Shown here one piece after another: positions 1 through 64,000 of a DNA stretch of 64,000 bases (position 1 is its first letter; each line of letters begins with the position of its first letter). The stretch lies in assembly GCA_046116545.1 (NCBI GenBank), contig CP175956.1, positions 1,089,734 through 1,153,733 on the forward strand. The letters are read 5' to 3'. The notes below the pieces were generated by a model that was not told where the DNA came from, ran no database searches, and saw only the letters and a program-made list of their open reading frames with translations. Position numbers and translations under genes: made by a program. Source of the stretch: Candidatus Moraniibacteriota bacterium (GTDB lineage Bacteria > Patescibacteriota > Minisyncoccia > Moranbacterales > GCA-2747515).

Positions 1-31
1 ATCAATTTCTGCATGATATTATATATTAATT

Positions 32-523
32 TTAAATAAGATTAGTGGCCCCAATAGTTACAAGTGTGACAATTATTCCTGAAATAACTGATCCTAATGC
101 AAGTAATGGAAACGCTTGTCTAAATGGTATTTGAAAAATAGACGCCGCAACTGCTCCAGTAAAAATGCCCGTCAGCGGTAGTGGAATTGCAACAAAAGTT
201 ACAAGTATTACAGCTCCCCACTTTTCAAATTTTTCCTTATTATTTTTATGGATTCTATTTATGTATTTTTGCCACAAATTATCCAATGTCTTTGATTTTG
301 CTAAAATTAAATGTAAAATATTTTCCACAAAAAAAAGCACTAATGCACCAGCAATAATATTTCCAAGTATTGAATATCCCATTGCAATAATTGGACTCAT
401 TTCAAACTGAGTAATTGCTATTGGTATTGAAGCTCTTAATTCAGTAATTGGAACCATTGCTATAAGAACAGTTGCTACACTGTCAGGAAACTCTGAAAAT
501 AATTCCACTATATGTTCTTTCAT
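32..523 (-). CDS. small polytopic membrane protein, putative small multidrug-export family (PF06695-like)
   Basis: 163-aa ORF with 4-5 hydrophobic helices and an 'ELRASIPIA' motif. The family assignment is from memory of the domain pattern only. Confidence 0.45.
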   Translation of the reverse strand: MKEHIVELFSEFPDSVATVLIAMVPITELRASIPIAITQFEMSPIIAMGYSILGNIIAGALVLFFVENILHLILAKSKTLDNLWQKYINRIHKNNKEKFEKWGAVILVTFVAIPLPLTGIFTGAVAASIFQIPFRQAFPLLALGSVISGIIVTLVTIGATNLI

Positions 524-549
524 AATATATTATACGGTTAATTCAGTAA

Positions 550-1578
550 CTATGCTATTGACTCCCTCAATGATTTAGCTGCTTTTTCTGGTGAAATTGG
601 AACTATTTCAATATCTGTTGCAAATTCAAATCCAGCGTAAACATGTGTTCTAGGAAACACGTCAATATGATAACTATATTCATCATATGCTTGTCCATCA
701 CATGGAGCTGTTCTTAGGTAATAATTGAAGTCAGGATTATCTAATGTATTATATAATGCCTTCAATGATTTTGATAGTGCATCAGCCAAAAACATCTCTC
801 CATCTGGTGAGATTCTCTCAAAATACGGTTGTGGCTCTCTTGGCAAAATCCTCATTTGATAAGCTCGTGAAGATGCAAAAGGACAATATACTATAAACTT
901 ATCATTTGTATACACAATCCTACTACCATTTTCAAGTTCAAATTCTGCTATCACCTCCCACAAATGATTCTTTGTTTTTTGTGCATATTCTCTACAAACA
1001 TCTATTTCTCTAATAACAGCTGGTGTATTAACTGGCAGTGTTATTATTTGTGAATGTGGATGAACAACTGATGCCCCAGCCTTTTCTCCATGATTATGAA
1101 AAATAGAAATACTATTCACATTTTCATCACTCATTAATTCTATATATCTCTCTCTATATGCGTCAATAACTTCAGCTAGTTCACTTTGCTCAAGTAAAGC
1201 AAATGTCTTCTTACCATCTCTAGTAATGACCAGTTCATGACTCCCTACAGCAGATACTGCTTGATATGGACCTTCTGATAAATCTTTCTTATTTGCATTC
1301 TTTTCTACTGCTGGGAATTTATTTGGAAAAACCCTAGTTGTCCAATCATCATTTTCATTTTTATATAAAAGCACATCTTCTTCTTGACCTGATTCTTCCG
1401 GATCTGCAAATACATCTGTTTTTTCATCATATTCAACACCTTCTTTTTTTTCTATAAAATCGTCAGGTCTTTTACCACGTTTATCTGCAATAATAACCCA
1501 CTCATCACGTAAAATATCATGACGCAATTCTGCTTCATTTGTTAATTCTTCTTTTTTCTCAATAGCTATATTGATCAT
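550..1578 (-). CDS. galactose-1-phosphate uridylyltransferase-like HIT-superfamily nucleotidyltransferase (GalT family)
   Basis: 342 aa. The HPH active-site motif 'VVHPHSQIITLP' is typical of GalT / ADP-glucose phosphorylase. The length fits GalT. The N-terminal Zn-binding Cys motif is absent. Confidence 0.65.
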   Translation of the reverse strand: MINIAIEKKEELTNEAELRHDILRDEWVIIADKRGKRPDDFIEKKEGVEYDEKTDVFADPEESGQEEDVLLYKNENDDWTTRVFPNKFPAVEKNANKKDLSEGPYQAVSAVGSHELVITRDGKKTFALLEQSELAEVIDAYRERYIELMSDENVNSISIFHNHGEKAGASVVHPHSQIITLPVNTPAVIREIDVCREYAQKTKNHLWEVIAEFELENGSRIVYTNDKFIVYCPFASSRAYQMRILPREPQPYFERISPDGEMFLADALSKSLKALYNTLDNPDFNYYLRTAPCDGQAYDEYSYHIDVFPRTHVYAGFEFATDIEIVPISPEKAAKSLRESIA

Positions 1579-1614
1579 GATTTTATTTTTATATTTTGAA
1601 TTACTTTTTCTTTT

Positions 1615-2358
1615 TTATTTTAAATTATATTTACCTCCCCATAAACGCATCCTCGTTTTGAATAAATCAATTAATACTTGTGTAAACCCATTTGGACCAG
1701 TTAACCCCACAGTTGAACCCTCCTCATTTAACCATCTTACTGGCATTTGTTTTATATTAAATCCCAACTTCTTTGCTAAAATAATTAATTCAAAGTCAAA
1801 TCCAAATCTATCCACAACCATTCTAGAAGCCACAGCATCTGCTGCTTCAGCTGTCAGTGCTTTAAATCCACATTGAGTATCCGGATATTTCCAAAGTCCT
1901 AAAACTATTCTAATAAGCCAATTTCCCATGTCACCCATTACCTCTCTATGTCTTGGTTGATGTATCTGTATGTAAGAACCCTCTATATCGCGAGAACCTA
2001 CTACCACCTGCACGCCACTATCAAATAACTCCATAGCTCTATTCATGTGTGTTATAGAAGTCGAACCATCCGCATCCAAAAATACCCGATACTCTCCCAC
2101 AGATTCCAACAAACCTTGCCTTACAACATATCCTTTTCCATGATTTTCATCATTATCTATGACTCTCAGATTATCAATTTGTTCTCCATATCCCCTAGCA
2201 ATCTCAGCAGTGTTATCAGGAGATCCATCTACAACAACCAAAATCTCATACGACAATTTATTTTGCTCTACGTATTTTTTTATTTCCAACAAATTACTAC
2301 CTATTCGCTCACTCTCTTTGTATGCCGGTATAATAATTGACAACTGAATTTTTTCCAT
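1615..2358 (-). CDS. family 2 glycosyltransferase, dolichyl/polyprenyl-phosphate mannose (or glucose) synthase-like
   Basis: 247 aa. N-terminal 'LSIIIPAYKE' and 'VVDGSPDNT', then a 'DADG' (DXD) motif. This is the classic GT2 / DPM1-like arrangement. Confidence 0.8.
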   Translation of the reverse strand: MEKIQLSIIIPAYKESERIGSNLLEIKKYVEQNKLSYEILVVVDGSPDNTAEIARGYGEQIDNLRVIDNDENHGKGYVVRQGLLESVGEYRVFLDADGSTSITHMNRAMELFDSGVQVVVGSRDIEGSYIQIHQPRHREVMGDMGNWLIRIVLGLWKYPDTQCGFKALTAEAADAVASRMVVDRFGFDFELIILAKKLGFNIKQMPVRWLNEEGSTVGLTGPNGFTQVLIDLFKTRMRLWGGKYNLK

Positions 2359-2495
2359 AATCCCAAAAGATATCGTATACTTACGATTTATTTATTTATA
2401 TTTAATATTATACTATACATTTTTTATTTTGTGTAATTCAATATATGTAACCCCTCACACATCTTCACATATTCCTTCAAAGTCATTACAATTGT

Positions 2496-2632
2496 CTTTG
2501 CGAGCAAGAAGGAATATCCATTACCACAAGCGAAGCAATCTCTGTGAATAATATAATACACAAAACTTCAAATAATACTTTAGATTGCTTCACATATCAC
2601 AAAAATTGTCTCAGCTGTTCGCAAAGACGTTA
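2496..2632 (+). ncRNA. candidate structured RNA: two nested perfect 10-bp helices in a 348-bp intergenic region (6S-like topology?), followed by a U-run
   Basis: Outer helix GTCTTTGCGA (2496-2505) pairs with TCGCAAAGAC (2623-2632). Inner helix GAAGCAATCT (2531-2540) pairs with AGATTGCTTC (2582-2591). A 'GTTATTTTTT' run follows on the plus strand. The region is non-coding and AT-rich. Strand and identity are uncertain. Confidence 0.25.
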
Positions 2633-2706
2633 TTTTTTAATATTATTTAGAAGTATGAGAGGTTACCAATATATTATTATCAACATACACGTTACAAAAT
2701 CTATTG

Positions 2707-3093
2707 TTATTTTGCGTCCAAATACTGTTGCAAAATAATTCTAGCTGACTCAGCATCATCAATGCTATCTATTTTTTTCTTTCCTGCATTTTTCAAGTTT
2801 ACGTGAGCCTCCCGTGTAGAAAACATTTCTTCTTCAAATACAATTTTCACTTTACACTTTTTTTCACATTCATCCGCAAATTTTTCAATTTTTTTCACAT
2901 TATCATCTTGTGACATATGACTACTCTTACCAATAACAATTTTTGTGATTTCATATTCCTTCACAATATCAAAAAGTCCTCCAAAGATATCATCATCATT
3001 TTCTAAAGTATTTAAAGCTGATGCTATTGATATTTCTTCTTCTGCAATAGCTAGCCCAATTTTTCTTTCTCCCCAATCAATGCCTAGTAACAT
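2707..3093 (-). CDS. ruvX: Holliday-junction resolvase-like putative pre-16S rRNA nuclease RuvX/YqgF
   Basis: 128 aa. N-terminal 'LLGIDWGERKIGLAIA' is the RNase H-fold YqgF signature. The length fits. Confidence 0.85.
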   Translation of the reverse strand: MLLGIDWGERKIGLAIAEEEISIASALNTLENDDDIFGGLFDIVKEYEITKIVIGKSSHMSQDDNVKKIEKFADECEKKCKVKIVFEEEMFSTREAHVNLKNAGKKKIDSIDDAESARIILQQYLDAK

Positions 3094-3094
3094 A

Positions 3095-3871
3095 TTATAT
3101 TTGTGTTAAGATTTCATATCCATTATCAGTCACCAAAACAGTATTTTCCCAATGAGCTGATAAACTTCCATCAGCTGTTTCAAATGTCCAGCCATCTTCT
3201 GATATAATAGTTTCTTCCGTACCAATATTTACCATCGGCTCTAATGCTACTGTCATACCTTTCTTAAAAGTAAAATTATTTACTTTTTTATTAAAGTAAT
3301 TTGGTATTTGTGGTGCCTCATGAAGTTCTGTGCCTATACCATGCCCCACAAGATTTTTCACCATTTTGTACCCATTACTTTCTGCATGACCTTGTACAGC
3401 ACTTGCATAATCTTTTAACTTAGAACCATCTTTTATTGTTTTCAATCCTTTATAAAAAGCTTTCTTTGTTACTTCCACTAATTTAGTTGCCTCATCTGAT
3501 ACATCACCAACAAGAAATGATCGTGCCATATCTGCAAAATAACCTTTATACTTTAATCCTATGTCAATCTTAACCATATCCCCATTTTCAATCACTCTGT
3601 CAGATGGTATTCCATGTACAATTCCCTCATTAACAGAAAAACAAACAGTTCCCGGAAAAGGATTTCCATCTTCTGCTCCATAACCCTTAAAAGCCGGTTC
3701 ACACCCAGCATCAATAATCATTTTCTCAGCCAATTCATCAACTTCAAATCCAGTAACACCTGCAGCTACTTTTTTTTCAATCTCAACCATAACTCCAGCC
3801 AAAATATGACAACCTTCTCTCATTATTTCAATCTCTTCAGTTGTTTTTATAAAATTTTTATTCATATTCAT
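3095..3871 (-). CDS. map: methionine aminopeptidase, type I
   Basis: 258 aa with a pita-bread fold. Motifs include 'MVKIDIGLKYKGYFADMARSF' and 'HGIGTELHEAPQIP'. The start is 1 nt away from the ruvX stop, suggesting translational coupling. Confidence 0.9.
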   Translation of the reverse strand: MNMNKNFIKTTEEIEIMREGCHILAGVMVEIEKKVAAGVTGFEVDELAEKMIIDAGCEPAFKGYGAEDGNPFPGTVCFSVNEGIVHGIPSDRVIENGDMVKIDIGLKYKGYFADMARSFLVGDVSDEATKLVEVTKKAFYKGLKTIKDGSKLKDYASAVQGHAESNGYKMVKNLVGHGIGTELHEAPQIPNYFNKKVNNFTFKKGMTVALEPMVNIGTEETIISEDGWTFETADGSLSAHWENTVLVTDNGYEILTQI

Positions 3872-3916
3872 ATGATACGCTATTTATACTGATAGTCAAC
3901 GACAAAATCATATATG

Positions 3917-4645
3917 TTAAGTAAAATTTCCACCATACAAAACAGCAGATACACTTGTTGCTAAATTCAAACTAGACACACCTTTCTGCATTGGAATTGA
4001 AATTATTTCATCTGATCTATTTTTTAATTCTTCGCTTATACCATCCCTTTCAGTGCCAAATACTAAAATTGCATTTTGATCTATTTTGATTTTTTTCATA
4101 TTTTCACCATCAGCATCACAAGAATAAATCTTTCTACCTGTTACGATTTTATCAATTGACTCAACCTGCAAAACCGTAAGTGCAAATTGTAATCCTGCAC
4201 CAGCTCGAATTGCATGTAAATGCCATGGATTTACTTCACCACTCACACATACAGCTCCTGCTCCTGCTCCCGCAGCTACCCGCATCACAGCGCCTACATT
4301 ATCAATATCTCGTGGATTTTCCAAAAATACAATCACCTTGTTTTCTTCTACTCTTTTATCTTGCGGTTTTTTTACTAATGCCGTCAACTTAGTTCTAAGC
4401 GAATCAGATGTGATTTCATTAAATAGTTTTTCATCTACTACTTCAACTGCATTTTCTAAATTTTTCACATCATCCTCACTAGCTATCTTTTCCATCAAAT
4501 TTAAAACGAATTCTTTATCACAAGTAACAACATCTACAAACTCAGCTCCAAATCTAACAGCATGCTTAAAAGCATGCACGCCTTCAACTACAACAATATC
4601 TTCATTTCCTTTTTTTGCCTTTTGATACAATTCTCTACGATTCAT
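3917..4645 (-). CDS. SpoU-family (SPOUT) RNA 2'-O-methyltransferase (TrmH/RlmB-like)
   Basis: 242 aa. Motifs 'LENPRDIDNVGAVMRVAAGAG', 'VFGTERDGIS' and 'IPMQKGVSSLNLATSVSAVLY' are the three conserved SpoU methylase blocks. Confidence 0.8.
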   Translation of the reverse strand: MNRRELYQKAKKGNEDIVVVEGVHAFKHAVRFGAEFVDVVTCDKEFVLNLMEKIASEDDVKNLENAVEVVDEKLFNEITSDSLRTKLTALVKKPQDKRVEENKVIVFLENPRDIDNVGAVMRVAAGAGAGAVCVSGEVNPWHLHAIRAGAGLQFALTVLQVESIDKIVTGRKIYSCDADGENMKKIKIDQNAILVFGTERDGISEELKNRSDEIISIPMQKGVSSLNLATSVSAVLYGGNFT

Positions 4646-4660
4646 AACAAATCCTTTATT

Positions 4661-4700
4661 TAAAAATTAACAAAACTACCGTACTTTTAAAGGTACGGTA
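4661..4700 (-). terminator. rho-independent terminator downstream of the 3250-aa gene
   Basis: Perfect 14-bp inverted repeat CAAAACTACCGTAC / GTACGGTAGTTTTG with an 8-nt loop. A U-run (UUAAUUUUUAA) follows on the minus strand, 35 nt after the stop codon. Confidence 0.6.
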
Positions 4701-4734
4701 GTTTTGAAAGTACTATTTCATCTTTAATATACAC

Positions 4735-7700
4735 CTATTGAACACCCTTTACAATAAACCAATCAAATTTTATCATATTTTCAATTATATTTTTTGCCTT
4801 AACTGTAAATCCAATTCCATCTTGAACTTCTGACACAATTACTGATTGCTCATCATTACCATATGGTGTTAAGAATATATAGCTATCGCCTGTCACAACT
4901 TCAGTTTCCACAAATACTGTTTGCCCATCTGATTCACTATTTTCAACTTCCACACAACCATCCTCATTCACATCAAAGTTTGTACCAGTTGGACATATAA
5001 CAGATTTTCCTACAATTGCATTATCACCATAATTCTCCAAAGCAAGTTCCTCCACTTCTATAAAGCTAGTCTCTACAACATCTGCAATAATAATCTTAAC
5101 ATTCAATACTCCATCCAATGTCAGACTACCTAACTCATCTGTAAACACTAATTTTTCAGCATCGATTGCAAGTAATTCTTCTATTTTAATCAAATCGGTT
5201 GCTCCAAGTAAATCTAACACCCCCAAACCTTCCTCAGCTGCCTGAATTCTTAAATCTATTTCAGATATCAAATTTGCATTAATATTTGATTTTACTCGTG
5301 TTTCCAAAATGCTTTCACCATTAACTACTATGTCCCCTTGAACTTGATTTAACATTTCAGATGTATTTGATAATTGTTCATCTATTGACAACTGTAAATC
5401 TTCTAATGTTTGGATATTTGTATTTGTTTGTAATATTGTGTTATTTATTTGAGTATCAATTTCACTTATTTTTTCTGGTGTTGGTAAATTTGATATATCT
5501 ATCAGATTTAGATTTGGTATTTCTAATCCTGTTGTTTTATCTGTAATATATATTAGTTGTTGTCCTGTTAGTTTTTCTATCAATCTTACTGTTTTTGTCA
5601 TATCTACATTTATTGATTTGTTGTCTTTTTCAGAGTAATAGCTCCATGCTAGTTCTTCACTTTGTCCTCCTGGTATATTTGAGAAATTATGTGGAGATAG
5701 AGTTGTTGTATTTCCTGCTTCATCTCTTACTCTTAGTTCATGGGAACCACTTTGATCTACTGCAAATAGTTGTATTCCGTCTGTTATTGATGTTGTTGGG
5801 GCTATTGAGTTTGAGATTGTTAGGATATTGTCTGCATTTGTTCCGTAGTTGTTACTTCCTATTCCTACGTTTCCTGATGTGTAGGCTATGTTATTTCCTG
5901 TTTGGGTCCATGGGGAGTTTGTTGAGCCTCCACTTGTTGAGCCTCGATCTAGTTTTACAGCGTGTACGAGTAAATTAAAGCTTCCACCATTTGTTTTAAA
6001 ATAATAATTACTTTTATATGGAATCACAGTACTATGATCTGCAGCACCACCCCATGCGAATTCTTGAGTATCTGCATCAGCAGCACCACCTCTGGCAACA
6101 TGAGACATCACATTTATGCCATCTGCAGAGCACATTAATGTCCATCCATTTGCTGTTCCTGCTTCATTACCTCCAAACATGATTTCTTTCACTCCCAGAG
6201 TTGGCACAAATGCAGAATAGTCTCTCTGTATCCATGAAGTTGACACTGTTGTTGGTATTGTCATTTCACTTGCTTTTTCCCACATCATTAAGTCTCCACT
6301 CATTTGGAACTGTTTTATGTTTGCACTCCCATTAGTAAGAACATACCCAAGCCATCTATATGAAGTGAATCCACTAGGTATATTTGATGCATTTATATCT
6401 GTATCAAATCCTATATCTGTTGTTCCATCATCTTTTTCTATTAGGAATACATGATACATTGTATCGTTTGCAATTGTTCCTGTGAATAATCCTCCTTGAT
6501 CATCTCCTTCTGTGAAAGATGCATCTAATTGTTTTGTAAGTCCTGTTGTTAATTCTAAATCTTTTGAATCTGTTTCATCTTTTGCATATCCACTTGATAC
6601 ATATATATCATGGTCTGTATCTCCTGAATCATTTGATAAATTGAATCCGTATAAGAAGCCTGGGGTATAGGATGATGAGCTACTTCCTGATGATTCTTCT
6701 ATTTTCCAGATTTTTAGGTCTGTGTAGACTTCGTAAGGTGATTGATTAACTGCACGTCCAAGACCAACTGTAGCAGTAGCTGATTCTGCATATTGTCTTA
6801 CATCAAAAGTTTTTGTATCTAATATTGTAAATTTTCCACTTAAACTAGCTATAGAACCACCTGAACCATCATATGAATTAGATCCAATTAATGTATTTTC
6901 TGTATCAGTAATATTATAGAAATATAATCTTGCCCTATTTGTTCCTATGAGAGGTACTGTAATATTTACATTATATGTTCCTGCCGGCAATGTAATTTCT
7001 CCAGTAATACCATTAAGTGAAGCATCTGTGATTTCATTTGTTCCTATTATTGTATTAAGATCTCTTATTTGTATGCCTACACTTGATGTTCCTCCATCTG
7101 TACCTGTTGTTTTTTGATCTTGTACATGCATTAGTTTCCAATTTTGACCTCCTGCCACACTTGAACTTGATTGAATTTCATATGGTGCTGTTGGTGGTGT
7201 GAAATCACTTGTCCATCTTGCTATTCCTTTTGAAATTCTTACTTCATCTAGATAACCACCAAACGAATAGTTACCACCATCAGCTCCACCAATTTTAAGT
7301 GTTTGACTTCCATTAAAGAATCCACCTGTAAATATAAAGCTATCTGTTAAAACCCCATCTAAAAAAGTTTTCATTGTATCTCCGTCACGAGTAAAAGCAA
7401 TGTGATGCCATGTATCAATATTTATACCTGTTACAATTGCCCTTGCATTAGCTACATCATGACTGGAATTATTTGATGAAGAATAAAGTATAATATTTGC
7501 ACCATCTTGCATAATATTCCATGGAGAATACCCTCCATAATTATACTTTCCGACTAATACATGTAACCCTGTCGGTAAAGCATCAGCTCTCATCCAAAAA
7601 TCTATTGTGAATTCATTGTTGTAAACTTCAAAATCCTCACTATCTGGAATATTTAAATAATCTCCTGCTCCATCAAAGTACATAGAACTTCCACCAAACT

Positions 7701-10700
7701 TTGATGCATCTGTTTCATGATGAGCATCTCCATTTGCAGTTATTGTGTGTGTAGAAATTGAACTATCCATAAACTTAACTGAACCATCTGCATCATCTGA
7801 TTGAACAAGCAATTTTGTATTTAAATCTATATTCCCACCGCCTGATCCAGCACTAGCATCAGCACATTCCCAATCACTATTTGATTCATTATATGAAAGA
7901 GTTTGACCATCTGTACATGTTGGTAATGATGAAGATTCTGAGCTTCCTGCGTATTCGTATATGATAACTGCTCCACTTGCTCCAGCACCCGCTCCAGCAC
8001 CACCTAGAGATGCTCCACCAGATCCATATGCCTGTCCTTCAAGCTTTCCAGAAAAGGCAGTTCCGCCACCTCCAAAATATGATGAACCTCCATTAGTTGT
8101 GTGAATGCCATTTCCGCCAGACACATTAATATCACCGCCTGAACCAACACCACCTGAACCACCTTCATAATTAGCACTCACAGAACCTCCTTGTCCACCA
8201 GTTGCTGAACAATGTGTATCAAAAGATGTTGTTCCCCCAGTTGAACCTGCTGTCCCTGCACCACCCGTACTTCCTGCTGCTCCTGCTACTCCAACTGTAA
8301 CTGAAATTGTATTGAGACTTGATACATCAATTATTTTTTCACTATATCCTCCAGCTCCACCTGCTCCATAATGACTATCTCCACCTCCAGCTCCACCACC
8401 TCCACCAACAACCTGAACACGAATAGTTTCAATTCCTGCTGGTTTTGTCCATGTATGTGCTCCTACTGTATCAAATGTTTGAATTGATGCTATTCCGCCT
8501 CCGCCTGAGGTTACCGAATTTGAATCACTATTTGTTGATGTCCAACATCTATATGCTAAAATACTTGTGTCTGGACTACTTCCTGTATTAGAAATTGAAC
8601 CATTACCCGATTCTGCATATCTATTACTAGCATCATGATTACTATTCCATTCTGGATCATCCGTTTCATCTGTCAGTACATAATTTGCCATAGCTATATA
8701 CCACTCAGTTACTGAAGGTAGTCTCCCACCATAGGCATCAAAACAATCATTAGTTGCTGCTTCCCAATTATTCGTCCCACTTTCTATATTTTGCATACAC
8801 CCAAGTGTTTGACCCTGATTTTCTATCTTTGTAAATCCTGAAGGACATGTAGATGAGAAACCACCCGTACTAAAAGCACCCCATGCAGTTCCATTACAAA
8901 ACTCCATGACTTTTGTTGAGTCATTGTATCTCATTGCACCTTCTTTGTTTACATCACATGCATCTGTATCATTTGTTAGAGTTATTGATCCTGTTAAGTT
9001 TATTGGTGCTGAAAACTCTATTTCATTTGATATTGTATTATATGATATTACTGCTTCATCTCCATCTACTCCTATATGTAGAGATGATGGTCCTAGGTAT
9101 AAATCTCTGAATCTATTTGTTGAAGATCCTAGATCGTATGTATCATCTGTATCTGGTCCTATATGTCCTGCTACTTGTAGTGTGAAGTTATCTGGTGTTG
9201 TTGTTCCTATTCCTATATTTCCTGTGTCGTAGTATGCATTTGAACCACTTTGTGTCCAGATATTTGAGTATGAAGTACTACTAGTTCCACTACTAGCTGC
9301 CACACTTACTTCTACAGTTCCAGTAAATGATTCTGGTAATACATCGTACTCGGTAATATCATCACCTGTTGCTCCTACAATAAACATTTTTGTACCATCA
9401 TTATTAAATGCAATACCTTGTACTACAGTATCCTGTGCAAATACACTAAACTTAGAACTATACACAGCAGTAGATACATCAAATGCCGTAGACAACTTAT
9501 ATTCATTTACATCGTCACCAGTGCTTCCTAAAATAAACATTTTTGTTCCATTGGTATTGAAAGCAATGTCCTGTGGAGCAGTCTCTTGTGCTACAACAGA
9601 AAAATTAGAATCATATACTGTGGTAGATACATCAAATCCTGTAGAAAGATGGTATTCATTGACATCATCACCTGTTAATCCTGTAATAAACATTTTTGTA
9701 CCATCAGTGTTAAATGCAATTCCTGATGGCGAGTCTTCTTGAGCGGTTATATCAAATCTCGAATCATATACTGCAGTAGATATATCAAATGCAGTAGAAA
9801 GATTATATTCATTTATTTCATCTGCTGTATTCCCTATTATAAACATCTTTGTTCCATCAGTATTAAATGCTATACCTTGTGGTGAACCATCCTCTGAAAA
9901 ATCAAAAATAGAATCGTATACAGCTGTTGTTATATCAAATGCAGTAGAAAGATGGTATTCATTGATATCAATGCCTGTCAAGCCTACAACAAACATCTTT
10001 GTTCCGTCAGTGTTAAATGCCATAGTTTGTGGTGAAGTGTCTTGCGCTGCAACACTAAAGCTAGCTGAATAATCAACAGGACCAAATTCAAAGCCTCTTG
10101 GAAGATGGTATTCATTGACATCATCACCTGTATTTCCTGTAACAAACATTTTTGTACCATCAGTGTTAAATGCGATACCTTGTGGTGTAGCTTCCTGTGC
10201 ACTAACACTAAATCTGAAAACAAAATTTGCTGTGGAAATATCAAAACCAGTTGAAAGTTCATATTCACCCATATCAATACCAGTCTGACCCATTATGAAC
10301 ATTTTTGTTCCATCAGGATTAAATGCTATACCTGTTGGCGTAGCTTCTTCTGTAGCTACAGAAAACCTAGAATCATATACAGCAGTAGATACATCAAATC
10401 CTGTAGAAAGATGGTATTCATTGACATCATCACCTGTATTTCCTACGATAAACATTTTAGTTCCATCGGTATTGAAATCCATGCTTTGTGGTGCAGTATC
10501 CTGTGCTGCTACAGAAAAATTAGAATCGTATACTGCAGTAGATACGTCAAATCCTGTAGACAAATTATATTCATTAACATCATCACCCGTAGTTCCCACA
10601 ATAAACATCTTTGTTCCATCATTATTGAAAGTAACGTCATTTGGTGCAGTTTCTTGTGCTGCGACAGAGAAAACAGAATCGTATACTGCTGTAGCAGAAT

Positions 10701-13700
10701 CAAATGCAACAGAAAGATTGTATTCATTGATATCATCACCCGTACTTCCAACAACAAACATCTTTGTTCCATCATTATTAAAAGTAATTCCTTGTGGTGC
10801 AGTTTCTTGTGCTACAACAGAAAAATTAGAATCGAATGTTATATTTTCACCAACAGTAAATCCTTCACTCACAGATTCAATTTTAATATTATCACTTGCA
10901 ACTATATCAAAATAACTGAATTCATCATCACCTAAGCCTATTGTATATTGTAAGACATCATCAGCAAGAACTCTCATAGAACCAGTTGCTAGATTTTCTG
11001 TATTTACTATAACTTGATAAAGACCTGTTTCTGTAATATTTTCAAATGCATTCCAAGTTTCAGCTGTTGTAAATATATGATTTATTCCTGAAGTTCCACC
11101 AGAACTCCCAGCAGCAGAAGAACTTATTGTTACAGTTTGTGTTCCTGGTGATTTTTTAACTATTGTTAGAGTTTGATCTCCTAATCCTGTTGTTTGATAT
11201 ACAGTATAATCATCTGTTACATTTTTTTGTGCGTATCCTGTTGCATCAACACTAACATCTATTCTTTTTAGATTTGGGTTTTGTGTATCAGATGTTGAAT
11301 AGAAAGTTGATGATAGATCAAAAGTTGTTTGATCTATTGCAAAGGATCCTGATGATTCCCAATCTGCATCAGATATTGATTCTAATGTTGTAGAGTTCAT
11401 TTGATTCATTACTCCACTTTCTACTGCTTTTGATATTGCACTATTTGCATTATCTTCTATGCCTACTGTACTCCAAGTATCTACGTTATCTCTGAAATAC
11501 CAAGTTCCATCAGTTCCTCCATGAACTGATGCTTCTTTACTTGCAATGTATCTCCATGCTGAACCAGTCCATACTTTGAAAGTATGTCTATTATTGAAAC
11601 TTACCCCGTAGAATATTGATTGAGAGTTTAGGTTTTCTAATACACTTACTGAGTTTATATCTGTCCAATTTGCGCTATCTAAACCATCTTGGTTTGTTAT
11701 TGTTGTTACGTATGCTCCTGTGTAGTTTCCTAGGGTTTTTTCGTAGAATTCCATTTCAGCCAGTCCAACATAACTAACACTATTACTGGCACTAATATTT
11801 ATTCTGTAATATCTATATGCTATATTATTTGTAAATCCACTATAATTTCTTTTTTCACCATCTAACCAACTCATTTCAGCTGATCGTGTATCCAATGCAG
11901 TCCATGTATTTGCATCATTACTTCCTTCAAATGTCCAGTCTTTCGGAGCCCAAGCTGTATTACTTCTTACAGAATACTCATAAACTATTGCCTCATTTCC
12001 TGAACCTAAATCATATTGAAGCCAGCCTGTTGAAATTCCACTTTGAGAAAGCCAAGATGTTGCATTATTGTCATCAAATCCGTAACTTGGTAGATAACTA
12101 GCACTATAAGTTGTACTCGAAGTAGCAGCCCCACCACTAGCCAAATCAGGACCAGTGCCTCCACCAGTATCAACTAAGTCAACTTGAAATTGAGTTATGT
12201 TTTCTTTTAAATCTTCTTGTGTATAATTATCTTCTGAATTGTAATTTATGTTTTGTATTTTATCAGTTTCTGTTTGTTCTTCTGTAATACTTACAATTGC
12301 TGAACCTGATACTGTTGTTGATTCTCCTTGTGCTAGAGTTACTTGAGTTTGAGTTACTCCACTTCCTGATGTTCCTGTTGATAATCCTCCCCATATAGTT
12401 CCATTACAAAACTCCATGACTTTTGAAGTGTCATTGTATCTCATTGCACCTTCTTTTGTTACGTCACAAGCTGATGCGTCATTATTGAGAGTTATACTTC
12501 CTCCTATAGCTAGATTGTTTCCATCGTATGTGAAGTTTGAGTTTTGAGTTATTGCATTTCCTGCACTATTTGTGAATTGTATTTGATTTGCACTTAGGCT
12601 TGCTGGTGTATCTGTTAGTCCTGTATATGTTGAAGTTCCTCCACTTGATGTTAGAGAGTTCCATACTGAACCATCGTATCCTTCTAGATCTGTTCCACTC
12701 CATCTTATCATTCCTGCTACTGCATTTGTACTTGTTCCAAATACTGCTGCTTTATCAAAGTTGAAAGCTTCGTTTATTGTATCGTAACTTATTATTCCTT
12801 CATTTCCGTTTTCTCCTATATGTAGAGAGTTTGGTCCTAGGTATAGGTCTCTGAATCTATTTGTACTACTTCCTAGGTCGTATGTATCATCTGCATCTGG
12901 TCCTATATGTCCTGCTACTTGTAGTTTGAAGTTTGTTGGACTTGTTGTTCCTATCCCTATATTTCCAGAATTTGAAATTCTCATTCTTTCACTACTGTTT
13001 GTTCCAAAAATCATATTTGTATTTTCGAAATTCCACAATTGTGCATTTTCTGAACCATCAATACCATAGATTGTACCATCAATATTTGTAGTTCCTGTAT
13101 CCGTATTTGTCATACTGATATTAATACCAGCTGTTGTTGATGACTTATTAAGATGTAGTTCTCTTGCAGGACTAGTTGTTCCTATTCCAACGTTGCCGGA
13201 AGTTATATAACTATCTCCTCCACTATCAAAGTAAACAGTTTTAACTGTACTACCATTGTATAATTCAAAAATTCCCGCCCCACCAGTAATATGTCGTCCT
13301 AAAAAGGCTCTCGTATTCGGTACCCCATCTACAATCCTTATTCCATCTCCAGCATTGGCATTAACATCCAACTTCGCTCCTGGAGATATCGTTCCTATTC
13401 CCACATCTCCATTATTCATTGTTAATGTCCTAAGCCAAGCATCATCAGTACTATTAGGTTGTGTAAATATAGCCTGATTTCTAAACAATATTTCCCTACC
13501 ATCACCATTAAAACCACTATTTGAATTTCCAGAAGGATCATATCCCATTGAAATAGTTACAGCATCTGTTCCATAAGTTGTGCCAGTAGAACCTAAAATC
13601 AGTGACTTGTATCCTGAACCATACCCAAATATACTTGGCTCCATTGCCTTTCTTGTCCCAACCTTTAAATTACCATTGATATCAAGTAACTCTAATGGAT

Positions 13701-14487
13701 TATCTGTACCTATTCCAACATTTCCACCATTCAAATAACTATTACCTGCAGAGTCTAGATATACTTTTGCTACTCCAGTGTCAAATATTCTTAATAACCC
13801 CTTATCATAATCCACACCAATACCTCTAGGTTCTATTTGTCCAACTATGTAATCAGCCGAACTAAGTCTTATAATGGCACCATCACCAACAACCTGCAAC
13901 TTAGTATTTGGACTATCCGTCCCAATCCCAACTCTCCCATTAACAGTATCAACAAAAAAATCATTTGAATTAACTGTAAAGTCATCTCCCAGAGTTAATC
14001 CTCCAGTTTTATTTTGAATTGAGTTTGAAGTATTTAAATAGTAATCTTCTGTTTGTCCATTAAATCTATGTGAATTTAAAGCAAATCCTGTAGGAGTTAT
14101 CTTTCTCCTTGGAGTCATTTCTGGATTTGAGTTTATTGTTACTCCTAAGTAATAGTTTGAATCAAAAGATATATCTAATAGGTTATCTCCTGTTTCTCCT
14201 AGAGTTGTACTAAATATTCCATTTGTTATTGTAATTGTTTTTGAAGTTGGAGTTCCACATGATCCTCTACTTGTCCATAGACAATTTCCTCCTGTGTCTG
14301 CATCGTATATTGTTAATGTAAAATCATAATCTCCATCTGATACTGCTACGTTATTAGTATCTGTTAGTTTTCCATGATATGTTAGTTCACTGTCTGGTGC
14401 AGCTTGTGTAATTGAAAAATTAAGAATTATTGCTAACGCAATTATTCCTAATATGTAAGTTAATTTGTTTTTGAAAGTTTTTTTCAT
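4735..14487 (-). CDS. giant secreted/surface protein (3250 aa). Modules: tail-fibre-like 'NVGIGT' repeats, discoidin (F5/8 type C), Gly-rich region, DUF1566/Lcl-like lectin, LamG-like jelly roll, ten 51-aa propeller-type repeats, and a conserved C-terminal module.
   Basis: N-terminal signal peptide 'MKKTFKNKLTYILGIIALAIILNFSITQA'. The discoidin signature is 'NATSWLSQSGISTGWLQYDLG...DWTFEGSNDANTWTALDTRS'. The LamG_3-like block is 'GGSSMYFDGAGDYLNIPD...WHHIAFTRDGDTMKTFLDGV...LDEVRISKGIARW'. The Gly-rich stretch is 'GGGGAGGGDSHYGAGGAGG'. It is a single uninterrupted ORF of 9.75 kb. The N- and C-terminal modules are shared with the 2790-aa paralog. Confidence 0.85.
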   Translation of the reverse strand: MKKTFKNKLTYILGIIALAIILNFSITQAAPDSELTYHGKLTDTNNVAVSDGDYDFTLTIYDADTGGNCLWTSRGSCGTPTSKTITITNGIFSTTLGETGDNLLDISFDSNYYLGVTINSNPEMTPRRKITPTGFALNSHRFNGQTEDYYLNTSNSIQNKTGGLTLGDDFTVNSNDFFVDTVNGRVGIGTDSPNTKLQVVGDGAIIRLSSADYIVGQIEPRGIGVDYDKGLLRIFDTGVAKVYLDSAGNSYLNGGNVGIGTDNPLELLDINGNLKVGTRKAMEPSIFGYGSGYKSLILGSTGTTYGTDAVTISMGYDPSGNSNSGFNGDGREILFRNQAIFTQPNSTDDAWLRTLTMNNGDVGIGTISPGAKLDVNANAGDGIRIVDGVPNTRAFLGRHITGGAGIFELYNGSTVKTVYFDSGGDSYITSGNVGIGTTSPARELHLNKSSTTAGINISMTNTDTGTTNIDGTIYGIDGSENAQLWNFENTNMIFGTNSSERMRISNSGNIGIGTTSPTNFKLQVAGHIGPDADDTYDLGSSTNRFRDLYLGPNSLHIGENGNEGIISYDTINEAFNFDKAAVFGTSTNAVAGMIRWSGTDLEGYDGSVWNSLTSSGGTSTYTGLTDTPASLSANQIQFTNSAGNAITQNSNFTYDGNNLAIGGSITLNNDASACDVTKEGAMRYNDTSKVMEFCNGTIWGGLSTGTSGSGVTQTQVTLAQGESTTVSGSAIVSITEEQTETDKIQNINYNSEDNYTQEDLKENITQFQVDLVDTGGGTGPDLASGGAATSSTTYSASYLPSYGFDDNNATSWLSQSGISTGWLQYDLGSGNEAIVYEYSVRSNTAWAPKDWTFEGSNDANTWTALDTRSAEMSWLDGEKRNYSGFTNNIAYRYYRINISASNSVSYVGLAEMEFYEKTLGNYTGAYVTTITNQDGLDSANWTDINSVSVLENLNSQSIFYGVSFNNRHTFKVWTGSAWRYIASKEASVHGGTDGTWYFRDNVDTWSTVGIEDNANSAISKAVESGVMNQMNSTTLESISDADWESSGSFAIDQTTFDLSSTFYSTSDTQNPNLKRIDVSVDATGYAQKNVTDDYTVYQTTGLGDQTLTIVKKSPGTQTVTISSSAAGSSGGTSGINHIFTTAETWNAFENITETGLYQVIVNTENLATGSMRVLADDVLQYTIGLGDDEFSYFDIVASDNIKIESVSEGFTVGENITFDSNFSVVAQETAPQGITFNNDGTKMFVVGSTGDDINEYNLSVAFDSATAVYDSVFSVAAQETAPNDVTFNNDGTKMFIVGTTGDDVNEYNLSTGFDVSTAVYDSNFSVAAQDTAPQSMDFNTDGTKMFIVGNTGDDVNEYHLSTGFDVSTAVYDSRFSVATEEATPTGIAFNPDGTKMFIMGQTGIDMGEYELSTGFDISTANFVFRFSVSAQEATPQGIAFNTDGTKMFVTGNTGDDVNEYHLPRGFEFGPVDYSASFSVAAQDTSPQTMAFNTDGTKMFVVGLTGIDINEYHLSTAFDITTAVYDSIFDFSEDGSPQGIAFNTDGTKMFIIGNTADEINEYNLSTAFDISTAVYDSRFDITAQEDSPSGIAFNTDGTKMFITGLTGDDVNEYHLSTGFDVSTTVYDSNFSVVAQETAPQDIAFNTNGTKMFILGSTGDDVNEYKLSTAFDVSTAVYSSKFSVFAQDTVVQGIAFNNDGTKMFIVGATGDDITEYDVLPESFTGTVEVSVAASSGTSSTSYSNIWTQSGSNAYYDTGNIGIGTTTPDNFTLQVAGHIGPDTDDTYDLGSSTNRFRDLYLGPSSLHIGVDGDEAVISYNTISNEIEFSAPINLTGSITLTNDTDACDVNKEGAMRYNDSTKVMEFCNGTAWGAFSTGGFSSTCPSGFTKIENQGQTLGCMQNIESGTNNWEAATNDCFDAYGGRLPSVTEWYIAMANYVLTDETDDPEWNSNHDASNRYAESGNGSISNTGSSPDTSILAYRCWTSTNSDSNSVTSGGGGIASIQTFDTVGAHTWTKPAGIETIRVQVVGGGGGAGGGDSHYGAGGAGGYSEKIIDVSSLNTISVTVGVAGAAGSTGGAGTAGSTGGTTSFDTHCSATGGQGGSVSANYEGGSGGVGSGGDINVSGGNGIHTTNGGSSYFGGGGTAFSGKLEGQAYGSGGASLGGAGAGAGASGAVIIYEYAGSSESSSLPTCTDGQTLSYNESNSDWECADASAGSGGGNIDLNTKLLVQSDDADGSVKFMDSSISTHTITANGDAHHETDASKFGGSSMYFDGAGDYLNIPDSEDFEVYNNEFTIDFWMRADALPTGLHVLVGKYNYGGYSPWNIMQDGANIILYSSSNNSSHDVANARAIVTGINIDTWHHIAFTRDGDTMKTFLDGVLTDSFIFTGGFFNGSQTLKIGGADGGNYSFGGYLDEVRISKGIARWTSDFTPPTAPYEIQSSSSVAGGQNWKLMHVQDQKTTGTDGGTSSVGIQIRDLNTIIGTNEITDASLNGITGEITLPAGTYNVNITVPLIGTNRARLYFYNITDTENTLIGSNSYDGSGGSIASLSGKFTILDTKTFDVRQYAESATATVGLGRAVNQSPYEVYTDLKIWKIEESSGSSSSSYTPGFLYGFNLSNDSGDTDHDIYVSSGYAKDETDSKDLELTTGLTKQLDASFTEGDDQGGLFTGTIANDTMYHVFLIEKDDGTTDIGFDTDINASNIPSGFTSYRWLGYVLTNGSANIKQFQMSGDLMMWEKASEMTIPTTVSTSWIQRDYSAFVPTLGVKEIMFGGNEAGTANGWTLMCSADGINVMSHVARGGAADADTQEFAWGGAADHSTVIPYKSNYYFKTNGGSFNLLVHAVKLDRGSTSGGSTNSPWTQTGNNIAYTSGNVGIGSNNYGTNADNILTISNSIAPTTSITDGIQLFAVDQSGSHELRVRDEAGNTTTLSPHNFSNIPGGQSEELAWSYYSEKDNKSINVDMTKTVRLIEKLTGQQLIYITDKTTGLEIPNLNLIDISNLPTPEKISEIDTQINNTILQTNTNIQTLEDLQLSIDEQLSNTSEMLNQVQGDIVVNGESILETRVKSNINANLISEIDLRIQAAEEGLGVLDLLGATDLIKIEELLAIDAEKLVFTDELGSLTLDGVLNVKIIIADVVETSFIEVEELALENYGDNAIVGKSVICPTGTNFDVNEDGCVEVENSESDGQTVFVETEVVTGDSYIFLTPYGNDEQSVIVSEVQDGIGFTVKAKNIIENMIKFDWFIVKGVQ
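9340..10860 (-). repeat. in-frame tandem repeat, ~153-bp period x 10 copies (51-aa 'FSVAAQETAPQGIAFNTDGTKMFVVGNTGDDVNEYxLSTAFDVSTAVYDS' units)
   Basis: Direct reading finds 'tagatacatcaaat' at 9471 and again at 9624 (offset 153). Ten consecutive 51-aa units appear in the translated product. The antisense plus-strand ORFs at 9521-9742 and 10295-10915 are artefacts of this periodicity. Confidence 0.85.
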
Positions 14488-14638
14488 TTTTTGTGTTTAT
14501 TGTATCCCCTGTTCTCTCGTATTTACTAAGTTTTTAGTGTTTTTTATTATTTTCTTTTGTTTGTTTATATGGAATAATTATATCATATTGTTTGTTTCTT
14601 GTCTTGTTTTGTTTGTGGATAAGTTTTATTGAAGGATA

Positions 14639-15250
14639 CTATTGCAATGTGTTTATTTCAACTTGTCCTATTGCTTTTAGCCCAGCTAACCATTCTCGTA
14701 TGATATATTTATATTCTTCAAATTTATTTTGATATGGATACTTGTACGCCACAAACCCAATTGCATCAATATCCAATGTTCTTGCTATATAAACAGATCT
14801 TGGTAAATGAAACTCCTGAGTTACAATAACTGCATTCTCCAATTTATATATATCATGCATATTTTTCATACTCGTAAATGTATCCACACCCCCTTCATCT
14901 ATATAAATAATATCTTTTGGAATATTATTTTCAATTAAATATTTTTGAACTGCATAAACCTCATCATCAATTCCACTTATTATAAGTTTGCATACTTTAT
15001 TATTTTCATACAAATCAATTGCTGCCATAGCCCGTTCTTTCAACATCAAGCTCATTCTACCATCATCATAAACTTTTGCACCAAGTACAACAACATTACT
15101 ACAGTAATCTATTTGTTCAATATCATTTATATTTACAATATATCCATCACTACGCTCTATGATATGTAATCGTGCAATACTAATCATACACAAAATTACA
15201 AAAAAAATAATTATCACAAAAATCAGCACTTTAAATATATGTTTTTTCAT
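14639..15250 (-). CDS. DUF218 (SanA/YdcF/ElyC-like) membrane-anchored protein
   Basis: 203 aa with an N-terminal TM helix. 'VVVLGAKVYDDGRMSLMLKERAMAAIDLY...IISG' and later 'IVTQEFHLPRS' match the DUF218 pattern. The start overlaps the rlmH stop by 1 nt (TAATG). Confidence 0.6.
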   Translation of the reverse strand: MKKHIFKVLIFVIIIFFVILCMISIARLHIIERSDGYIVNINDIEQIDYCSNVVVLGAKVYDDGRMSLMLKERAMAAIDLYENNKVCKLIISGIDDEVYAVQKYLIENNIPKDIIYIDEGGVDTFTSMKNMHDIYKLENAVIVTQEFHLPRSVYIARTLDIDAIGFVAYKYPYQNKFEEYKYIIREWLAGLKAIGQVEINTLQ

Positions 15251-15681
15251 TATTCTCTATGATATGGATGATTTACATTTATAGTACTAGCCCTATATAA
15301 AGATTCTACCAAAATAACCATAGCTAAATCGTGTGGCAAAGTCATCTCACCAAAACTCAAAAGAACATCGGCTCTATCTTTTATTTCATCATTATGTCCA
15401 TCTGGACCACCTATCACAAAACACATTTCACTCACTCCTCGCACTGCTTTTTCATCGATGAATGTTGCAAATTTTTTACTTGTAAATTGCTTTCCTTTTT
15501 CATCCAAAATTACACAAAAAATATTATCAATAACATCCAGTATTTTCTTATCCTCAACACCATCCTTTAAATGTACTATTTCTATACTATGAAAAGCATT
15601 TAATCTTTTAATATATTCATTAAAGCCTTCCTTTGCAAAAGAAAGCTTAGGTTCACCAATTGTAATTATCTTTAATTTCAT
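15250..15681 (-). CDS. rlmH: 23S rRNA (pseudouridine1915-N3)-methyltransferase RlmH
   Basis: 143 aa SPOUT protein. Motifs include 'KLKIITIGE', 'FVIGGPDGH' and 'LSFGEMTLPHDLAMVILVESLYRASTINVNHPYHRE'. Confidence 0.85.
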   Translation of the reverse strand: MKLKIITIGEPKLSFAKEGFNEYIKRLNAFHSIEIVHLKDGVEDKKILDVIDNIFCVILDEKGKQFTSKKFATFIDEKAVRGVSEMCFVIGGPDGHNDEIKDRADVLLSFGEMTLPHDLAMVILVESLYRASTINVNHPYHRE

Positions 15682-15731
15682 AATATTAATTATACTACAT
15701 AAAAATAAAACTTTCTTTTTTGCCTATCTAT

Positions 15732-16913
15732 TTAGTTATTCTTTTTTATTATTTGACTATATATACCACAACTATTTCTTTTTATTCTTTCACCTGTTTT
15801 ACGATCAATTTCCACTAAGCCAAATTTAAAATCGTATCCACCATCCCACTCATAACTATCACATAAACTATAGTGAAAATATCCTCGCACATCAGATCCC
15901 TCACCAATTGCCTTTTTCATATACTTTATAGATTCTTGTAAAAATTCCTGTCGATCTATATCATTCACACCAAGATTTGTCGGCTTACCATTTTCCAAAA
16001 CCATGAGTGGTTTTTTATATTTTTGCATATTCATAAGAACATGATATAAACCTTCTGGAAATTTCTTCCATACATTTGAGTTATGCCAATTATTCGTTCC
16101 ATGAATGCCAATTTTACCTCCACTTTTACCAAAATAAAAACTATCACTTGTATAATAATTAACACCAATATAATCACTACACCTTTGTACGCTGCGTATC
16201 ATTAAGCCATTTTGTAAAAATCTCTTCCCTCTCAAATAACTATTTTGTATGAAAGAATTGTCCCGTCCTATTTCATGATTACATAGAAATGTTGAACCAA
16301 TTTGTGTTTGTGGGTACTTTTCTTTCCACAATTTAAAGACTTCTTTGTGTATCGCTATTAAATTTCTCATTACACAAATAGCTCTATAACGACTTTTAAA
16401 AAAAGGCGGTCTTATACTCTGCACATAACTTGCACTAATATAAACAGATGGCTCATTAAGTACGACGACACAATCAATCTCATCTCCAAGCTTATCACAA
16501 ATATATTTTACAAACCGTATGAATTTCTTTTTACAATCACCGCTATGCATTCCATATTTCTGCTCAAACCACATTGGCACACTCCAATGCCATAGACCAA
16601 CAACTGTTGTAATATTTTTTTCATGTAAATTTTGCAAAATATTTCTATAATGATTGACTGCCTCAATATCAAATTCACCCTCTAGTGGTTCGATACGTGA
16701 CCATTCAATTGTAATGCGCATACTATTACATCCAATCTCCTCTACAAGATTATGATATTGAGCATAGATATTCCAATAATTATTTGCATACCCAATGTGC
16801 GGTACAAGGCCTCGCTTATCCCATTTTGTCCAATTGCTATATTTATTATGTCCCTCTGTCTGTTGTCCAATATTCACAACTCCCCAGAAAAACTTTTCTT
16901 TCTTATTATCCAT
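15732..16913 (-). CDS. glycoside hydrolase family 1 (beta-glucosidase/6-phospho-beta-glycosidase-like)
   Basis: The GH1 acid/base motif is 'VVLNEPSVY' and the nucleophile motif is 'MVLENG'. The N-terminal 'KFFWGVVNIGQQTEG' matches the GH1 start. I place the start at the internal Met (MDNKKEK...). The ORF-track start at 16988 would add 25 non-homologous residues and overlap the upstream gene. Confidence 0.7.
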   Translation of the reverse strand: MDNKKEKFFWGVVNIGQQTEGHNKYSNWTKWDKRGLVPHIGYANNYWNIYAQYHNLVEEIGCNSMRITIEWSRIEPLEGEFDIEAVNHYRNILQNLHEKNITTVVGLWHWSVPMWFEQKYGMHSGDCKKKFIRFVKYICDKLGDEIDCVVVLNEPSVYISASYVQSIRPPFFKSRYRAICVMRNLIAIHKEVFKLWKEKYPQTQIGSTFLCNHEIGRDNSFIQNSYLRGKRFLQNGLMIRSVQRCSDYIGVNYYTSDSFYFGKSGGKIGIHGTNNWHNSNVWKKFPEGLYHVLMNMQKYKKPLMVLENGKPTNLGVNDIDRQEFLQESIKYMKKAIGEGSDVRGYFHYSLCDSYEWDGGYDFKFGLVEIDRKTGERIKRNSCGIYSQIIKKNN

Positions 16914-16971
16914 ATTATAAGTATACACCAAGATTGATATGATAATAGAATAATAATCTACTATTATATAA

Positions 16972-17823
16972 TCAAAAAAGACGTCCATTCATGGACGTCT
17001 TTTGTTTATTTTCGAGATAAGAATTTTGATTTTTTTCTTGATTTAGTTCATTTCCATCTTCGATTGCAATTACTTGACTATAGTATTTATTTACCACACC
17101 TATCCAACGAGATACACTCTCTGGTGAATGTGATGCACAACTACCTCCACACTTCCATGGATAAACTATTTTTGCTGGAGTGTCACGGTTCGTTTCATGT
17201 ACAAAATATGCAAGTCTCTTGGCTATTGTATCAACTGCTTCTTCTGGTGAGCCAAAACATGCATGTCCCATCGCTTGACCGCGCGAACCACTAGTTTTGT
17301 AACCCCAATAATTATAACAATCAATCCCAGCTTTTGATGGAGCTCTTTTGCCCATCTGACTCTCAATATTTGCTATACCAAGTATCATAGCTGCAACTTT
17401 TTTGTCTTTTGAAGCAATGTACTCAGCCATTTCTTCCATATTTGTTCCTTCTAATATAATCGCAATTTCTTGTGCCATTATATCTTGCTCTGACTCCATA
17501 ATTTTGCCTTCATGACTGAGTTTTTTACAATCATTATCGACATCAATTAAAGAACTCTCAATAGTATCTTCTGTAAGAAGATTTTTACTAAGAATACAAG
17601 CATTGTATCTTTGTAGATTTTCATCTGCTACATCCTTTTCTCCTTGCGAAGAAACGGTATCAACAAAATAAAAACTACCAGCAATAACAAGCATGAGTCC
17701 AGCAAGGACAAAGTACATGTGTTTAATTGCAAATGAACTAATTTTATGTAGTGATGATTTGATCATCTTCGGCGTCTCTACACGTAGACGCTTTATCGGT
17801 GACGGTTCGTCATTAATAATCAT
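16972..17823 (-). CDS. membrane-anchored protein with a GH73-like (N-acetylglucosaminidase-like) motif and a conserved 4-Cys C-terminal domain; paralog A
   Basis: 283 aa: short cytoplasmic N-terminus, one TM helix (FVLAGLMLVIAGSFYFV), then an exodomain. The exodomain carries 'IANIESQMGKR', 'DCYNYWGYK', 'CFGS.EEAV' and 'W.KCGGSCASHS..VSRWIGVVNKYY', all shared with the 18367-19662 product. Confidence 0.5.
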   Translation of the reverse strand: MIINDEPSPIKRLRVETPKMIKSSLHKISSFAIKHMYFVLAGLMLVIAGSFYFVDTVSSQGEKDVADENLQRYNACILSKNLLTEDTIESSLIDVDNDCKKLSHEGKIMESEQDIMAQEIAIILEGTNMEEMAEYIASKDKKVAAMILGIANIESQMGKRAPSKAGIDCYNYWGYKTSGSRGQAMGHACFGSPEEAVDTIAKRLAYFVHETNRDTPAKIVYPWKCGGSCASHSPESVSRWIGVVNKYYSQVIAIEDGNELNQEKNQNSYLENKQKTSMNGRLF

Positions 17824-18120
17824 AGATTGTTTTACGAATAAAACCCCTTAGAACTATTTACATACTTTATCGTCATAAAATAAGTATATAGAACAGTGTG
17901 TAAAAATTGCACACATAGATACGAGTATACTCTTCTGAGAAAAATTGTCAATAGCAACAAAAGCCACACAAATACAGGGCTTTCAGAGCCATCTTTTTAT
18001 TTTCTTCTAATCCTCAATCTCTAAAATATTCTCACCTTTCACAGTCATTTTCCATTTTAATATTCAATTATACCTATCAATAATATCTTTTGAAATACTG
18101 ATAATATATTATACTGTTTT

Positions 18121-18260
18121 CAACCAACCTCTCCCCTTTTTAAAAGGAGGAGATGTCCGTAGGACAGAGGGGGTTTTGGTAAAATAAAGTTTATTAGTAT
18201 CATTCTAACCCCTCCGCCTTTTCAGGTACCTCCCATTCAAAGGGGGAAAAGTATGAAGTT
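18121..18260. other. GC-rich structured element in an AT-rich 543-bp intergenic region (candidate cis-regulatory RNA or sRNA)
   Basis: A local cluster of complementary G/C tracts: CTCCCCTTTTT/AAAAGGAGGAG, GAGGGGGTT...AACCCCTC, GGAGG...CCTCC, CCTCCC...GGGGGA. It lies upstream of paralog A on the minus strand. No class could be assigned by eye. Confidence 0.2.
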
Positions 18261-18334
18261 AAAAGATATTTACTTAGCAATAATTTTAATGAGGTGTAGT
18301 TACTTAAAAATGATACTATATATTAAAATACAAA

Positions 18335-18365
18335 ATCCTCTTCAACAGAGGATTTTGTACCTATC
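18335..18365 (-). terminator. rho-independent terminator downstream of paralog B
   Basis: 9-bp stem AAATCCTCT / AGAGGATTT with loop 'TCAACAG', immediately after the stop codon at 18367. A U-rich tail follows on the minus strand. Confidence 0.5.
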
Positions 18366-18366
18366 T

Positions 18367-19662
18367 TTACTTTTTTTCTGATAACGCATCATAATAATTC
18401 CCAACTGTTCCAATCCAACGGTCTACACCTTCCTGAGAATGTCCGGCACAACTGCTACCACATTTCCACACAATCAATCTGTCAGCTGTTTTTCTATCAT
18501 ATTCATATATAAGCTCATGTATTCTCCTACCCACTGTTTCAACTGCATCTTCACGGCTATTGAAGCATGTATGCCCACCTGAACCCATCAATTTTCTTTT
18601 ACTTCTAAATCCCCAATAATTATAACAATCTTGCCCATTTAAAACTGGCACCCGCTTTCCCCATGCACTCTCTTGTTTTGCCATTGCTATCAAATATTTA
18701 GCAACTTCTGGATCTTGCTTTAAAATATGAGGCAACATCTTTTCTATAGGATAACCTTCTACCATTTCATAAGCCGCTTCTTTTAATGAATATTCTTCCT
18801 CAACATCTTCATTATCTTTGTCAATTTCTTCCTTCTGAGTTATTCCATCAACTGATTTTGAAACCACTTTCTTTTCTTGTTCCTCTTCAATCTCTTTTTT
18901 CTGAATACTATCTAACTTTATAGTTTTTTTCTCCTGAACATTCTCAACTATTTTTTCTTTTATATCTTCTTTTACCTCTTCTTTTTTCACTCCAGCACCT
19001 TTTTCGTCAGCATTTTCAACTTCCAAAACAACCTCTTTTTCTTCATTTTCTTCTACATCTTCTTTTGCATCTAATTTAATTGTATTTTCTATAACCAAGA
19101 AAGATTCCTTATCACTTAACTGTTCTACATCAACAGCCTCCTTAGCCATAGCATTTTGTCCAAGGTTTTGATATATCATGCTCATTGACACCATCCCAAA
19201 AAGAACAGCACCTGCCAGAGACACCTTCCACATTCTAATTGGTGATAAATCTAATTTTAAAGCATTTCTAAATGAAGTTGCAATATCTTGTGCATTTCTA
19301 AATTCTGCTACAATTCGTTTTTGTTGTAATTCACTAGCAGTATATTTCTTTACATATCGAACATGAATACTATCAAAGTATCCTCGTGGATCTATATAAT
19401 CGTATTTACTGTCCTTCTTATACTGCTGATGATTTGAAACATATTTTCTAGAATCCTCAGTAACAAAAAACTCTGTGCGACTATTTTCCAGAAGCAAAGT
19501 TTGAGTATTATTTTGAATATTGTTGTTTATTATTTCATCCAATTCTGATAACCGATTTTCTTTTGATTCCTGTCTAACAGTTGAAACACTATCTCCAACA
19601 AAATTACTTGTTTGTTTCACCCGCTTTTTACATTTAGACGAGTATTCTTCATCTATTATCAT
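18367..19662 (-). CDS. membrane-anchored protein with a GH73-like motif and conserved 4-Cys C-terminal domain; paralog B (with a Glu/Lys-rich linker)
   Basis: 431 aa. A TM helix 'VSLAGAVLFGMVSMSMIY' and a low-complexity E/K-rich segment. The C-terminus carries 'IAMAKQESAWGKRVPVLNGQDCYNYWGFRSKR...CFNSREDAV...WKCGSSCAGHSQEGVDRWIGTVGNYY'. Confidence 0.5.
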   Translation of the reverse strand: MIIDEEYSSKCKKRVKQTSNFVGDSVSTVRQESKENRLSELDEIINNNIQNNTQTLLLENSRTEFFVTEDSRKYVSNHQQYKKDSKYDYIDPRGYFDSIHVRYVKKYTASELQQKRIVAEFRNAQDIATSFRNALKLDLSPIRMWKVSLAGAVLFGMVSMSMIYQNLGQNAMAKEAVDVEQLSDKESFLVIENTIKLDAKEDVEENEEKEVVLEVENADEKGAGVKKEEVKEDIKEKIVENVQEKKTIKLDSIQKKEIEEEQEKKVVSKSVDGITQKEEIDKDNEDVEEEYSLKEAAYEMVEGYPIEKMLPHILKQDPEVAKYLIAMAKQESAWGKRVPVLNGQDCYNYWGFRSKRKLMGSGGHTCFNSREDAVETVGRRIHELIYEYDRKTADRLIVWKCGSSCAGHSQEGVDRWIGTVGNYYDALSEKK

Positions 19663-19706
19663 ATATAAAAATATTATATCACACTTTCACAAAAAACATA
19701 AAGCAT

Positions 19707-20522
19707 CTATTTATTCTTCAACGACCGTAACAACATTACACATCCAGTAAATAACATAATCAACGATAACAACTGCCCCATAGTAACCTGACCTAATATA
19801 AATCCGAGATGCTCATCTGGCTGTCTTATAAATTCCACTCCAAATCTAGCCACAGAATAACCTATCAGATAAAACGATACCATCATACCCTTTGGTAAGT
19901 TTTTATTTCGCAAACTCCACAAAATAATAAATAAAACAAAGCCCTCCAAGAAAGCCTCAACTAACTGTGACGGATAACGTGCAACAACATCACCATTAAA
20001 GTACATTCCTAATTTAGATTCTGTAACTCTACCTATTAATTCAGCATTAAGAAAATTACCAATCCTCCCAAACATGTAACCAATTGGTATTACTGGCATT
20101 ATAAAATCAGCGACTTCTAAAATATCTTTTTTATTCTTTCTTGCAGTCCAGATAATTGCTATCGCTACACCTATTATGCCCCCATGATAACTCATTCCAT
20201 AAATGCCACTCCACTCACCAGTTGTAAAATTATATGGTGATATAATCTGAAGTGGATTTATAATATAATATGGTAGATCATAAAAAATTACATAACCAAG
20301 TCTACCTCCAATTAATGCCCCTATGATAGAGTTAGCAACAATATCTTGTATAAAACTCTTTTTGAAATTACCCTCACCCTTTTTAATACGAAATATCAAT
20401 AAGAGATATACAACAACAAAAGATACTAGCCACATAAGGGAATACCAATACAATGAAAAGTTTCCAATTGAAAAAACTATTGGACTTATATAACTTGGTA
20501 AATTTTGATAAAACTCAATCAT
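19707..20522 (-). CDS. lgt: prolipoprotein diacylglyceryl transferase
   Basis: 271 aa polytopic membrane protein. 'SIGNFSLYWYSLMWLVSF' and the Lgt signature 'GRIGNFLNAELIGRVT' are present. Confidence 0.85.
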   Translation of the reverse strand: MIEFYQNLPSYISPIVFSIGNFSLYWYSLMWLVSFVVVYLLLIFRIKKGEGNFKKSFIQDIVANSIIGALIGGRLGYVIFYDLPYYIINPLQIISPYNFTTGEWSGIYGMSYHGGIIGVAIAIIWTARKNKKDILEVADFIMPVIPIGYMFGRIGNFLNAELIGRVTESKLGMYFNGDVVARYPSQLVEAFLEGFVLFIILWSLRNKNLPKGMMVSFYLIGYSVARFGVEFIRQPDEHLGFILGQVTMGQLLSLIMLFTGCVMLLRSLKNK

Positions 20523-20533
20523 TTAAAGATAAC

Positions 20534-21604
20534 TTATGAGTTAAATTTTTGTAATTGCTGTTTAAATTCTAAAGCATAAATTTTCCACATAGCTAACATA
20601 AGCGCTACAATTATTGGACCAATTATAAATCCCATTATTCCAAAAAGTTTCAACCCTCCAATAGTTGCAAAAAATACTGCAAGAGAATGCATTTGGACAT
20701 CTTTTCCAACTAACTTTGGCCTAAGTACATTATCAATTGTTGAAACAAATATTCCCACAATCAATAAAAATATACTCTGCCAAATATTTCCCAATAAAAA
20801 CATAATCATTGCCGCTGGAAATATAATAAGTCCAGCTCCAACAGCCGGTATTACACCCATAATTACCATAATCACAGTCCATAATATTGGTGAAATCACG
20901 CCAGCTATTGCAAAGGCTATTCCACCTATTGCACCTTGTATAAACCCTATTACAACAGTACCCTTCAAAGTTGCTCTAGTCATTGATATAAATTCATCTA
21001 TCAATTTTTGTTCATGTGTATTTCTCATTGGACTAAGGTCCATTATTTTTTTAACAATTTTTTTGCCGTCTATAAAAAAATAAAAAAGTGTAAAAAACAT
21101 AACAAATACTGCAATAGTACTATTTATAATTCCTTTATAAGCCGTTTGAATAAATGATATTGAATTATTAGCAACATTTTTTATCAAGTTCCCTATCTCA
21201 GGTCCATTTACATATTCTTCTGCACGCTCCAAAACCACATTAAAGACTGGGGCCTGTATCACAATATTCATCACTTTTTCAATTGAAGATTGCATACTAG
21301 ACTCTTCTGAAGAATTCTCAATAATTACATCTGCAACTTCATTGAATACTAAACCTCCTACAAAAATGAAAGGTAATATTATAGTAATAGTTACAACACA
21401 TAACATGATTATAGATGCAGCAACTGAACTTTTAAGTTTCTTTAGAAAAAAATTGTAAGGCTTTGCAAAAATAACAGCTAGCAAAGCTGCAACAAAAATT
21501 GGAATCAAAAATGGTTTTATCAACAAAAACGCAGCAAAACTAGCAAACACTAGTAAAGCAAAAAAGAAGTATATATTTAAATTTTTTATATTCATATTAT
21601 CCAC
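20534..21604 (-). CDS. AI-2E family (UPF0118 / PerM-like) transporter
   Basis: 356 aa with 7-8 TM helices. Topology and conserved blocks ('LLIKPFLIPIFVAALLAVIF', 'LKGTVVIGFIQGAIGGIAF', C-terminal 'GIMGFIIGPIIVAL') match AI-2E. Confidence 0.75.
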   Translation of the reverse strand: MDNMNIKNLNIYFFFALLVFASFAAFLLIKPFLIPIFVAALLAVIFAKPYNFFLKKLKSSVAASIIMLCVVTITIILPFIFVGGLVFNEVADVIIENSSEESSMQSSIEKVMNIVIQAPVFNVVLERAEEYVNGPEIGNLIKNVANNSISFIQTAYKGIINSTIAVFVMFFTLFYFFIDGKKIVKKIMDLSPMRNTHEQKLIDEFISMTRATLKGTVVIGFIQGAIGGIAFAIAGVISPILWTVIMVIMGVIPAVGAGLIIFPAAMIMFLLGNIWQSIFLLIVGIFVSTIDNVLRPKLVGKDVQMHSLAVFFATIGGLKLFGIMGFIIGPIIVALMLAMWKIYALEFKQQLQKFNS

Positions 21605-21658
21605 TGCTAAATACTTACGTGTTAATATTAGCAGTGCTAATTAAATATGTAAACTTTT

Positions 21659-24355
21659 TTATGTTACTATTTTGGATTTTTTGTGTATAAATAATATCCC
21701 TTTAGCAATTTCAAATATAATCATCTCAATAATTGTAATTATTAGTATTACAATTAACATATCTCTTCCTAACGCAACGGTACCTAAAAACTTAGATAAA
21801 AATGGAACATACATTGATGCTGCTAACAAAATAATAGATGTTATTACTGCTAAATTTATAAACTTATTACTAAATATATCCTTTCTAATAACATGCCTAC
21901 GAAAACTCCTTATCACATATACAAATGTTAATGAATCAAAAGCTATTAAGATAAACGTAGCCGTTCTAGCAATATCTATATCACCTGTAATTTCTTTTAC
22001 TGCCCAAAAAAGCAACGCGGCCGAAATTCCCGATACCAAGAAAACTGTTATCATAAATTTTTTATATACACTTGTTATTATCGGATCATTTGGATTTCTA
22101 GGTGGTTCACTCATAAGACCTTCTTTATCATATTCAGTAGTCAACGCAATATTTGGAAAACTATCCTCTACCATATTAATCCATAAGATTTGCAAAGGCA
22201 GTAATGGCAACGGCCATCCAAAAAGCATCGCTATAAAAAATAGGAACAATGCTGAAAAATTATCAGCTGTAAGATACACTAAAATTCTTCTTATATTTTC
22301 ATATATAACCCTTCCCTGTTCAATTGCATTTATAATTGTTTCAAAACTGCTATCCAGTAATACTATATCAGAAACTTCTTTTGCTATTTCAGTTCCATTG
22401 CCCACACTAATCCCAACGTCCGAAGCTTTTAATGCTGGAGCATCATTTATGCCATCTCCAACCATAGCAACAATTTCACCATTTGCTTGTAATGCTCGCA
22501 CTATTCTTATCTTATGCTCTGGCAAAACTCTAGCAAATATATCCGTGTGTTTTACTTTTTCTTGCATCTCTCCATCACTTAATTCATCCAACTCTGACCC
22601 AATTGAAATGTTTTGTTTTGCCACACTATGTCCAAGCTCCGTCATAATAGAATTTGCAGTAACGGCATGATCACCTGTTATAACTATTAATCTTATTCCA
22701 GCATTTTCAGCCTTACTCAATGCCTCTTCAACACCTTCTCTAAGAGGATCTTTCAAAGCTATATACCCTACAAGAGACATGTCTTTATATTTGTCTTCAT
22801 CACTCAATCTATCAAAAGCATCCTTTGTTAAAATTCTTTCACTACAAGCTAATACTCTCAACCCCTTTTTCGTGAGTCTTTCAAAAGTTTCTTCAAGTTT
22901 GCTACCTTCTTCTGAATTGATAGGCATCCTAACATCATTCACATCAATATGTGACACATTATCCAAAACTTGTTCAGGTGCTCCAAGTATCATTATTCGT
23001 ACTTTATCTTCAGATATTTTATACGCTCTTATTGCATATTTTTTTTCTGATTTAAATAATTCTTGATATAACAATTCATTATTTCTTCTAAATTTTTCAG
23101 CATCAATCCCAAACTGAGTTCCTGCCATGAGCAATGCTCTATCAGTTGGCCTACCATGAACAATCATAGATGACAATTCGTCATTTGGATTTTCAATATA
23201 AGCATCATTTACAAGCGATGCTATCGTCAATGCTTTTGCATGTCCTTCCAAGTTATCTCTCCCAGCACAAATTTCATTAGAACACTCATTAAAAGATAAT
23301 AATTCATTTGATCCTGTTAAAATATGACTGACTCTCATCTCACCCTGAGTCAGTGTACCTGTCTTATCTGAACAAATAGTTGTTATTGCGCCCATTGTTT
23401 CACTTGCATTCATTTTTCTAACAAGAGCTCTTTGCTTCGCAAGCCTCCTCATTCCAAAAATCAAAACAATTGTAATTGCTGGCAATAATCCCTCCGGTAT
23501 TGCGCTCACAACCAATGCAACTGAAGCCATAAAAACATCTTCCAATGCCTCACCTCTCCACAAACCTAATGCGGAAAAAGCTAACACAGACACAAAAACT
23601 ACAATACCAATTATTTTTGATAAATCTGTAAACTTCTTTTGTAATGGCGTCTTTGGCTCTTCTGTATTTTTTACAAAATTTGATATTTTGCCAATTTCCG
23701 TATCAATTCCTGTTGCTGTAACTAGATACAAACCTTGCCCACCTGTAACACTGGTACCCGCAAAAACCATGTTATTTTGATCCGATATTATAACTTCATC
23801 TTCTATTATATTCACCTGTTTTTCAACGTCATGCCATTCCCCAGTTAGCGCAGATTCATTCACTGTCAATTCTGCACAACTTATCAATCTCCCATCAGCA
23901 CTGACCCTATCTCCACTCATCACATCAATAACATCTCCAACAGCAATATCTATAGCTAAAATTTCTTTTTTTTGTCCAGTTCTTATAACTCGCACATATT
24001 GAGAAACACTTTCTTGCAATTTTTCCAAAGAGGCCTCTGCCTTATTTTCTTGAGCATATCCCACAATTGCATTCAAAAGCACAACAAACATTATAAATAA
24101 TGCATCTATTACATGACCTATAAAAAATGATGCGAGAGCTGCAGCTATCACCATGTAAATCAATGGGTTATTAAATTGTCTTAAAAAAAGACGTAATCTA
24201 GACATCTTTTTTTGCTTTGGTAATTCATTTTTACCAAACTCATTCAAACGTCCAGAAGAATCAAAATCACTCAATCCATTCTCAGAACTTTGTAAATGCA
24301 GCAAAGCCGCACTTGAAGACATTGTATAATATGGTCTTTGAGCAAATTTTTTCAT
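21659..24355 (-). CDS. cation-transporting P-type ATPase (type II, Ca2+/Mg2+-like)
   Basis: 898 aa. Phosphorylation motif 'CSDKTGTLTQ', 'ITGDHAVTA' and hinge 'MVGDGINDAPAL' are present, plus an N-terminal Cation_ATPase_N-like segment and 8-10 TM helices. Confidence 0.9.
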   Translation of the reverse strand: MKKFAQRPYYTMSSSAALLHLQSSENGLSDFDSSGRLNEFGKNELPKQKKMSRLRLFLRQFNNPLIYMVIAAALASFFIGHVIDALFIMFVVLLNAIVGYAQENKAEASLEKLQESVSQYVRVIRTGQKKEILAIDIAVGDVIDVMSGDRVSADGRLISCAELTVNESALTGEWHDVEKQVNIIEDEVIISDQNNMVFAGTSVTGGQGLYLVTATGIDTEIGKISNFVKNTEEPKTPLQKKFTDLSKIIGIVVFVSVLAFSALGLWRGEALEDVFMASVALVVSAIPEGLLPAITIVLIFGMRRLAKQRALVRKMNASETMGAITTICSDKTGTLTQGEMRVSHILTGSNELLSFNECSNEICAGRDNLEGHAKALTIASLVNDAYIENPNDELSSMIVHGRPTDRALLMAGTQFGIDAEKFRRNNELLYQELFKSEKKYAIRAYKISEDKVRIMILGAPEQVLDNVSHIDVNDVRMPINSEEGSKLEETFERLTKKGLRVLACSERILTKDAFDRLSDEDKYKDMSLVGYIALKDPLREGVEEALSKAENAGIRLIVITGDHAVTANSIMTELGHSVAKQNISIGSELDELSDGEMQEKVKHTDIFARVLPEHKIRIVRALQANGEIVAMVGDGINDAPALKASDVGISVGNGTEIAKEVSDIVLLDSSFETIINAIEQGRVIYENIRRILVYLTADNFSALFLFFIAMLFGWPLPLLPLQILWINMVEDSFPNIALTTEYDKEGLMSEPPRNPNDPIITSVYKKFMITVFLVSGISAALLFWAVKEITGDIDIARTATFILIAFDSLTFVYVIRSFRRHVIRKDIFSNKFINLAVITSIILLAASMYVPFLSKFLGTVALGRDMLIVILIITIIEMIIFEIAKGILFIHKKSKIVT

Positions 24356-24382
24356 TTTTATTTTTATATATTGAATTTTCTT

Positions 24383-26482
24383 TTATGTGCCTAATACTAT
24401 TACAAAATCAGCATCATACTTATCTACAACCTCGTTAGATTCTTCTGTCTTTTTATTCCCATATTCATCAGATACCTTTGCCAAAACTCCATCCAAATGA
24501 TCCTTCTGTTCAGATGAATAATATATAACAACTCCGTTATAATCATTTGTTGCATTTGTTGCATTATTTGTTTTATAGCCACCATCTTTAAATTCACTAG
24601 TAACACTTCCTGCAGCACCAGTTTTTGCACCTGCATTTAAAACTTGTATTTTAATATTTGATACATCAGTATCACCAACTAGTTTTTCCTTCTTTTCTTC
24701 GCCAGAGTCACCAGATTTGACATTGTCTTCATTGACTTCTTCTTCATTAGAATTTTCAGAATTAACCAAATCTTTAGTTCCTTCATTTTCTACGATAACA
24801 TCTCCAACCTCTGAAACATCCTCACTTTCAACATTTTGTTCTATTAAGTTATCAACTGACACATCTTCTTTATTTTCATTATTTATAAATATCATTGCAA
24901 CCCACCACACAACAAGACCAACACAAATTATACCAAAAATACTTACTAAAATAATTTTTGTATTCATTCTTTTTTCTTGCATTTGCATTTCATCTGCATA
25001 CATTTCTTCATCATCTTGCATCCATTCAATATCAATTGCACTAGTAGTAGGCTCTGACGCTGGTTTTGATAGCATATTTTCTGGTGCAGCATACGTAACT
25101 TTTCTTTTTGATTGTGTTTGCGACTTATCTTTTTTACCACCGTCTACGTCACTATTTCCATCTTTAATGATTTGATTTTGGTCATGCTCTTGTATAACAT
25201 CATCATTCATCATTTCTTTATTTTGCACATCATCAATCTTAATGCCGGCCTCAACTTGCATATTTTTTTGATTTTGGTTTAATTGTGCAGATGTACCAAT
25301 AGTTCGAACATGTTCTTTTTCATCACCATAATCCAAATCATCATTGTCTTCAACTGAATTTTCTTCAGTAACATCTTCATCACCTGGAACCAAAATAGTT
25401 TCTCCAGAAATTAAAACATACGGAGGCTCTATTTCATTGATTTGAGCTAATTCTTTCCACGGAATATCATATGATTGCGCTATCGAAATCATATTATCTG
25501 CATCCTTTACAATATACTCCTCTGTGAAAATTTTATTTTCTTTTTTCTTTTTATTAAATCCAAACATATTTTTATTTATATACTTATATAATAAAACAAA
25601 AATTGAACAAAAACAAATCGCTATTAATCCCCCTACAACAATTTGCTTTGACCATACAAATATTTCCACATAATTACTATGTTTTTGTTGTAATTGACCG
25701 TTGTTATCAATATATTCAATTCCACCACTTACAACCATTTTTCCAAACTTGGGCATAGCAATGTCATATTTTTGTGACTTTTCTTCTGCAACTTTTATAT
25801 CATCATCATGACAAGTTTTGACTTCTTCGCCTATCCACAAAGATTTTACAATTGTACAAAAATTATATTTAACAATTTCTGTTCCCACGTTACTTACAAC
25901 ACTATCTATACTATATTCGGAATCAGAATTCTTAGTTACTGCAAATTTTTCTAATGACAGCTTTTTTATGCCCTTATTCGGAACTTTATATAGTATCTCA
26001 AACTGAGATTCTACAACATCTTCATCATTCAATGCTACAATTTCAATATTTTTATCAGTAGCCTCATCATCAATACTAATTATGGAATGAATTTTTAAAT
26101 TTGAATTTCCTGGGATTTTTAATTTTATTTCAATCAACCCCCTACACCATTCTGATATCTCATTTTGGATTACTTCATTCTCACATAAACCCACTACATT
26201 GTTATCATTTTGACTCAATTTTTCTTTGTATTTATCATCCAACACTTCGTCAAAAAATAATATATCCAATCCTGCACTTTCTCCAATTGTTTTTAGAGTT
26301 ATGACCCGCTCATCATTAGATTTGTTTGAAATATTAATTAATAAATTGTAATCAGATCCTTGTGCCTGCTCAAAATTTAAACTCTTAAAAGAATCATTAA
26401 TACTTATATCAATATTTTCATCCACAGATATCACCCCCATTGGAATGACCATCAAGATCCAAAAAATTATAAACTTATACAT
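24383..26482 (-). CDS. membrane protein with LysM and C-terminal LytR_C-like domain
   Basis: 699 aa with a signal/TM segment and two further TM helices. The LysM domain is 'YIVKDADNMISIAQSYDIPWKELAQINEIEPPYVLISGETILVPG'. An acidic spacer follows. The C-terminus 'IKIQVLNAGAKTGAAGSVTSEFKDGGY...DADFVIVLGT' resembles LytR_C. Confidence 0.55.
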   Translation of the reverse strand: MYKFIIFWILMVIPMGVISVDENIDISINDSFKSLNFEQAQGSDYNLLINISNKSNDERVITLKTIGESAGLDILFFDEVLDDKYKEKLSQNDNNVVGLCENEVIQNEISEWCRGLIEIKLKIPGNSNLKIHSIISIDDEATDKNIEIVALNDEDVVESQFEILYKVPNKGIKKLSLEKFAVTKNSDSEYSIDSVVSNVGTEIVKYNFCTIVKSLWIGEEVKTCHDDDIKVAEEKSQKYDIAMPKFGKMVVSGGIEYIDNNGQLQQKHSNYVEIFVWSKQIVVGGLIAICFCSIFVLLYKYINKNMFGFNKKKKENKIFTEEYIVKDADNMISIAQSYDIPWKELAQINEIEPPYVLISGETILVPGDEDVTEENSVEDNDDLDYGDEKEHVRTIGTSAQLNQNQKNMQVEAGIKIDDVQNKEMMNDDVIQEHDQNQIIKDGNSDVDGGKKDKSQTQSKRKVTYAAPENMLSKPASEPTTSAIDIEWMQDDEEMYADEMQMQEKRMNTKIILVSIFGIICVGLVVWWVAMIFINNENKEDVSVDNLIEQNVESEDVSEVGDVIVENEGTKDLVNSENSNEEEVNEDNVKSGDSGEEKKEKLVGDTDVSNIKIQVLNAGAKTGAAGSVTSEFKDGGYKTNNATNATNDYNGVVIYYSSEQKDHLDGVLAKVSDEYGNKKTEESNEVVDKYDADFVIVLGT

Positions 26483-26501
26483 AATACGACAAACTTATGA
26501 A

Positions 26502-28364
26502 CTACTTAATCACAATTCCATGATTTTCAAGACCTTCCAAATGTTGTGTTGTTAAAACTTTACCAATTTCAGTAATTTCAACTCCAGCAAATTCATCCAT
26601 GGCATATAAATATTGCTCCTTTATCAAAATTAGCTCTTCATCAAGTTGATCAATGCTTGGTATAATGCTAATAATAAACTCTGTCTCAATATTTTTACTT
26701 GTTAGACCAGCTCCACTTTGAATATCGCCAGCATTCCAAATTATTTCATTTGTTCTTTCATTAAAATCAACTCCATCACCACTCTCAAATTTAATATGTG
26801 TAGGAAGTTTAGCTTTAACGACCGTATCTTTAATATCATTATTAATATTATCTATTGAAAAATTAATTTTATAAGTTGTTTTTTTATTAACTGTTGGTTG
26901 TTTTTCTCCCTCTAAATATTCTTTACTTGAATTAAATACAATTTTTGCACCAACTGGTAAAGCCAGGACATTACTCAAAACCGTCTTATTTGTTCTGAGT
27001 TCAGATGGTATATCTTTACTGTCAATTGCAGCAAGCGTTACTATTGAAAAATCCTTGTCATCAATTGTTTCTATTGGAAAATTTTTCAATACTGGAATAT
27101 TAAATTTAACAACTCCAGAATCATTTGGATTTAAAGTTTTCAGCTCTGGAACATCAGAAGCTTTCCAAATAATTTCTTTTTTTTCTGCATCATAATCACC
27201 CGAATCAAATAAATCTAAATTAGCAAAGTCCAACATATCCGTATCAAAATTGATAACAATTATAGCATCTCTCAACGGCTGCTTACTATTATTTTGAAAA
27301 TGAACTAAATACTGTAATTTTTCACCAGCAAATACAACACTATCTTGATCATCAATTAATTCCTGTCTTATACTTATTGGCGAATTTATTATTTTTGGTG
27401 CACGCCTCTCAGTAGCATAAACAACATATTCAGATTCTCCTTCCTGAGTTCCTACCTCTATAATAAGTGACTGTGACGTTCCCACATTTGCATCCAAATT
27501 ACCCTGTATATTTACAATATATTCACCATTTGCTTCTATTCCATCAATGAGCCAAGTCATATCATTAGTCGCCAACGGATTTGTTTTATGAATATTAAAT
27601 CCATTACCCATCTCCATTGTTAGCTTTAGATTTGATATCTTACTATTACTATTATTACTAACAACAACTGAAGTATCAACCAAATTACCACTAACAATTT
27701 CATTTGGTAAATCAATTTCAATTGTAATTGGTGATGATGCTATAGTTGTTGTTGTATTATTTGATGTTTCATACATAACCTCTGTTTTCTCTGGAGAATA
27801 TTTCAAAATTCCACTTATTGTACTTGAAGAGTTTGCTGGTCCTGCAAAATAACCAGCAATTGCTATTTCATTACTTTCTCCACCACTAATCTCACCAATA
27901 TTAATTATGCCCTTATTCTCACTTACCATCTCTAGATTATCCTGATTATTTATTGGTATAAAATAATCACCAAAATTAATGACTATTTTAGAGTTATACA
28001 AATCAGACCTATTATCATTTGTATACATAAATAATATTTCCGTCACTGAATTACTATTGATAACAGTTGGAGAACTTAATTCAATATTAACTCTTTCCTG
28101 AGAAAAAAATCCTTTCTGAAAAAAAGTAACAGCTACTATAGCTAACATTAACAAAAATATTCCAAGAACAACTATACCCCCAATGATTGCGGCTTTCTTT
28201 TTCTTTTCTGTCATATTATCCTTCTCACCATCAAAAATGTTTTTTTGAGTATCAGCTACATCATCTTTTGAATTCCAAACATTATAAACAGTTTTATTAT
28301 GTTCTCTTCCGAAATTCTCAGACTCTTTTTTTTGTAAATCTTTTTTCAAATCTTGAATTGGCAT
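26502..28364 (-). CDS. single-pass membrane-anchored protein with a large beta-rich exodomain (hypothetical)
   Basis: 620 aa: cytoplasmic ~55 aa, TM 'AAIIGGIVVLGIFLLMLAIVAVTFF', then an S/T/N-rich extracellular region. It is adjacent to and co-oriented with the LysM/LytR_C gene. Confidence 0.5.
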   Translation of the reverse strand: MPIQDLKKDLQKKESENFGREHNKTVYNVWNSKDDVADTQKNIFDGEKDNMTEKKKKAAIIGGIVVLGIFLLMLAIVAVTFFQKGFFSQERVNIELSSPTVINSNSVTEILFMYTNDNRSDLYNSKIVINFGDYFIPINNQDNLEMVSENKGIINIGEISGGESNEIAIAGYFAGPANSSSTISGILKYSPEKTEVMYETSNNTTTTIASSPITIEIDLPNEIVSGNLVDTSVVVSNNSNSKISNLKLTMEMGNGFNIHKTNPLATNDMTWLIDGIEANGEYIVNIQGNLDANVGTSQSLIIEVGTQEGESEYVVYATERRAPKIINSPISIRQELIDDQDSVVFAGEKLQYLVHFQNNSKQPLRDAIIVINFDTDMLDFANLDLFDSGDYDAEKKEIIWKASDVPELKTLNPNDSGVVKFNIPVLKNFPIETIDDKDFSIVTLAAIDSKDIPSELRTNKTVLSNVLALPVGAKIVFNSSKEYLEGEKQPTVNKKTTYKINFSIDNINNDIKDTVVKAKLPTHIKFESGDGVDFNERTNEIIWNAGDIQSGAGLTSKNIETEFIISIIPSIDQLDEELILIKEQYLYAMDEFAGVEITEIGKVLTTQHLEGLENHGIVIK

Positions 28365-28421
28365 ATTTTTATATTTAACCTTTAACTGAAGTTACTTTTA
28401 TTATAGCAGAATTTACAGAAT

Positions 28422-29144
28422 TTATCTCACAATCCAATTCTTTATATTAAGTACAACTATGTCCATTTGCTTATGCACAATATCATTAACAATTAACTTT
28501 GATAATGTTGTTAAGTCATTTCCATAAATAACTCTCATAGCCTTAATTGTATCTGGCTCTACATAACAAAAATAATCATTACAAAAACATTTTTCACATA
28601 AAATACCTCCTCTAGCTGAACTGAATCCATTTTTCTTTTTTACTATACTTAATCCGCATACAGAACATGCATTAACATTGAAATCATATCCTTGCAATGC
28701 AAATATTTTTAACAAGAAGGCGTGTGTTACCCACTCAAATTCCATTTCAATACAATCTTCTTTTTGTGCTAATTTATTTAATTGCCTTAAAAACTGCACC
28801 CATATTGCAAAAGTTTCTTCATCAACAAAATTCTCATCAATTATTTCCAAAAATATTTTACGAGCTTTATCTAAACACTTTAATGCCATATGGTTTTCAT
28901 GCACCTCAACAAAATACTCTTCTGCTATTGCACCTGCCAAAACACCTCTGCCATAATTTTTCACAATCATTATGTGAGATAACATAAAATCTTCAATCTG
29001 AGATGCCATTTTTGATTTACCTTTTCTACTAGATTTAGCTGGCACCCGTATAAGGCCTTCTTCCAATGTATAAAATGTATACAACCTATCCGCTTCACCA
29101 ATATTAAATTTTTCTAATGCAATCGCATAATAATTATGTTTCAT
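28422..29144 (-). CDS. recO: DNA repair protein RecO
   Basis: 240 aa. An N-terminal OB-fold-like region and a C-terminal C4 zinc finger 'CSVCG...CEKCFC'. Typical length, and placed in an ileS-recO cluster. Confidence 0.65.
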   Translation of the reverse strand: MKHNYYAIALEKFNIGEADRLYTFYTLEEGLIRVPAKSSRKGKSKMASQIEDFMLSHIMIVKNYGRGVLAGAIAEEYFVEVHENHMALKCLDKARKIFLEIIDENFVDEETFAIWVQFLRQLNKLAQKEDCIEMEFEWVTHAFLLKIFALQGYDFNVNACSVCGLSIVKKKNGFSSARGGILCEKCFCNDYFCYVEPDTIKAMRVIYGNDLTTLSKLIVNDIVHKQMDIVVLNIKNWIVR

Positions 29145-29210
29145 AATAAACCTATTTTACTACACAAACTAAAAACTGTCTTACTATTAAGTAAGCCAGT
29201 TTTACAATAG

Positions 29211-29483
29211 TCATCTACGAAGCATTGATTCTTCTGCAATTTCATGTTGCTTTTCTGGAGTATATACATAATCCTGAGGTCGATTTTTTGAAAATACTAC
29301 CTTACATTTTTTGCACCACAAATTCATACTATTGATACAAAGAATATTGATAATGTAAGTACTTACTGAATCTCTCTGTCCACAAACAGGACATGCGACA
29401 GGTAATGCAGGGAAAGAACAAATAAATTCAATGTGTTGTCCTGCTTTTTTAAAAATAGAAATCATGACATTACACCTCCTCAA
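29211..29483 (-). CDS. small zinc-ribbon protein (hypothetical)
   Basis: 90 aa (or 84 aa from the internal Met). Two CxxC pairs: 'CPVCGQRD' and 'CKKCK'. Confidence 0.4.
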   Translation of the reverse strand: MRRCNVMISIFKKAGQHIEFICSFPALPVACPVCGQRDSVSTYIINILCINSMNLWCKKCKVVFSKNRPQDYVYTPEKQHEIAEESMLRR

Positions 29484-29493
29484 GTTAGTATGT

Positions 29494-32469
29494 TTATTTT
29501 TTAATTGCGATAACTACTTTTTCTCCATCAACTTTAAATTCATCTTCTAAATCTGAATCATTTAAAATTTCATTCTGCAAATTATTAGCTAATACTTCAT
29601 GCGCAATCACACCTTTATAATCTGCAAAAACATCATTAAAGCCACTGAAGCCTACTGATATTCTATCATCTAATTCATAATCAGCCTTCTTACGCATTTG
29701 TTGTATGTGTCGTATTATTTCACGAGCCTGACCTTCTTTTCTTAGCTCATCAGTTAATTTTATATTCAATTCGATTTTTACATCATTGATATCTCCCATA
29801 TTTTTCGCATTCTCATCAAATTCAAAATCATCAAAAATAATACTTTTAACGTTTAATTCTTCTTTGACAATATCAAGAAATTCTTCTGTTATTTGTAATT
29901 CCTCTTTCTTGATTTTTAATTCTGACAATGGCTGTCTTACTTTCATTTGAGTTCTTGCTCTCAACTTCAAACCTTCACTTATAATATCTCTTACAAATTG
30001 CATTTGTTCATTTAACTCTGTGTCAATACACATTTCATCACTAACTGGAAAATTAGCTAAATGTACACTTTCTTTATCAGAAAGATTTTTGTAAATCTCA
30101 TCCGCTAAAAATGGTGCGAATGGCGCAATAGTCTTTGACAGCTCTACTAATACATAATGTAGGGTTGCATAAGCTTCATTTTTATCACCATCATCCTCAC
30201 TTTTCCAAAATCTCTTGCGACTCCTACGAATATACCAATTTGATAAATCATCAACAAACGGTGCAAATTTTCTTGTTGCTTGCATTAAATGATAACTTTC
30301 CATTTCACTGTCTACATCCTTGATTAACTGATGTAACTTGGAGATAAGCCATTTATCTAACAGATTATTTACTTTTGGAACACCTTCATAGTTCACTTTC
30401 CAGCCATCCACATTAGCATACATCACAAAAAAACTATAACTCTGCCAAAGCATCCGAAAAGTCCCACGAGCAATCTCGGACAAATCTTTTTCGCTAAAAC
30501 TCAAATCATTAGCATTTACCACTGGTGACTGAGCAAGGTAAAATTTCAATGGATCAGCTCCATATTTTTCAACCATTTCCATTGGATCTGGATAGTTTTG
30601 TAATTTTTTAGACATCTTTTGTCCATCCTCTGCCAAAACAATTCCATTAGTAATAACATTTTTGAAAGCCTCTTTTTCAAAAATTCCACCCGCAATAACG
30701 TGCAGATAATAAAACCATGCCCTCGTTTGATCAATTCCCTCTGCAATAAAATCAGCTGGAAAATTATTTTCAAAAACCTCCTTATTTTCAAAAGGATAAT
30801 GCGCTTGACCATAAGGCATAGAGCCACTATCAAACCAAGTATCCAAGACATCTGGCACACGATGCATCTGCCCATCACATTTGCCACAATCAAAAGAAAT
30901 TTCATCAACAACGTGTTTGTGCAAATCATCAACCTCGACGCCACTAGCATCTTTCAGTTCAGCAATTGAACCAAAGACTTTTTTATCATCACATTTATTA
31001 CAAACCCAAATCGGCATGACACTCGCCCAAAATCGTTGACGCGAAATAGACCAATCACGACCACCTTCCAACCAATTGCCAAAGCGACCTTCTTTGAGAT
31101 GTTCTGGTGTCCAATTAATATTTTTAGCATTTTCTAGTAAATTTTCTTTAATTTTTGTAACTGCTACAAACCAAGATCCTGTTGCATAATTAATCAAAGG
31201 TGTATCACAACGCCAACAGTGTGGATAACTATGTTCATACTTTTCTTTGTGAAATAAAGTACCTTTACCTGCAAGATATTTAATCACTTCAATATCCGTA
31301 GACTGAGGATTTTCAATTGGCTTTACATTTAATCCTCCAATAGCCTCAACTCTTTCGTCCACCACGCCATTCAGAGTCAAATGTTGCACAAAAGGCAAAT
31401 CGTTTTCTTTACCAAGAGCCATATCATCCTCACCAAATGCCGGAGCAATATGCACAACACCAGTACCATCTTCCGTAGTCACAAAATCAGCCGCATAAAC
31501 TTGCCAACCATTTTCTCTATTTTCTAAGCTCTCATCACTAGCATAAGTATCCCAAAGAGATTTGTATTTCAAACCAACTAAATCAGAACCTTTAAGGTTT
31601 TCAATAATTTCAAATTCAGAATCATTCATAACATCCTCCAACCTAGTCTTTGCTAAAATAAATTGCACTAAATTGCCAGTTCCTTCATCTTTTTTTTGAA
31701 TCTTTACATATTCAACATCATTACCTACAGCTAATGCAACATTTCCCGGAAGTGTCCATGGAGTAGTTGTCCAAGCAAGAATAGAAGTTTTAGGATCGTC
31801 CAACAGATTAAATTCTGCAATCACCGATAAATCCTTCACATCTTTATAACCTTCACTTACTTCAGACTGTGAAAGGGTTGTCTCACAACGAGGACAAACA
31901 TGCATCGAACGATAACTGTAATAAATTAAATCCTTATCCCAAAGTTGTTTAAACGTCCACCAAACACTTTCCATAAAATCTTTATCCATTGTACGATAAG
32001 AGTCATCCATATCAGCCCAACGACCCAGACGATTAATGATTTTTTCCCATTCATCCGCATATTCCAAAACTTTAGAACGACAAAGATTATTAAATTTTTC
32101 AACTCCCAATTCCTCAATTTCTTTTTTTGTTTTACTGCCTAATTCTTTTTCTACAATATTTTCAATTGGCAATCCATGACAATCCCAACCCCATTTACGC
32201 GGAATGTATTTCCCCTTCATAGTCCAATAACGAGGAGTGACGTCTTTAATTACCGAAGCAACAATATGTCCATAATGAGGTAACCCAGTTGCAAAAGGAG
32301 GACCATCATAAAAACTATATTTATTACTATCATCTTTAGTTTTTCTATTTTCCATTGATTTGTGGAAAATATCATTCTCATTCCAAAATTTCAAAATATC
32401 CTCCTCAACTTTAGAAAGTTTTTTAGAAGAATCTACTGGGCTAAAATGTTGTTGTTTTTCGTTTGACAT
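29494..32469 (-). CDS. ileS: isoleucine--tRNA ligase
   Basis: 991 aa. HIGH motif 'GLPHYGHIVAS' and KMSKS motif 'KMSKK'. The long editing/CP1 insertion and C-terminal Zn-like Cys cluster are typical of IleS. Confidence 0.95.
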   Translation of the reverse strand: MSNEKQQHFSPVDSSKKLSKVEEDILKFWNENDIFHKSMENRKTKDDSNKYSFYDGPPFATGLPHYGHIVASVIKDVTPRYWTMKGKYIPRKWGWDCHGLPIENIVEKELGSKTKKEIEELGVEKFNNLCRSKVLEYADEWEKIINRLGRWADMDDSYRTMDKDFMESVWWTFKQLWDKDLIYYSYRSMHVCPRCETTLSQSEVSEGYKDVKDLSVIAEFNLLDDPKTSILAWTTTPWTLPGNVALAVGNDVEYVKIQKKDEGTGNLVQFILAKTRLEDVMNDSEFEIIENLKGSDLVGLKYKSLWDTYASDESLENRENGWQVYAADFVTTEDGTGVVHIAPAFGEDDMALGKENDLPFVQHLTLNGVVDERVEAIGGLNVKPIENPQSTDIEVIKYLAGKGTLFHKEKYEHSYPHCWRCDTPLINYATGSWFVAVTKIKENLLENAKNINWTPEHLKEGRFGNWLEGGRDWSISRQRFWASVMPIWVCNKCDDKKVFGSIAELKDASGVEVDDLHKHVVDEISFDCGKCDGQMHRVPDVLDTWFDSGSMPYGQAHYPFENKEVFENNFPADFIAEGIDQTRAWFYYLHVIAGGIFEKEAFKNVITNGIVLAEDGQKMSKKLQNYPDPMEMVEKYGADPLKFYLAQSPVVNANDLSFSEKDLSEIARGTFRMLWQSYSFFVMYANVDGWKVNYEGVPKVNNLLDKWLISKLHQLIKDVDSEMESYHLMQATRKFAPFVDDLSNWYIRRSRKRFWKSEDDGDKNEAYATLHYVLVELSKTIAPFAPFLADEIYKNLSDKESVHLANFPVSDEMCIDTELNEQMQFVRDIISEGLKLRARTQMKVRQPLSELKIKKEELQITEEFLDIVKEELNVKSIIFDDFEFDENAKNMGDINDVKIELNIKLTDELRKEGQAREIIRHIQQMRKKADYELDDRISVGFSGFNDVFADYKGVIAHEVLANNLQNEILNDSDLEDEFKVDGEKVVIAIKK

Positions 32470-32477
32470 ATAATTTT

Positions 32478-32750
32478 ATAATTAAAAATAAAAAAATCCT
32501 CAAAAACAAATGTTTTAAGGACGAATATAATCCGCGATACCACCTTAATTTAAAAACTAAATTCAGTCTTCACTCTTAATTACAGCTATTACAGGCTTAC
32601 CTGTTGAGTTCTACTTCCTACTTTTACATAGAGTTCTTCTCACATCCCCTTATTTAAAATAAGTTCAGTATTGATATTACTGTCAAAGGATTTTATATCT
32701 TTAGACTACAACAAAAATCAACAAATTGCAATAAACTAAATACTTATATA
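32478..32750 (-). promoter_or_regulatory. T-box leader (tRNA-sensing riboswitch) upstream of ileS
   Basis: Minus-strand sequence AATTAAGGTGGTATCGCGG (plus coordinates 32531-32550, read on the minus strand) matches the T-box consensus AATTAGGGTGGTACCGCGG at 17 of 19 positions. About 12 nt downstream is a 9-bp terminator hairpin (UCCUUAAAA...UUUUUGAGGA) plus a U7 run, just 5' of the ileS ATG. Stem I and the specifier codon were not resolved. Confidence 0.6.
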
Positions 32751-32782
32751 AAATCTACCCTACATTTAAAAGCAGGGTAGAT
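32745..32782 (-). terminator. rho-independent terminator of the 2790-aa gene
   Basis: Perfect 9-bp stem ATCTACCCT / AGGGTAGAT (32753-32761 and 32774-32782) with a 12-nt loop. UUUUAUAUAA follows on the minus strand, 22 nt after the stop. T-runs flank both sides, so it may work in both directions. Confidence 0.65.
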
Positions 32783-32803
32783 TTTTAAAATATTGATCTA
32801 ATT

Positions 32804-35800
32804 TCATTCAGAGCCTTCTACAATAAACCAATCAAACTTTATCATATTCGTGATAGCATCTTTCACTTTAACAATGAATCCAACTCCATCTTGAATTTCT
32901 GATACTGATACTAATTGTTCAACATCTCCATGAGGTGTTACAAATATATGACTATTATTTGTTACAGCTTCTGTGGCAACAAATATACTTTGACCATCAC
33001 TTTCACTTTCTAAATCAACTACACAATCATCATCAGCCTCATCATAACTTGTATCTTCTGGACAAATTACTGATTTACCTACAATAGAATCATCTTCTTG
33101 ACTTTCTACTGTCAGCTTATTTATTTCAATTTCTTGTGCAACAAGCTTCTTAACACTTAGTAATCCTTCTAATGTCAAATCTATGACATCTGCAATAATT
33201 TCATTCCCATCTCCATCAACTGTTGATTGTGTTAATACTCCATTTTCAACAAATATTAACTTATCTACATCCAGTGCTAATACTCTCGTATCAATATTAG
33301 TTAATATACTTAGACTTGCTTGCAAGTCATCTATTCTACTATTTATCTCAGGAATCACTTGTTGTGTTAGTGTATTTGCTTCATCTCGTAATTCTAACAC
33401 ATCATCACCAACTTGATTTATGGTATTATAAGATGTTTCAAATTGATCGTCTGTTGAACTTTGCAAATCAACTATATTTGTATCCGTTTTTAATGTAAGA
33501 CTTTTAATACTTGTGTCTATTTCTTGCATTTTATCTGGTGTTGGTAAATCAAGAATATTTAATGAATCAATTTGTGGTATCTCAACCCCTGTATTTTTAT
33601 CAGTTATATATACCAATTTTTCTCCTGTAAGCTTTTCTATAAATCTCATAGCTTTTGTCATATCCACATTGATAATTTTTTCATCTCTTTCTGAACGATA
33701 TGCCCATGCCATATCTTCACTTGCGCCTGCTGGAATATCTGAGAAATTATGTGGTGAAAGAGTTGTTACATTTCCAGCTTCATCACGCACTCGGAGCTCA
33801 TGACTACCAGCATCCTCAACTGCAAACAGTTGAATACCATCTGTAATACTAGCTGTCGGTGCTACTGAACTTGAAATAGTTAATAAATTATTTGCATCAG
33901 TCCCATAATTTTCAGAACCAATTGCCATATTTCCACCATCATAATAAATACCCTCAAAGTTCTCTGTCCACAAAGTATCGCCGTCAGGATTCTCTGTGTT
34001 AACACAATAAAGCACATTCACATTTGTTGGACGTGTTTCACTTCCACCTGTTGCCTGCGTAGTCATTGTTGGCTTCCAATTATATACACCTTCTTTTTTA
34101 TAACCTGTAGTAGTTCCAGCTGCATCATTTTCTGCATCATGTAATTGGAAATCATGATCATGACTTGCAAATTCATCATCTTGAGTAGTTCCTACTGCAT
34201 CACCTGTTGTACCATCACCTCTATCACCACGACTAGCTGCATCTGGATCCAGACCAGCACCATGATCCCAACCACGTAAGAATCGTCCACGATAATCTGG
34301 TACATTAAACGTGCTAGAACCATCACCATCACCATACATATCACCAAGTACTGCATAAAGATCTGGATATGCTGTTCGTGAAGCTTCAGCACCATCTGCC
34401 TCAAGCCAACCTGGTGGACACACTTCTGTAGCATATGCATTCACAGTTCCAGCTGACAATGAATCCGTTGTCCCATGACTACCTATATCCTTTTTTGTAA
34501 TTGCAACACCAGCAACCACATCTCCTGCTCCAGCTGCTGTAAACACAACTCTCAAACTTGATTCATACTTTATATGTGGCAAATTAATAAACGTGTTATC
34601 ATCACCGACTTCATCTTCAAAAAGTCCAACATCTAAACTTTGTAATACACCATCAATTTCAATTGTCACCTCAGATATTGAAGCACCCTCAATATGACCT
34701 GATACTAAATAACCAGATTCATTAGAAATATCAATTAATGTCATTATTCCAACATCAGATTGAACTCTATGTTGTGTAATTCCTCCATTAAGATCATCTG
34801 CCGTTAAATAATCAGATGTTGTACTTCCAATAATAATACCTCCACCGCCACTTCCTGTGCTCAATGCTCCCCAAACTGTACCGTTACAAAACTCCATCGC
34901 CATTTGTGTCGTATTGTATCTCATTGAACCTTCCTTACTTGAATCACAAGCATCAAAATCAGAACCAATTCTTATACTACCTTCTATATCCAAGTTTGTA
35001 CCATCAAACATTAGATTGGTACCTGCAACAATTGCATTTCCAATACTATTAGTATACGGGATTGAACCTGCAATATAGCTTGATGGTGTATCTGTGAGGT
35101 CTAGAAATGATAAATCTGGAGATGTGAATGATTTCCATTGTGTACCATTATATCCTTCAAAATCAGTTCCAGTCCATCGTATATTACCTGCAATTGTATT
35201 TGTTGTTGAACCAAGTCTAATAGCACCATCCACATCCAATGCTTCTTGTGGTGTATTTGTACCAATTCCAACATTTCCACTTGTGTAATATATATCAGAA
35301 CCATTTTGTGTCCACATGCCCAATCCTGTTGTCGGTTGGTCTCCGGCTTCGTTTATTGTTTTTACGTATTGTGGTGAATATGCATTAGTTGCTGTGCTAT
35401 TACCTAACTGTCCTTGTCCATTATATCCCCAACATTGCACACGTCCGCCAGTAGTCTTAACACATGTATGTGTCAGACCTCCATAACCACCCATAGCAAT
35501 TTGAGTTGCGCTGTCTATATTTGAAACCTTAACTGGAGAATATTGATCTGTTGTATTTCCATTTCCAACCTGTCCATTTGCATTATATCCCCAACAACTC
35601 ACCTCTCCACTATTATGTAGTGCACATACTGTTCCATATAAATTATAACCACCTGCAATAATAATGTCTTTAACATCTGTAAGTCCTGGATCTACTGGTG
35701 AATTACTATTTGTTGTTGTCCCTATACCTAATTGACCTCGTCCATTATGTCCCCATGACCTCACTGTTCCATCTTGCAATACTACAAATGTTACATTTCC

Positions 35801-38800
35801 ATTATCTCCACCAATAGCAATATCAAATGCATTTGTAATTCCTAATACTTGAGAAGGTGCCGTCCTATTTGTTGTATCACCTAAACCAAGTGCTCCATCA
35901 TCATTATTTCCCCAACACCATACAGTATTATCATTTTTAATTGCACATCTATGGACCTGTCCAGTGTAATCACCTTGAGCAACCATCTTTGATACATTAT
36001 TTATTGTAATAGGTGTAGGTGTATTTCTTGCTGTAGTTGTACCATCCCCAAGTTCTCCTTGAGCATTTGCTCCCCAACATTGAACTGAACCATCATTGAA
36101 TTGTGCACAATATGAAGCTGTATTTCCTCCACCACCTGATATATCAGCCACATTTCCTGTGATTATTTGTACTGGTGAAGTTTGCTGTGTTGTATTTCCA
36201 TTTCCCACTTGACCTGAAGCATTATATCCCCAACAATATACATTTCCACTTGTGTCTAATGCACATGCTGAAGCTGCTACATTATGTAAATTCCTTGATG
36301 TAGCAATTTTTGAAATATTTTCCAATGCTCCCACTCGCACAGGAGTTGGTCGCTGTGTTGTTGTACCATCACCAAGTGCACCATGACCATTATATCCCCA
36401 AGCATACAAATGACCATTTTCAAGTATTGCATATGTTATTTGTCTATTTGTACTAATTGAGCTCACATTTTCTGGCAATACCACTTCAACTGGTAAGTAT
36501 TTATTTGATATCATACTATCATCACCCAATTCTCCATTTACGTCACGTCCCCAACATTGTACTTTTTTATCTTCCATTATTGCACATGAAATACCTGCAT
36601 TACTGTTTCCCTCCCACAACTTCTCAACCTGATTGATAGTAGTTTCACCACCAGCTGCACCAACTGATATACAAACAGGATCTCCATTTGCATCAAATCC
36701 TCTTAATGCTTCTCCTATTGGACATTGTGTTGTTATGTTAGATGCTAATATATTTCCTGAAGTATATATATCTCCTCCTACTACTGATAGTTTATGTGTT
36801 GGGTTTGTTGTTCCCAATCCTAAGCTTCCACTTTCTGTAAGTGTTAATGTTTGTGTTCCATTTAGTGATATTGCAAAGTTATTATCTACTTGTTCTCTTA
36901 GAGTCCATAGATTTGAATTTGCTCCACTATCTGCTAGTTGTAATATATTTGTTTGTGTTGTTCCGTTTATATCTAATTCGTAATTTGGTGTTGTTGTATT
37001 TATTCCTACATTTCCACTTGTATAATATATATCTGATCCGTTTGCTGTCCACAGTCCACCACCAACTACAGGATTGTCATCATATGTTTCATTAACAGTT
37101 TTCACATATTGAGGAGTTGTCCTCATAGTTTCTGTTCCATTTCCAAGTTGTCCATATGTGTTATCTCCCCAACATTTCATCCTACCATCTATCAATGTTA
37201 CACAAGCATGAGTTGGTCCTGCAAAGCCTCCCATTGCAATATCCTTTGCATATTCAACACCCTCAACAAGACTAGGTGTTGTTTGTGGATTTACAGTTGT
37301 ACCGTTTCCTACTTGACCATTACCATTATATCCCCAACAACTCACTTCACCACTATTATGCAGTGCACAAACAGTTCCATACAAACTATATCCACCAGCA
37401 ATTACCACTTTACTCACATCTGTCAAACCTGCATCCACAGGTGTACTACTATTTGTAGTTGTACCAATGCCCAGCTGTCCTCCACCATTATAACCAGTTG
37501 ATCGTACTGTTCCATCTTGCAATACCACATGTGTTGAAGCACCATTATCACCACCAACTGCAATATCAACTGCATTTGTAATTCCAAGCATTTGTGTTGG
37601 CACATGACGATCTGCTGTATCTCCTACTCCCAAAGCACCATTACCATTATCTCCCCAACACCATACAGTACCATCATTTTTAATTGCACACTTATGACCA
37701 TCTTCACCATAACCACCTTGAGCCACAATTTTTGAAACATTTGACAAACTAATTTGCGTAGGAATATTTCTGTCAATAATAGTACCATCACCAACTTGAC
37801 CTTGAGAATTTCTTCCCCAACACCACACAGATCCATCTGTTTTTGTAGCACAAAATGAACTATATTGACTTCCACCTCCTGAGATACCTGTTACATCTGC
37901 TGCAATAATTTGAACTGGTGAAGTTTGTTGTGTTGTTGTACCATTTCCTACTTGTCCATATCCATTATATCCCCAACAATATACAGCGCCCACATCATTT
38001 AATGCACATACAGTGCCATGATTTTGATATAAGTTTTCTGAAGTTGCTATTTCTGTAATATCTTCCAACGTTCCTATTCTTACTGGAATATGTCTCACTG
38101 TAGTTGTTCCATCTCCCAATTCACCTTGTGCGTTATACCCCCAACCATATACTTGTCCATTTTCTAAAATTGCATATGTTGAATGTTTGTTTGTAATAAC
38201 TTCTTCTACATCACCTGGTAAATTTACTATTTCCGGAAATGGTTTGTCTGCTGCATTCACACCTGTCCCAACTTCACCACTATCATCATGTCCCCAACAC
38301 TGTACAGTTTTATCTTCCATTACTACACATGAAGTTCCATCATTTGATTGTCCTTTCCATATTTTTTCTGCTTTATTTATAGCCAATTCACCACCAGCAG
38401 CTCCAACTGATATACAAACAGGATCTCCATTTGCATCAAATCCTCTTAATGCTTCTCCTATTGGACATTGTGTTGTTATGTTAGATGCTAATATATTTCC
38501 TGAAGTATATATATCTCCTCCTACTACTGATAGTTTATGTGTTGGGTTTGTTGTTCCCAATCCTAAGCTTCCACTTTCTGTAAGTGTTAATGTTTGTGTT
38601 CCATTTAGTGATATTGCAAAGTTATTATCTACTTGTTCTCTTAGAGTCCATAGATTTGAATTTGCTCCACTATCTGCTAGTTGTAATATATTTGTTTGTG
38701 TTGTTCCGTTTATATCTAATTCGTAATTTGGTGTTGTTGTATTTATTCCTACATTTCCACTTGTATAATATATATCTGATCCGTTTGCTGTCCACAATCC

Positions 38801-41176
38801 TGATCCTGCTAGTGGTTGGTCTCCTGCTTCGTTTATTGTTTTTACGTATTGGGGGGTGTATCTATGTAATATATCTCCTTGACCTAATTGACCGTAACCA
38901 TTGTACCCCCAGCACATCATTCTTCCATCTGTTTTCTTGACACAATAATGTGGACCCGTTGTAACTCCCGCAACCGCAAGATCTTGCACATCTTCCAATC
39001 CTGCAACTTGCAATGGCGTTGTTTGATCTGTTATCGTACCATTTCCTACCTGACCATATGCATTATACCCAAAACATGAAACTGTTCCATCTGTATGTAA
39101 TGCACAGGTTGTAGAATGCACATATCTATTTGTAGTATCATACGCAGAACCACCTGGTATAATCTTTGATACATTTGTAAGTCCTGAATCTACTGGAGAA
39201 ACTTGATTAGTTGTTGTTCCATCACCTAATTGACCATGGTTATTATATCCCCAACCTCTTACCGTACCATCTTGCAATGTTACAAATGTTGAGCCTCTTA
39301 TACCTCCAGTTGCTTTAATACTTGTAGCCGTTGTAATCCCTGATACCTGTGTAGGTGCATTTCTTTGTGTTGTATCACCTACTCCTAATTGACCATAACC
39401 ATTATATCCCCAACACCATACTGTTCCATCAGTCTTAATGGCACATTTATATCCTTGACCAGGATAACTCCCATCAATGACCATATCTGATACATTTGCA
39501 ATATTTATTTGGATTGGATTACTCCTATTTGTTGTGGTTCCATCACCTAATTGACCGTAACCATTGTAACCCCAACACCATACTGTTCCATCTATTTTCG
39601 CAGCACAAAATGATGCGTAAGCAGCATTACCACCGTAAATATTATTCACACCTGTTAGCACTTGTACTGGTGAAGTTGCATTTGTTGTTGTTCCATCTCC
39701 TACTTGTCCATAAGCATTGTATCCCCAACAACTAACATTTCCACTACTATCTATTGCACAAGCAGTTGTTGTCTCTTGCATCTGCATTCTTGCTGTAACT
39801 ATCGTCTCTACATTTTCAAGTGTACCTACTCTTACCGGAGTATGTCTCGTTGTAGTTGTTCCATCACCTATTTGCCCCTCATTATTACGTCCCCAAGCAT
39901 ATGCATGACCATTTTCTAATATTGCATAATTGATATTCTTTGTAGACACTACACTTTCTACATCTCCAGGTAACACAACTTCTTGAGGAAATAATTTATT
40001 TGCAATGTCTGCTCCTGTACCTAGCTGTCCGTCATCATCACGTCCCCAACATTGCACACCCTTATCCTCCATCACCACACATGTTGAATAATCTGTATAT
40101 TGACCTTCCCATAATTTCTCAACTTTATTTATAGTTGAAATATCCGCTCCATTATCAGTCAATGATAGCCAATTAGAACCATCATATCCTTCAAAATCAG
40201 CACCTGTCCAACGAATTGTGCCTGCGTTTGTATTTGTTGTATTCCCAATATTTAATGCTCCCGCTATAGTAAGAGATTCCAGCGTACTATTAGTACCTAT
40301 TCCTAATTGATTATTTATATCATCCCAAAAAAGTGCTGTATTATCATCCAATACTCCAGCAGCATTAGTAAATAAAATCGAACCTGATGTATAGCTTCCT
40401 ATAGTATCTGTTAATGATAGGAAATCTGATGCTCCACCACTTCCACCCGAAGTAAGTGAAAGCCAACTTGAACCATCATATCCTTCAAAATCAGTACCAG
40501 TCCACCTAATTGTTCCAGCATTTGAATTAACAGTATTTCCAAAATTGACACCACCGTTAACTGTTAATGTCTCCGTTGTCGTAGATGTACCTATCCCAAC
40601 TCTGTTATTTGCAGTATCTACAAATAAATCATTTGAATTAACTGCAAAATCACCACCAATCTCTAAGCTACCAACTTTTGTTTGATTTGTGGATCCTGTA
40701 TTTAAATAATAATCTTCAGTTTGTCCATTTAGCCTATGTGCATTTAACGCAAAGCCTGTAGGAGTCACCTTTCTTCTAGGAGTCATCTCTGGATTTGATC
40801 CTATTTTTACTCCCAAATAATAATTTTGAGAAAAATCAATATCAATCAGATTATCACCCACTTCTCCCAATATAGTATTGAATATCCCATTTGTTACTGT
40901 AATTGATTTTGCTGTTGGAGTTCCGCATGTTCCTCTACTAGTCCAAAGGCAATTTCCTCCTGTATCCGCATCATATATTGTTAATGTGAAATCATAATCT
41001 CCATCTGATACTGCTACGTTACTAGTATCTGTTAGTTTTCCATGATATGTTAATTCTTTATCTGGAGTCGCAATTACATTTATTGATGTAATTAAAATAA
41101 AAAACAACAAAAAGAAGCTTCCTAATGCATAATTTAATTTACTCATCGTATTTGAAAGTTTTTGTTTTACACCCAT
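32804..41176 (-). CDS. giant secreted/surface protein (2790 aa): N-terminal module shared with the 3250-aa paralog, three tandem RCC1-like propeller modules, a phage-tail-collar domain, and the shared C-terminal module
   Basis: A signal peptide is present. RCC1 repeats 'WGYNGYGQLGDGTTTNRSNPIQI' occur more than 20 times in three ~581-aa super-modules. The tail-collar signature is 'CPPGWLEADGAEASRTAYPDLYAVLGDMYGDGDGSSTFNVPDYRGRFLRGWDHG'. The C-terminal ~470 aa are ~80% identical to the 4735-14487 product and end '...MIKFDWFIVEGSE'. Confidence 0.85.
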   Translation of the reverse strand: MGVKQKLSNTMSKLNYALGSFFLLFFILITSINVIATPDKELTYHGKLTDTSNVAVSDGDYDFTLTIYDADTGGNCLWTSRGTCGTPTAKSITVTNGIFNTILGEVGDNLIDIDFSQNYYLGVKIGSNPEMTPRRKVTPTGFALNAHRLNGQTEDYYLNTGSTNQTKVGSLEIGGDFAVNSNDLFVDTANNRVGIGTSTTTETLTVNGGVNFGNTVNSNAGTIRWTGTDFEGYDGSSWLSLTSGGSGGASDFLSLTDTIGSYTSGSILFTNAAGVLDDNTALFWDDINNQLGIGTNSTLESLTIAGALNIGNTTNTNAGTIRWTGADFEGYDGSNWLSLTDNGADISTINKVEKLWEGQYTDYSTCVVMEDKGVQCWGRDDDGQLGTGADIANKLFPQEVVLPGDVESVVSTKNINYAILENGHAYAWGRNNEGQIGDGTTTTRHTPVRVGTLENVETIVTARMQMQETTTACAIDSSGNVSCWGYNAYGQVGDGTTTNATSPVQVLTGVNNIYGGNAAYASFCAAKIDGTVWCWGYNGYGQLGDGTTTNRSNPIQINIANVSDMVIDGSYPGQGYKCAIKTDGTVWCWGYNGYGQLGVGDTTQRNAPTQVSGITTATSIKATGGIRGSTFVTLQDGTVRGWGYNNHGQLGDGTTTNQVSPVDSGLTNVSKIIPGGSAYDTTNRYVHSTTCALHTDGTVSCFGYNAYGQVGNGTITDQTTPLQVAGLEDVQDLAVAGVTTGPHYCVKKTDGRMMCWGYNGYGQLGQGDILHRYTPQYVKTINEAGDQPLAGSGLWTANGSDIYYTSGNVGINTTTPNYELDINGTTQTNILQLADSGANSNLWTLREQVDNNFAISLNGTQTLTLTESGSLGLGTTNPTHKLSVVGGDIYTSGNILASNITTQCPIGEALRGFDANGDPVCISVGAAGGELAINKAEKIWKGQSNDGTSCVVMEDKTVQCWGHDDSGEVGTGVNAADKPFPEIVNLPGDVEEVITNKHSTYAILENGQVYGWGYNAQGELGDGTTTVRHIPVRIGTLEDITEIATSENLYQNHGTVCALNDVGAVYCWGYNGYGQVGNGTTTQQTSPVQIIAADVTGISGGGSQYSSFCATKTDGSVWCWGRNSQGQVGDGTIIDRNIPTQISLSNVSKIVAQGGYGEDGHKCAIKNDGTVWCWGDNGNGALGVGDTADRHVPTQMLGITNAVDIAVGGDNGASTHVVLQDGTVRSTGYNGGGQLGIGTTTNSSTPVDAGLTDVSKVVIAGGYSLYGTVCALHNSGEVSCWGYNGNGQVGNGTTVNPQTTPSLVEGVEYAKDIAMGGFAGPTHACVTLIDGRMKCWGDNTYGQLGNGTETMRTTPQYVKTVNETYDDNPVVGGGLWTANGSDIYYTSGNVGINTTTPNYELDINGTTQTNILQLADSGANSNLWTLREQVDNNFAISLNGTQTLTLTESGSLGLGTTNPTHKLSVVGGDIYTSGNILASNITTQCPIGEALRGFDANGDPVCISVGAAGGETTINQVEKLWEGNSNAGISCAIMEDKKVQCWGRDVNGELGDDSMISNKYLPVEVVLPENVSSISTNRQITYAILENGHLYAWGYNGHGALGDGTTTQRPTPVRVGALENISKIATSRNLHNVAASACALDTSGNVYCWGYNASGQVGNGNTTQQTSPVQIITGNVADISGGGGNTASYCAQFNDGSVQCWGANAQGELGDGTTTARNTPTPITINNVSKMVAQGDYTGQVHRCAIKNDNTVWCWGNNDDGALGLGDTTNRTAPSQVLGITNAFDIAIGGDNGNVTFVVLQDGTVRSWGHNGRGQLGIGTTTNSNSPVDPGLTDVKDIIIAGGYNLYGTVCALHNSGEVSCWGYNANGQVGNGNTTDQYSPVKVSNIDSATQIAMGGYGGLTHTCVKTTGGRVQCWGYNGQGQLGNSTATNAYSPQYVKTINEAGDQPTTGLGMWTQNGSDIYYTSGNVGIGTNTPQEALDVDGAIRLGSTTNTIAGNIRWTGTDFEGYNGTQWKSFTSPDLSFLDLTDTPSSYIAGSIPYTNSIGNAIVAGTNLMFDGTNLDIEGSIRIGSDFDACDSSKEGSMRYNTTQMAMEFCNGTVWGALSTGSGGGGIIIGSTTSDYLTADDLNGGITQHRVQSDVGIMTLIDISNESGYLVSGHIEGASISEVTIEIDGVLQSLDVGLFEDEVGDDNTFINLPHIKYESSLRVVFTAAGAGDVVAGVAITKKDIGSHGTTDSLSAGTVNAYATEVCPPGWLEADGAEASRTAYPDLYAVLGDMYGDGDGSSTFNVPDYRGRFLRGWDHGAGLDPDAASRGDRGDGTTGDAVGTTQDDEFASHDHDFQLHDAENDAAGTTTGYKKEGVYNWKPTMTTQATGGSETRPTNVNVLYCVNTENPDGDTLWTENFEGIYYDGGNMAIGSENYGTDANNLLTISSSVAPTASITDGIQLFAVEDAGSHELRVRDEAGNVTTLSPHNFSDIPAGASEDMAWAYRSERDEKIINVDMTKAMRFIEKLTGEKLVYITDKNTGVEIPQIDSLNILDLPTPDKMQEIDTSIKSLTLKTDTNIVDLQSSTDDQFETSYNTINQVGDDVLELRDEANTLTQQVIPEINSRIDDLQASLSILTNIDTRVLALDVDKLIFVENGVLTQSTVDGDGNEIIADVIDLTLEGLLSVKKLVAQEIEINKLTVESQEDDSIVGKSVICPEDTSYDEADDDCVVDLESESDGQSIFVATEAVTNNSHIFVTPHGDVEQLVSVSEIQDGVGFIVKVKDAITNMIKFDWFIVEGSE
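36660..37050 (-). repeat. 391-bp 100%-identical direct repeat, copy 2 (the linker between RCC1 modules 2 and 3)
   Basis: Identical by eye to 38403-38793 (offset 1743 bp = 581 codons). It encodes 'GGLWTANGSDIYYTSGNVGINTTTPNYELDING...CISVGAAGGE' in both copies. Confidence 0.9.
38403..38793 (-). repeat. 391-bp 100%-identical direct repeat, copy 1 (the linker between RCC1 modules 1 and 2)
   Basis: See copy 2. Flanks diverge immediately outside: 'tgcacc' vs 'agctcc' on one side, 'cacagtcc' vs 'cacaatcc' on the other. Confidence 0.9.
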
Positions 41177-41247
41177 TTTTTTTTATAATTTTTGATACAA
41201 TTATTATATCACATATACTGCAATACATCCTAATTTTTATATTTATT

Positions 41248-42423
41248 CTAGTTCATACATTGTTCATACACATTTAAAGTCTCTTTTGCTGTTTTATTCC
41301 AGTTAAAATCTCTTGCTCTAACTAAACCCTTCTCTTTAAAATCATTTCTTAAATTTTCATTATCTGCAAATTTTATCATCGCACTAGCTATCTCTTTTGT
41401 ATCTACAGGATTTACAAGTATAGCTGATTCATCTGAAATTTCAGGTGCTGATCCAAAATTTGTTACTATTGCTGGGGTCCCTGTTGCGAATGCCTCTAAT
41501 ATTGTAGTTCCAAATCCTTCATATAATGAAGGTAATACAAAAAACTCTGCATTTTTAAATAATGGAACAAGCTCATCTCCTATAATATAACCACTAAATT
41601 TCACATCTTTTGTTAATTGTAAATCTTTTGAAATATATTTAATATCATTAGAAAGCCATCCCGGCTTACCTGCTATGAGCATTTGATAATCACATCTTTC
41701 TCTTCTACTCTTTTTCATTCTATCTTCCTTAAATAACGAAAAAGCATGTAACAATCTTGTTACATTTTTTGATGGCTCCACAGTCCCAAGGAATAAAATA
41801 TACTTTTTTGTAATTCCAAACTTCTTTGGAACTATTTTACAATTTACCGGGCAGTCTTCATAAAACCTATCATCCAAGCCTGAATAAATAACTTCTGTCT
41901 TATCAGCTGTTGTCTTAAATAGTTCTTTTGCATCGTTTTTTATTGATTCGGATACAGCTATAACTCTATCCGCCTTTTTCAACATAAATTTCTTCACAAT
42001 ACGAGATCTTATAACTTCTGATTTTTTATAACTTTCTGGCATCTTATAAATACCTAAGTCATGTAATGTCACAATAACTTTACCTCTATATGTTGAAGGA
42101 ATCCGAGTTTCTGTAGAAGTAACATGTAACACATCTAGATTTTCTCTAGACAATACAGCTGAACCTAAAAGCTCATTATATGCAAATGGCATATACTTTT
42201 TGTAATCAGAAAAAGGATAAAATACTATTTTTGTATTTTTTCTAGTAAACTTCCGCACGTCCTTTTGCCGAACTCTAGAATCAAAAAATAGTACATACTC
42301 ATTTTCCTCATCAATCTCCAAAAGGTGTTTTATCAATTGATATGTATAATGTCCAACACCTATTGCTTCACCTTTTGCAGGATTTAAAATTGTCCTTGCA
42401 TCTATTCCTATTTTCATAACCAA
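41248..42423 (-). CDS. family 4 glycosyltransferase (GT4, group 1)
   Basis: 391 aa. The C-terminal half carries the GT-B 'E-x7-E'-type region 'LPSLYEGFGTTILEAFATGTPAIVTNFGSAPEI'. Confidence 0.8.
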   Translation of the reverse strand: MVMKIGIDARTILNPAKGEAIGVGHYTYQLIKHLLEIDEENEYVLFFDSRVRQKDVRKFTRKNTKIVFYPFSDYKKYMPFAYNELLGSAVLSRENLDVLHVTSTETRIPSTYRGKVIVTLHDLGIYKMPESYKKSEVIRSRIVKKFMLKKADRVIAVSESIKNDAKELFKTTADKTEVIYSGLDDRFYEDCPVNCKIVPKKFGITKKYILFLGTVEPSKNVTRLLHAFSLFKEDRMKKSRRERCDYQMLIAGKPGWLSNDIKYISKDLQLTKDVKFSGYIIGDELVPLFKNAEFFVLPSLYEGFGTTILEAFATGTPAIVTNFGSAPEISDESAILVNPVDTKEIASAMIKFADNENLRNDFKEKGLVRARDFNWNKTAKETLNVYEQCMN

Positions 42424-42428
42424 TTTGA

Positions 42429-44060
42429 TTACATATTATCTGGAGCACTTACTCCTATTGTATTTAATGTTTCTGCTATTACAATTTTAGTTGCTTTCAC
42501 CAACTTCAACCTTGCTAATGATAATGATTTATTATCCTCGTCAATAACCTTGCATTCAGTATAAAATGAATGAAACTTCTCCGCTAATCTAATCGCGTAA
42601 TGTGGTAATTGATGTATGTGATATGTATTTGCAATATCCTCAATCATCTCAGAAAAAACTTCTAATTCTCTCATTAATTCTTTTTCCTTTTTATGTGTCA
42701 ATTCATTTATTGAACATTTTTCTATATCTTCATTCGTAAAAGATGAATTTAGACCTTTTTCTAAAATACCTGCAAGTCTTGCGTGAGCATATTGAACATA
42801 ATACACTGGATTCTTACTAGACTTTTCTTTTGCTAATTCTAAATCAAAATCCATGTGTGAATCAGATGATTGCATCAAAAAGAAAAACCTAGCAACATCA
42901 TGACCAACTTCTTCAATTAATTCATCAATGTAAATAACATTTCCAGCTCGTTTACTCATGCGTACTTCTTTTCCATCTTTCATAAGCCTTACCAGCTGTA
43001 CAATAATGAATTTTATTTCACCCTCAAATCCTAATGCTCTAGCAGCAGCCTCAAACCTCACAATATATCCGTGATGATCTGCTCCCCACACCTCAATTAT
43101 ATGATTAAAGCCTCTGTCCATTTTATTCAAAATATATCCACAATCACTTGCAAAATATGTTTTTACTCCATCACCCTTTATTAAAACTCTATCCTTATCA
43201 TCACCAAATTTTGTAGTTTTCAACCAAATTGCACCTTCACTCTCAAATACCAATTCTTTTTGTTTTAATTTATCAATCGCTTTTTCCACATAATCAGTTT
43301 CCACAATATCCCTTTTTTCAGAAATCCATGAATCAAAGTCTATATGCATCAAATCAGATGTCATTGTCTTTAAATATGTTTCCACGATAATATCTGCAGC
43401 CCATTGTCCAACCTCCATGGCATCCTTTTTATCACTTATATCTGACTCTTCTATTTGACCATTTAGCTTATCTATATAATCACCAGCATATACAGCATGT
43501 TCATCTTTAAGAACACTATGACCTAATGTTATCACCTGTTCACCTGCATCATTAATATAATACTCACTTGTTACATCAGCTCCATTTTTTTTCAAGACAT
43601 TTCCCATAGCATCACCCAAAAAACCACCTCTACCATTCCCTAAATGTATTGGTCCTGTAGGATTTGCTGATATAAACTCATTATTTATCTTAAAATTCTT
43701 TTTTGAATTATTACTACCATAACTATTACCTTCTTTTATTATATTTTCAACAACATCTTGTAAGTGTTTATATGTCACACTTATATTTATAAATCCTGGA
43801 GCAGCAACTGCACAATTATCGATTTTATCACCGCTAAGTACTTCCATGATATCTGCTAATTCATTCGCAATTTCAATTGGTGCTTTTTTTAATTCTTTTG
43901 ACAATTGAAATGCAACATTAGTCATCCAATCACCATGTGTAAAATCCTTTGGTCTTTCAACTATAATTTCAGGTATATCAAAGCCACTCCAAATATTATC
44001 CTTTTGGAGTTTTTTTATAGACTTTTCAATTAATTCTTCAATTATTTTTTTCATAAACAT
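42429..44060 (-). CDS. argS: arginine--tRNA ligase
   Basis: 543 aa. Class I HIGH-like 'PTGPIHLGNGRGG', KMSK 'RMSKRAGN', and a C-terminal DALR anticodon-binding region. Confidence 0.9.
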   Translation of the reverse strand: MFMKKIIEELIEKSIKKLQKDNIWSGFDIPEIIVERPKDFTHGDWMTNVAFQLSKELKKAPIEIANELADIMEVLSGDKIDNCAVAAPGFINISVTYKHLQDVVENIIKEGNSYGSNNSKKNFKINNEFISANPTGPIHLGNGRGGFLGDAMGNVLKKNGADVTSEYYINDAGEQVITLGHSVLKDEHAVYAGDYIDKLNGQIEESDISDKKDAMEVGQWAADIIVETYLKTMTSDLMHIDFDSWISEKRDIVETDYVEKAIDKLKQKELVFESEGAIWLKTTKFGDDKDRVLIKGDGVKTYFASDCGYILNKMDRGFNHIIEVWGADHHGYIVRFEAAARALGFEGEIKFIIVQLVRLMKDGKEVRMSKRAGNVIYIDELIEEVGHDVARFFFLMQSSDSHMDFDLELAKEKSSKNPVYYVQYAHARLAGILEKGLNSSFTNEDIEKCSINELTHKKEKELMRELEVFSEMIEDIANTYHIHQLPHYAIRLAEKFHSFYTECKVIDEDNKSLSLARLKLVKATKIVIAETLNTIGVSAPDNM

Positions 44061-44117
44061 ACCTTATAATACCCTCACTCTACCACGCAATCACCAAAAA
44101 ATAAAGGTCATGCTACA

Positions 44118-44158
44118 AAAAAATAGAGCACTCTTATAGAGCACTCTATTTTTTTGTA
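44118..44158 (-). terminator. putative terminator downstream of the 1878-aa gene (imperfect long hairpin with flanking A/T runs)
   Basis: AAAAAAATAGAGCACTCT-TAT-AGAGCACTCTATTTTTTT gives a 12-bp outer stem, a 2x2 mismatch, and a 4-bp inner stem. It also contains the direct repeat ATAGAGCACTCT twice. Confidence 0.45.
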
Positions 44159-44184
44159 TTGATGTTTAAACTTTAATATCCTCC

Positions 44185-47100
44185 CTAGGCAAGACCTTTC
44201 CTAACATTGATATTACCTTGTTTTTCAAAAGGTTGTCCTGATATTGGTTGTCCTTTTACTTTCATATTGTAATCTCCATTTTCTGCTAGAAGATAATATC
44301 TTCCTATTGCATCTGTTACAGCGAATCCTGTTTTTTGATTTGTTTCTTTGTTATGGAGTGATACTACTGCAAAAGGTACTGGGTTTTTATCATGTTTTGT
44401 TACTGTTCCATATTTCTTTTGTTTTATGAAGTTATCATAAATGAACAGTGCCATATATAGAGATAGGAATATGTAATTTAGAGTTGATGGGTACAGGTAA
44501 GTTATTGCTGCTGTAGCTATAAATCCTACGTAAAAAAGAATTATGAAGCTCCATTTCTTTATTGCTGAGAAAGTTCCTGTATAGCTTTTTACTTTTTTAT
44601 CTGCATATTCATTCCAGTTTATATTCAGGGCATTCATTGCAATATTTGTTGCTAGAACTTTGTTTTCTTCTATTGTTAATGCTTCTCCTGTATATACATC
44701 TCCGTATAGTGAATCATGGTTATGAGTTAGGTCTTCTTCATATTTTGGTTTTTCTGGATGTATCAGATATGTTCCATTTGTTGTTAAGAATCCAAATCTT
44801 CCATGTTGATCTGAGTATGTTGTTTCTATTTCAAAGCCCTCTATATCAGTTAGAACTAGTTTTACTCCAGGCAATGGTTGTTTTGTTGTTTGTTCAAACA
44901 CTGTTCCCCAGTTTTGTTCATTTTTTCTTCTAGCTAATATTCCTAAGAAAGGCATTATGAATATATCTGTTGCTGCCATTGGGATTGTTGTGAATAGAGG
45001 GATTGTTGTTGAAGCTAGAGCTATTAGTGTTCCTGTTGTTAATCCTACTACTGCAGCTGCTTGATATTGTTTTTCTTTTTGTTGTTCCTTTGTTGGTTCT
45101 TGTACAGGAGGATCTGTTACTTCTTGTGCTGGTGGTTCAGGATCACTTCCTCCTTGTACTACTGGAGGAGTTACTATTTCTTTTTCTTCTCTACTAGCGC
45201 TACATGTTATTTCTTCATCATCATTTGTACATGTCCATGAAGATGATTCTCCTTGATTTGGAAATTCTGGTATATTTAATACTTCTCCTGTTTGACAGAA
45301 GTCTCCTGTGAATTCTGATTCATCTTCTGTATATGTTTTACTTGATTCTCCACATTCTGGATTTACTATTTCTTTTGTAGGTCCTAGAGTTGTTTTTTCT
45401 GTTGTTGCTGTTTTAGAATGTGGACAGTATTCGTAGCTATCATCTTCTTGATATGATACTTTGAACCTATATTGGGTATCTTCTTCTAGGTTATCTATCT
45501 CTAGAGTTACTCTTCCACTATCAGATGGTTTATCCGTTAGTTTTATTGTTTCTTTTTCATTTGTATATAGATTCTCTACTTCTACTTTGAATTTTATTTT
45601 CTCATCTGCGTATTCTTCATCTACTTCTACTCTTAGAGTTACTGAATCTTTTGTTATTTCTTTTATATTGTCGGTTTTGCATTCTTTTTCTTCTTCTGGA
45701 TCCTCTGGGTCTATTGGTGGGGTTACTGGAGAATCACATGATGGGTCTGGTTTTGTTTTGTATGTGAAGTCTGATCCTGTGTTGTCAGGAACTTGAGTCT
45801 CTGTTGTTAATACTGAAATCTCATTAACTTGTGCATCAATCGAAGTTGCAATATTTGGAATTCTTTCTATTTTTAATACTTCCAATATTGTACCATTAGC
45901 AGTTTGAAATCGTACTGAGCCTAAATTTCTATCCATACCTGTTAAATCTATCTCCCCACCTGTAGAACTAATAACTTGTGTTTGCCACATTTCAAGATTT
46001 GTTCCTGCTGCATTCCATTGCCAAATTATCACATTTACATCATCACCATCATGATTTAACTCAAATCGCAATTTATCAGATGCTGTTATTACATCAGGAG
46101 TTATTAATTCTAAACTAAATTCATATGTTTTTTGTCCAATATATTTAACTCCATCCCATGTACCGTTAAGTGGGCTTGCACCAGCTCCTGCTGGATGAAA
46201 TGCATTCCAATGTGATATATCTGTAATGTCAGTCCAACTTGGCAAAACTATATCATGATTAAATACGTATTTTATATATCTTCCAAACTCATCAATATCA
46301 ATTGATTCCTCCCATGAATCAGGTGTATTGATATCCCAATCTGAAATTAATGCACTACCCATGTTATTTACATCATCTGAAATATATATATCTATTTTAG
46401 GCAAATCATCACTACTACTGTCTATATATGCACGCATTTTTTGAATTTGTTTTGACTCACTCATATCATATATTGCATAGGCAGCCTCAGTGTCATAAGT
46501 ATATACATCACCTGTTACCACATCATTATTAATGGTATTATCTGCACTTGGCCAATTTGTACTGACCTCATATACTGATTGTGGTTGACTCCATTCTGTA
46601 GTTACTTGTTCTTCATCAATCATTTTTATATCAGTAACATTACAGTCTTTTTTATCTGAATCTGGCATTAGCACATACTCCCATGTAACTTGATTATTAT
46701 TTGAATACAAAAATGAAGTTGTGTCTGAATGTGTACTTTCTTCTGAACCTACTTCATAACACTCACACTCTAGAATTGTTTTAATAACTGTATTATCACC
46801 TGGTGTTGGTGGCATTATACTTTGAGACTCATATTCAACACGAACACCATCCAGCACTGGCACTGAACCTTTGTATAAAATTGCTTTCCATCTTAGATTA
46901 TCGCCTTTTATATCAAAAATTAATTCTTCACCACTATTAACTTGTATCCATGTAGCACCTCCATCAATTGAAAGATAATATTCTATCCTTGATTCTCCTT
47001 CTAATTCTTCATCCGCTATTAGAGTTGCTTTTATTATATCTGCAATACTTCCATTTATTTTATCTGACTGCACTACTGCTGGAGATATAATCTCTGTTGG

Positions 47101-49821
47101 CAAAATTGAAAAATGAATATCTTGATCACCCCAATTTTCTCCCCAAACTACTGATGGCTCATCATTTGAATTAATCACTATATCTAAATTTAATGTCTCA
47201 ACATTGCCAGATAAACTATCACTCTCCGTTGACTCACCGTCACCGCCAGTCCAAGATGATCCATTCCACATTTTGAAATGTGTACTAGACCACTCAAGCT
47301 CACTCCATACAATCATAGGACGATTATCAGAAGTCAATTCCATATCCATATATTGAACTTGTTTACCTGTCTCATCTACTACATCATATCCTATTGTTCC
47401 ATCCATCTTTTCCCATGCTAGACTATCTAATCTTGTAAGATGTATATTTTGTTGCTCATCTACCCAAGATACAATAGGATTATCTTCATTATCTAAATTT
47501 AATCGTACTATTTCAGTATATCCAACATTCATATGACGACTTTCCCAAGAACCTTCATCCCACGTCTGCACACCTAACCTGATAATCCCCTCAGCATTTA
47601 TGACATATGCAACAACTGGATTATTATTTGAATCAACTTTTAATTGAGGTATTCCATTAGACATCCAATTCTCAAGTTCATCATTATCAGTCCCACCATC
47701 CATAGAGCTCCATGAGCCACCATTCCAATGTGCAAAATGTATAGAACGCATATCCGCATTATCCACATATGTAATCATTGGATTATTATTGCTATCCCTA
47801 GCTAATTGAATTTGTATTGGAGAACCTCCAAAATTCATCTGATCATATGATGCTGGACTACTCATTTTACCGTTCCACTCACTACCTGTCCATTCAGTAT
47901 AACCAACTTCAAATCCTTCCCCATTATCTATCTTTGTTACAATCATAGGATGCCCACCAGAACTTAATACCATATTAAATTCATAATTCCACATTGGCAA
48001 ATTATCACTGAATATTCTATCAGAATCAATAATTCCTCCCATAGTAACCCAAGCATCACCACTCCATTTTCTCACAAATATATCAACTGCATCTTCTTGT
48101 ACATCAGGGATTTCCTCTTGTATACCAATCCAAGCTACAACAGGATTTCCATCATTATCCACAAAAATTTGTGGTTGACTAGCTTGTCTACAACCATCAT
48201 TGGCCTCATCTATTGGTCCCTCCATTGTAAATGCAAGGGCATTATGTACACCAAGCAATCTCAACAAATTATCCAACATGCCAATATCACCGGGTTCACC
48301 TCCGGGTTCACCATCTCCACCTTCATCTGAACACATGGATACAGTTGTCGAAATATCCTCCTTACCAGCAACATCACTCATTGTAACCCAATCATCACCA
48401 TCCCACATTGTAAACATTATATCACCATCTTCTTCCCAAACTACCATTTGATTTCCATCACTATCTAGTGTTATTTTTGGATCATATCCACGATCATTCA
48501 TATTATTTTGTATGTCCTCTTTTCCTAACGTAGACCTATCTGCATTTGTCCAGACACCGCTAAACCCTGCTAATGAAAATGATGTGTCTTCATTATCCAA
48601 AAACGCAGTTGTTTCATCTTTGTCTACAAAGTTTTCTGTATCAAAACTGTCTTCAAATCCAAATTCATTCCCATCTGGACGAGTCGTAAAATTCCAATCA
48701 TCTTTAACATCAAATCCTGCAAAATCATTTATAAAAGACTCCTCAATTAAAACAAAGTATTTCGTGTCAAAGCTTAATTCTTGTTCCCAATCAATTACTA
48801 AATTACTTGTATTCCAACCTGTAATTCTATCACTCATACCATCTAATTCTTCTATCAAGCTCTCATCATCATACTTATATATTCCTATATTACCATTTCC
48901 AAAGACTGCATCCTCAGTAAATTGAATACTAAGATTATCGTTATTATCTGCAGTATTGCTCCCATGTATAGGATATTTACTGTCAATCACCAAACCTGTT
49001 ACAGAAGGATAAAAAAACATTCCTCCGATATAATAATAGTAATTTAACGTATCAGTATCCACAACTTCAACTATTTCTTCCGTGTTTATATTTACGTTAT
49101 ACACAACATAACTATCCTCAACAATATAAAAATTTTCTCCATCAATATTCACCAGATCATTTATATCATCTCCAAAATCTCCAATGCCTTCATATACCAT
49201 TGTAGGTTCTGATGGATTATTCAAATCAATTGTATACATGTCTACTCCATCCACATAGTACATCAGTTCATTTTCAATATCATATGATAATGCTATACCT
49301 CTATGATTATAATCATAATTTTCTATGAAAGTTATTCCTACATTAACTTCATTAATTAAATACAAAGAAGCATCTTCTACACTAGACATTCCATACAAAC
49401 TACCATCCTTATCAAAGGCTATAGATTGAATATTCTCAGATAAATCACCAATTTTCACTATATCTCCAGTATCCATATCCACAGTAGCTAGCACAGAATC
49501 ACCTTCTGCATCAAAAACAGCAAATACAATTCCGGTATCCCAATTTACAGCTACACTTAATATGTTGTGCCAATCTCCAATAGGTGTTGCATCCAAAGAT
49601 GTTGCCTTATCTGCTTCAAAATCACCCTCATCAACTCCATACAAATAACTATTACCCGCACTTCTGTTATAGCTCTCCAAAATATATAAATCCAGCTCTT
49701 CGGATGCTGGAATAGCTGGCATAGACGGTAACGGAGCTTCTGGTGCAGCAACTACGACATTAGCAAATAAAAAAACGAAAATACTAATTATTCCAATAAG
49801 CTTCATTCTCAAATTTATCAT
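44185..49821 (-). CDS. giant acidic surface protein (1878 aa) with propeller-like repeats and a C-terminal region where TM helices alternate with two CarboxypepD_reg-like beta-sandwich domains
   Basis: A signal peptide is present. Repeated blades 'DGNPVVAWI', 'NNPMITYV', 'NNPVVAYV', 'DNPIVSWV', 'NRPMIVWS', 'DEPSVVWG' carry a periodic Trp. The C-terminus has hydrophobic helices flanking 'PLPGVKLVLTDIEGFEIETTYSDQHGRFGFLTTNGTYLI' and 'PVPFAVVSLHNKETNQKTGFAVTDAIGRYYLLAENGDYNMKV'. The true start may be the Met 5 codons downstream (MKLIGIIS...). Confidence 0.8.
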   Translation of the reverse strand: MINLRMKLIGIISIFVFLFANVVVAAPEAPLPSMPAIPASEELDLYILESYNRSAGNSYLYGVDEGDFEADKATSLDATPIGDWHNILSVAVNWDTGIVFAVFDAEGDSVLATVDMDTGDIVKIGDLSENIQSIAFDKDGSLYGMSSVEDASLYLINEVNVGITFIENYDYNHRGIALSYDIENELMYYVDGVDMYTIDLNNPSEPTMVYEGIGDFGDDINDLVNIDGENFYIVEDSYVVYNVNINTEEIVEVVDTDTLNYYYYIGGMFFYPSVTGLVIDSKYPIHGSNTADNNDNLSIQFTEDAVFGNGNIGIYKYDDESLIEELDGMSDRITGWNTSNLVIDWEQELSFDTKYFVLIEESFINDFAGFDVKDDWNFTTRPDGNEFGFEDSFDTENFVDKDETTAFLDNEDTSFSLAGFSGVWTNADRSTLGKEDIQNNMNDRGYDPKITLDSDGNQMVVWEEDGDIMFTMWDGDDWVTMSDVAGKEDISTTVSMCSDEGGDGEPGGEPGDIGMLDNLLRLLGVHNALAFTMEGPIDEANDGCRQASQPQIFVDNDGNPVVAWIGIQEEIPDVQEDAVDIFVRKWSGDAWVTMGGIIDSDRIFSDNLPMWNYEFNMVLSSGGHPMIVTKIDNGEGFEVGYTEWTGSEWNGKMSSPASYDQMNFGGSPIQIQLARDSNNNPMITYVDNADMRSIHFAHWNGGSWSSMDGGTDNDELENWMSNGIPQLKVDSNNNPVVAYVINAEGIIRLGVQTWDEGSWESRHMNVGYTEIVRLNLDNEDNPIVSWVDEQQNIHLTRLDSLAWEKMDGTIGYDVVDETGKQVQYMDMELTSDNRPMIVWSELEWSSTHFKMWNGSSWTGGDGESTESDSLSGNVETLNLDIVINSNDEPSVVWGENWGDQDIHFSILPTEIISPAVVQSDKINGSIADIIKATLIADEELEGESRIEYYLSIDGGATWIQVNSGEELIFDIKGDNLRWKAILYKGSVPVLDGVRVEYESQSIMPPTPGDNTVIKTILECECYEVGSEESTHSDTTSFLYSNNNQVTWEYVLMPDSDKKDCNVTDIKMIDEEQVTTEWSQPQSVYEVSTNWPSADNTINNDVVTGDVYTYDTEAAYAIYDMSESKQIQKMRAYIDSSSDDLPKIDIYISDDVNNMGSALISDWDINTPDSWEESIDIDEFGRYIKYVFNHDIVLPSWTDITDISHWNAFHPAGAGASPLNGTWDGVKYIGQKTYEFSLELITPDVITASDKLRFELNHDGDDVNVIIWQWNAAGTNLEMWQTQVISSTGGEIDLTGMDRNLGSVRFQTANGTILEVLKIERIPNIATSIDAQVNEISVLTTETQVPDNTGSDFTYKTKPDPSCDSPVTPPIDPEDPEEEKECKTDNIKEITKDSVTLRVEVDEEYADEKIKFKVEVENLYTNEKETIKLTDKPSDSGRVTLEIDNLEEDTQYRFKVSYQEDDSYEYCPHSKTATTEKTTLGPTKEIVNPECGESSKTYTEDESEFTGDFCQTGEVLNIPEFPNQGESSSWTCTNDDEEITCSASREEKEIVTPPVVQGGSDPEPPAQEVTDPPVQEPTKEQQKEKQYQAAAVVGLTTGTLIALASTTIPLFTTIPMAATDIFIMPFLGILARRKNEQNWGTVFEQTTKQPLPGVKLVLTDIEGFEIETTYSDQHGRFGFLTTNGTYLIHPEKPKYEEDLTHNHDSLYGDVYTGEALTIEENKVLATNIAMNALNINWNEYADKKVKSYTGTFSAIKKWSFIILFYVGFIATAAITYLYPSTLNYIFLSLYMALFIYDNFIKQKKYGTVTKHDKNPVPFAVVSLHNKETNQKTGFAVTDAIGRYYLLAENGDYNMKVKGQPISGQPFEKQGNINVRKGLA

Positions 49822-49868
49822 ATTTTCTTACTATTTATATATATTTTATATTATAGAAATTATACCAT

Positions 49869-49905
49869 AAAAAAAAGAATCATGAAATTCATGATTCTTT
49901 TCTTA
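49869..49905 (-). terminator. rho-independent terminator of pyk (bidirectional hairpin)
   Basis: Stem AAAGAATCATG / CATGATTCTTT with loop AAATT. It is flanked by A8 upstream and a T-run downstream, 20 nt after the pyk stop. Confidence 0.65.
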
Positions 49906-49924
49906 TATTTTTCTAACAATTGAA

Positions 49925-51346
49925 TTATAGTTGTTCAACTATAAGCATATTTGTTGTTCCTGATTTACCAAAAGGCAATCCAGCAACAATTACAATTTTA
50001 TTTCCTTTCTTTGCATATCCCTGTTCTTTTACAATCTTTTTTGCTTGTGCCACAGTTTCATTTGTTGTGCTAAATCCATCAATAATATGTGCACATACGC
50101 CAAAAGATAATTGCAAATGTTTATATGCGTCTTCGTTTGGAGTAAGTGCCACCACATCTCTTCTAGGCTTGTACCTTGAAATTTTTCTAGCGCTAAATCC
50201 AGACTCTGTCAAAGCCACAATTACACTTGCATCTACATCATGTGCAATTTGTATTACACTTTTTGAAATAGCATTTACAGTTCTACATGAATGATCTTCA
50301 TTGTCCTCAACGATTCTACATTTCATATCTCTCTCAGTTCTCACAGCGACATTCGTCATTGTTTGTACAGTCTCAAGGGGATATTCGCCTACAGCACTCT
50401 CTGCTGAAAGCATAACAGCATCTGCTCCATCTAATATTGCATTTGCAACATCAGTAACCTCCGCTCTGGTAGGCACTGGTGCAGAAATCATAGATTCTAA
50501 CATCTGAGTTGCAACTATAACGGGCTTTCCTACTATATTACACTTTTTCACAATCATTTTTTGTAAATGTGGCACATCACAAGCAGGAACTTCTACAGCA
50601 AGATCCCCTCTAGCCACCATTATTCCATCGGCTTCAGAGATTATTGCATCTATATTTTCAATAGCTTCTGGGGTCTCTATTTTCGCAATTATTTTCATTG
50701 TTGCTTTTTTCTTCTTCAATATATTTTTCAGCTGCTTAATATCTTTTGCTGAGCGGACAAAAGAAATTGCCATAAAATCAACTCCTTGTTCAATTCCAAA
50801 TGCAACATCTTTTTTATCTTTTGTAGTTAATGCATCCATACTTAATCTTGCACCAGGTACATTCACACCTCGTCTAGATCTTATCATTCCACCAACCACA
50901 ACCTTGGTTTCAATTTCAGTATCAGTTGTTTTTATAACAACTAATTTTTTTGTGCCATCATCAATAAGTATTTCTTGCCCTTTTTCAACTTCTTTTGATA
51001 ATTTTTTATAATTTATACTAACTATTTTTTCATTTCCTGCCACTTTTTTTGCAGTAATAATAAATTTTTGTCCTTTTTTCAAAGTTATTTGCCCATCAAC
51101 AAAATCACCTATGCGAATTTTTACCCCACCTAAGTCTTGTAAGATTGCTATATCTCGTTTTGTTTTCTTTGTTGCTTCCTTTATAAATTTAATTCTTTGT
51201 CCGTGCTCAGCATGGTCTCCATGAGAAAAGTTAAGTCTTGCAACATTTACACCTGCATTGATTAATTTAGTTAAAATTTCTGGTTTTTCAGAAACAGGAC
51301 CAATCGTTGCTACAATTTTCGTTTTCTTCAAGTAATACTTTGACAT
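49925..51346 (-). CDS. pyk: pyruvate kinase
   Basis: 473 aa. 'TKIVATIGP', 'RLNFSHGDHAEH', 'MVARGDLAVE' and a C-terminal allosteric domain are all present. Confidence 0.9.
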   Translation of the reverse strand: MSKYYLKKTKIVATIGPVSEKPEILTKLINAGVNVARLNFSHGDHAEHGQRIKFIKEATKKTKRDIAILQDLGGVKIRIGDFVDGQITLKKGQKFIITAKKVAGNEKIVSINYKKLSKEVEKGQEILIDDGTKKLVVIKTTDTEIETKVVVGGMIRSRRGVNVPGARLSMDALTTKDKKDVAFGIEQGVDFMAISFVRSAKDIKQLKNILKKKKATMKIIAKIETPEAIENIDAIISEADGIMVARGDLAVEVPACDVPHLQKMIVKKCNIVGKPVIVATQMLESMISAPVPTRAEVTDVANAILDGADAVMLSAESAVGEYPLETVQTMTNVAVRTERDMKCRIVEDNEDHSCRTVNAISKSVIQIAHDVDASVIVALTESGFSARKISRYKPRRDVVALTPNEDAYKHLQLSFGVCAHIIDGFSTTNETVAQAKKIVKEQGYAKKGNKIVIVAGLPFGKSGTTNMLIVEQL

Positions 51347-51390
51347 AATTATTTAATAAATAATAAATTGATAATTAATAAATGATATTT

Positions 51391-51747
51391 TTATAATCCA
51401 AACATTTGTGCAAACGGATTTATATTTTCCCCTTTTTCAATTTCAAATCCAGCCCGTTGCCATGCGCTTATTCCGCCAGAGACATCAAAGCAATTTTCAA
51501 ATCCTTCATTTTGTAAAATATTACAAGCAATTTGGGATCTGCTTCCAGTAGCACAATATATCAAAATCTTTTTATTTTTATCTAAATCTGAAGTATCTCC
51601 TTGTATTTCATTTAATGGTTTTAATATACTGTTAGCTATTTTACTCATAGTATTTTCACCCGCAGTTCTTACATCTAACAAAATCACATCTTTATCTTTT
51701 TCTAGTATTTCTTTTGTTTCTTCAACGGTAATTGATGGTACATTCAT
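51391..51747 (-). CDS. rhodanese-domain protein (single-domain sulfurtransferase)
   Basis: 118 aa. Active-site loop 'IYCATGSRSQIACNIL'. Confidence 0.8.
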   Translation of the reverse strand: MNVPSITVEETKEILEKDKDVILLDVRTAGENTMSKIANSILKPLNEIQGDTSDLDKNKKILIYCATGSRSQIACNILQNEGFENCFDVSGGISAWQRAGFEIEKGENINPFAQMFGL

Positions 51748-51827
51748 ATGAAATTTGTATTTAATAAAACGCTACTTATTATACACAATAAATAGCGTTT
51801 TGTCAATATCATTCCATTGTAATCAAC

Positions 51828-52358
51828 TCAATCTTTATGTTGATTCCAAGGCATTTTTATAAGTACTTTTGTCATCATACAATTTCCACTAAATCCTGCA
51901 TATAAAAATCCTAAACTTATGCCCAAAGGCAAAATAAGGAATAAATCATTTTCAAAAATAACCTTGAACATGAGACCTGCCAAAACAATAATTCCAGCAG
52001 TTATTAAAACTTGACGCATTATTGGAATACGATTTTTATTATTACCTGCCGTTGGTAATTTTTCTGTCTTCCAGGCATTGATACCACCTTCCACACTATA
52101 ATGATTATCAAAGCCACAATCTGTCAAAATATTACAAGCCATTTGCGAACGACTTCCACTTGCACAATGTAGATATATTTCATCATACTTTTTTAATTCA
52201 GTAGAATGATTTTTCAATTGATCAACTGGAATATTTATTGTATTTGGTATCCTTTCTGCATCATGTTCAGCCTCTGTTCGCACATCTATACAAATAAGAT
52301 TTCCTTTCTTATTTTTTAATTTTTCATTTAATTCCTGTGGAGTAATTACTTGTGACAT
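51828..52358 (-). CDS. rhodanese domain fused to a C-terminal YgaP/DUF2892-like membrane segment
   Basis: 176 aa. 'YLHCASGSRSQMACNIL' followed by TM helices and a 'GFSGNCMMTKVL' motif. Confidence 0.7.
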   Translation of the reverse strand: MSQVITPQELNEKLKNKKGNLICIDVRTEAEHDAERIPNTINIPVDQLKNHSTELKKYDEIYLHCASGSRSQMACNILTDCGFDNHYSVEGGINAWKTEKLPTAGNNKNRIPIMRQVLITAGIIVLAGLMFKVIFENDLFLILPLGISLGFLYAGFSGNCMMTKVLIKMPWNQHKD

Positions 52359-52434
52359 TTATTTATATTTATAAATTATATTTTTATTTACCTACAGTAT
52401 ACCATAATACAAATTGTTATCCACAGGAACCTTT

Positions 52435-52463
52435 TGACAAATATCTATAAATTTAGTACAAAT
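52435..52463 (+). promoter_or_regulatory. candidate sigma70-type promoter for the small plus-strand ORF
   Basis: TTGACA (52435-52440), a 17-nt spacer, then TACAAA (52458-52463). This sits about 45 nt upstream of a perfect SD. Confidence 0.35.
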
Positions 52464-52509
52464 AGGGTGTGCTTTATATTTAAAAATAAAATAACAAGGA
52501 GAAAAATAA

Positions 52510-52677
52510 ATGCCCAATGCCAACCAAAAAGATAGCCTTACAATTCCTGTAAGATGTGGTAGTGGATATATTCGTGTACCAGAAACTGATCGTACACGCG
52601 AACCTTATACAGATATAAGACAACCTACGGGTGATAAAAACAAAGATACATCACAAAAACAAACCGTAAAAATATGA
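52510..52677 (+). CDS. small protein (55 aa), hypothetical; the only convincing plus-strand gene I found in the window
   Basis: Not in the ORF track because it is under 60 aa. Product: MPNANQKDSLTIPVRCGSGYIRVPETDRTREPYTDIRQPTGDKNKDTSQKQTVKI. A perfect SD AAGGAGA lies 7 nt upstream of the ATG (rare in this window), with a TTGACA promoter further upstream. A perfect 11-bp-stem terminator begins 13 nt after the TGA. Confidence 0.5.
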   Translation: MPNANQKDSLTIPVRCGSGYIRVPETDRTREPYTDIRQPTGDKNKDTSQKQTVKI

Positions 52678-52689
52678 AGCACAATCAAA

Positions 52690-52730
52690 AAGCAACTCTC
52701 AATTTTTGAGAGTTGCTTATTTTTTTATTT
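52690..52730 (+). terminator. rho-independent terminator, probably bidirectional (serving the 55-aa ORF and the convergent MBL ribonuclease gene)
   Basis: Perfect stem AAGCAACTCTC / GAGAGTTGCTT with loop AATTTTT, then ATTTTTTTATTTG. Confidence 0.7.
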
Positions 52731-52815
52731 GTTTTTTAAATATATTAATTTACTTTAAAATGACTGTTTACAAAAATATATTTAGCGAACACATCTAACA
52801 TATACACTTATCATT

Positions 52816-54186
52816 TTAAAACTCAATTTCTTCCACGCTATCCTTCTTCGGAACAACCACGTTTAGATTATATTTCTGCTTAAGTTTTTCAGCTAAAAAT
52901 TGTGATGATGACACCTCGCCCATAGTTACAAAAACTTTTTGAAGCGTACTAACACTATCTCCCACAAATTCAATGAGATTATTACTATCTTTATGTCCAG
53001 AATATCCTCGTATTGATTCAACTCTGATTCTAAGTCTCACCCATTTACCATCGATGAATACTTTACCTTTTTTCTTTTCTTGAATATCTCTGCCCAAAGT
53101 ACCAAATGCTTGATAACCAATAAATAAAACTGTATTATTTTTATTTCCCAACAACTTCTTTTCATGCAATCTAATCCTACCACCATTAGACATCCCTGAA
53201 CTTGCTATAATAATTTTGGGTCCTTTTTGCTTTTCTATAGAATGTGATTCTGCTACATTTTTTATAGTTACAAATTTTGGAAAATCAAATATATCATCGC
53301 CTCGTGCAATCTCTCCTTTAACCCTATTGTTAAATAATTTTTTATGCTTTCTAAATATATCTGTTACTCTTTGAGCTAACGGTGCATCAAAGTAAACAGG
53401 TATTTCTGGAACCTGTCCATGTTCAACAAGTTTATTTATTTCATAAAGTAATATTTGAGCTCTTTGCAAAGCAAATGTTGGTATCAACAATGTGCCATTT
53501 CTTTTATAATTTTCTCGGATTGTTTGCGCAAGCTTTTCAGTTCTACCTCTGCGATTCTCATGATTTCTATCTCCATAAACACTTTCCATAAGCAAATAGT
53601 CAATTCCTTCAATTTTTTCTGTATCTGGTAAGATAAGTGCTGGAGAATTCCCTAGATCACCTGTAAAAACCATCGATCTATCATTACGCTCAAATTTAAC
53701 CATTGCACTACCCAAGATATGACCTGCATCCATAAATTCAGCAGTCACATTATCACCAATAATAAATTTATGATGATATTCTATAGTACGCCATAGATTA
53801 AATGAATGTACAATATCACTCTTATCATAAAGTGGCTCACAACCCATTTCATCAGCTTCTTGGGTGAGAATTTTTAATGCATCATCAAACATCACACCAG
53901 ACAAATCTTTTGTGGCCTGAGTAGAATAAATAATTCCCTTAAATCCATCTCGCACTAATTGTGGAATTTTTCCAATATGATCAGCATGTGCGTGAGTCAC
54001 AACAAGTACATCAATCTCCGAAGGCTCATAATGAAATTTATTATCTAATGTATAACATTGCTGTCCACTATGCGTAAGTCCACAATCAATAAGAATTTTT
54101 TTATCTCCTACATCGAAAAGAAAATTAGCACCTGTTACACTGCCTGCTCCCCCATAAAATGTTATAGTCGATTTTTGATTTTTCAT
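52816..54186 (-). CDS. beta-CASP family MBL-fold ribonuclease (RNase J / CPSF73-like, with RNA-specificity domain)
   Basis: The metallo-beta-lactamase 'HAHADHIG' motif, beta-CASP motifs, and a C-terminal 'GYSGHKDSNNLIEFV' (RMMBL-like) block. I place the start at the internal Met (MKNQKST...). The ORF-track start at 54306 would run through the upstream terminator hairpin and overlap the DUF2892 gene. Confidence 0.75.
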   Translation of the reverse strand: MKNQKSTITFYGGAGSVTGANFLFDVGDKKILIDCGLTHSGQQCYTLDNKFHYEPSEIDVLVVTHAHADHIGKIPQLVRDGFKGIIYSTQATKDLSGVMFDDALKILTQEADEMGCEPLYDKSDIVHSFNLWRTIEYHHKFIIGDNVTAEFMDAGHILGSAMVKFERNDRSMVFTGDLGNSPALILPDTEKIEGIDYLLMESVYGDRNHENRRGRTEKLAQTIRENYKRNGTLLIPTFALQRAQILLYEINKLVEHGQVPEIPVYFDAPLAQRVTDIFRKHKKLFNNRVKGEIARGDDIFDFPKFVTIKNVAESHSIEKQKGPKIIIASSGMSNGGRIRLHEKKLLGNKNNTVLFIGYQAFGTLGRDIQEKKKGKVFIDGKWVRLRIRVESIRGYSGHKDSNNLIEFVGDSVSTLQKVFVTMGEVSSSQFLAEKLKQKYNLNVVVPKKDSVEEIEF

Positions 54187-54243
54187 ATTTTTGTTTTGTA
54201 TTTTTCGTATACTCTTATTATAGCACAAACTTTTTGGACTAAA

Positions 54244-54268
54244 AAACGAGCATATGAAATGCTCGTTT
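54244..54268 (-). terminator. rho-independent terminator of the DUF2892 gene
   Basis: Perfect 10-bp stem AAACGAGCAT / ATGCTCGTTT with loop ATGAA. UUUUUUAG follows on the minus strand, about 20 nt after the stop. Confidence 0.6.
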
Positions 54269-54286
54269 AATGTACTCCCAAATTTT

Positions 54287-54523
54287 TTATTCTCGCCTAA
54301 ATCCAAGTTTGTCCATTATAAGTGCCATTGGGCAATATCCAGTCATTGCAAAACTCATAAACATAAACCCTACAAACAATGTAAAATACAACCATCTCTC
54401 ATCTACCACTAATGCAAGCACAGCTGAACCAAACACCAATAGTCCTCCTATAAAGTAAACCATTCTTGGTATATGCCAATATCCTATACAAAGTCTATAC
54501 GGCTTTTTCTTTTGCTCTGTCAT
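54287..54523 (-). CDS. DUF2892 (YgaP-like) small membrane protein
   Basis: 78 aa with two TM helices and a conserved 'GYCPMALIMDKLGF' motif. Confidence 0.55.
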   Translation of the reverse strand: MTEQKKKPYRLCIGYWHIPRMVYFIGGLLVFGSAVLALVVDERWLYFTLFVGFMFMSFAMTGYCPMALIMDKLGFRRE

Positions 54524-54563
54524 AATATTTTAATATTAATAGATTAACCTTAATTTAATTATA

Positions 54564-57500
54564 TCACAATTTTTCATTAATTTTTTGGTTCCAAGTTTTT
54601 TCTTCAAACATTTTATACACTACTGGCAAAATAACTAATGTCAAAAATGCTGACAATGATAGTCCTGTAATAATAGCCCACGCGAGACCCTCCCACACCG
54701 GATCAGATATAATTGTAAGTGATCCCAATATTGTTGTAAGTGAAGTTAATGCTATCGGAAGTAATCTAGTTTTACCAGCTTTTGTCAAAGCATTTTCAAT
54801 GTTCTCTCCTTTATCTTTCAATTGAAATACATATTCTAAATAAATAATTGCATTATTTACAACTATACCAGCAAGTGCAATAACTCCAATCATACTAGTT
54901 GCATTAAAGTATGTATCATTAAAAACATACAAAACAAAAAATCCAGGTAACACTCCAATCAATGCAAGTGGTATGGTAGCCATTACATATAGAGGAACTC
55001 TAAGTGATTTAAACTGTGCCACAAGCACAAAATAAATAAGAAATATTGCAACCCCGAACGCAATTCCCATATCACGAAATACCTCAAGAGTAAGCTCCCA
55101 TTCTCCCCCAATTTTAACAGAATATCGCTTTCCGTCTTCATCTATATAATTAACTCCAAATAAATTCCAACTCTCGATTTCTGCATTTTCACTAGGCAAT
55201 CTGTATTCAGTCACTAAATATTTAAGCATTTCCATAGAAGCATACACTACACTCCTGCCACTCATTTCACCACCAACATAGACAGTTGGTCTCCGGCCGT
55301 CCATCAAAATAACATCATCCAATGGTAATTCTTCATCTTGCAACAAAGATGCTAGTGAAACCAATTCACCATTTTTAGATCGCATATTTATATGTGACAA
55401 ATCTTGTACATCATCTCTATCTTTCTCTTGTGCACGAAGTGATATGAAATTAGGTTGTGAAAACCTCTTCTCATTATCCAAGCTATCATTATACAAATCT
55501 ATTTGAACTCCACGCATAGTTGCATTTATAGCAAGTATAACGTCATCAACACTAACTCCAACCCTAGTTGATTCCTCTGTATTTATTCTATAAGTTTTTT
55601 CTATAGAATGTTCCAACCTTGAAGTATCTATATCAACAATTCCCTTTAATTGCTTGGTTTCATTTAATAAATTTCCTGCTATCTCCCGCATCATTTCTTG
55701 ATCCTGTCGACTAAACCCCTGCACCTTTAATTGATAAGTTGATAACACTGGAGGTCCTGGAGGATCTTCTATTATTTTTATATTTGCATTTTCACTTATT
55801 CCAATACCTTTTAAGTTTTCACGTACACTGGTTGCTATTTCTTCTGATGTAATTTTCCTATCATCTTTATGTACCAAATTTGCCTTTAGTGTTGCATGAT
55901 TTGACATTTGCCTTGCATCTGAACCTTTGAACAAACCATTGAAATCAATAACTGGTGGTGTTCCTACAGTTGATTGAATTGTTACTATATTTTCATTTTC
56001 AAGCATCCTATGAGAAATTTGTTTTGCTACATCATCAGTCTTTTCAATGCTTGTATTATTTATTGTATCTATATACACATAAAACTGATTCCTATCTGCC
56101 TTTGGTAACATGCGAAATTTAACCAACGCAAATGCTGGTAATAACATCGAGATAACAAGAGCCATTCCAACAATTCCTAATAATATTTTTTGCTTTTTCT
56201 TATCCGCAAAAATTGTAACTATAAATTTTTCATAATTATTTTCAACACTACTCACAAACTTACGAATTTTTGCTCGTAGCTTATTTAATAGACCCTTTGT
56301 ATCTTCTTCCACTGTTAACAATTTATTTCCAATAAAAGGACTTATAGTCAGGGCTACAAAAAGTGAAGCAACGATTGCCACTGGAACAAAAAATGGAATT
56401 GGTCCCATATAAGGACCCATCATTCCTGTTACAAATGCCATGGGAATGAATGCTAAAACCGTAGTAATTGTAGACATCACCAACCCACTACCCACTTCAG
56501 CAACTGCATCTGTTATCACTTCTTCACGATTTTCATTTTTCCGCATCTTCAGATGCCTATACATATTTTCTACAACAACAGTTGCATTGTCTACCAGTAA
56601 TCCAAGCGATAAAATTAGCGCAAATAGTGTAATTCGATTTATCGTTTGATCAAAAAGCATACCAAGTCCAAAAACTGCAAGAAGTGATAAAGGAATAGCA
56701 ATTGCAACTATAAGAGCACTACGCGTATTTAAAAATAAAAGAAGTATAATAACAATAATAACAATTGATGTTATTAGATTTCTAGTTAGACCAAAAATTT
56801 CTTCATTAGCCACATTACCATCATCTCTTACAACATCTATTTCAACATGGCTTGGAATTATATTTTGTTGTTTCAACATTTCTAATTCTTTTTCAACAGC
56901 TTTAGAAACTGTTGTTGCATTTACGCCTCCAAGTTTTGCTATGCCAACATAAACAGCATCTTTACTATCATCTCTTTTTTCAAATCTAACATAATTATCA
57001 ATTGCAATTGGACCATTTTCTACAGTTGCCACATCTTCAATTCTCACAGTTGATCCCTCTATTTCATTTATTACTAATTTTTCTAATTTTTCCTTATTTT
57101 CAATATTTCCAAAAACTCTAATAGATGTATTATGGGAACTATCATCAGTATTAATATTTAATACATGTGTATTATTTGTTTTTATAACACCAATCACCTC
57201 ATTTATGCCAATATTATAATTTGCCAATTTGTCAGTATCTACAAAAATAGAGAGGTCATCAGTTCTTCCACCATGTACACTCATTTTTGCAGTATTTTTC
57301 ACATGCTTCAGAGAATCTACAAGATCAAAAGCAAAAAGCCTCAAAGAACTCTCAGAGAACTTATCCGATGTAAGTGCTAGAGTTATTATTGGCACATCAT
57401 CTGTATCAACTTCTTCAATATATGGATCAACTGCTCCAAGCGGCTTTTCATCCATATTACTTCTAAGTCTCTGAACTAAATCTGTCTTTGCTGCATTTTC

Positions 57501-57833
57501 ATCAGAACCAATATCAAAAGCCACCAACACACTACTGTACCCTGGCATTGATTGTGAATATATATCGTCCACATCACTAATCTCTCTAACCTTATCCTCC
57601 ATTGGACGTGTAACAAGCTCATAAACCTCCTCTGAAGTTGCTCCTGGAAATTCTGTATTAATACGAAATGCAGGTGCTACGATCTCTGGATTATATTGCT
57701 TAGGCATAACAACAAATCCCAACACACCAAAAGCAACAATAAAAAGTATGACTAATACACCCAATTCTTTATTGCGTATAAATACTCCTGCCAATTTTTT
57801 AAAAATATTATTTTGCATAAGATTAGTAATCAA
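54564..57833 (-). CDS. RND-superfamily efflux transporter (AcrB/HAE-like)
   Basis: 1089 aa with 12 TM helices and two large periplasmic loops. The N-terminal 'FIRNKELGVLVILFIVAFGVLGFVVMPKQYNPEIVAPAFRINTEFPGATSEEVYELVTRPMEDKV' matches the ACR_tran pattern. Confidence 0.85.
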   Translation of the reverse strand: MITNLMQNNIFKKLAGVFIRNKELGVLVILFIVAFGVLGFVVMPKQYNPEIVAPAFRINTEFPGATSEEVYELVTRPMEDKVREISDVDDIYSQSMPGYSSVLVAFDIGSDENAAKTDLVQRLRSNMDEKPLGAVDPYIEEVDTDDVPIITLALTSDKFSESSLRLFAFDLVDSLKHVKNTAKMSVHGGRTDDLSIFVDTDKLANYNIGINEVIGVIKTNNTHVLNINTDDSSHNTSIRVFGNIENKEKLEKLVINEIEGSTVRIEDVATVENGPIAIDNYVRFEKRDDSKDAVYVGIAKLGGVNATTVSKAVEKELEMLKQQNIIPSHVEIDVVRDDGNVANEEIFGLTRNLITSIVIIVIILLLFLNTRSALIVAIAIPLSLLAVFGLGMLFDQTINRITLFALILSLGLLVDNATVVVENMYRHLKMRKNENREEVITDAVAEVGSGLVMSTITTVLAFIPMAFVTGMMGPYMGPIPFFVPVAIVASLFVALTISPFIGNKLLTVEEDTKGLLNKLRAKIRKFVSSVENNYEKFIVTIFADKKKQKILLGIVGMALVISMLLPAFALVKFRMLPKADRNQFYVYIDTINNTSIEKTDDVAKQISHRMLENENIVTIQSTVGTPPVIDFNGLFKGSDARQMSNHATLKANLVHKDDRKITSEEIATSVRENLKGIGISENANIKIIEDPPGPPVLSTYQLKVQGFSRQDQEMMREIAGNLLNETKQLKGIVDIDTSRLEHSIEKTYRINTEESTRVGVSVDDVILAINATMRGVQIDLYNDSLDNEKRFSQPNFISLRAQEKDRDDVQDLSHINMRSKNGELVSLASLLQDEELPLDDVILMDGRRPTVYVGGEMSGRSVVYASMEMLKYLVTEYRLPSENAEIESWNLFGVNYIDEDGKRYSVKIGGEWELTLEVFRDMGIAFGVAIFLIYFVLVAQFKSLRVPLYVMATIPLALIGVLPGFFVLYVFNDTYFNATSMIGVIALAGIVVNNAIIYLEYVFQLKDKGENIENALTKAGKTRLLPIALTSLTTILGSLTIISDPVWEGLAWAIITGLSLSAFLTLVILPVVYKMFEEKTWNQKINEKL

Positions 57834-57845
57834 TAAAGAATAAAA

Positions 57846-58865
57846 TTATTTAACAACATGAATTTCATCACCATTCTGAATGTTATGTGCACCTGACACG
57901 ATTATATTCTCGCCCTCGCTTATTCCATCAATAATTACATTTTCATCATTCTCTGTTAAAATATTTACATTTTTCATTTCTGCTACACCTGATTTTTCTA
58001 CAAAAACAAACGTGTCATTGTATTGTTTTATAATTGATTCTTTTGGAATTCTAATTCCACTACTATCACCTACACTAAATTCAACACTAACAAATACACC
58101 TAATTCAATGTTAACATTTTCATCCAAAGCTATTTTAACCAGATTTTTTCTGGTAACTGAATTAATAACCGGACTTACAGCGATAATTTTTGCCTTATAT
58201 ATTTCATCATCATTAATCACATTTACCTGATCGCCAATTTCAAGTACTGTACCAATATTAACTGGCACATCAACTGAAACTTCTTTTTGATTCTCACCTC
58301 CAACAATATATACTATTTGACTTCCTGTCATAACAGTATCTCCATTTTTTATAAAAACTTGTGAAACAACTCCATCAAATGGTGCAACTAATCTTGATTT
58401 AGCCAATATTGCAGCAGCTTGATTGCTAGTTGCTTGCGCACCATCAACTTGCAATTTGAATTGTTCTCTTTCCTCTGGTTTAAAGTCATCCCACTTCCTC
58501 CTCGCTTTTTTTTCTTCCTCTATAGCTATCTGCAATTGTGACTGAGCTCCACTATATTGTGCATTTAATTCTGGAGAGCTAATACTTGCCAATACCTGAC
58601 CTTTTTTAACACTATCCCCCTCCACAACAAAAACATTATTAATATTTCCACCTATCTGAGCAGACAAAACAGCTTCACTAGAATTACTAACTAAGCCTCC
58701 AAAATTTTCATGATTAAAAGCTTCTTCAACACTTGCCTGAACAACTGTAATATTTTGAATATCCTCTGATTTAATTTGTGCCTGTTTTTTTGCAAAACCC
58801 AATACGATAACACTTAAAATAAAAATACCTATACAACCAAAAATTATGTTCTTCATATTATTCAA
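57846..58865 (-). CDS. RND efflux membrane-fusion protein (periplasmic adaptor, HlyD_D23-like)
   Basis: 339 aa with an N-terminal anchor, a coiled-coil hairpin region, and a beta-barrel. The stop is 12 nt before the RND gene start. Confidence 0.8.
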   Translation of the reverse strand: MNNMKNIIFGCIGIFILSVIVLGFAKKQAQIKSEDIQNITVVQASVEEAFNHENFGGLVSNSSEAVLSAQIGGNINNVFVVEGDSVKKGQVLASISSPELNAQYSGAQSQLQIAIEEEKKARRKWDDFKPEEREQFKLQVDGAQATSNQAAAILAKSRLVAPFDGVVSQVFIKNGDTVMTGSQIVYIVGGENQKEVSVDVPVNIGTVLEIGDQVNVINDDEIYKAKIIAVSPVINSVTRKNLVKIALDENVNIELGVFVSVEFSVGDSSGIRIPKESIIKQYNDTFVFVEKSGVAEMKNVNILTENDENVIIDGISEGENIIVSGAHNIQNGDEIHVVK

Positions 58866-58875
58866 AAATTATAAA

Positions 58876-59175
58876 TTACTTTTTTTGTGCTGTTACTACA
58901 ATTTTAACAATTTCATCCTTCATTTTTTGTAATTCTTTCTTTTGTTTTACACCTTTACTAGCATTATCGATATACATATCCAAATGATTCTCAAGTATTG
59001 AGATGTTTGCAGATTTCAATAATCCAATAACTGCTAAATTTTGCTGAATAATATCAAAACATTTTTTATCTGAATTTCCTTCACGTTCAATATTACTTAA
59101 AATTTTATCCAAACTAGTTCGTGCCTTTTTAAGCGCTATCACAACTTTTTGCTTCTGAATATCATTTTTTGTCAT
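58876..59175 (-). CDS. metal-sensing transcriptional repressor, CsoR/RcnR/FrmR family
   Basis: 99 aa all-helical protein. 'ALKKARTSLDKILSNIE...KKCFDIIQQNLAVIGLLKSANISILENHLDMYI' matches the Trns_repr_metal (DUF156) pattern with conserved Cys and His positions. It is the first gene of the MFP-RND operon. Confidence 0.65.
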   Translation of the reverse strand: MTKNDIQKQKVVIALKKARTSLDKILSNIEREGNSDKKCFDIIQQNLAVIGLLKSANISILENHLDMYIDNASKGVKQKKELQKMKDEIVKIVVTAQKK

Positions 59176-59191
59176 ATTTAAAATAAAATAA

Positions 59192-59214
59192 TTATACCTA
59201 TACCATAGGTATAT
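59192..59214. promoter_or_regulatory. candidate CsoR-type operator: perfect palindrome TATACCTAT-ACC-ATAGGTATA just upstream of the repressor gene
   Basis: 9-bp arms at 59193-59201 and 59205-59213, 18-40 bp upstream of the repressor start codon (59175). The TACC...GGTA core resembles known CsoR boxes. Confidence 0.4.
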
Positions 59215-59245
59215 ATACTACAAAATTTTCTGTTTTCTGTCAATA

Positions 59246-59287
59246 GCACAAATTTAAAAGCAACATCATTACAATGTTGCTTTTTTA
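59246..59287 (-). terminator. rho-independent terminator (bidirectional) downstream of the 90-aa hypothetical gene
   Basis: AAAAGCAACAT-CATTACA-ATGTTGCTTTTTT. U-runs sit on both strands. Confidence 0.55.
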
Positions 59288-59296
59288 CAATCTCTA

Positions 59297-59569
59297 TTAA
59301 CTCACAGAGATTGTAACTGGAAATGGAATATGCATTAGAAACATTCTGACTACACTCCTGATAGCTTTTTTTGCATCTTCTTCTGACCATTTTTCATTTT
59401 CATGAAAAAATAAAAAATTATCATTATTTTTTTCATCAGGAATGATTATACAATTATCTCCAGCTGATTTAAAAATATCATGGATGCTTAAATCTGAAGG
59501 AAATCCTCTCATTATGATATTCCACGAAGCACCTTTTTTAATAGGTTCAAACTTAATATCTCCTGCCAT
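59297..59569 (-). CDS. hypothetical small protein (90 aa)
   Basis: An ORF with a terminator right after it. No recognisable motif. An alternative overlapping frame (59178-59390) was not preferred. Confidence 0.35.
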   Translation of the reverse strand: MAGDIKFEPIKKGASWNIIMRGFPSDLSIHDIFKSAGDNCIIIPDEKNNDNFLFFHENEKWSEEDAKKAIRSVVRMFLMHIPFPVTISVS

Positions 59570-59879
59570 ACAACATCTCCCTTTTTATAATGAACTACTT
59601 TTTTAACTTAAAATACATATTACCATACAATTCTCCATATGTCAATATCTAATTTTGTGAATCAACAGACTTCCATGATTCTCTAACTAGAAAATTTAAT
59701 AAACTTGTTACTCCAGAAACTCACCCATACCAACAAGTATCTACTTTCTATAGGGACAGCATTATTAGTATATCCATTCAATATAAAAATTATTTAGAAT
59801 TTATGTATTCATAACATTTATCACTAACTTATAAAAACAACTAGACACTCTGTAATGTCCAGTTATTTTTTTCACCCTT

Positions 59880-62363
59880 TTACTTCCAATAATGTTTTTG
59901 ATCATCTTCAGAAGCTTCTTTTTGTAAAGTAACCTTGGAACGAGCTTTTACTTCTTGCTCAACCACATCTCTATCTCGTCCGTATTTTAATCTAGATAAC
60001 TCTTTAATTGGTTCTATCATATCTTTGTTTCCATCTGTAGGAAATGGTGCACTCAAATTAAATGGTGTTGTAGACACTCCATTCAATAATAACCGTCCAA
60101 AATAATTATAATTATCTACATTAACTAAATCCTTAGACGTGAATACTGGTTCAAATTGTTTTTGCAAGAACTCCGCATCTTCTGGTCCAACTCGATATAC
60201 AGCAATTGAGCCTACGTTACCAAATACAGCTTTTGAGATATCATCAGATAATTGCCCTATGAATTGATGTGCTAAGATAAGTGCCAATCTGTACTTCCGG
60301 GCTTCTGACAAAATTTGTGATATAGAATCAGTTGTTACATTTTGAAATTCATCTATATATAGGTAAAAATCTTTTCTATCTTCTTCTGCCATATCAACTC
60401 GTCCAAGTCCCGCCATAAGTAATTTACCAACAATAATCATACCTAGCAAATGACTGTTTGTTTCACCAATTTTACCTTTAGACAAATTAATAAGTAAAAT
60501 CTTTTGACCATCCATTATTTTTCTGAAATCCAATGTGCTTTTTTGTTGAGAAATAATAGGACGCATCAAATCATTTGATAAAAATGGTGTTAACTTTGAT
60601 GTAATATATGGAACCATATTAGCAAGAGCTGCTTCACCTCCAGCTTTTTCAGCTTCTTCCATCCAGAAACTCCTAACTGTTTCGTTTTTACATTTAGATA
60701 ATTTAAACTTCCGAAATTCATCATCTGCTAAAACTTTTGGTATTTCCATAAGCGTTGATCCAGAATTAGGATCGTCCATTATAAGAAGCATCGCATTACG
60801 CATATATTGCTCAAACATTGGACCACCTGTTGCCTTTAAATCATATAATTTATCAAAAATATTTATTATCTCATTTACAACGAAAGTTTTTTCTTCTGGC
60901 TTATCAACATTATATTCAAGCATGTTCAAGCCAAATGGTCTTTCAGCATCTGCTGGATCAAAATATACTACATCTTCAGCTCGCTCCTTTGGCACAGATG
61001 ATAAAATATCTTCAATTGCATCACCATGTGGATCTATGAAACAAAGTCCATTTCCATTCTTTATGTCCTGTTTTGCCATCTCCTGTGAGATTGTTGACTT
61101 ACCAGTACCAGTTTGTCCAATAATATATAAATGCCTACGACGATCGTTCTGTGCCATATAAACGTCTGTCTTAACACCACGATACTCATTTGCACCTATA
61201 AACACACCCTCCTTTGGAATATCTGTTGGCGGCGGCGCACTTCCAGATTTTAACCATTTAATTTTTGGCGTTTCAGTTGTAGAAATCGGGAAATGAAAAA
61301 TACTTGCCAATTCTTCTACACCAAGTAGCATTGCCTTATCTTCATTGAATGCTCGAAATATATAATTAAATGCCTGTTTCTTTGAATTTTTACCTACATT
61401 TTGAATTGTAAAATGATTTATCCCAGGATTCTCAAATTGTGAAAATGCATTTGACATATGCGCTAATATCTCCTCTGATCTCTCCTGAGTCTCAGCTGAT
61501 GCAACTAATCTGATATTAACCTTAAATCCAGATTTCGTTGTTTTTGATTCTATATTTTTTACAAGCTCTTGCTCTTCTGGTGTTAACTGTACAACTTTAG
61601 TTTGCTCATGATCTTTATTTGTTGCTAATGTTTTATTCACTTCTTTCATTACTCCTTTCATGATTCCACCCTGAGCATCTTTCAGCTGTTTCCCCTGTTG
61701 CATTTCATGAGCTATCTTCTTGCCCTTACTACGCCATGCCTTGCCTGCGTCCCTGAGGATGATTTGTATACTAGCACCCTCACCTGTAGACTTCAACTTA
61801 CTAAATGCATTTGTAATTTCATTCAATGGATCCGCCTCCATCATTTCATATGTTTTAATAGGCAATGAACTAGACTTGCTTAATTTAACAATGCCCATAG
61901 CAGTATAAGATCCTGGTGAAAATATTGTATAATCAGTAACCTTTTCAATCATTGAATCAGGATAATAACTATGCACCTGCTTCTCAAATGAAGATGTGAA
62001 TTTTCTTGGCACTGAAATATAAAATAAAATTTCCTCACCTTCAGCTGGATTTGAAATCTCCAAAGCTATTGTTGGTTTCCCATAAAACATTTTTTTAAAT
62101 AAAATGCTAGTATCTTTTAACTGTACAAAAGAAGCTAATAGCTGCTCCATTTCACCAATCTCTTCTTTCCACAAATCAGGATTTTGTTTATGCTGCTCTT
62201 TATCATAATTTTTCGTAACTCGTACAACCTCCAAATCTTCATTCATTGATATATTAATCAATTCTTTATAACCAAAAATACTTTTCAAGATAAGTATTGT
62301 TCCTGTTATAAAACTAATCAAGCCAAAAGCAGCTATTGTAATCATTATAAGGGTAGTTTCCAT
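59880..62363 (-). CDS. membrane-anchored P-loop ATPase of the type IV coupling-protein family (VirD4/TraG/TraD-like; TraG-D_C-type C-terminal domain)
   Basis: 827 aa with an N-terminal TM helix. Walker A is 'IIGQTGTGKST'. Walker B / TraG-D_C block is 'FYLYIDEFQNVTTDSISQILSEARKYRLALILAHQFIGQL...VFGNVGSIAVYRVGPEDAEFL'. Confidence 0.55.
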   Translation of the reverse strand: METTLIMITIAAFGLISFITGTILILKSIFGYKELINISMNEDLEVVRVTKNYDKEQHKQNPDLWKEEIGEMEQLLASFVQLKDTSILFKKMFYGKPTIALEISNPAEGEEILFYISVPRKFTSSFEKQVHSYYPDSMIEKVTDYTIFSPGSYTAMGIVKLSKSSSLPIKTYEMMEADPLNEITNAFSKLKSTGEGASIQIILRDAGKAWRSKGKKIAHEMQQGKQLKDAQGGIMKGVMKEVNKTLATNKDHEQTKVVQLTPEEQELVKNIESKTTKSGFKVNIRLVASAETQERSEEILAHMSNAFSQFENPGINHFTIQNVGKNSKKQAFNYIFRAFNEDKAMLLGVEELASIFHFPISTTETPKIKWLKSGSAPPPTDIPKEGVFIGANEYRGVKTDVYMAQNDRRRHLYIIGQTGTGKSTISQEMAKQDIKNGNGLCFIDPHGDAIEDILSSVPKERAEDVVYFDPADAERPFGLNMLEYNVDKPEEKTFVVNEIINIFDKLYDLKATGGPMFEQYMRNAMLLIMDDPNSGSTLMEIPKVLADDEFRKFKLSKCKNETVRSFWMEEAEKAGGEAALANMVPYITSKLTPFLSNDLMRPIISQQKSTLDFRKIMDGQKILLINLSKGKIGETNSHLLGMIIVGKLLMAGLGRVDMAEEDRKDFYLYIDEFQNVTTDSISQILSEARKYRLALILAHQFIGQLSDDISKAVFGNVGSIAVYRVGPEDAEFLQKQFEPVFTSKDLVNVDNYNYFGRLLLNGVSTTPFNLSAPFPTDGNKDMIEPIKELSRLKYGRDRDVVEQEVKARSKVTLQKEASEDDQKHYWK

Positions 62364-62422
62364 ATTTTTATTTTATTTACCAATTCATAGACATATTATA
62401 TCACTTTTTATAATAAAACCAA

Positions 62423-62457
62423 AAACAAAACCCCATGATTAATTCATGAGGTTTTAT
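62423..62457 (-). terminator. rho-independent terminator of hup
   Basis: AAAACCCCATGA-TTAAT-TCATGAGGTTTT is a 12-bp stem with one mismatch. GUUUUUGG follows on the minus strand. Confidence 0.55.
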
Positions 62458-62491
62458 TTCCATCTTTTTGTAAAATGGTATGTTCATCAAA

Positions 62492-62776
62492 CTATGCTTT
62501 AACTGCATCCTTCAAACCTTTACCAGCTTTGAACTTTGGTACAGTTGTTGCAGCGATTTGAATTTTTTCTCCTGTCTTTGGATTTACTCCTTGACGAGCT
62601 TTTCTGTCAGATGTAGAAAATGTTCCAAACCCTGTAAAAGCAACTTCATTACGAGCTTGCAATTGACTTGTTACCTCATCGATGAAAGCTTCTAGAAAAC
62701 GTTCTGTATCAGCTTTACTCATATCAGTCTTTGCAGCAACTGCAGCTACGAATGTACTTTTATTTATCTTTGCCAT
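62492..62776 (-). CDS. hup: DNA-binding protein HU
   Basis: 94 aa. 'MAKINKSTFVAAVAAKTDMSKADTERFLEAFIDEV' and the arm 'RKARQGVNPKTGEKIQIAATTVPKFKAGKGLKDAV' are classic HU / IHF-fold features. Confidence 0.9.
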   Translation of the reverse strand: MAKINKSTFVAAVAAKTDMSKADTERFLEAFIDEVTSQLQARNEVAFTGFGTFSTSDRKARQGVNPKTGEKIQIAATTVPKFKAGKGLKDAVKA

Positions 62777-62942
62777 TATATTTTCACCTGCCTTTCCATT
62801 TTAAAATTTTACATGATTATTTTGCAATGTCCCTATTCTACTACGTTTTTAGTAAATAAGGCAAGTCGTGCTATCCACAACTTGCCTAAATAATACTAAT
62901 AATATATTTTTTGTCAAATATATTCCATAAATATAAAACAAA

Positions 62943-62973
62943 AAAACGCTCACATGTGAGCGTTTTTTATTCT
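62943..62973 (-). terminator. rho-independent terminator of rny (perfect palindrome)
   Basis: AAAAAAACGCTCACATGTGAGCGTTTTTT. The stem CGCTCACA / TGTGAGCG has A- and T-runs on both sides, 8 nt after the rny stop. Confidence 0.7.
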
Positions 62974-62980
62974 TCAAAGT

Positions 62981-64000
62981 TTATCTTGCATACTCAATTG
63001 AACGAGTTTCTCTGAGAAGATTTATTTTTATCTCTCCAGGATATTTCAATTCTCCTTCAATTTTGTCAGCAATTTCTCTAGCTAATTTTGAAGCTTGCAA
63101 ATCATCTATCTCTTCAGGATTTACAAATATTCTTATTTCACGACCAGCTTGAATAGCGTAACACTTTTCTACTCCATCAAAATTTCCTGTAAGTGTTTCC
63201 AACTCTTCCAATCTCTTCAAATAATTTTCAACAGTATCCTTACGCGCTCCAGGACGTGCAGCACTAAGTGCATCCGCTGCAGTAATGATATAAGACTCTG
63301 CTGTAGAATATGGATATTCTTCATGATGTGATTTCATTGCATCAATAACTTTTTGATCAATTCCAAATTTCTCCAAAATTTTAATGCCAATTTCAACATG
63401 AGTCCCTTGAACTTCATGATCAACAGCTTTTCCAATATCATGGAAAAGTCCAGCCATCTTTGCAGTTTTCACATCACAACCTAATTCAGCCGCCATTGCC
63501 CCAGAAAGGTATGATACTTCCAATGAGTGCAAAAGTACGTTTTGTTTAAAACTTGTACGATACCTAAGTCGCCCAAGCATATAAAGCAATTTTGGATTAA
63601 GTCCTGCAATCCCTACTTCATAAGCAGCCGCATCACCAGCTTCTTTAATACGATTATCTAATTCTTTCTCAGCCCACACAACTGTTTCTTCAATTTTTGC
63701 AGGATGGATTCTTCCATCTTCTATCAATTTTTCAAGTGCAACTTTTGCAACTTCTCTACGTACTGGATCAAATGATGAAAGCACAATAGAATCTGGTGTT
63801 TCATCTATAATAATTTCTACACCAGTCATTCTTTCCAAAGAACGAATATTTCGCCCTTCTCGTCCTATTATCTTACCTTTTATATCTTCATTTGGAATTG
63901 ATAATGTTGACGTCATCACCTCTGCTGCATGTGAACGAGAATATTTTTGTATAACATGTGTCATTATATCTCTAGCCTCTTTTTCTAATTCATCATGAGA
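62981..64000 (-). CDS. rny: ribonuclease Y (partial; the N-terminus lies beyond the window end)
   Basis: The KH domain 'KGKIIGREGRNIRSLERMTGVEIIIDETPDSIVLSSFDPVRRE' and HD domain 'LLHSLEVSYLSGAMAAELG...AGLFHDIGKAVDHE' are present. The reading frame stays open to position 64000, and RNase Y is usually ~520 aa. Confidence 0.9.
   Translation of the reverse strand, partial: SHDELEKEARDIMTHVIQKYSRSHAAEVMTSTLSIPNEDIKGKIIGREGRNIRSLERMTGVEIIIDETPDSIVLSSFDPVRREVAKVALEKLIEDGRIHPAKIEETVVWAEKELDNRIKEAGDAAAYEVGIAGLNPKLLYMLGRLRYRTSFKQNVLLHSLEVSYLSGAMAAELGCDVKTAKMAGLFHDIGKAVDHEVQGTHVEIGIKILEKFGIDQKVIDAMKSHHEEYPYSTAESYIITAADALSAARPGARKDTVENYLKRLEELETLTGNFDGVEKCYAIQAGREIRIFVNPEEIDDLQASKLAREIADKIEGELKYPGEIKINLLRETRSIEYAR

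What the first reader, a model, noticed from the sequence alone, without database searches (positions are those of the whole stretch)
4735..41176. Two giant surface-protein paralogs with conserved N- and C-terminal modules and entirely different central cassettes
The 3250-aa and 2790-aa proteins share a ~250-aa N-terminal module (ELTYHGKLTDT.NVAVSDGDYDFTLTIYDADTGGNCLWTSRG...EMTPRRK.TPTGFALN...NGQTEDYYLNT) and a ~470-aa C-terminal module ending MIKFDWFIV. Nucleotide identity is ~90% in places, for example 14221-14400 against 40891-41070. Between these termini one gene carries discoidin + Gly-rich + DUF1566-like + LamG + ten 51-aa propeller repeats. The other carries three RCC1 propellers + a phage tail-collar domain. 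Both also share a small Cys module (ACD..KEG.MRYN...MEFCNGT.WG.LSTG) and tail-fibre-like NVGIGTT.P repeats. This is the architecture of a swappable-cassette adhesin, or a tail-fibre-like receptor-binding protein family with constant anchoring and export ends. In a reduced-genome episymbiont-like organism these are prime candidates for host attachment. The conserved C-terminal module with a coiled-coil stretch has no obvious TM segment and no match I recognise to a known anchoring domain.
Basis: partly seen in the sequence, partly recalled or inferred. Interest (0 to 1): 0.78.

Follow-up and report, generated by a model that had tools for sequence, protein, structure and literature searches.

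The report
Phage-fibre-like surface fibres of a Patescibacterium
Two giant secreted proteins of a likely Moranbacteria-type ultrasmall bacterium are built like phage tail fibres, with a constant base, swappable binding cassettes and a constant phage-related folding end, which makes them good candidates for how such episymbionts grip their hosts.

Summary
Genes A (4735-14487, 3250 aa) and B (32804-41176, 2790 aa) share an N-terminal module (72% identity over ~190 aa) and a C-terminal module (51% over ~390 aa). Their middles differ.

The N-module is a signal peptide plus a ~135-aa domain. It heads about 22,600 protein clusters, and every named one I sampled is Patescibacteria.

The C-module has three parts:
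- a ~110-aa domain that is 60-68% identical to the extreme C-terminus of tail-fibre proteins on at least 144 uncultivated-phage contigs, and is covered by no Pfam, PHROG or NCBIfam model;
- a long helical (coiled-coil) segment;
- a beta-sandwich resembling the C-terminal domain of phage tailspike depolymerases (K1-lyase_C-like).

In sibling proteins a Peptidase_S74 intramolecular chaperone sits where A and B have the phage-shared domain.

Architecture, shaft motif and a direct hit to solved Bd2133/Bd3182 fibres point to the Bdellovibrio MAT (mosaic adhesive trimeric) fibres as the closest known system. Homology of the N-domain to MAT could not be tested.

The most likely function is a trimeric, cell-retained adhesin fibre. 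The C-end is more probably a folding and trimerisation device than an anchor. I call this a new variant of a known kind.

The parts
4735..14487 (-). Gene A, 3250-aa fibre protein
   Evidence: ORF; domains; no exact copy on record in public assemblies
14401..14487 (-). A signal peptide (aa 1-29, ...ITQA/AP)
   Evidence: The only hydrophobic segment in the protein; sequence
13993..14400 (-). A conserved N-domain (aa 30-165, ELTYHGKLTD...PRRKITPTGFALN, one Cys pair)
   Evidence: 80% aa identity to B and dN/dS 0.22; 22,606 cluster representatives match the profile, nearly always at residues ~1-190
12148..13992 (-). A shaft with VGIGTxxPxxxL capping-loop motifs (aa 166-780) and first Cys module (aa 674-694)
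   Evidence: Motif positions; hits to solved Bdellovibrio fibres Bd2133 8OND (E 4.4e-5) and Bd3182 8OJN
11767..12126 (-). A discoidin (F5_F8_type_C) cassette, aa 788-907
   Evidence: Pfam 29.4 bits against cut-off 28.2; phrog_17517 tail protein
9325..10872 (-). A ten ~51-aa repeats (aa 1206-1721), probable beta-propeller
   Evidence: Self-BLAST shows 62-70% identical units; only sub-threshold propeller hits
8821..9228 (-). A second shaft motif plus Cys module (aa 1754-1889), a duplicate of aa 506-715
7831..8469 (-). A Gly_rich_2 cassette (aa 2007-2219)
   Evidence: Pfam E 2.6e-9; phrog_863 'tail fiber assembly' E 2e-45
7228..7674 (-). A Laminin_G_3 cassette (aa 2272-2420)
   Evidence: Pfam E 6e-21
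5518..5910 (-). A C-module part 1: phage-shared 'core' domain (aa 2860-2990; ...SHELRVRDEAGNTTTLSPHNFS...INVDM...IEKLTG)
   Evidence: More than 200 homologues at 55-66% identity; 144 IMG/VR contigs; AF2 pLDDT ~88-93; no family model covers it
5098..5517 (-). A C-module part 2: long helices / coiled coil (aa ~2991-3130)
   Evidence: AF2 helices at module residues 145-194 and 202-234; weak profile hit to T4 fibritin, E 0.0013
4738..5097 (-). A C-module part 3: terminal beta-sandwich ending MIKFDWFIV (aa ~3131-3250)
32804..41176 (-). Gene B, 2790-aa fibre protein
   Evidence: ORF; domains
40661..41176 (-). B signal peptide (aa 1-36) and N-domain (aa 37-172)
35027..40246 (-). B three RCC1 seven-blade propellers separated by shaft motifs (aa ~311-2050)
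   Evidence: Pfam RCC1 with 21 stretches and WD40_RLD E 9e-195; triplicated structure
34277..34450 (-). B phage Tail Collar domain (aa 2243-2300)
   Evidence: Pfam E 3e-21; phrog_523 and phrog_327 tail collar fibre
32807..33970 (-). B C-module (core aa 2403-2533, helices 2534-2670, beta-sandwich 2671-2790)
   Evidence: 51% identity to A; K1-lyase_C E 0.0042 at module residues 329-370

Best explanation
A and B are two paralogous members of a very large Patescibacteria family of secreted, phage-tail-fibre-like fibres. In architecture they are the counterpart of the Bdellovibrio MAT (mosaic adhesive trimeric) adhesins.

Proposed working, with each step marked:
1. Sec export through the N-terminal signal peptide. 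The signal is shown; cleavage is inferred.
2. The constant ~135-aa N-domain holds the fibre on the producer's envelope. This is inferred from its position, its constancy and the MAT precedent.
3. A shaft made of VGIGTxxPxxxL capping-loop segments carries interchangeable ligand-binding cassettes. In A these are discoidin, a 10-repeat propeller, Gly-rich and LamG. In B they are three RCC1 propellers and a tail collar. The domains are shown; binding is inferred.
4. The constant C-terminal module is a phage-shared core domain, a coiled coil and a K1-lyase_C-like beta-sandwich. It registers three chains and nucleates folding from the C-terminus. This is the job done by the Peptidase_S74 intramolecular chaperone that occupies the same slot in sibling proteins (inferred).
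5. Diversity arises by cassette exchange among paralogues and with phages. The mosaicism is shown.

The biological role would be recognition of and attachment to the host cell of an episymbiont.
For: - Ends conserved and under purifying selection.
- Single N-terminal hydrophobic segment, no other TM segment, no LPXTG.
- The N-module heads 22,606 clusters of proteins 124-6031 aa long. All named ones sampled are Patescibacteria or Moraniibacteriota, typically with two copies per MAG.
- 19 of the 41 closest relatives carry Peptidase_S74. Others carry FG-GAP, LVIVD, YadA_head, End_tail_spike or Collar.
- 31 of 153 relatives end in the same beta-sandwich. In 13 of these, the S74 catalytic motif (SDxxxK-type) lies mostly ~190-260 aa upstream of that beta-sandwich, the slot that the core domain fills in A and B.
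- The shaft matches the solved MAT fibres Bd2133 and Bd3182 at the capping-loop motif.
- MAT features come from PMC10769870.
- The core domain is the extreme C-terminus of fibre ORFs in all 79 viral-contig ORFs that could be measured, out of 80 loci kept. Those contigs have GC 34-65%. Such host diversity argues for a generic structural role rather than specificity.
- The AF2 model of the C-module has pLDDT 79 and shows a beta domain, long helices and a beta-sandwich. Fold matches are to tailspike C-terminal domains.
- Tailspike C-terminal domains commonly act in folding and trimerisation (PMC10653864).
- Neighbours are housekeeping genes, not phage genes.
Against: - No experiment or multimer model shows trimerisation, surface retention or adhesion.
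- Homology of the N-domain to the Bdellovibrio MAT N-domain was not tested, because no Bdellovibrio sequence could be obtained.
- The core domain shows no detectable homology to S74 (hhalign probability 0.9%) and has no conserved Ser-Lys dyad. Its chaperone role rests on position and conservation only.
- In MAT fibres the variable part is the tip. Here the tip is constant and the variable parts are internal.
- If the signal peptide is cleaved, nothing demonstrated keeps the protein on the cell.
Confidence: 0.6

Rival explanations
1. The conserved C-terminal core domain is the receptor-binding tip, not a folding device. The bacterium borrowed a phage receptor-binding domain, and the fibre binds hosts through its constant end, while the internal cassettes are accessory.
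For: In phages the core is the distal C-terminal end of the fibre, which is the usual place for receptor binding. It is 60-68% identical between phages and genes A and B. It folds as a compact beta domain.
Against: The same domain occurs in phage contigs with GC from 34 to 65% and on many different fibre bodies. 30 of 95 columns are invariant. Receptor-binding tips are normally the most variable part. In A and B the core is not terminal: a coiled coil and a beta-sandwich follow it. In siblings that slot holds an S74 chaperone.
Confidence: 0.2
2. The proteins are secreted tailspike-like enzymes or weapons, such as polysaccharide or cell-wall depolymerases, used to attack the host envelope rather than to adhere.
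For: The terminal domain resembles that of capsule depolymerases. One relative carries End_tail_spike and another K1-lyase_C. Giant genes of predatory bacteria have been linked to cell-wall degradation (bioRxiv 10.1101/2023.11.21.568195, listed, abstract only).
Against: No catalytic domain, beta-helix lyase or hydrolase is detected in A or B. Every recognised cassette is a binding or propeller type.
Confidence: 0.1
3. One reading: the C-terminal module anchors the protein to the cell, and the N-terminal module serves only for export.
For: The C-module is conserved between the paralogues and in about 30 relatives.
Against: There is no TM segment, LPXTG motif or lipobox. The relatives of its parts sit at the free ends of phage fibres and tailspikes. 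In 13 relatives it lies downstream of a self-cleaving S74 motif. The N-domain extends well beyond a signal peptide and is the most conserved part, at 80% identity.
Confidence: 0.07
4. The genes are virion, prophage or tailocin tail fibres lying in the chromosome.
For: There are many PHROG tail hits, and the core domain is common in viral contigs.
Against: Both proteins have signal peptides. Neighbours across the 64 kb are IleRS, ArgRS, RecO, Lgt, pyruvate kinase, a P-type ATPase and the like, with no capsid, tail or terminase genes. The close form of the N-module and the last domain are absent from IMG/VR. Only 8 partial, signal-peptide-bearing N-module matches turn up with a broad pattern.
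Confidence: 0.03

Closest known systems
Bdellovibrio bacteriovorus MAT (mosaic adhesive trimeric) fibres, e.g. Bd3182, Bd2133, Bd2439 (Caulton et al. 2024, PMC10769870)
   Same: Both have a signal peptide followed at once by a constant ~130-aa domain. Both have a shaft with the VGxGTxxPxxxL capping-loop motif, and gene A hits the 8OND and 8OJN sequences directly. Family members end either in Peptidase_S74 or in other domains. Both occur as several mosaic paralogues per genome. Both belong to a cell that must recognise another cell.
   Different: The host lineage is Patescibacteria, which is not in the paper's list of MAT-bearing taxa. The proteins are about 3 times larger. The variable cassettes are internal, not only at the tip. 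The C-terminus is constant and tripartite. S74, where present, is followed by ~200-270 further residues. Homology of the N-domains is untested.
Phage tail fibres and tailspikes with a C-terminal intramolecular chaperone (Peptidase_S74: endosialidase K1F, T5 pb1)
   Same: Both have a fibre body followed by a C-terminal module that includes a helical coiled coil. S74 occupies the equivalent slot in 13 of the 31 relatives that end in the same beta-sandwich.
   Different: A and B lack S74. Their core domain is not detectably homologous to it and lacks a conserved Ser-Lys pair. They are exported cellular proteins, not virion parts.
Uncultivated-phage tail fibres ending in the '...SSELKVRDEAGNxTTLSPHNFS...INVDM...LTGEKLVY' domain (e.g. 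P0077 on a 67-kb phage contig with SU10_adaptor and lysozyme genes)
   Same: The ~95-110-aa domain is 60-68% identical and is preceded by the same shaft motif.
   Different: In phages the domain ends the protein. In A and B it is followed by a coiled coil and a beta-sandwich. No cultured-phage record carries it.
Tailspike depolymerases with a K1-lyase_C-type C-terminal beta-sandwich (K1 lyase 7W1C, K64-1 S2-4 9K4A, Pam1 tailspike 7EEA)
   Different: The sequence match is below the Pfam threshold. No catalytic beta-helix is present.

Membership tests
MAT fibre family (PMC10769870) | N-terminal signal peptide | tested here: met
   One hydrophobic segment, at aa 8-31 in A and aa 11-39 in B, with an AxA-like site
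MAT fibre family (PMC10769870) | Conserved beta-rich ~130-aa domain directly after the signal peptide, homologous to that of Bd MATs | not testable with these tools
   A constant ~135-aa domain is present at that position. No Bdellovibrio N-domain sequence or structure could be obtained: the PDB holds only tip fragments, and the attempt to fetch Bd2133 failed.
MAT fibre family (PMC10769870) | Fibre shaft with the capping-loop motif V-G-x-G-T-x-x-P-x-x-x-L and similarity to solved MAT shafts | tested here: met
   Seven motifs in each protein. phmmer hits to Bd2133 8OND (E 4.4e-5) and Bd3182 8OJN (E 0.017-0.057).
MAT fibre family (PMC10769870) | C-terminus is either Peptidase_S74 or a swapped alternative domain; several mosaic paralogues per genome | tested here: met
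   A and B are non-S74. 19 of 41 relatives have S74. There are two paralogues in the window and two per MAG. Similarity among relatives is mosaic.
MAT fibre family (PMC10769870) | Trimeric, surface-displayed fibre | not testable with these tools
   Only a monomer AF2 model of the C-module was possible.
Peptidase_S74 intramolecular chaperone (PF13884) | Pfam match and SDxxxK catalytic motif | tested here: not met
   No PF13884 hit in A or B. hhalign of the core domain against S74 gives probability 0.9%.
K1-lyase_C (PF24146) | Sequence match above the gathering score; same fold | tested here: inconclusive
   14.1 and 18.0 bits against a cut-off of 27. The fold search does recover K1 lyase-type C-terminal domains.
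Virion-borne phage tail fibre | Encoded among phage structural genes, without a signal peptide | tested here: not met
   Housekeeping neighbours and signal peptides.
RCC1 / Collar / F5_F8_type_C / Laminin_G_3 / Gly_rich_2 cassettes | Pfam gathering score | tested here: met
   All are above their cut-offs.
DUF1566 (PF07603) | Pfam match | tested here: not met
   No hit even at E 0.5 on aa 1860-2010.
Sortase-anchored (LPXTG) or lipoprotein surface protein | C-terminal LPXTG plus TM segment, or an N-terminal lipobox Cys | tested here: not met
   No LPXTG motif, no C-terminal hydrophobic segment, and no Cys in the signal peptide.

The most novel reading that the evidence does not exclude
The ~110-aa 'core' domain (…SELK/RVRDEAGNxTTLSPHNFS…INVDM…LTGEKLVY) is an undescribed second class of C-terminal fibre-folding module, possibly self-processing. 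It would be functionally interchangeable with Peptidase_S74. It circulates at 60-68% identity between the tail fibres of phages with very different hosts (contig GC 34-65%) and the chromosomal host-attachment fibres of Patescibacteria.
Probability: 0.3. Interest if true: 0.7.

Novelty: new variant of a known kind. Interest (0 to 1): 0.55.

Why it matters
How ultrasmall episymbiotic Patescibacteria recognise and hold their hosts is largely unknown beyond type IV pili (PMC12206443 abstract). These results point to a concrete, very large family of fibre proteins. About 22,600 clusters share the N-module. The family has the logic of phage receptor-binding proteins and of the Bdellovibrio MAT adhesins. 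This gives testable candidates for host-range determinants.

The results also suggest that MAT-like fibres may be a general tool of bacteria that live on other bacteria.

Finally, they expose a highly conserved, unmodelled phage tail-fibre C-terminal domain that deserves a family model and a structure.

Tried and rejected
- A single-sequence AF2 model of the C-module was useless (pLDDT 37). It was redone with an alignment.
- tblastn of the core domain against 50,697 deposited phage genomes found no match.
- Sequence searches of the PDB with the N- and C-modules gave nothing significant, apart from fibritin-type coiled-coil noise.
- Core domain as a divergent S74: hhalign probability 0.9%, and the Ser/Lys positions are not conserved, so this was rejected.
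- I tried to fetch full-length Bd2133 by searching with 212 aa read from the 8OND alignment. The best hit was only 39% identical, so the MAT N-domain test failed.
- Scan of IMG/VR viral contigs for the close N-module: none. A broader pattern gave 8 partial matches in signal-peptide-bearing proteins of GC 50-59% (3 of the 8 examined), probably cellular.
- Scan of viral contigs for the last domain: none.
- The 'Micavibrio' and 'Bdellovibrionales' labels on some MAG hits could not be checked from flanking genes.
- The upstream regions of A and B share no conserved element.
- No tRNA or Rfam feature lies in the window.
- NCBIfam gave no hit for A or B.
- DUF1566 was not confirmed.
- No paper in the library links the Bdellovibrio 'chimeric fibre proteins' (MAT) paper, endosialidase-chaperone or Peptidase_S74 terms to Patescibacteria.
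Full report
**Observation.** The two ORFs are real: gene A is 4735-14487(-), 3250 aa, and gene B is 32804-41176(-), 2790 aa. With composition-corrected BLASTP they align at the N-terminus (A1-189 / B3-196, 72% identity, E 1e-78) and at the C-terminus (A2860-3248 / B2403-2788, 51%, E 6e-112). A few internal pieces also align, for example A538-702 with B1952-2105 at 47%. No third copy of either end exists in the window. At the nucleotide level the N-terminal match is 80.6% over 479 nt. At the true offset of 26668, the stretch 14221-14400 is 89% identical, and the best 180-nt window reaches 90%.

Pfam confirms these domains above threshold:
- In A: F5_F8_type_C, Gly_rich_2 and Laminin_G_3.
- In B: 21 RCC1 repeats (three propellers) and a phage Tail Collar.

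The ~10 repeats of 51 aa (A1206-1721) are real, but they give only sub-threshold propeller hits. DUF1566 is not confirmed. Each protein has seven VGIGT..P motifs, and the small Cys module is present in both. NG86 estimates show purifying selection on both ends: dN/dS is 0.22 for the N-domain, 0.14 for the core and 0.29 for the last domain. The N-domain has the lowest dS, 0.64.

**Setting.** The window has 33% GC, and all genes lie on one strand. The neighbours are housekeeping genes: IleRS, ArgRS, RecO, Lgt, pyruvate kinase, a P-type ATPase, GH1, GT4, an AcrB/HlyD pair, a VirD4-like ATPase, methionine aminopeptidase and a SpoU methylase. There are no phage structural genes, no tRNAs and no Rfam hits. 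The closest relatives of both modules come from Candidatus Moraniibacteriota and other Patescibacteria MAGs. This organism assignment rests on those relatives, not on a marker-gene phylogeny. The pyruvate kinase is found identically in several public assemblies, whose contigs break inside the neighbouring giant gene. Gene A as a whole is not on record.

**N-terminal module.** It consists of a signal peptide followed by a ~135-aa domain (ELTYHGKLTD...PRRKITPTGFALN) with one Cys pair. The signal peptide is the only hydrophobic segment of each protein, and there is no LPXTG motif. An exhaustive HMM search of 1.84 billion cluster representatives found 22,606 proteins at E<=1e-3 and 7,248 at E<=1e-10. 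The match lies almost always at residues ~1-190, in proteins of 124 to 6031 aa. 123 of 145 top hits have an N-terminal hydrophobic stretch. No Pfam, NCBIfam or PHROG model and no PDB sequence matches the domain. In IMG/VR the close form is absent. A broad pattern finds only 8 partial matches. The three examined are signal-peptide-bearing proteins of GC 50-59%, which look cellular.

**What the relatives look like.** Of the 41 closest N-module proteins, 19 carry Peptidase_S74, the self-cleaving intramolecular chaperone of endosialidases and tail fibres. Others carry FG-GAP, LVIVD, Collar, Gly_rich_2, YadA_head, End_tail_spike, G8 or DUF642. Thirty-one of 153 end in the same ~95-aa terminal domain as A and B (...FDW[FWLM]IV). 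In 13 of these the S74 catalytic motif lies mostly 190-260 aa upstream of that domain. Similarity between A or B and the relatives is mosaic. Ends are shared, individual cassettes are shared with different partners, and there is no full-length orthologue. MAGs typically hold two copies, often cut by contig ends. One 1.18-Mb contig carries a frameshifted member ending in S74 plus an intact one.

**C-terminal module.** It has three parts.

- *Part 1, the core domain.* A ~110-aa core is shared at 55-66% identity with more than 200 proteins of 220-680 aa. Their N-terminal parts match tail-fibre PHROGs, DUF2793 or Mtd_N. One of them sits on a phage contig with an SU10 adaptor and a lysozyme. Another is a signal-peptide-bearing protein on a 745-kb Patescibacteria-like chromosome, next to LVIVD and S74 proteins and a pilin. 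144 IMG/VR contigs encode the domain. In all 79 viral-contig ORFs that could be measured (of 80 loci kept), the ORF stops 60-79 aa after the VRDE motif, so the core is the extreme C-terminus of the phage fibre. Those contigs span GC 34-65%. Thirty of 95 columns are invariant. No cultured-phage genome has the domain, and no family library models it.
- *Part 2, the helical segment.* With a 42-sequence alignment, AF2 gives a usable model (pLDDT 79). It shows a beta domain ending in a helix (the core, pLDDT ~88-93), then two long helices. The alignment profile weakly matches the trimeric coiled coil of T4 fibritin (E 0.0013).

**Comparison with known systems.** The closest described system is the MAT (mosaic adhesive trimeric) fibre family of Bdellovibrio bacteriovorus (PMC10769870). 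It has 21 surface-displayed trimeric fibres. Each has a signal peptide, an invariant ~130-aa beta-rich N-domain thought to hold the fibre on the predator, and a beta-helical shaft with V-G-x-G-T-x-x-P-x-x-x-L capping loops. Each ends either in S74 (13 proteins) or in swapped tip domains (8 proteins). The paper lists MATs in other predators (Micavibrio, Omnitrophica, FCB group) but none in Patescibacteria. Gene A's shaft hits the solved Bd2133 (8OND, E 4.4e-5) and Bd3182 (8OJN) sequences exactly at that loop motif. All architectural criteria are met. The one criterion I could not test is homology of the N-domains, because no Bdellovibrio N-domain sequence was obtainable. No paper in the held library connects MAT or S74 fibres with Patescibacteria.

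**Mechanism.** I propose a Sec-exported, trimeric, cell-retained fibre. The N-domain is the base and the cassettes are the binding surfaces. The C-module is a registration and folding device equivalent to, and in relatives combined with, the S74 chaperone. The general statement that tailspike C-terminal domains serve folding, trimerisation and/or recognition is taken from PMC10653864. The following are shown:
- the domain composition;
- the homologies;
- the mosaicism;
- the positional equivalence of the core with S74;
- the selective constraint.

Trimerisation, retention, adhesion and any processing are inferred. The core is not homologous to S74 by hhalign (0.9%). Its wide spread across phages with very different GC argues against a specificity-determining role but does not exclude binding to a ubiquitous ligand.

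**Rivals.** They are ranked in the structured fields: core as receptor-binding tip, depolymerase-like weapon, C-terminal anchor, and prophage or tailocin fibre.

**Verdict.** The 'unknown anchoring C-terminus' is not: that end is phage-related and more likely a folding module. I rate it a new variant of a known kind, namely MAT-like or phage-fibre-like adhesins, here giant, with internal cassettes and a constant tripartite C-end, in Patescibacteria. Interest is about 0.55.

Noticed in passing
window 44185-49821 (-): A third giant protein (1878 aa), unrelated to A and B (no BLASTP hit). It has Big_5 and CarboxypepD_reg domains and hydrophobic, TM-like segments near its C-terminus. The 44-46 kb stretch has an odd composition: GC skew -0.02 and AT skew -0.31, against about -0.3 and -0.1 elsewhere. 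It is a different kind of large envelope protein.
   Followed up: partly
L001 3129-11254 (745-kb ENA contig NODE_2, ERZ869938): A Patescibacteria-like chromosome carries a row of LVIVD / beta-propeller proteins (one with Peptidase_S74). Next comes a 417-aa signal-peptide-bearing fibre ending in the phage-shared core domain, then a small N_methyl pilin-like gene, just upstream of rpoB/rpoC. This may be a fibre gene cluster near pilin genes.
   Followed up: no
L108 4232-7171 (CAZXKY010000015.1): Three consecutive ORFs (266, 212 and 418 aa) read like one split fibre gene with shaft motifs, Collar, core, coiled coil and last domain. This is the same C-terminal block as gene B, but the start has no signal peptide and no N-module. 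It is either a pseudogene or a differently headed family member.
   Followed up: partly
L004 10001-14459 (JGI Ga0645781_00011, 1.18 Mb): The N-module gene P0121 (193 aa) is followed by three overlapping ORFs, the last with Peptidase_S74. It looks like a frameshifted family member. An intact member, P0125 (1430 aa), lies on the same contig.
   Followed up: partly
L005, L006, L012, L024 (genome-contig hits): N-module proteins 49-63% identical to gene A (the L024 match covers only 35 residues) come from MAGs titled 'Micavibrio sp.' or 'Bdellovibrionales', which are predator lineages. Where computed, their GC is 31-42% (L005, L006, L012). Flanking genes did not settle whether the labels are right. 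If the labels are right, this would link the family directly to predators.
   Followed up: partly
window 59880-62363 (-) and 54564-58865 (-): A VirD4/TraG-like coupling ATPase (TrwB_AAD_bind, TraG-D_C) and an AcrB/HlyD pair lie near the fibre genes. MacB/HlyD genes also lie upstream of family members in L012 and L108. Whether this association is recurrent was not examined.
   Followed up: no
window 16972-17823 (-) and 18367-19662 (-): Two ORFs of 283 and 431 aa between the GH1 gene and lgt have no Pfam match at E<=0.01.
   Followed up: no

Follow-up and report, generated by a model that had tools for sequence, protein, structure and literature searches.

The leader of the ileS gene in the 64-kb stretch of DNA analyzed here (referred to below as the window) is most probably a T-box riboswitch that responds to tRNA-Ile, governs ileS through transcription attenuation and relies on a decoding design resembling that of the Class III T-boxes with their ultrashort Stem I. 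Class III ileS T-boxes of this type are known from Nocardia farcinica, Mycobacterium tuberculosis and M. smegmatis (PDB 6UFM, 6UFG). The initial annotation had already proposed attenuation on ileS in response to tRNA-Ile; an AUC specifier and mutually exclusive antiterminator and terminator helices speak for this proposal, but the ultrashort Stem I sets the leader apart from the canonical T-box. The combination of an ultrashort Stem I devoid of the elbow arm with a transcription terminator is one that the field treats as atypical.

The ileS locus and related leaders

The ileS gene (32469-29494, minus strand; AUG at 32469) lies downstream of the leader and encodes a type-2 isoleucyl-tRNA synthetase of 991 amino acids (TIGR00392; 936 bits). 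The top PDB matches of this protein are type-2 or eukaryote-like IleRS enzymes (794-723 bits), and the type-1 enzyme 1ffy scored 318 bits. The nearest IleS, with 78% identity, belongs to Ca. Moraniibacteriota, and the loci of the closest IleS proteins stem from MAGs of Ca. Moraniibacteriota, Parcubacteria and further Patescibacteria. The host is thus a CPR/Patescibacteria bacterium near Ca. Moraniibacteriota and not a Firmicute, and the earlier notion that the T-box is a lineage clue to the Firmicutes was misleading. The leader has a G+C content of 26%. The 25 nt 5' of the AUG (uuuuuauuuuuaauuauaaaauuau) are free of a Shine-Dalgarno (SD) sequence, and a 4-nt SD core at positions -22 to -5 is present in 3 of the 28 ORFs of the window versus 16.6% of random 18-mers. 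There is hence no SD enrichment, and the remark in the initial annotation that SD sequences are almost never used holds for the window.

Upstream of the leader, a gene encoding a protein of 2790 amino acids ends with a UGA stop codon at 32806-32804. It is followed by an intrinsic-terminator-like hairpin (AAAAAUCUACCCUGC-loop-GUAGGGUAGAUUUU; 32785-32750, minus strand) for which RNAfold predicts a 14-bp stem, the local fold around it amounting to -21.7 kcal/mol in total. The terminator of the giant upstream gene that had been noted to adjoin the leader is therefore real (about 32785-32750); it lies outside of the riboswitch and sets its upstream limit. The initial annotation took this closeness to mean tight read-through control, which would be conceivable.

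Related leaders are present upstream of type-2 ileS genes in 20 other genomes and on many metagenome contigs, and the IleS proteins of the relatives sharing the architecture are 37-78% identical. The pattern used to search the metagenomes proved not to be specific to this class: about half of its matches are canonical T-boxes with a long Stem I, and the genes located 3' of these encode proteins only about 25% identical to the IleS studied here. An alignment of 11 relatives (alignment A1) was compared with six slid alignments and 500 shuffles as controls. In alignment A1, 94.9% of the cells are paired versus 39-46% (about 41%) in the slid controls, compensatory changes occur in 16 of 23 pairs, and none of the 500 shuffles reached the observed values. 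The covariance model R1, built from this alignment, has a single match in the window (32694-32581; 101.5 bits) and recovers ten leaders that were absent from the training set, all of them positioned just upstream of ileS; below a bit score of about 40, R1 does not tell ultrashort from canonical long-Stem-I T-boxes. A MAFFT alignment of leaders with a K-turn-type Stem I (alignment A2) is used here only qualitatively, because about a third of its rows are out of register. Folding the whole leader as a single sequence was uninformative (z = -0.77).

T-box core, antiterminator and terminator

The T-box core AAGGUGGUAUCGCG is found at 32546-32533 on the minus strand, beside a hairpin followed by U7 directly 5' of ileS. 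The near-consensus T-box sequence quoted in the initial annotation (AAUUAAGGUGGUAUCGCGG) is indeed present in front of ileS at 32550-32532 (minus strand), and its core AAGGTGGTANCGCG occurs a single time in the 64 kb, with no match over 100 dinucleotide shuffles (none expected by chance).

RF00230 is the sole Rfam family matching at E < 0.05 in the entire window. Its score of 46.5 bits (E = 4.6e-7 for the window; 4.4e-9 for a 600-nt region) falls below the gathering score of 93, so that a cmscan search at the Rfam threshold, suggested as a check on the T-box assignment, comes back empty with default settings. The sub-threshold match skips Stem I, with 10 nt standing in for 89 Stem I model positions, and the score is low because this stem is ultrashort and lacks the elbow-binding platform. 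RF00230 model positions 184-219 are occupied, with posterior probabilities near 1, by the string AAGG-UGGUAUC-GCGGA...UUCGU-CCUU. This segment forms the antiterminator (discriminator; 32546-32517, minus strand; -2.8 kcal/mol), which consists of helix A1 (AAGG/CCUU), a 7-nt bulge (UGGUAUC; 32542-32536) and helix A2 (GCGGA/UUCGU). Among the relatives, 99.1% of the antiterminator cells are paired (29-54% after sliding), and the UGG of the T-box bulge is invariant; L001 has UGGC in the bulge. An A73 discriminator is typical of bacterial tRNA-Ile, and the UGGU of the bulge fits A73.

The terminator (32521-32484, minus strand) is made up of the hairpin UCCUUAAAAC-AUUU-GUUUUUGAGGA, followed by U7-A-U5. 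The hairpin itself (32521-32497) comprises 10 pairs, only three of them G-C, and a single bulged U, and it ends 27 nt 5' of the ileS AUG. Its U7 tract (32496-32490) continues into AUUUUU, so that the U7-A-U5 stretch spans 32496-32484; the hairpin with U7 that had been described behind the T-box sequence in the ileS 5' UTR is accordingly in place (32521-32490). The antiterminator and the terminator have the GUCCUU strand in common, since the 3' strand of helix A1 doubles as the 5' arm of the terminator, and the two helices are mutually exclusive. This is the alternative pairing that the initial annotation had proposed to look for, and both helices covary: in the terminator, 87.1% of the cells are paired versus 27-57% in the slid alignments, with compensatory changes in 5 of 10 pairs. 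In each of the 18 relatives that were processed, the 5' arm of the terminator coincides with the 3' strand of helix A1 and a run of U5-7 follows, and a hairpin with at least five U residues is present in 39 of 47 ultrashort leaders upstream of type-2 IleS.

With a predicted energy of -6.6 kcal/mol, the terminator is weak by comparison with the mean value of -19.5 +/- 7.9 kcal/mol given in TBDB. A simple terminator scanner picked up neither this hairpin nor that of the upstream gene, because its loop-size and G+C-pair rules exclude both. To our knowledge, intrinsic termination is uncharacterized in CPR bacteria; in the proposed reading, the hairpin and its U-run would terminate the CPR RNA polymerase.

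Every ultrashort-Stem-I T-box studied experimentally acts at the level of translation, and the hairpin might likewise sequester the ribosome-loading region of ileS, as in the Class III T-boxes of Actinobacteria. Some relatives resemble such a device: the high-GC members L136, L139, L177 and L186 carry an SD sequence and no U-run, the U-run abuts the AUG in L168 and L082, and an AGGAG sequence lies within the hairpin arm of L168. However, neither ileS nor the ORFs of the window in general display the SD usage that such control would exploit, and the distance of 27 nt between the end of the hairpin and the AUG begins with U7, a hallmark of intrinsic terminators. Moreover, the hairpin and U-run of several relatives are located 700-900 nt upstream of ileS, in front of an intervening gene, an arrangement that fits transcriptional control but not occlusion of the start site. 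We consider a translational switch unlikely for the leader in the window and regard transcription attenuation as the preferred mode of control.

Architecture of the decoding domain

The decoding domain is closed by the P0 helix, the 'C-helix' of the Stem I three-way junction, in which the 5' strand AUCCUU (32691-32686, minus strand) pairs with the 3' strand GGGGAU (32649-32644). A conserved AAAA sequence directly precedes the 5' strand. Compensatory changes affect three of the six P0 pairs over 11 relatives (AUUCUC/GAGAAU, AACCUU/AAGGUU, ACCUUUU/AAAAGGU), and RNAfold predicts this helix independently. Stem I (32685-32666, minus strand) is an ultrashort hairpin with a 5-bp helix (CAGUA/UACUG) and a 7-nt apical loop (AUAUCAA), for which covariation was found in 5 of 6 pairs. 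Its edges, U-GA on the 5' side and AA on the 3' side, provide tandem G.A / A.A pairs flanking the helix. Every one of the leaders that precede type-2 IleS, 21 derived from genomes and 27 from metagenomes, keeps the hairpin; it has no AG bulge, no distal loop and no tRNA-elbow-binding platform (IDTM).

Between Stem I and P0, the non-bulged strand carries an inserted third (T) helix, an extra 'linker' hairpin (CUUAUU-UUA-AAUAAG; 32663-32649, minus strand) predicted by RNAfold. All group-A relatives and L013 have a hairpin at this place as well, of unrelated sequence. With its tandem G.A / A.A pairs and the inserted hairpin, the base of Stem I is a three-way junction that resembles a k-junction in its layout, with A.A instead of A.G as the second pair; judged from its sequence, it may fold in a corresponding manner. 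The k-junction 2b.2n pair, A.A in the window, is A.G in L003 and L023, while the sister subgroup formed by L005, L006, L010 and L075 has AGUA/GAA (loop-E-like) at the position of the tandem pairs, and the group-B relatives display a canonical K-turn signature.

Two promoter-like sequences overlap this region. TTGACA (32686-32681) was rejected as a -35 box: in the relatives, the corresponding segment CCUUUGAC is an RNA-level element composed of the P0 strand and the tandem GA. TATAAA (32697-32692) was discarded as a -10 box, as transcription would then begin within P0, a helix that covaries, and as the Rfam consensus likewise has an A-rich tract in front of Stem I. A consensus promoter scan yielded nothing useful.

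The AUC specifier (an Ile codon), which had been anticipated, occupies positions 3-5 of the apical loop (32675-32673, minus strand), is followed by the purine A, and is invariant in alignments A1 and A2. It does not reside in an internal Specifier Loop of Stem I, as had been assumed, but at the tip of the ultrashort hairpin. The matches to the anticodon and to the discriminator base draw on general knowledge of tRNA-Ile, because neither the window nor 29 related loci yielded a tRNA-Ile gene. The same lack of tRNA genes for comparison, together with the overlapping triplets of the window's loop, leaves room for a T-box that reads another tRNA through UAU (Tyr), UCA (Ser) or AUA (Ile-2). Yet the loops of the relatives (NUAUCA, NAAUCA, CCAUCA, GCAUCA) vary around the triplet in such a way that only AUC and UCA are always present. 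Bacterial tRNA-Ser has G73, which speaks against the UCA reading, since the UGGU bulge implies an A73 discriminator. In addition, ileS is always the regulated gene and AUC is followed by the usual purine, all of which makes a specifier other than AUC scarcely credible.

On the 3' side of P0, Stem II (32643-32604, minus strand) has a lower helix (G)UGAG/CUCA(A) with compensatory changes in all five pairs, two S-turn strands (AAGAA, 32638-32634; AGUAGAA, 32615-32609) and a variable upper hairpin; its AAGAA...UAGA motif is kept in all members. The 21-nt Stem IIA/B pseudoknot (CAGGUAAGCCUGUAAUAGCUG; 32603-32583, minus strand) contains an F-box-like CCUGUAA. Pair 2 of its IIA helix covaries between GC and AU, and the pairs of its IIB helix covary as well: where most members have AGC/GCU, L023 has AUGU/ACAU and L001 has GAUAU/AUAUC. 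Stem III (GAAGACU-GAAUUU-AGUUUUU; 32571-32552, minus strand), delineated by the RF00230 alignment, is preceded by a conserved AAGAG purine tract and varies among the relatives from 20 to more than 100 nt.

CPR genomes are reduced, and the RF00230 score far under the gathering score, along with the weak terminator, might be taken as signs of a decaying or inactive T-box remnant whose hairpin and U-run act as a constitutive attenuator or are a mere leftover. Such decay is at odds with the conservation of the same architecture, each helix showing compensatory changes, among relatives with IleS proteins as divergent as given above, and with the invariance of AUC and of the UGG in the bulge. Furthermore, the 'missing' part of Stem I has been replaced by a conserved and covarying three-way junction; the leader appears remodelled rather than eroded, and we judge decay to be very improbable.

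For a functional tRNA-Ile-responsive attenuator, we envisage the following course of events. The nascent leader would fold into the three-way junction, whose 5-bp hairpin arm presents AUC-A in the 7-nt apical loop. If the structures from N. farcinica and M. tuberculosis are a guide, the IIA/B pseudoknot would position the Stem II S-turn so that it docks beside the apical loop of Stem I, and between them the two elements could clasp the anticodon stem-loop of tRNA-Ile(GAU) in a groove. The tRNA elbow would not be contacted, because the distal Stem I platform is absent. The 3' ACCA of a bound, uncharged tRNA would pair with the UGGU of the bulge and stabilize the weak antiterminator, allowing RNA polymerase to read into ileS. 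If the tRNA is charged or absent, GUCCUU would instead pair downstream, giving rise to the terminator hairpin with U7, and transcription would stop 14-27 nt before the AUG.

Relation to known T-boxes and biological implications

The Class III ileS T-boxes of Actinobacteria were reportedly the subject of a study by Sherwood and co-workers in 2015. T-boxes of this class have a short Stem I without IDTM, carry the specifier in the apical loop and need Stem II and the pseudoknot (PMC10482949, PMC7583486). A K-turn joins their Stem I to Stem II, and their expression platform is translational, with a sequestrator helix governing access to the SD sequence. The leader in the window shares with them the control of a type-2 ileS gene, a short Stem I that has neither an AG bulge nor a distal-loop platform and bears AUC plus a purine in its apical loop, a Stem II with a GAA/AGUA S-turn, a 21-nt IIA/B pseudoknot with the F-box in it, Stem III, and a bulge of the form UGGN that separates helices A1 and A2. 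In addition, the CPR group-B leaders L012 and L079 have the K-turn layout GC-GUU-GA...GA-GC in common with the high-GC, Actinobacteria-like L136, L186 and L199, which the same scan had retrieved. The window leader differs from Class III in its expression platform, an intrinsic terminator instead of an SD sequestrator in the absence of any SD sequence, in its low-G+C CPR/Patescibacteria host (Class III is known from the phylum Actinobacteria), in an apical loop of 7 nt rather than the 5-6 nt described for Class III, and in a K-turn that, within the window's subgroup, has been elaborated to give a three-way junction and an additional hairpin.

With canonical RF00230 T-boxes (e.g., the Class I leader of Bacillus subtilis tyrS), the window leader shares the T-box sequence, the competition between antiterminator and terminator, the U-tract, the S-turn found in Stem II, the IIA/B pseudoknot, Stem III, an A-rich tract 5' of Stem I and an aminoacyl-tRNA synthetase as its target. 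Unlike these, it has no Stem I of roughly 90 nt with an internal Specifier Loop, and the AG bulge and distal loop, which in the canonical Stem I form the interdigitated T-loops stacking against the tRNA elbow, are absent. The junction resembles the k-junctions of TPP riboswitches and DUF-3268 RNAs in its C-helix (P0), its U-rich loop and its tandem G.A / A.(A/G) pairs (PMC4005666, PMC10573300), and in having an NC-helix (Stem I) and a third helix on the non-bulged strand opposite the loop (definition in PMC10573300); this likeness is one of sequence, and the length of the loop varies with the extent of P0. T-boxes are absent from the reported k-junction hosts.

A kinetic argument current in the field counts against the reading preferred here: it holds that a transcriptional T-box can capture its tRNA fast enough only by contacting the elbow, and it ties the ultrashort Stem I to translational control of a slower, reversible kind (PMC7583486, section 6.2). 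With about 40 natural leaders in which an ultrashort Stem I is combined with a hairpin and U-run, this argument becomes directly testable. Standard annotation misses the ileS leader. None of 17 related CPR leaders reaches the T-box threshold of Rfam, and the translational ileS model of TBDB is restricted to Actinobacteria, so that Rfam-based surveys and TBDB will have missed such leaders. A check of 17 other CPR ileS loci that lack the element revealed no canonical T-box. Our literature search retrieved no paper joining T-boxes with CPR or Patescibacteria.

A broader reading, to which we assign about even chances, holds that the leader belongs to a widespread T-box clade of Moraniibacteriota and related Parcubacteria, undetected by standard annotation, that recognizes tRNA-Ile only through the anticodon-binding groove of Stem I and Stem II, acts co-transcriptionally through an intrinsic terminator, forms a module with type-2 ileS, has had its expression platform swapped and, in the window's subgroup, contains a k-junction. 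If this is true, transcriptional T-boxes would not in general depend on the elbow-binding platform. The Class III module would travel with type-2 ileS in CPR bacteria and Actinobacteria, either by ancient ancestry or by transfer, with the platform swapped according to the host: hosts that make no use of SD sequences would have a terminator, and high-GC hosts that do use them an SD sequestrator. In the subgroup to which the window belongs, the K-turn would moreover have become a k-junction, so far described solely for TPP riboswitches, the ribosome and DUF-3268. That this decoding module goes together with type-2 IleRS in two phyla as different as these is relevant to how T-boxes arose and spread. 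For the CPR bacteria, ultra-small and mostly uncultivated cells with few recognized regulators, the conserved leader on ileS, the gene of an essential synthetase, represents a concrete and testable regulatory element.

The ileS leader and its genomic setting

The initial annotation had placed a T-box sequence, a terminator hairpin and a U-run in front of ileS, and this proposal was borne out. The quoted T-box sequence is located at 32550-32532 on the minus strand; within the 64 kb, its core, AAGGTGGTANCGCG, has a single occurrence, and none of 100 dinucleotide-preserving shuffles contained it. It is followed on its 3' side by the hairpin UCCUUAAAAC-AUUU-GUUUUUGAGGA (32521-32497) and by U7-A-U5 (32496-32484). 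The start codon of ileS is found at 32469, and the product is an isoleucyl-tRNA synthetase of 991 aa (TIGR00392, 936 bits). Its best PDB matches are type-2 or eukaryote-like enzymes (794-723 bits; the type-1 S. aureus enzyme scores 318 bits), so that, judged from its sequence, it is a type-2 IleRS. Two further predictions held as well: a strong hairpin at about 32785-32750 closes the upstream gene for a 2790-aa protein, and Shine-Dalgarno (SD) usage is nearly absent within the window, where a 4-nt SD core precedes only three of the 28 ORFs and the background (16.6%) is higher. There is no SD upstream of ileS to sequester.

The T-box had also been taken as a clue to a Firmicutes-type lineage. 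A search with the IleS protein against one genome per species recovered CPR/Patescibacteria assemblies only, the closest (78% identity) being a Candidatus Moraniibacteriota MAG, followed by MAGs of the Parcubacteria group; the Firmicutes clue is therefore wrong. The window has a G+C content of 30-38%, and all of its sizeable ORFs lie on a single strand. The minus strand carries all ORFs of 150 aa or more, GC skew stays strongly negative along the whole window (-0.18 to -0.34), and three ORFs are giant (4735-14487, 3250 aa; 32804-41176, 2790 aa; 44185-49821, 1878 aa). The argS gene of the same window (42429-44060, minus strand; TIGR00456, 395 bits) lacks a T-box. Several MAGs among the relatives (L002, L004, L008, L011, L024, L030 and others) are labelled "uncultured Bdellovibrionales", "Gammaproteobacteria" or "Bacteroidales" despite their clearly CPR-type IleS proteins and leaders; these labels are probably errors of automated taxonomy. 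In one Moraniibacteriota MAG (L019), a tmRNA gene (373-781, minus strand; RF00023, 103.6 bits) precedes the ileS leader by about 2 kb.

The check proposed for the T-box, an Rfam scan, gave no match in the window at default settings. At relaxed thresholds, RF00230 was the only family found in the window (E<0.05), with E=4.6e-7 for the whole window and 4.4e-9 locally, and its score of 46.5 bits stayed below the gathering score of 93. The 3' half of the model (Stem III, T-box and antiterminator) fits very well and the 5' half poorly: 10 nt stand in for 89 Stem I model positions, and since the match begins at 32654, Stem I is wholly missed. None of 17 CPR leaders reached the Rfam T-box threshold; the whole group escapes standard annotation.

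Architecture and covariation of the decoding domain

A homologous leader was present upstream of ileS in 20 of 80 related loci, and comparison with these relatives delimited the elements of the window's leader, all on the minus strand. A conserved A-rich tract at the 5' end is followed by a short hairpin with AUC plus a purine in the apical loop throughout (NUAUCA, NAAUCA, CCAUCA). In the window, the closing helix of the Stem I junction, P0 (5' strand 32691-32686, 3' strand 32649-32644), encloses Stem I (32682-32666) and an extra linker hairpin (32663-32649). The expected isoleucine specifier AUC (32675-32673) is indeed there, and it is displayed in the apical loop AUAUCAA (32677-32671) of a short Stem I, not in a canonical long one. 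Stem II (32643-32604) consists of a covarying 5-bp lower helix beside AAGAA/(A)GUAGAA strands (a GAA/AGUA S-turn) and a variable tip; 3' of it lies the 21-nt element CGGGUAAGCCCGUAAUAGCNG, the IIA/B pseudoknot with the F-box (32603-32583). Stem III (32571-32552), whose length is very variable, the T-box antiterminator (32546-32517) and the terminator hairpin (32521-32497) with its U-run complete the leader.

A TATAAA sequence adjoins the 5' side of P0 (32692-32697, minus strand) and is common to several close relatives (UAUAAAAUCC). It could be either a promoter element or an RNA-level A-rich tract; as a -10 box, it would make transcription begin within P0, a helix that covaries. Stem III comprises 20 nt in the window vs 60-110 nt in loci L011, L012, L013, L079, L005, L006 and L010, with growth through short tandem repeats (e.g., four copies of AAGAAGCU in L012, about 2670-2750, and in L013); a longer Stem III may extend the time available until polymerase reaches the terminator. 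In L001 (2903-2914), the window's closest relative (IleS 78% identical), and in L100, L105, L127, L130, L190 and L197, UGGC takes the place of UGGU in the T-box bulge, which implies either a cognate tRNA with a G73 discriminator or a tolerated mismatch.

Eleven decoding domains were aligned with MAFFT, and the helices scored were P0, Stem I, lower Stem II, IIA and the IIB pseudoknot. In these, 94.9% of the cells were paired vs 39-46% in each of six slid controls, and compensatory changes were seen in 16 of the 23 pairs; in none of 500 shuffles did the pairing, the covariation score or the count of compensated pairs reach the values of the real alignment. The covariance model built from this alignment had a single match in the window (32694-32581, 101.5 bits) and found ten leaders outside its build set, all directly 5' of ileS, two of which a regular expression had missed.

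Relation to Class III T-boxes and the Stem I junction

In Class III T-boxes, Stem I is short and lacks the interdigitated T-loops that bind the elbow, and the specifier is presented in a 5-6-nt apical loop (PMC10482949, PMC7583486). Such ultrashort T-boxes have been described as translational, Actinobacterial and all on ileS, and a review argues that transcriptional T-boxes "generally require" a long Stem I, since contact with the elbow hastens tRNA capture before polymerase gets to the terminator (PMC7583486). While the window's decoding domain has the Class III features, the leader differs in its platform, host and junction. Full-text searches combining T-box with Patescibacteria or Candidate Phyla Radiation returned no paper; Sherwood et al. 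(2015) may already list ultrashort leaders with terminators.

The K-turn layout GC - 3-nt bulge - GA - stem - NNAUCA - stem - GA - GC is found alike in one group of CPR relatives (e.g., L012 and L079) and in the high-GC loci L136, L186, L199 and L125. In the window's subgroup, P0 (5-7 bp) replaces the C-helix strand of the K-turn and covaries (AUCCUU/GGGGAU, AUUCUC/GAGAAU, AACCUU/AAGGUU, ACCUUUU/AAAAGGU), the tandem GA...(A/G)A beside Stem I is kept, and a hairpin unrelated in sequence from genome to genome is inserted between Stem I and P0 on the non-bulged strand. RNAfold predicted the same three-way junction from the window sequence alone, and L013 carries the same hairpin insertion within an otherwise canonical K-turn. 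This arrangement matches the secondary-structure definition of k-junctions, which are reported from TPP riboswitches, the ribosome and DUF-3268, and not from T-boxes (PMC10573300); the second tandem position is A.A in the window, and a sister subgroup has AGUA/GAA (loop-E-like) at the tandem position instead. The comparison suggests that a K-turn was probably remodelled into a k-junction in the window's subgroup.

Expression platform and distribution

The alternative antiterminator/terminator pairing that had been anticipated was found: both structures use the strand (G)UCCUU, with predicted energies in the window of -2.8 kcal/mol (antiterminator) and -6.6 kcal/mol (terminator hairpin, the weakest of the set), and both are supported by covariation. 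Across 14 discriminator domains, the antiterminator was 99.1% paired (29-54% slid) and the terminator 87.1% (27-57% slid), with five of ten terminator pairs compensated, mostly those of the distal part, on which the antiterminator places no constraints. The 3' strand of the A1 helix doubles as the 5' arm of the hairpin in all 18 relatives processed, and U5-U7 comes directly after the hairpin.

In L005, L006, L010, L075 and L166, the hairpin and U-run are found 700-900 nt 5' of ileS and precede a gene for a TrpR-family protein of 175-181 aa (PF01371, 64.5 bits; YerC-like; L005 2351-2896, L075 2190-2717), so that the riboswitch would control a trpR-like-ileS operon in this subgroup. Such a distance makes sense only as transcriptional control, and from the sequence features together we infer that the expression platform would be an intrinsic terminator. 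To our knowledge, termination in CPR bacteria has not been studied. In L168 and L082, the terminator U-run abuts the AUG, L168 also having AGGAG within the terminator 3' arm, which may point to joint control at the transcriptional and translational levels; a terminator and an SD also occur together in L086, L129, L175, L191 and L195. In L146, L018, L129 and L195, the pairing partner of the arm beside the U-run seems to be the 5' side of Stem III, not the A1-helix 3' strand; this would form a long-range terminator helix enclosing the whole discriminator.

Metagenomes were scanned with a pattern across the S-turn and the IIA/B pseudoknot that is not class-specific, yielding at least 119 stretches. 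About half of the matches listed were canonical T-boxes before genes only about 25% identical to the window's IleS; among the matches listed, all 27 loci preceding a type-2 IleS of at least 37% identity had an ultrashort Stem I with apical AUC. Pooling the window with the genome loci and the metagenome loci among the matches listed gave 47 ultrashort leaders 5' of type-2 IleS. Thirty-nine of them, mostly of 22-41% G+C and without an SD, have a hairpin followed by at least five U; one of the eight scored negative, L013, owes this to a start-codon artefact. A clear SD and no U-run are seen at five loci of high G+C (0.55-0.70), as in the published translational design, and a few loci combine terminator and SD. 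A canonical T-box was absent at 17 CPR ileS loci without the ultrashort element.

We retain the core of the initial reading with good confidence: this leader is best explained by attenuation of ileS in response to tRNA-Ile. What takes it beyond the routine is its CPR host and the coupling of a terminator to a Class III-like, elbow-independent decoding domain, together with a probable k-junction in place of the K-turn, in a group that standard annotation misses.

Follow-up and report, generated by a model that had tools for sequence, protein, structure and literature searches.

The giant gene G1 lies on the minus strand of the 64-kb stretch of Candidatus Moraniibacteriota DNA that we analysed (hereafter the window), and its source record is a genome in a single 1,286,331-bp contig. 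The protein is identical to XLQ20013.1, the NCBI model of G1, in which the start is placed 10 codons later to give 2780 aa; the title of that record is 'MAG: tail fiber protein [Candidatus Moraniibacteriota bacterium]'. G1 is surrounded by genes for IleRS, a GT4 glycosyltransferase, ArgRS, pyruvate kinase, RecO, RuvX and a P-type ATPase, all of which are on the minus strand. The presence of RecO (28422-29144) and RuvX (2707-3093) in the window counts in favour of the gene conversion proposed below. No RecA gene was seen within the window, nor does the window contain phage structural or packaging genes. The features of G1, together with a paralogous gene in the same window (G2), are listed in Table 1.

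Table 1. Features of G1, from the N- to the C-terminus, and the paralogous gene G2 (positions in the window; stalk denotes segments that resemble fibre stalks)
Feature	Position	Strand	Basis
G1, giant gene, 2790 aa	32804..41176	-	ORF list, translation, 100% match to XLQ20013.1
N-terminal hydrophobic segment ALGSFFLLFFILITSINVIA, aa ~14-36	41069..41137	-	Read from translation
N-terminal domain of the paralog family, aa 36-208	40553..41071	-	BLASTP: 69-76% identical to paralogs
Two 'GIGT...IRWTGxDFEGYDGS' stalk units ahead of the RCC1 array, aa ~190-345	40142..40609	-	Repeat family, motif positions
RCC1-like module 1 (RCC1-1), aa 349-792, 8 WGxNxxGQLG signatures	38801..40132	-	Pfam, motif count, module alignment
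Stalk segment copy 1 (repeat arm), aa ~795-925	38403..38796	-	Exact repeat; 8OND and phrog_9942 matches
RCC1-like module 2 (RCC1-2), aa 933-1373	37058..38380	-	Pfam; PDB matches UVR8/HERC/RCC1; dS 1.1-1.4 vs other modules
Stalk segment copy 2 (other repeat arm), aa ~1376-1506	36660..37053	-	Exact repeat
RCC1-like module 3 (RCC1-3), aa 1514-1952	35321..36637	-	Pfam, alignment
Third stalk segment, diverged	34859..35320	-	DNA and protein alignment
Phage Tail Collar domain PF07484, aa 2243-2300	34277..34450	-	Pfam E 3e-21; tail collar fiber PHROGs
~100-aa domain, aa 2427-2526	33599..33898	-	57-70% identical to phage-like fibre proteins
C-terminal region of the paralog family, ~390 aa, aa 2401-2790	32807..33976	-	BLASTP 41-51% to paralogs; alignment
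G2, paralogous fibre gene, 3250 aa	4735..14487	-	Pfam: discoidin, Kelch-like repeats, Gly_rich_2, LamG

As read from the sequence, the hydrophobic segment ALGSFFLLFFILITSINVIA is a putative signal peptide or membrane anchor, and every paralog of G1 has a hydrophobic N-terminus of the same kind. The central part of the protein matched RCC1 profiles in Pfam (PF25390, E 8.7e-195; PF00415, E 1.1e-154 with 21 stretches) and UVR8, HERC1/2 and RCC1 in the PDB. It contains 24 WGxNxxGQLG signatures spaced 51-60 aa apart, which corresponds to eight, not seven, per module. On these profile and structure-database matches, assignment of the modules to the RCC1-like repeat family is solid. An AlphaFold2 model of module 2 with its stalk, computed as a monomer from a 3-sequence alignment, had a mean pLDDT of 54 (21-37 in the stalk), which is too low for a blade count or the assignment of a fold. 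Database matches suitable for a deeper alignment of the RCC1 modules amounted to only 4 near-full-length segments.

A fixed-offset scan at 1743 bp identified an exact direct repeat of 394 bp, both arms of which lie inside the G1 reading frame. The sequence-only reading of this DNA had reported a 391-bp identical repeat; its coordinates and the 1743-bp offset are right, and the repeat is three bp longer. As 1743 equals 3 x 581, the arms are 581 codons apart and in frame with each other. An all-against-all search of the 64-kb window for exact repeats of at least 30 bp gave a runner-up of 53 bp, located inside another repetitive gene, and BLASTN of the window against itself found no further long repeat above 85% identity. 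Given that the flanks are ~70-72% identical, the chance of 394 matches in a row is ~1e-56. The exact arms encode 131 aa each, stalk copies 1 and 2 share 138 identical residues at the protein level, and a diverged RCC1 module of 1349 bp lies between the arms. The identity of the arms is that of a single consensus sequence, from the one assembly of this organism in the collections that were searched.

The earlier description of three tandem super-modules holds for the propellers; the identical segment, however, follows the first two modules only. The stalk after module 3 shares only its 'WTxNGSDIYYTSGNVGIGT' start with the repeat and then continues as the IRWTGTDFEGY type. At the DNA level its first ~75 nt resemble the repeat (~80% identity), and a different unit follows.

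Module divergence and the edges of the identical tract

Synonymous and nonsynonymous divergence was calculated from the codon-aligned modules by the Nei-Gojobori method (NG86). For the three pairs of RCC1 parts, protein identity was 57.6%, 58.3% and 62.3%, slightly below the 60-70% that had been proposed from the sequence alone. Nucleotide identity of the same pairs was 63-68%, with dS values of 1.09-1.37 and dN values of 0.30-0.39, and thus the sequences that flank the repeat are old. Over the 137 aligned codons of the stalks of modules 1 and 2, nucleotide identity was 99.3%, dS was 0.03 and dN was 0. Inside the 394-bp tract there were no synonymous differences among ~95 synonymous sites, where ~57 would be expected at the flanking pS of ~0.6. 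The three synonymous differences between the stalks are all found just beyond the tract edges, in conserved residues.

The edges of the tract are sharp at the DNA level. In gene orientation, the codon directly ahead of the tract specifies Leu in both copies (TTG in one, CTG in the other), and the tract is directly followed by a Gly-Ala pair encoded by GGA GCT in one copy and GGT GCA in the other. The amino acid sequence is therefore conserved past both edges while DNA identity stops, so that purifying selection on the protein cannot have caused the identity. As synonymous differences mark both edges, we conclude that homogenisation took place at the DNA level. The earlier suggestion of a recent gene conversion fits these data, i.e. 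synonymous identity throughout the tract, three differences immediately outside it and dS above 1 in the RCC1 parts.

The same reading had offered unequal crossing-over as the alternative origin of the arrangement, and this is disfavoured. In a sliding 90-nt comparison of RCC1-2 with RCC1-1 and RCC1-3, identity never exceeded 88% and no chimeric pattern was apparent, so that the identical stalks cannot stem from an unequal crossover or whole-unit duplication of recent date. The specific case of a recent unequal crossing-over that duplicated a stalk plus RCC1 unit, with fast subsequent divergence of the RCC1 part under diversifying selection or by a diversity-generating retroelement (DGR), would account for the regular 1743-bp period and for the alignment of RCC1-2 with RCC1-3 without indels. 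Several observations contradict it. The RCC1 parts are saturated at synonymous sites (dS 1.1-1.4), and third codon positions are the main site of the mismatches between RCC1-2 and RCC1-3 (166 of 337). These mismatches are distributed over all four bases approximately according to base composition, with no bias to A, and there is no chimeric identity pattern. No reverse transcriptase or RT domain was found among the window ORFs of at least 100 aa. We consider this origin very improbable, and the synonymous-site data effectively refute it. A DGR as the source of RCC1 divergence was rejected for the same two reasons, i.e. the lack of an RT among these ORFs and mismatches that are not A-specific; moreover, the arms themselves are identical, and no DGR signature was found.

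A constraint acting on the nucleotide sequence itself could also keep two copies identical; the candidates are an RNA encoded within the segment, an antisense gene and a mobile element inserted in frame, for instance a mini-intein. Antisense ORFs do overlap both arms (36633-36983 and 38187-38726), but their extents differ between the two copies. There was no Rfam match in the 32-42 kb region, promoter- and terminator-like sites were no more frequent than the shuffled expectation, and no intein-like termini could be read in the stalk segment, which instead matches fibre beta-helix proteins (see below). The Rfam result, the differing antisense ORFs and the lack of intein termini led us to reject the RNA, the antisense gene and the intein; a constraint of this kind is the most improbable of the explanations that we considered.

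With selection on the protein, duplication, a DGR and an RNA ruled out, non-reciprocal homologous recombination is the remaining biological explanation.

Fibre likeness of the repeated segment and relatives of G1

The repeats had been described as module linkers. When the 138-aa stalk was compared with the PDB by phmmer, it matched the beta-helix of Bd2133 (8OND, E 1.1e-6, in 3 stretches) and also 8OJN (E 1.6e-3). Bd2133 is one of the 'mosaic adhesive trimer' (MAT) fibres of Bdellovibrio, which this predator uses for prey recognition (PMC10769870). The stalks of MAT fibres carry a capping-loop motif, V-G-G/N-x-x-x-P-x-x-x-L (PMC10769870), and this motif occurs twice in the G1 stalk repeat, as NVGINTTTPNYEL and LGLGTTNPTHKL. 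The tail fiber family phrog_9942 also matched the G1 stalk (E 6.6e-8). Downstream in the protein, the Collar domain scored 75.5 bits against a Pfam gathering cut-off of 24, and the Collar region matched tail collar fibre PHROGs, including phrog_523 (E 1e-27). With 57-70% identity, the ~100-aa domain matches hundreds of fibre-like proteins of ~450 aa at their C-termini, as well as 157 loci on IMG/VR viral contigs. The beta-helix, PHROG and Collar matches together indicate that the supposed linkers are not passive but are tail-fibre-type stalk elements of a phage-tail-fibre-like protein. From this likeness we infer, as an interpretation and not as a result, that G1 may be a trimeric surface fibre with three propeller tiers.

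A search with the full-length G1 protein returned only XLQ20013.1, generic RCC1 proteins and the paralogs, and a second genome with G1 was found neither in the protein database nor in the GTDB genomes or JGI metagenomes that were searched. Scanning of GTDB genome contigs with the C-terminus of the family gave no match. With the ~100-aa domain, the scan of genome contigs identified 63 loci, only one of which is close to G1; this locus (L090), from a Moraniibacteriota MAG, has 76% DNA identity over 33596-34458, begins at the Collar domain and is without the RCC1 region. The JGI metagenome scan yielded nine loci, all of them distant and lacking RCC1. When only the stalk was used as query, the protein search gave one weak match (P0001) and missed XLQ20013.1 itself, so that absence of matches in this search is weak evidence. 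Related fibre genes at Patescibacteria-type loci ran off the contig start in 7 of 15 cases, and two contigs (L008 and L009) begin inside intragenic repeats that are 100% and 97% identical, respectively. Intragenic repeats of 97-100% identity are thus also present in distant relatives, which counts in favour of gene conversion in G1. A further candidate, with 99% identical 1.2-kb repeats in a Saprospiraceae long-read MAG (L122), was set aside because the repeats are outside any large open frame.

These observations bear on the main technical rival, an assembly or consensus artefact in which two similar stalk copies were collapsed to one consensus, by bubble popping or by polishing with multi-mapped reads, or in which the copy number of RCC1-2 plus stalk is mis-stated. 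The earlier warning that the repeat is an assembly hazard is reasonable in view of how often related fibre genes are cut off by the end of a contig, in two cases within repeats of 97-100% identity. Those genes come from short-read MAGs, the exact 394-bp repeat of G1 is longer than typical short-read k-mers, and the organism is represented by a single assembly in the searched collections. Against an artefact, the single 1,286,331-bp contig suggests long reads or careful curation, and RCC1-2 can be placed in the genome only if stalk sequence flanks it on both sides. In addition, both ends of the tract are clean, keep the reading frame and fall at homologous codons. At most, collapse of near-identical copies could have raised '>=98%' identity to '100%', which would leave the contrast with the ~70% flanks in place. 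We therefore consider an artefact improbable, and caution is due with the module count of G1, for which long-read verification is warranted.

At least four further giant proteins are encoded beside G1 in this genome: XLQ19853.1 (2466 aa), XLQ19940.1 (3249 aa), XLQ20057.1 (3101 aa) and the product of G2. Their N- and C-terminal regions and stalk motifs are common to the group and their central cassettes differ, comprising RCC1, discoidin, Kelch-like, SPRY, LamG or glycine-rich sequences. The C-terminal ~390 aa are 41-87% identical among all five paralogs by BLASTP, and the DNA of the G1 N-terminal domain is 80.6% identical to G2 at 13919-14397. Between pairs of these paralogs, protein blocks of 124-287 aa match exactly against a background of 50-70% identity, which indicates that recombination among fibre segments is common in this genome. 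Such a mosaic pattern is expected from frequent recombination. Between G1 and the paralogs there is no exact block longer than 30 aa, and the only long exact block of G1 is the internal one.

Origin and possible use of the identical stalks

The most likely explanation for the repeat, to which we assign a probability of roughly 0.7, is that the two arms are paralogous stalk copies between ancient RCC1 modules, one of which recently overwrote the other by intragenic gene conversion. G1 would then be a giant, phage-tail-fibre-like protein that a CPR bacterium secretes or anchors, in which three RCC1-like propeller modules, separated by tail-fibre-type stalks, were duplicated anciently. Conversion, the mechanism that we infer behind the identical stalks, would have been a recent non-reciprocal homologous recombination event, perhaps the latest round of concerted evolution that is still in progress and limited to the stalk; with 63-68% DNA identity, the RCC1 parts are too diverged to join it. 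This explanation assumes that the two stalks were already similar before the event, and in a single genome one conversion looks the same as the latest of many.

As a by-product, conversion would have left 394 bp of perfect homology that could be used for unequal homologous exchange. The sequence-only reading had recognized the arms as an in-frame substrate, and the 1743-bp spacing bears this out, since an exchange between the two arms would shorten or lengthen the gene by exactly 581 codons, i.e. RCC1-2 plus one stalk. Length variation of G1 by this route is possible but unproven.

A stronger proposal is that the identity is itself selected, the stalks being kept identical as recombination joints at which ligand-binding cassettes are lost, gained or swapped, either as periscope-type length variation or by cassette shuffling within the paralog family. 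The in-frame offset of the arms and the mosaic paralogs, with their conserved termini and stalk motifs around differing central cassettes, are in keeping with such a contingency system. Other surface proteins provide an established precedent for the concept (PMC8201768), and for Bdellovibrio MAT fibres 'tip swapping' has been proposed (PMC10769870). However, without an exact block of more than 30 aa in the paralogs, no exchange of G1 with them is visible, and G1 has two identical copies only rather than an array. Moreover, conversion can produce such identity as a neutral side effect, and identical segments in a trimeric stalk would probably risk out-of-register assembly, which argues against their long-term maintenance. 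We therefore think it unlikely that the stalks are under selection for this purpose.

Apart from selection for identity, the stalks may act as portable recombination joints in at least five mosaic, phage-derived host-recognition fibres of an episymbiotic CPR bacterium, with recombination deleting, duplicating or swapping cassettes. We advance this as a tentative idea, to which we give a minor though not negligible chance. If recombination at the joints does reshuffle cassettes, it would bear on host recognition and host switching by host-dependent ultrasmall bacteria, and populations would be expected to harbour standing variants that differ in fibre length and host specificity.

Returning to gene conversion, the G1 repeat is a clean textbook tract, with edges defined by synonymous sites, in a giant repetitive gene. 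Of greater interest than the repeat is its wider setting, in which a CPR genome of 1.29 Mb encodes at least five tail-fibre-like mosaic proteins of 2,500-3,300 aa, with stalks that resemble those of the prey-recognition fibres of the predator Bdellovibrio.

Comparison with known systems

DNA-identical repeats in a surface-protein gene are well known as both product and substrate of intragenic recombination, and G1 is a new example. The closest precedent for this aspect is the group of 'Periscope Proteins' (SasG, Rib and Sgo_0707), in which high DNA identity has been proposed as a substrate for intragenic recombination with in-frame gain and loss of units (PMC8201768). Like these, G1 is predicted to be a surface-protein gene with DNA-identical repeated segments. 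Unlike them, it does not contain a tandem array; its two identical 131-aa segments are non-adjacent, with a 441-aa RCC1 module between them, and the variable unit would be a 581-aa propeller plus stalk rather than a small rod domain. G1 falls outside the strict definition of a Periscope Protein, as its modules are 58-62% identical and no variation is observed in the single genome.

The likeness to the MAT fibres of Bdellovibrio (Bd2133, 8OND) concerns the stalk, through the beta-helix match and the capping-loop motif, and also the organisation of the family, in which several genes form a repertoire of chimeric proteins that have the N-terminal domain in common; a relationship to phage tail fibres is common to both. 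The differences are substantial. Genes of the G1 family are 2.5-3 times longer, and their variable cassettes are central rather than at a C-terminal tip, the C-terminus being conserved among the paralogs. RCC1 propellers are inserted between the stalk segments of G1, for which the intertwined homotrimer of MAT fibres is a putative architecture. Pfam searches of G1 and its paralogs gave no match to Peptidase_S74, the S74 chaperone domain.

G1 shares with phage tail and collar fibres (PF07484; PHROG 523, 1858 and 9942) the Collar domain, a stalk motif of the GNVGIGTxxP type and the ~100-aa domain. It differs from them in its location among housekeeping genes of a cellular genome and in its predicted N-terminal signal or anchor sequence. 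Phage fibres show mosaicism by recombination, and the Candidatus Moraniibacteriota organism, in keeping with the CPR lifestyle, probably lives on other cells. If the stalks do serve as joints between exchangeable cassettes, the G1 family would parallel, in a cellular genome, both the mosaicism of phage tail fibres and the 'tip swapping' of Bdellovibrio MAT fibres.

Probable assembly breaks at related fibre genes, and search sensitivity

Fibre genes related to G1, the giant tail-fibre-like gene, were frequently cut by the start of the contig in metagenomes assembled from short reads (loci L090, L093, L099, L101, L105, L109 and L134). Two further contigs (L008:1-1122 and L009:1-796) open within intragenic repeats that are 97-100% identical (198 bp and 145 bp). 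Together, these losses at contig starts and the contigs opening within near-identical repeats suggest that fibre genes of this type routinely break assemblies.

A word-indexed protein search with a 167-aa query from the stalk, the tail-fibre-type segment between the RCC1-like modules of G1, missed P0002, the database protein identical to the G1 product (XLQ20013.1), even though P0002 contains the stalk sequence twice and one copy matches the query exactly. Negatives from this search are therefore weak evidence.

G2 and the surrounding window

Features of the window
Feature	Position in window	Strand	Characteristics
RCC1-like modules of G1	35321-40132	minus	WGxNxxGQLG signatures
~100-aa domain of G1 (aa 2427-2526)	33599-33898	minus	similarity to fibre-like proteins
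G2 giant fibre gene, 3250 aa	4735-14487	minus	discoidin, Gly_rich_2 and LamG domains
1878-aa secreted protein, unrelated	44185-49821	minus	Big_5, CarboxypepD_reg, C-terminal transmembrane segments

Between G2 and its paralogs XLQ19853.1 and XLQ20057.1, which are encoded elsewhere in the genome, protein stretches of 152, 267 and 211 aa match exactly. G2 also contains about 10 Kelch-like 153-bp repeats (9343-10837), with a mutual identity of only 70-77%.

Every plausible gene of the window (1-64000) lies on the minus strand, and no tRNA genes were found in this interval. GC content is ~33%, and GC skew is negative and monotonic over the whole 64 kb. Composition at 44-46 kb was odd compared to the remaining window (GC skew -0.02, AT skew -0.31).

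The ~100-aa domain and RCC1 signatures of G1

The ~100-aa domain in the C-terminal region of G1 follows the pattern …APTxSIxDGIQLFAV…HELRVRDEAGNxTTLSPHNF…INVDM…LTGExLVY. No model in Pfam or PHROG matched it. Hundreds of fibre-like proteins of ~450 aa have a C-terminus that is 57-70% identical to this domain, and matches occurred in 157 IMG/VR viral loci as well as in loci across many bacterial phyla.

The WGxNxxGQLG signatures of G1 total 24, which is a sequence count rather than a blade count (the structural model is of low confidence). Whereas canonical RCC1 propellers have seven, each RCC1-like module of G1 carries eight such signatures.
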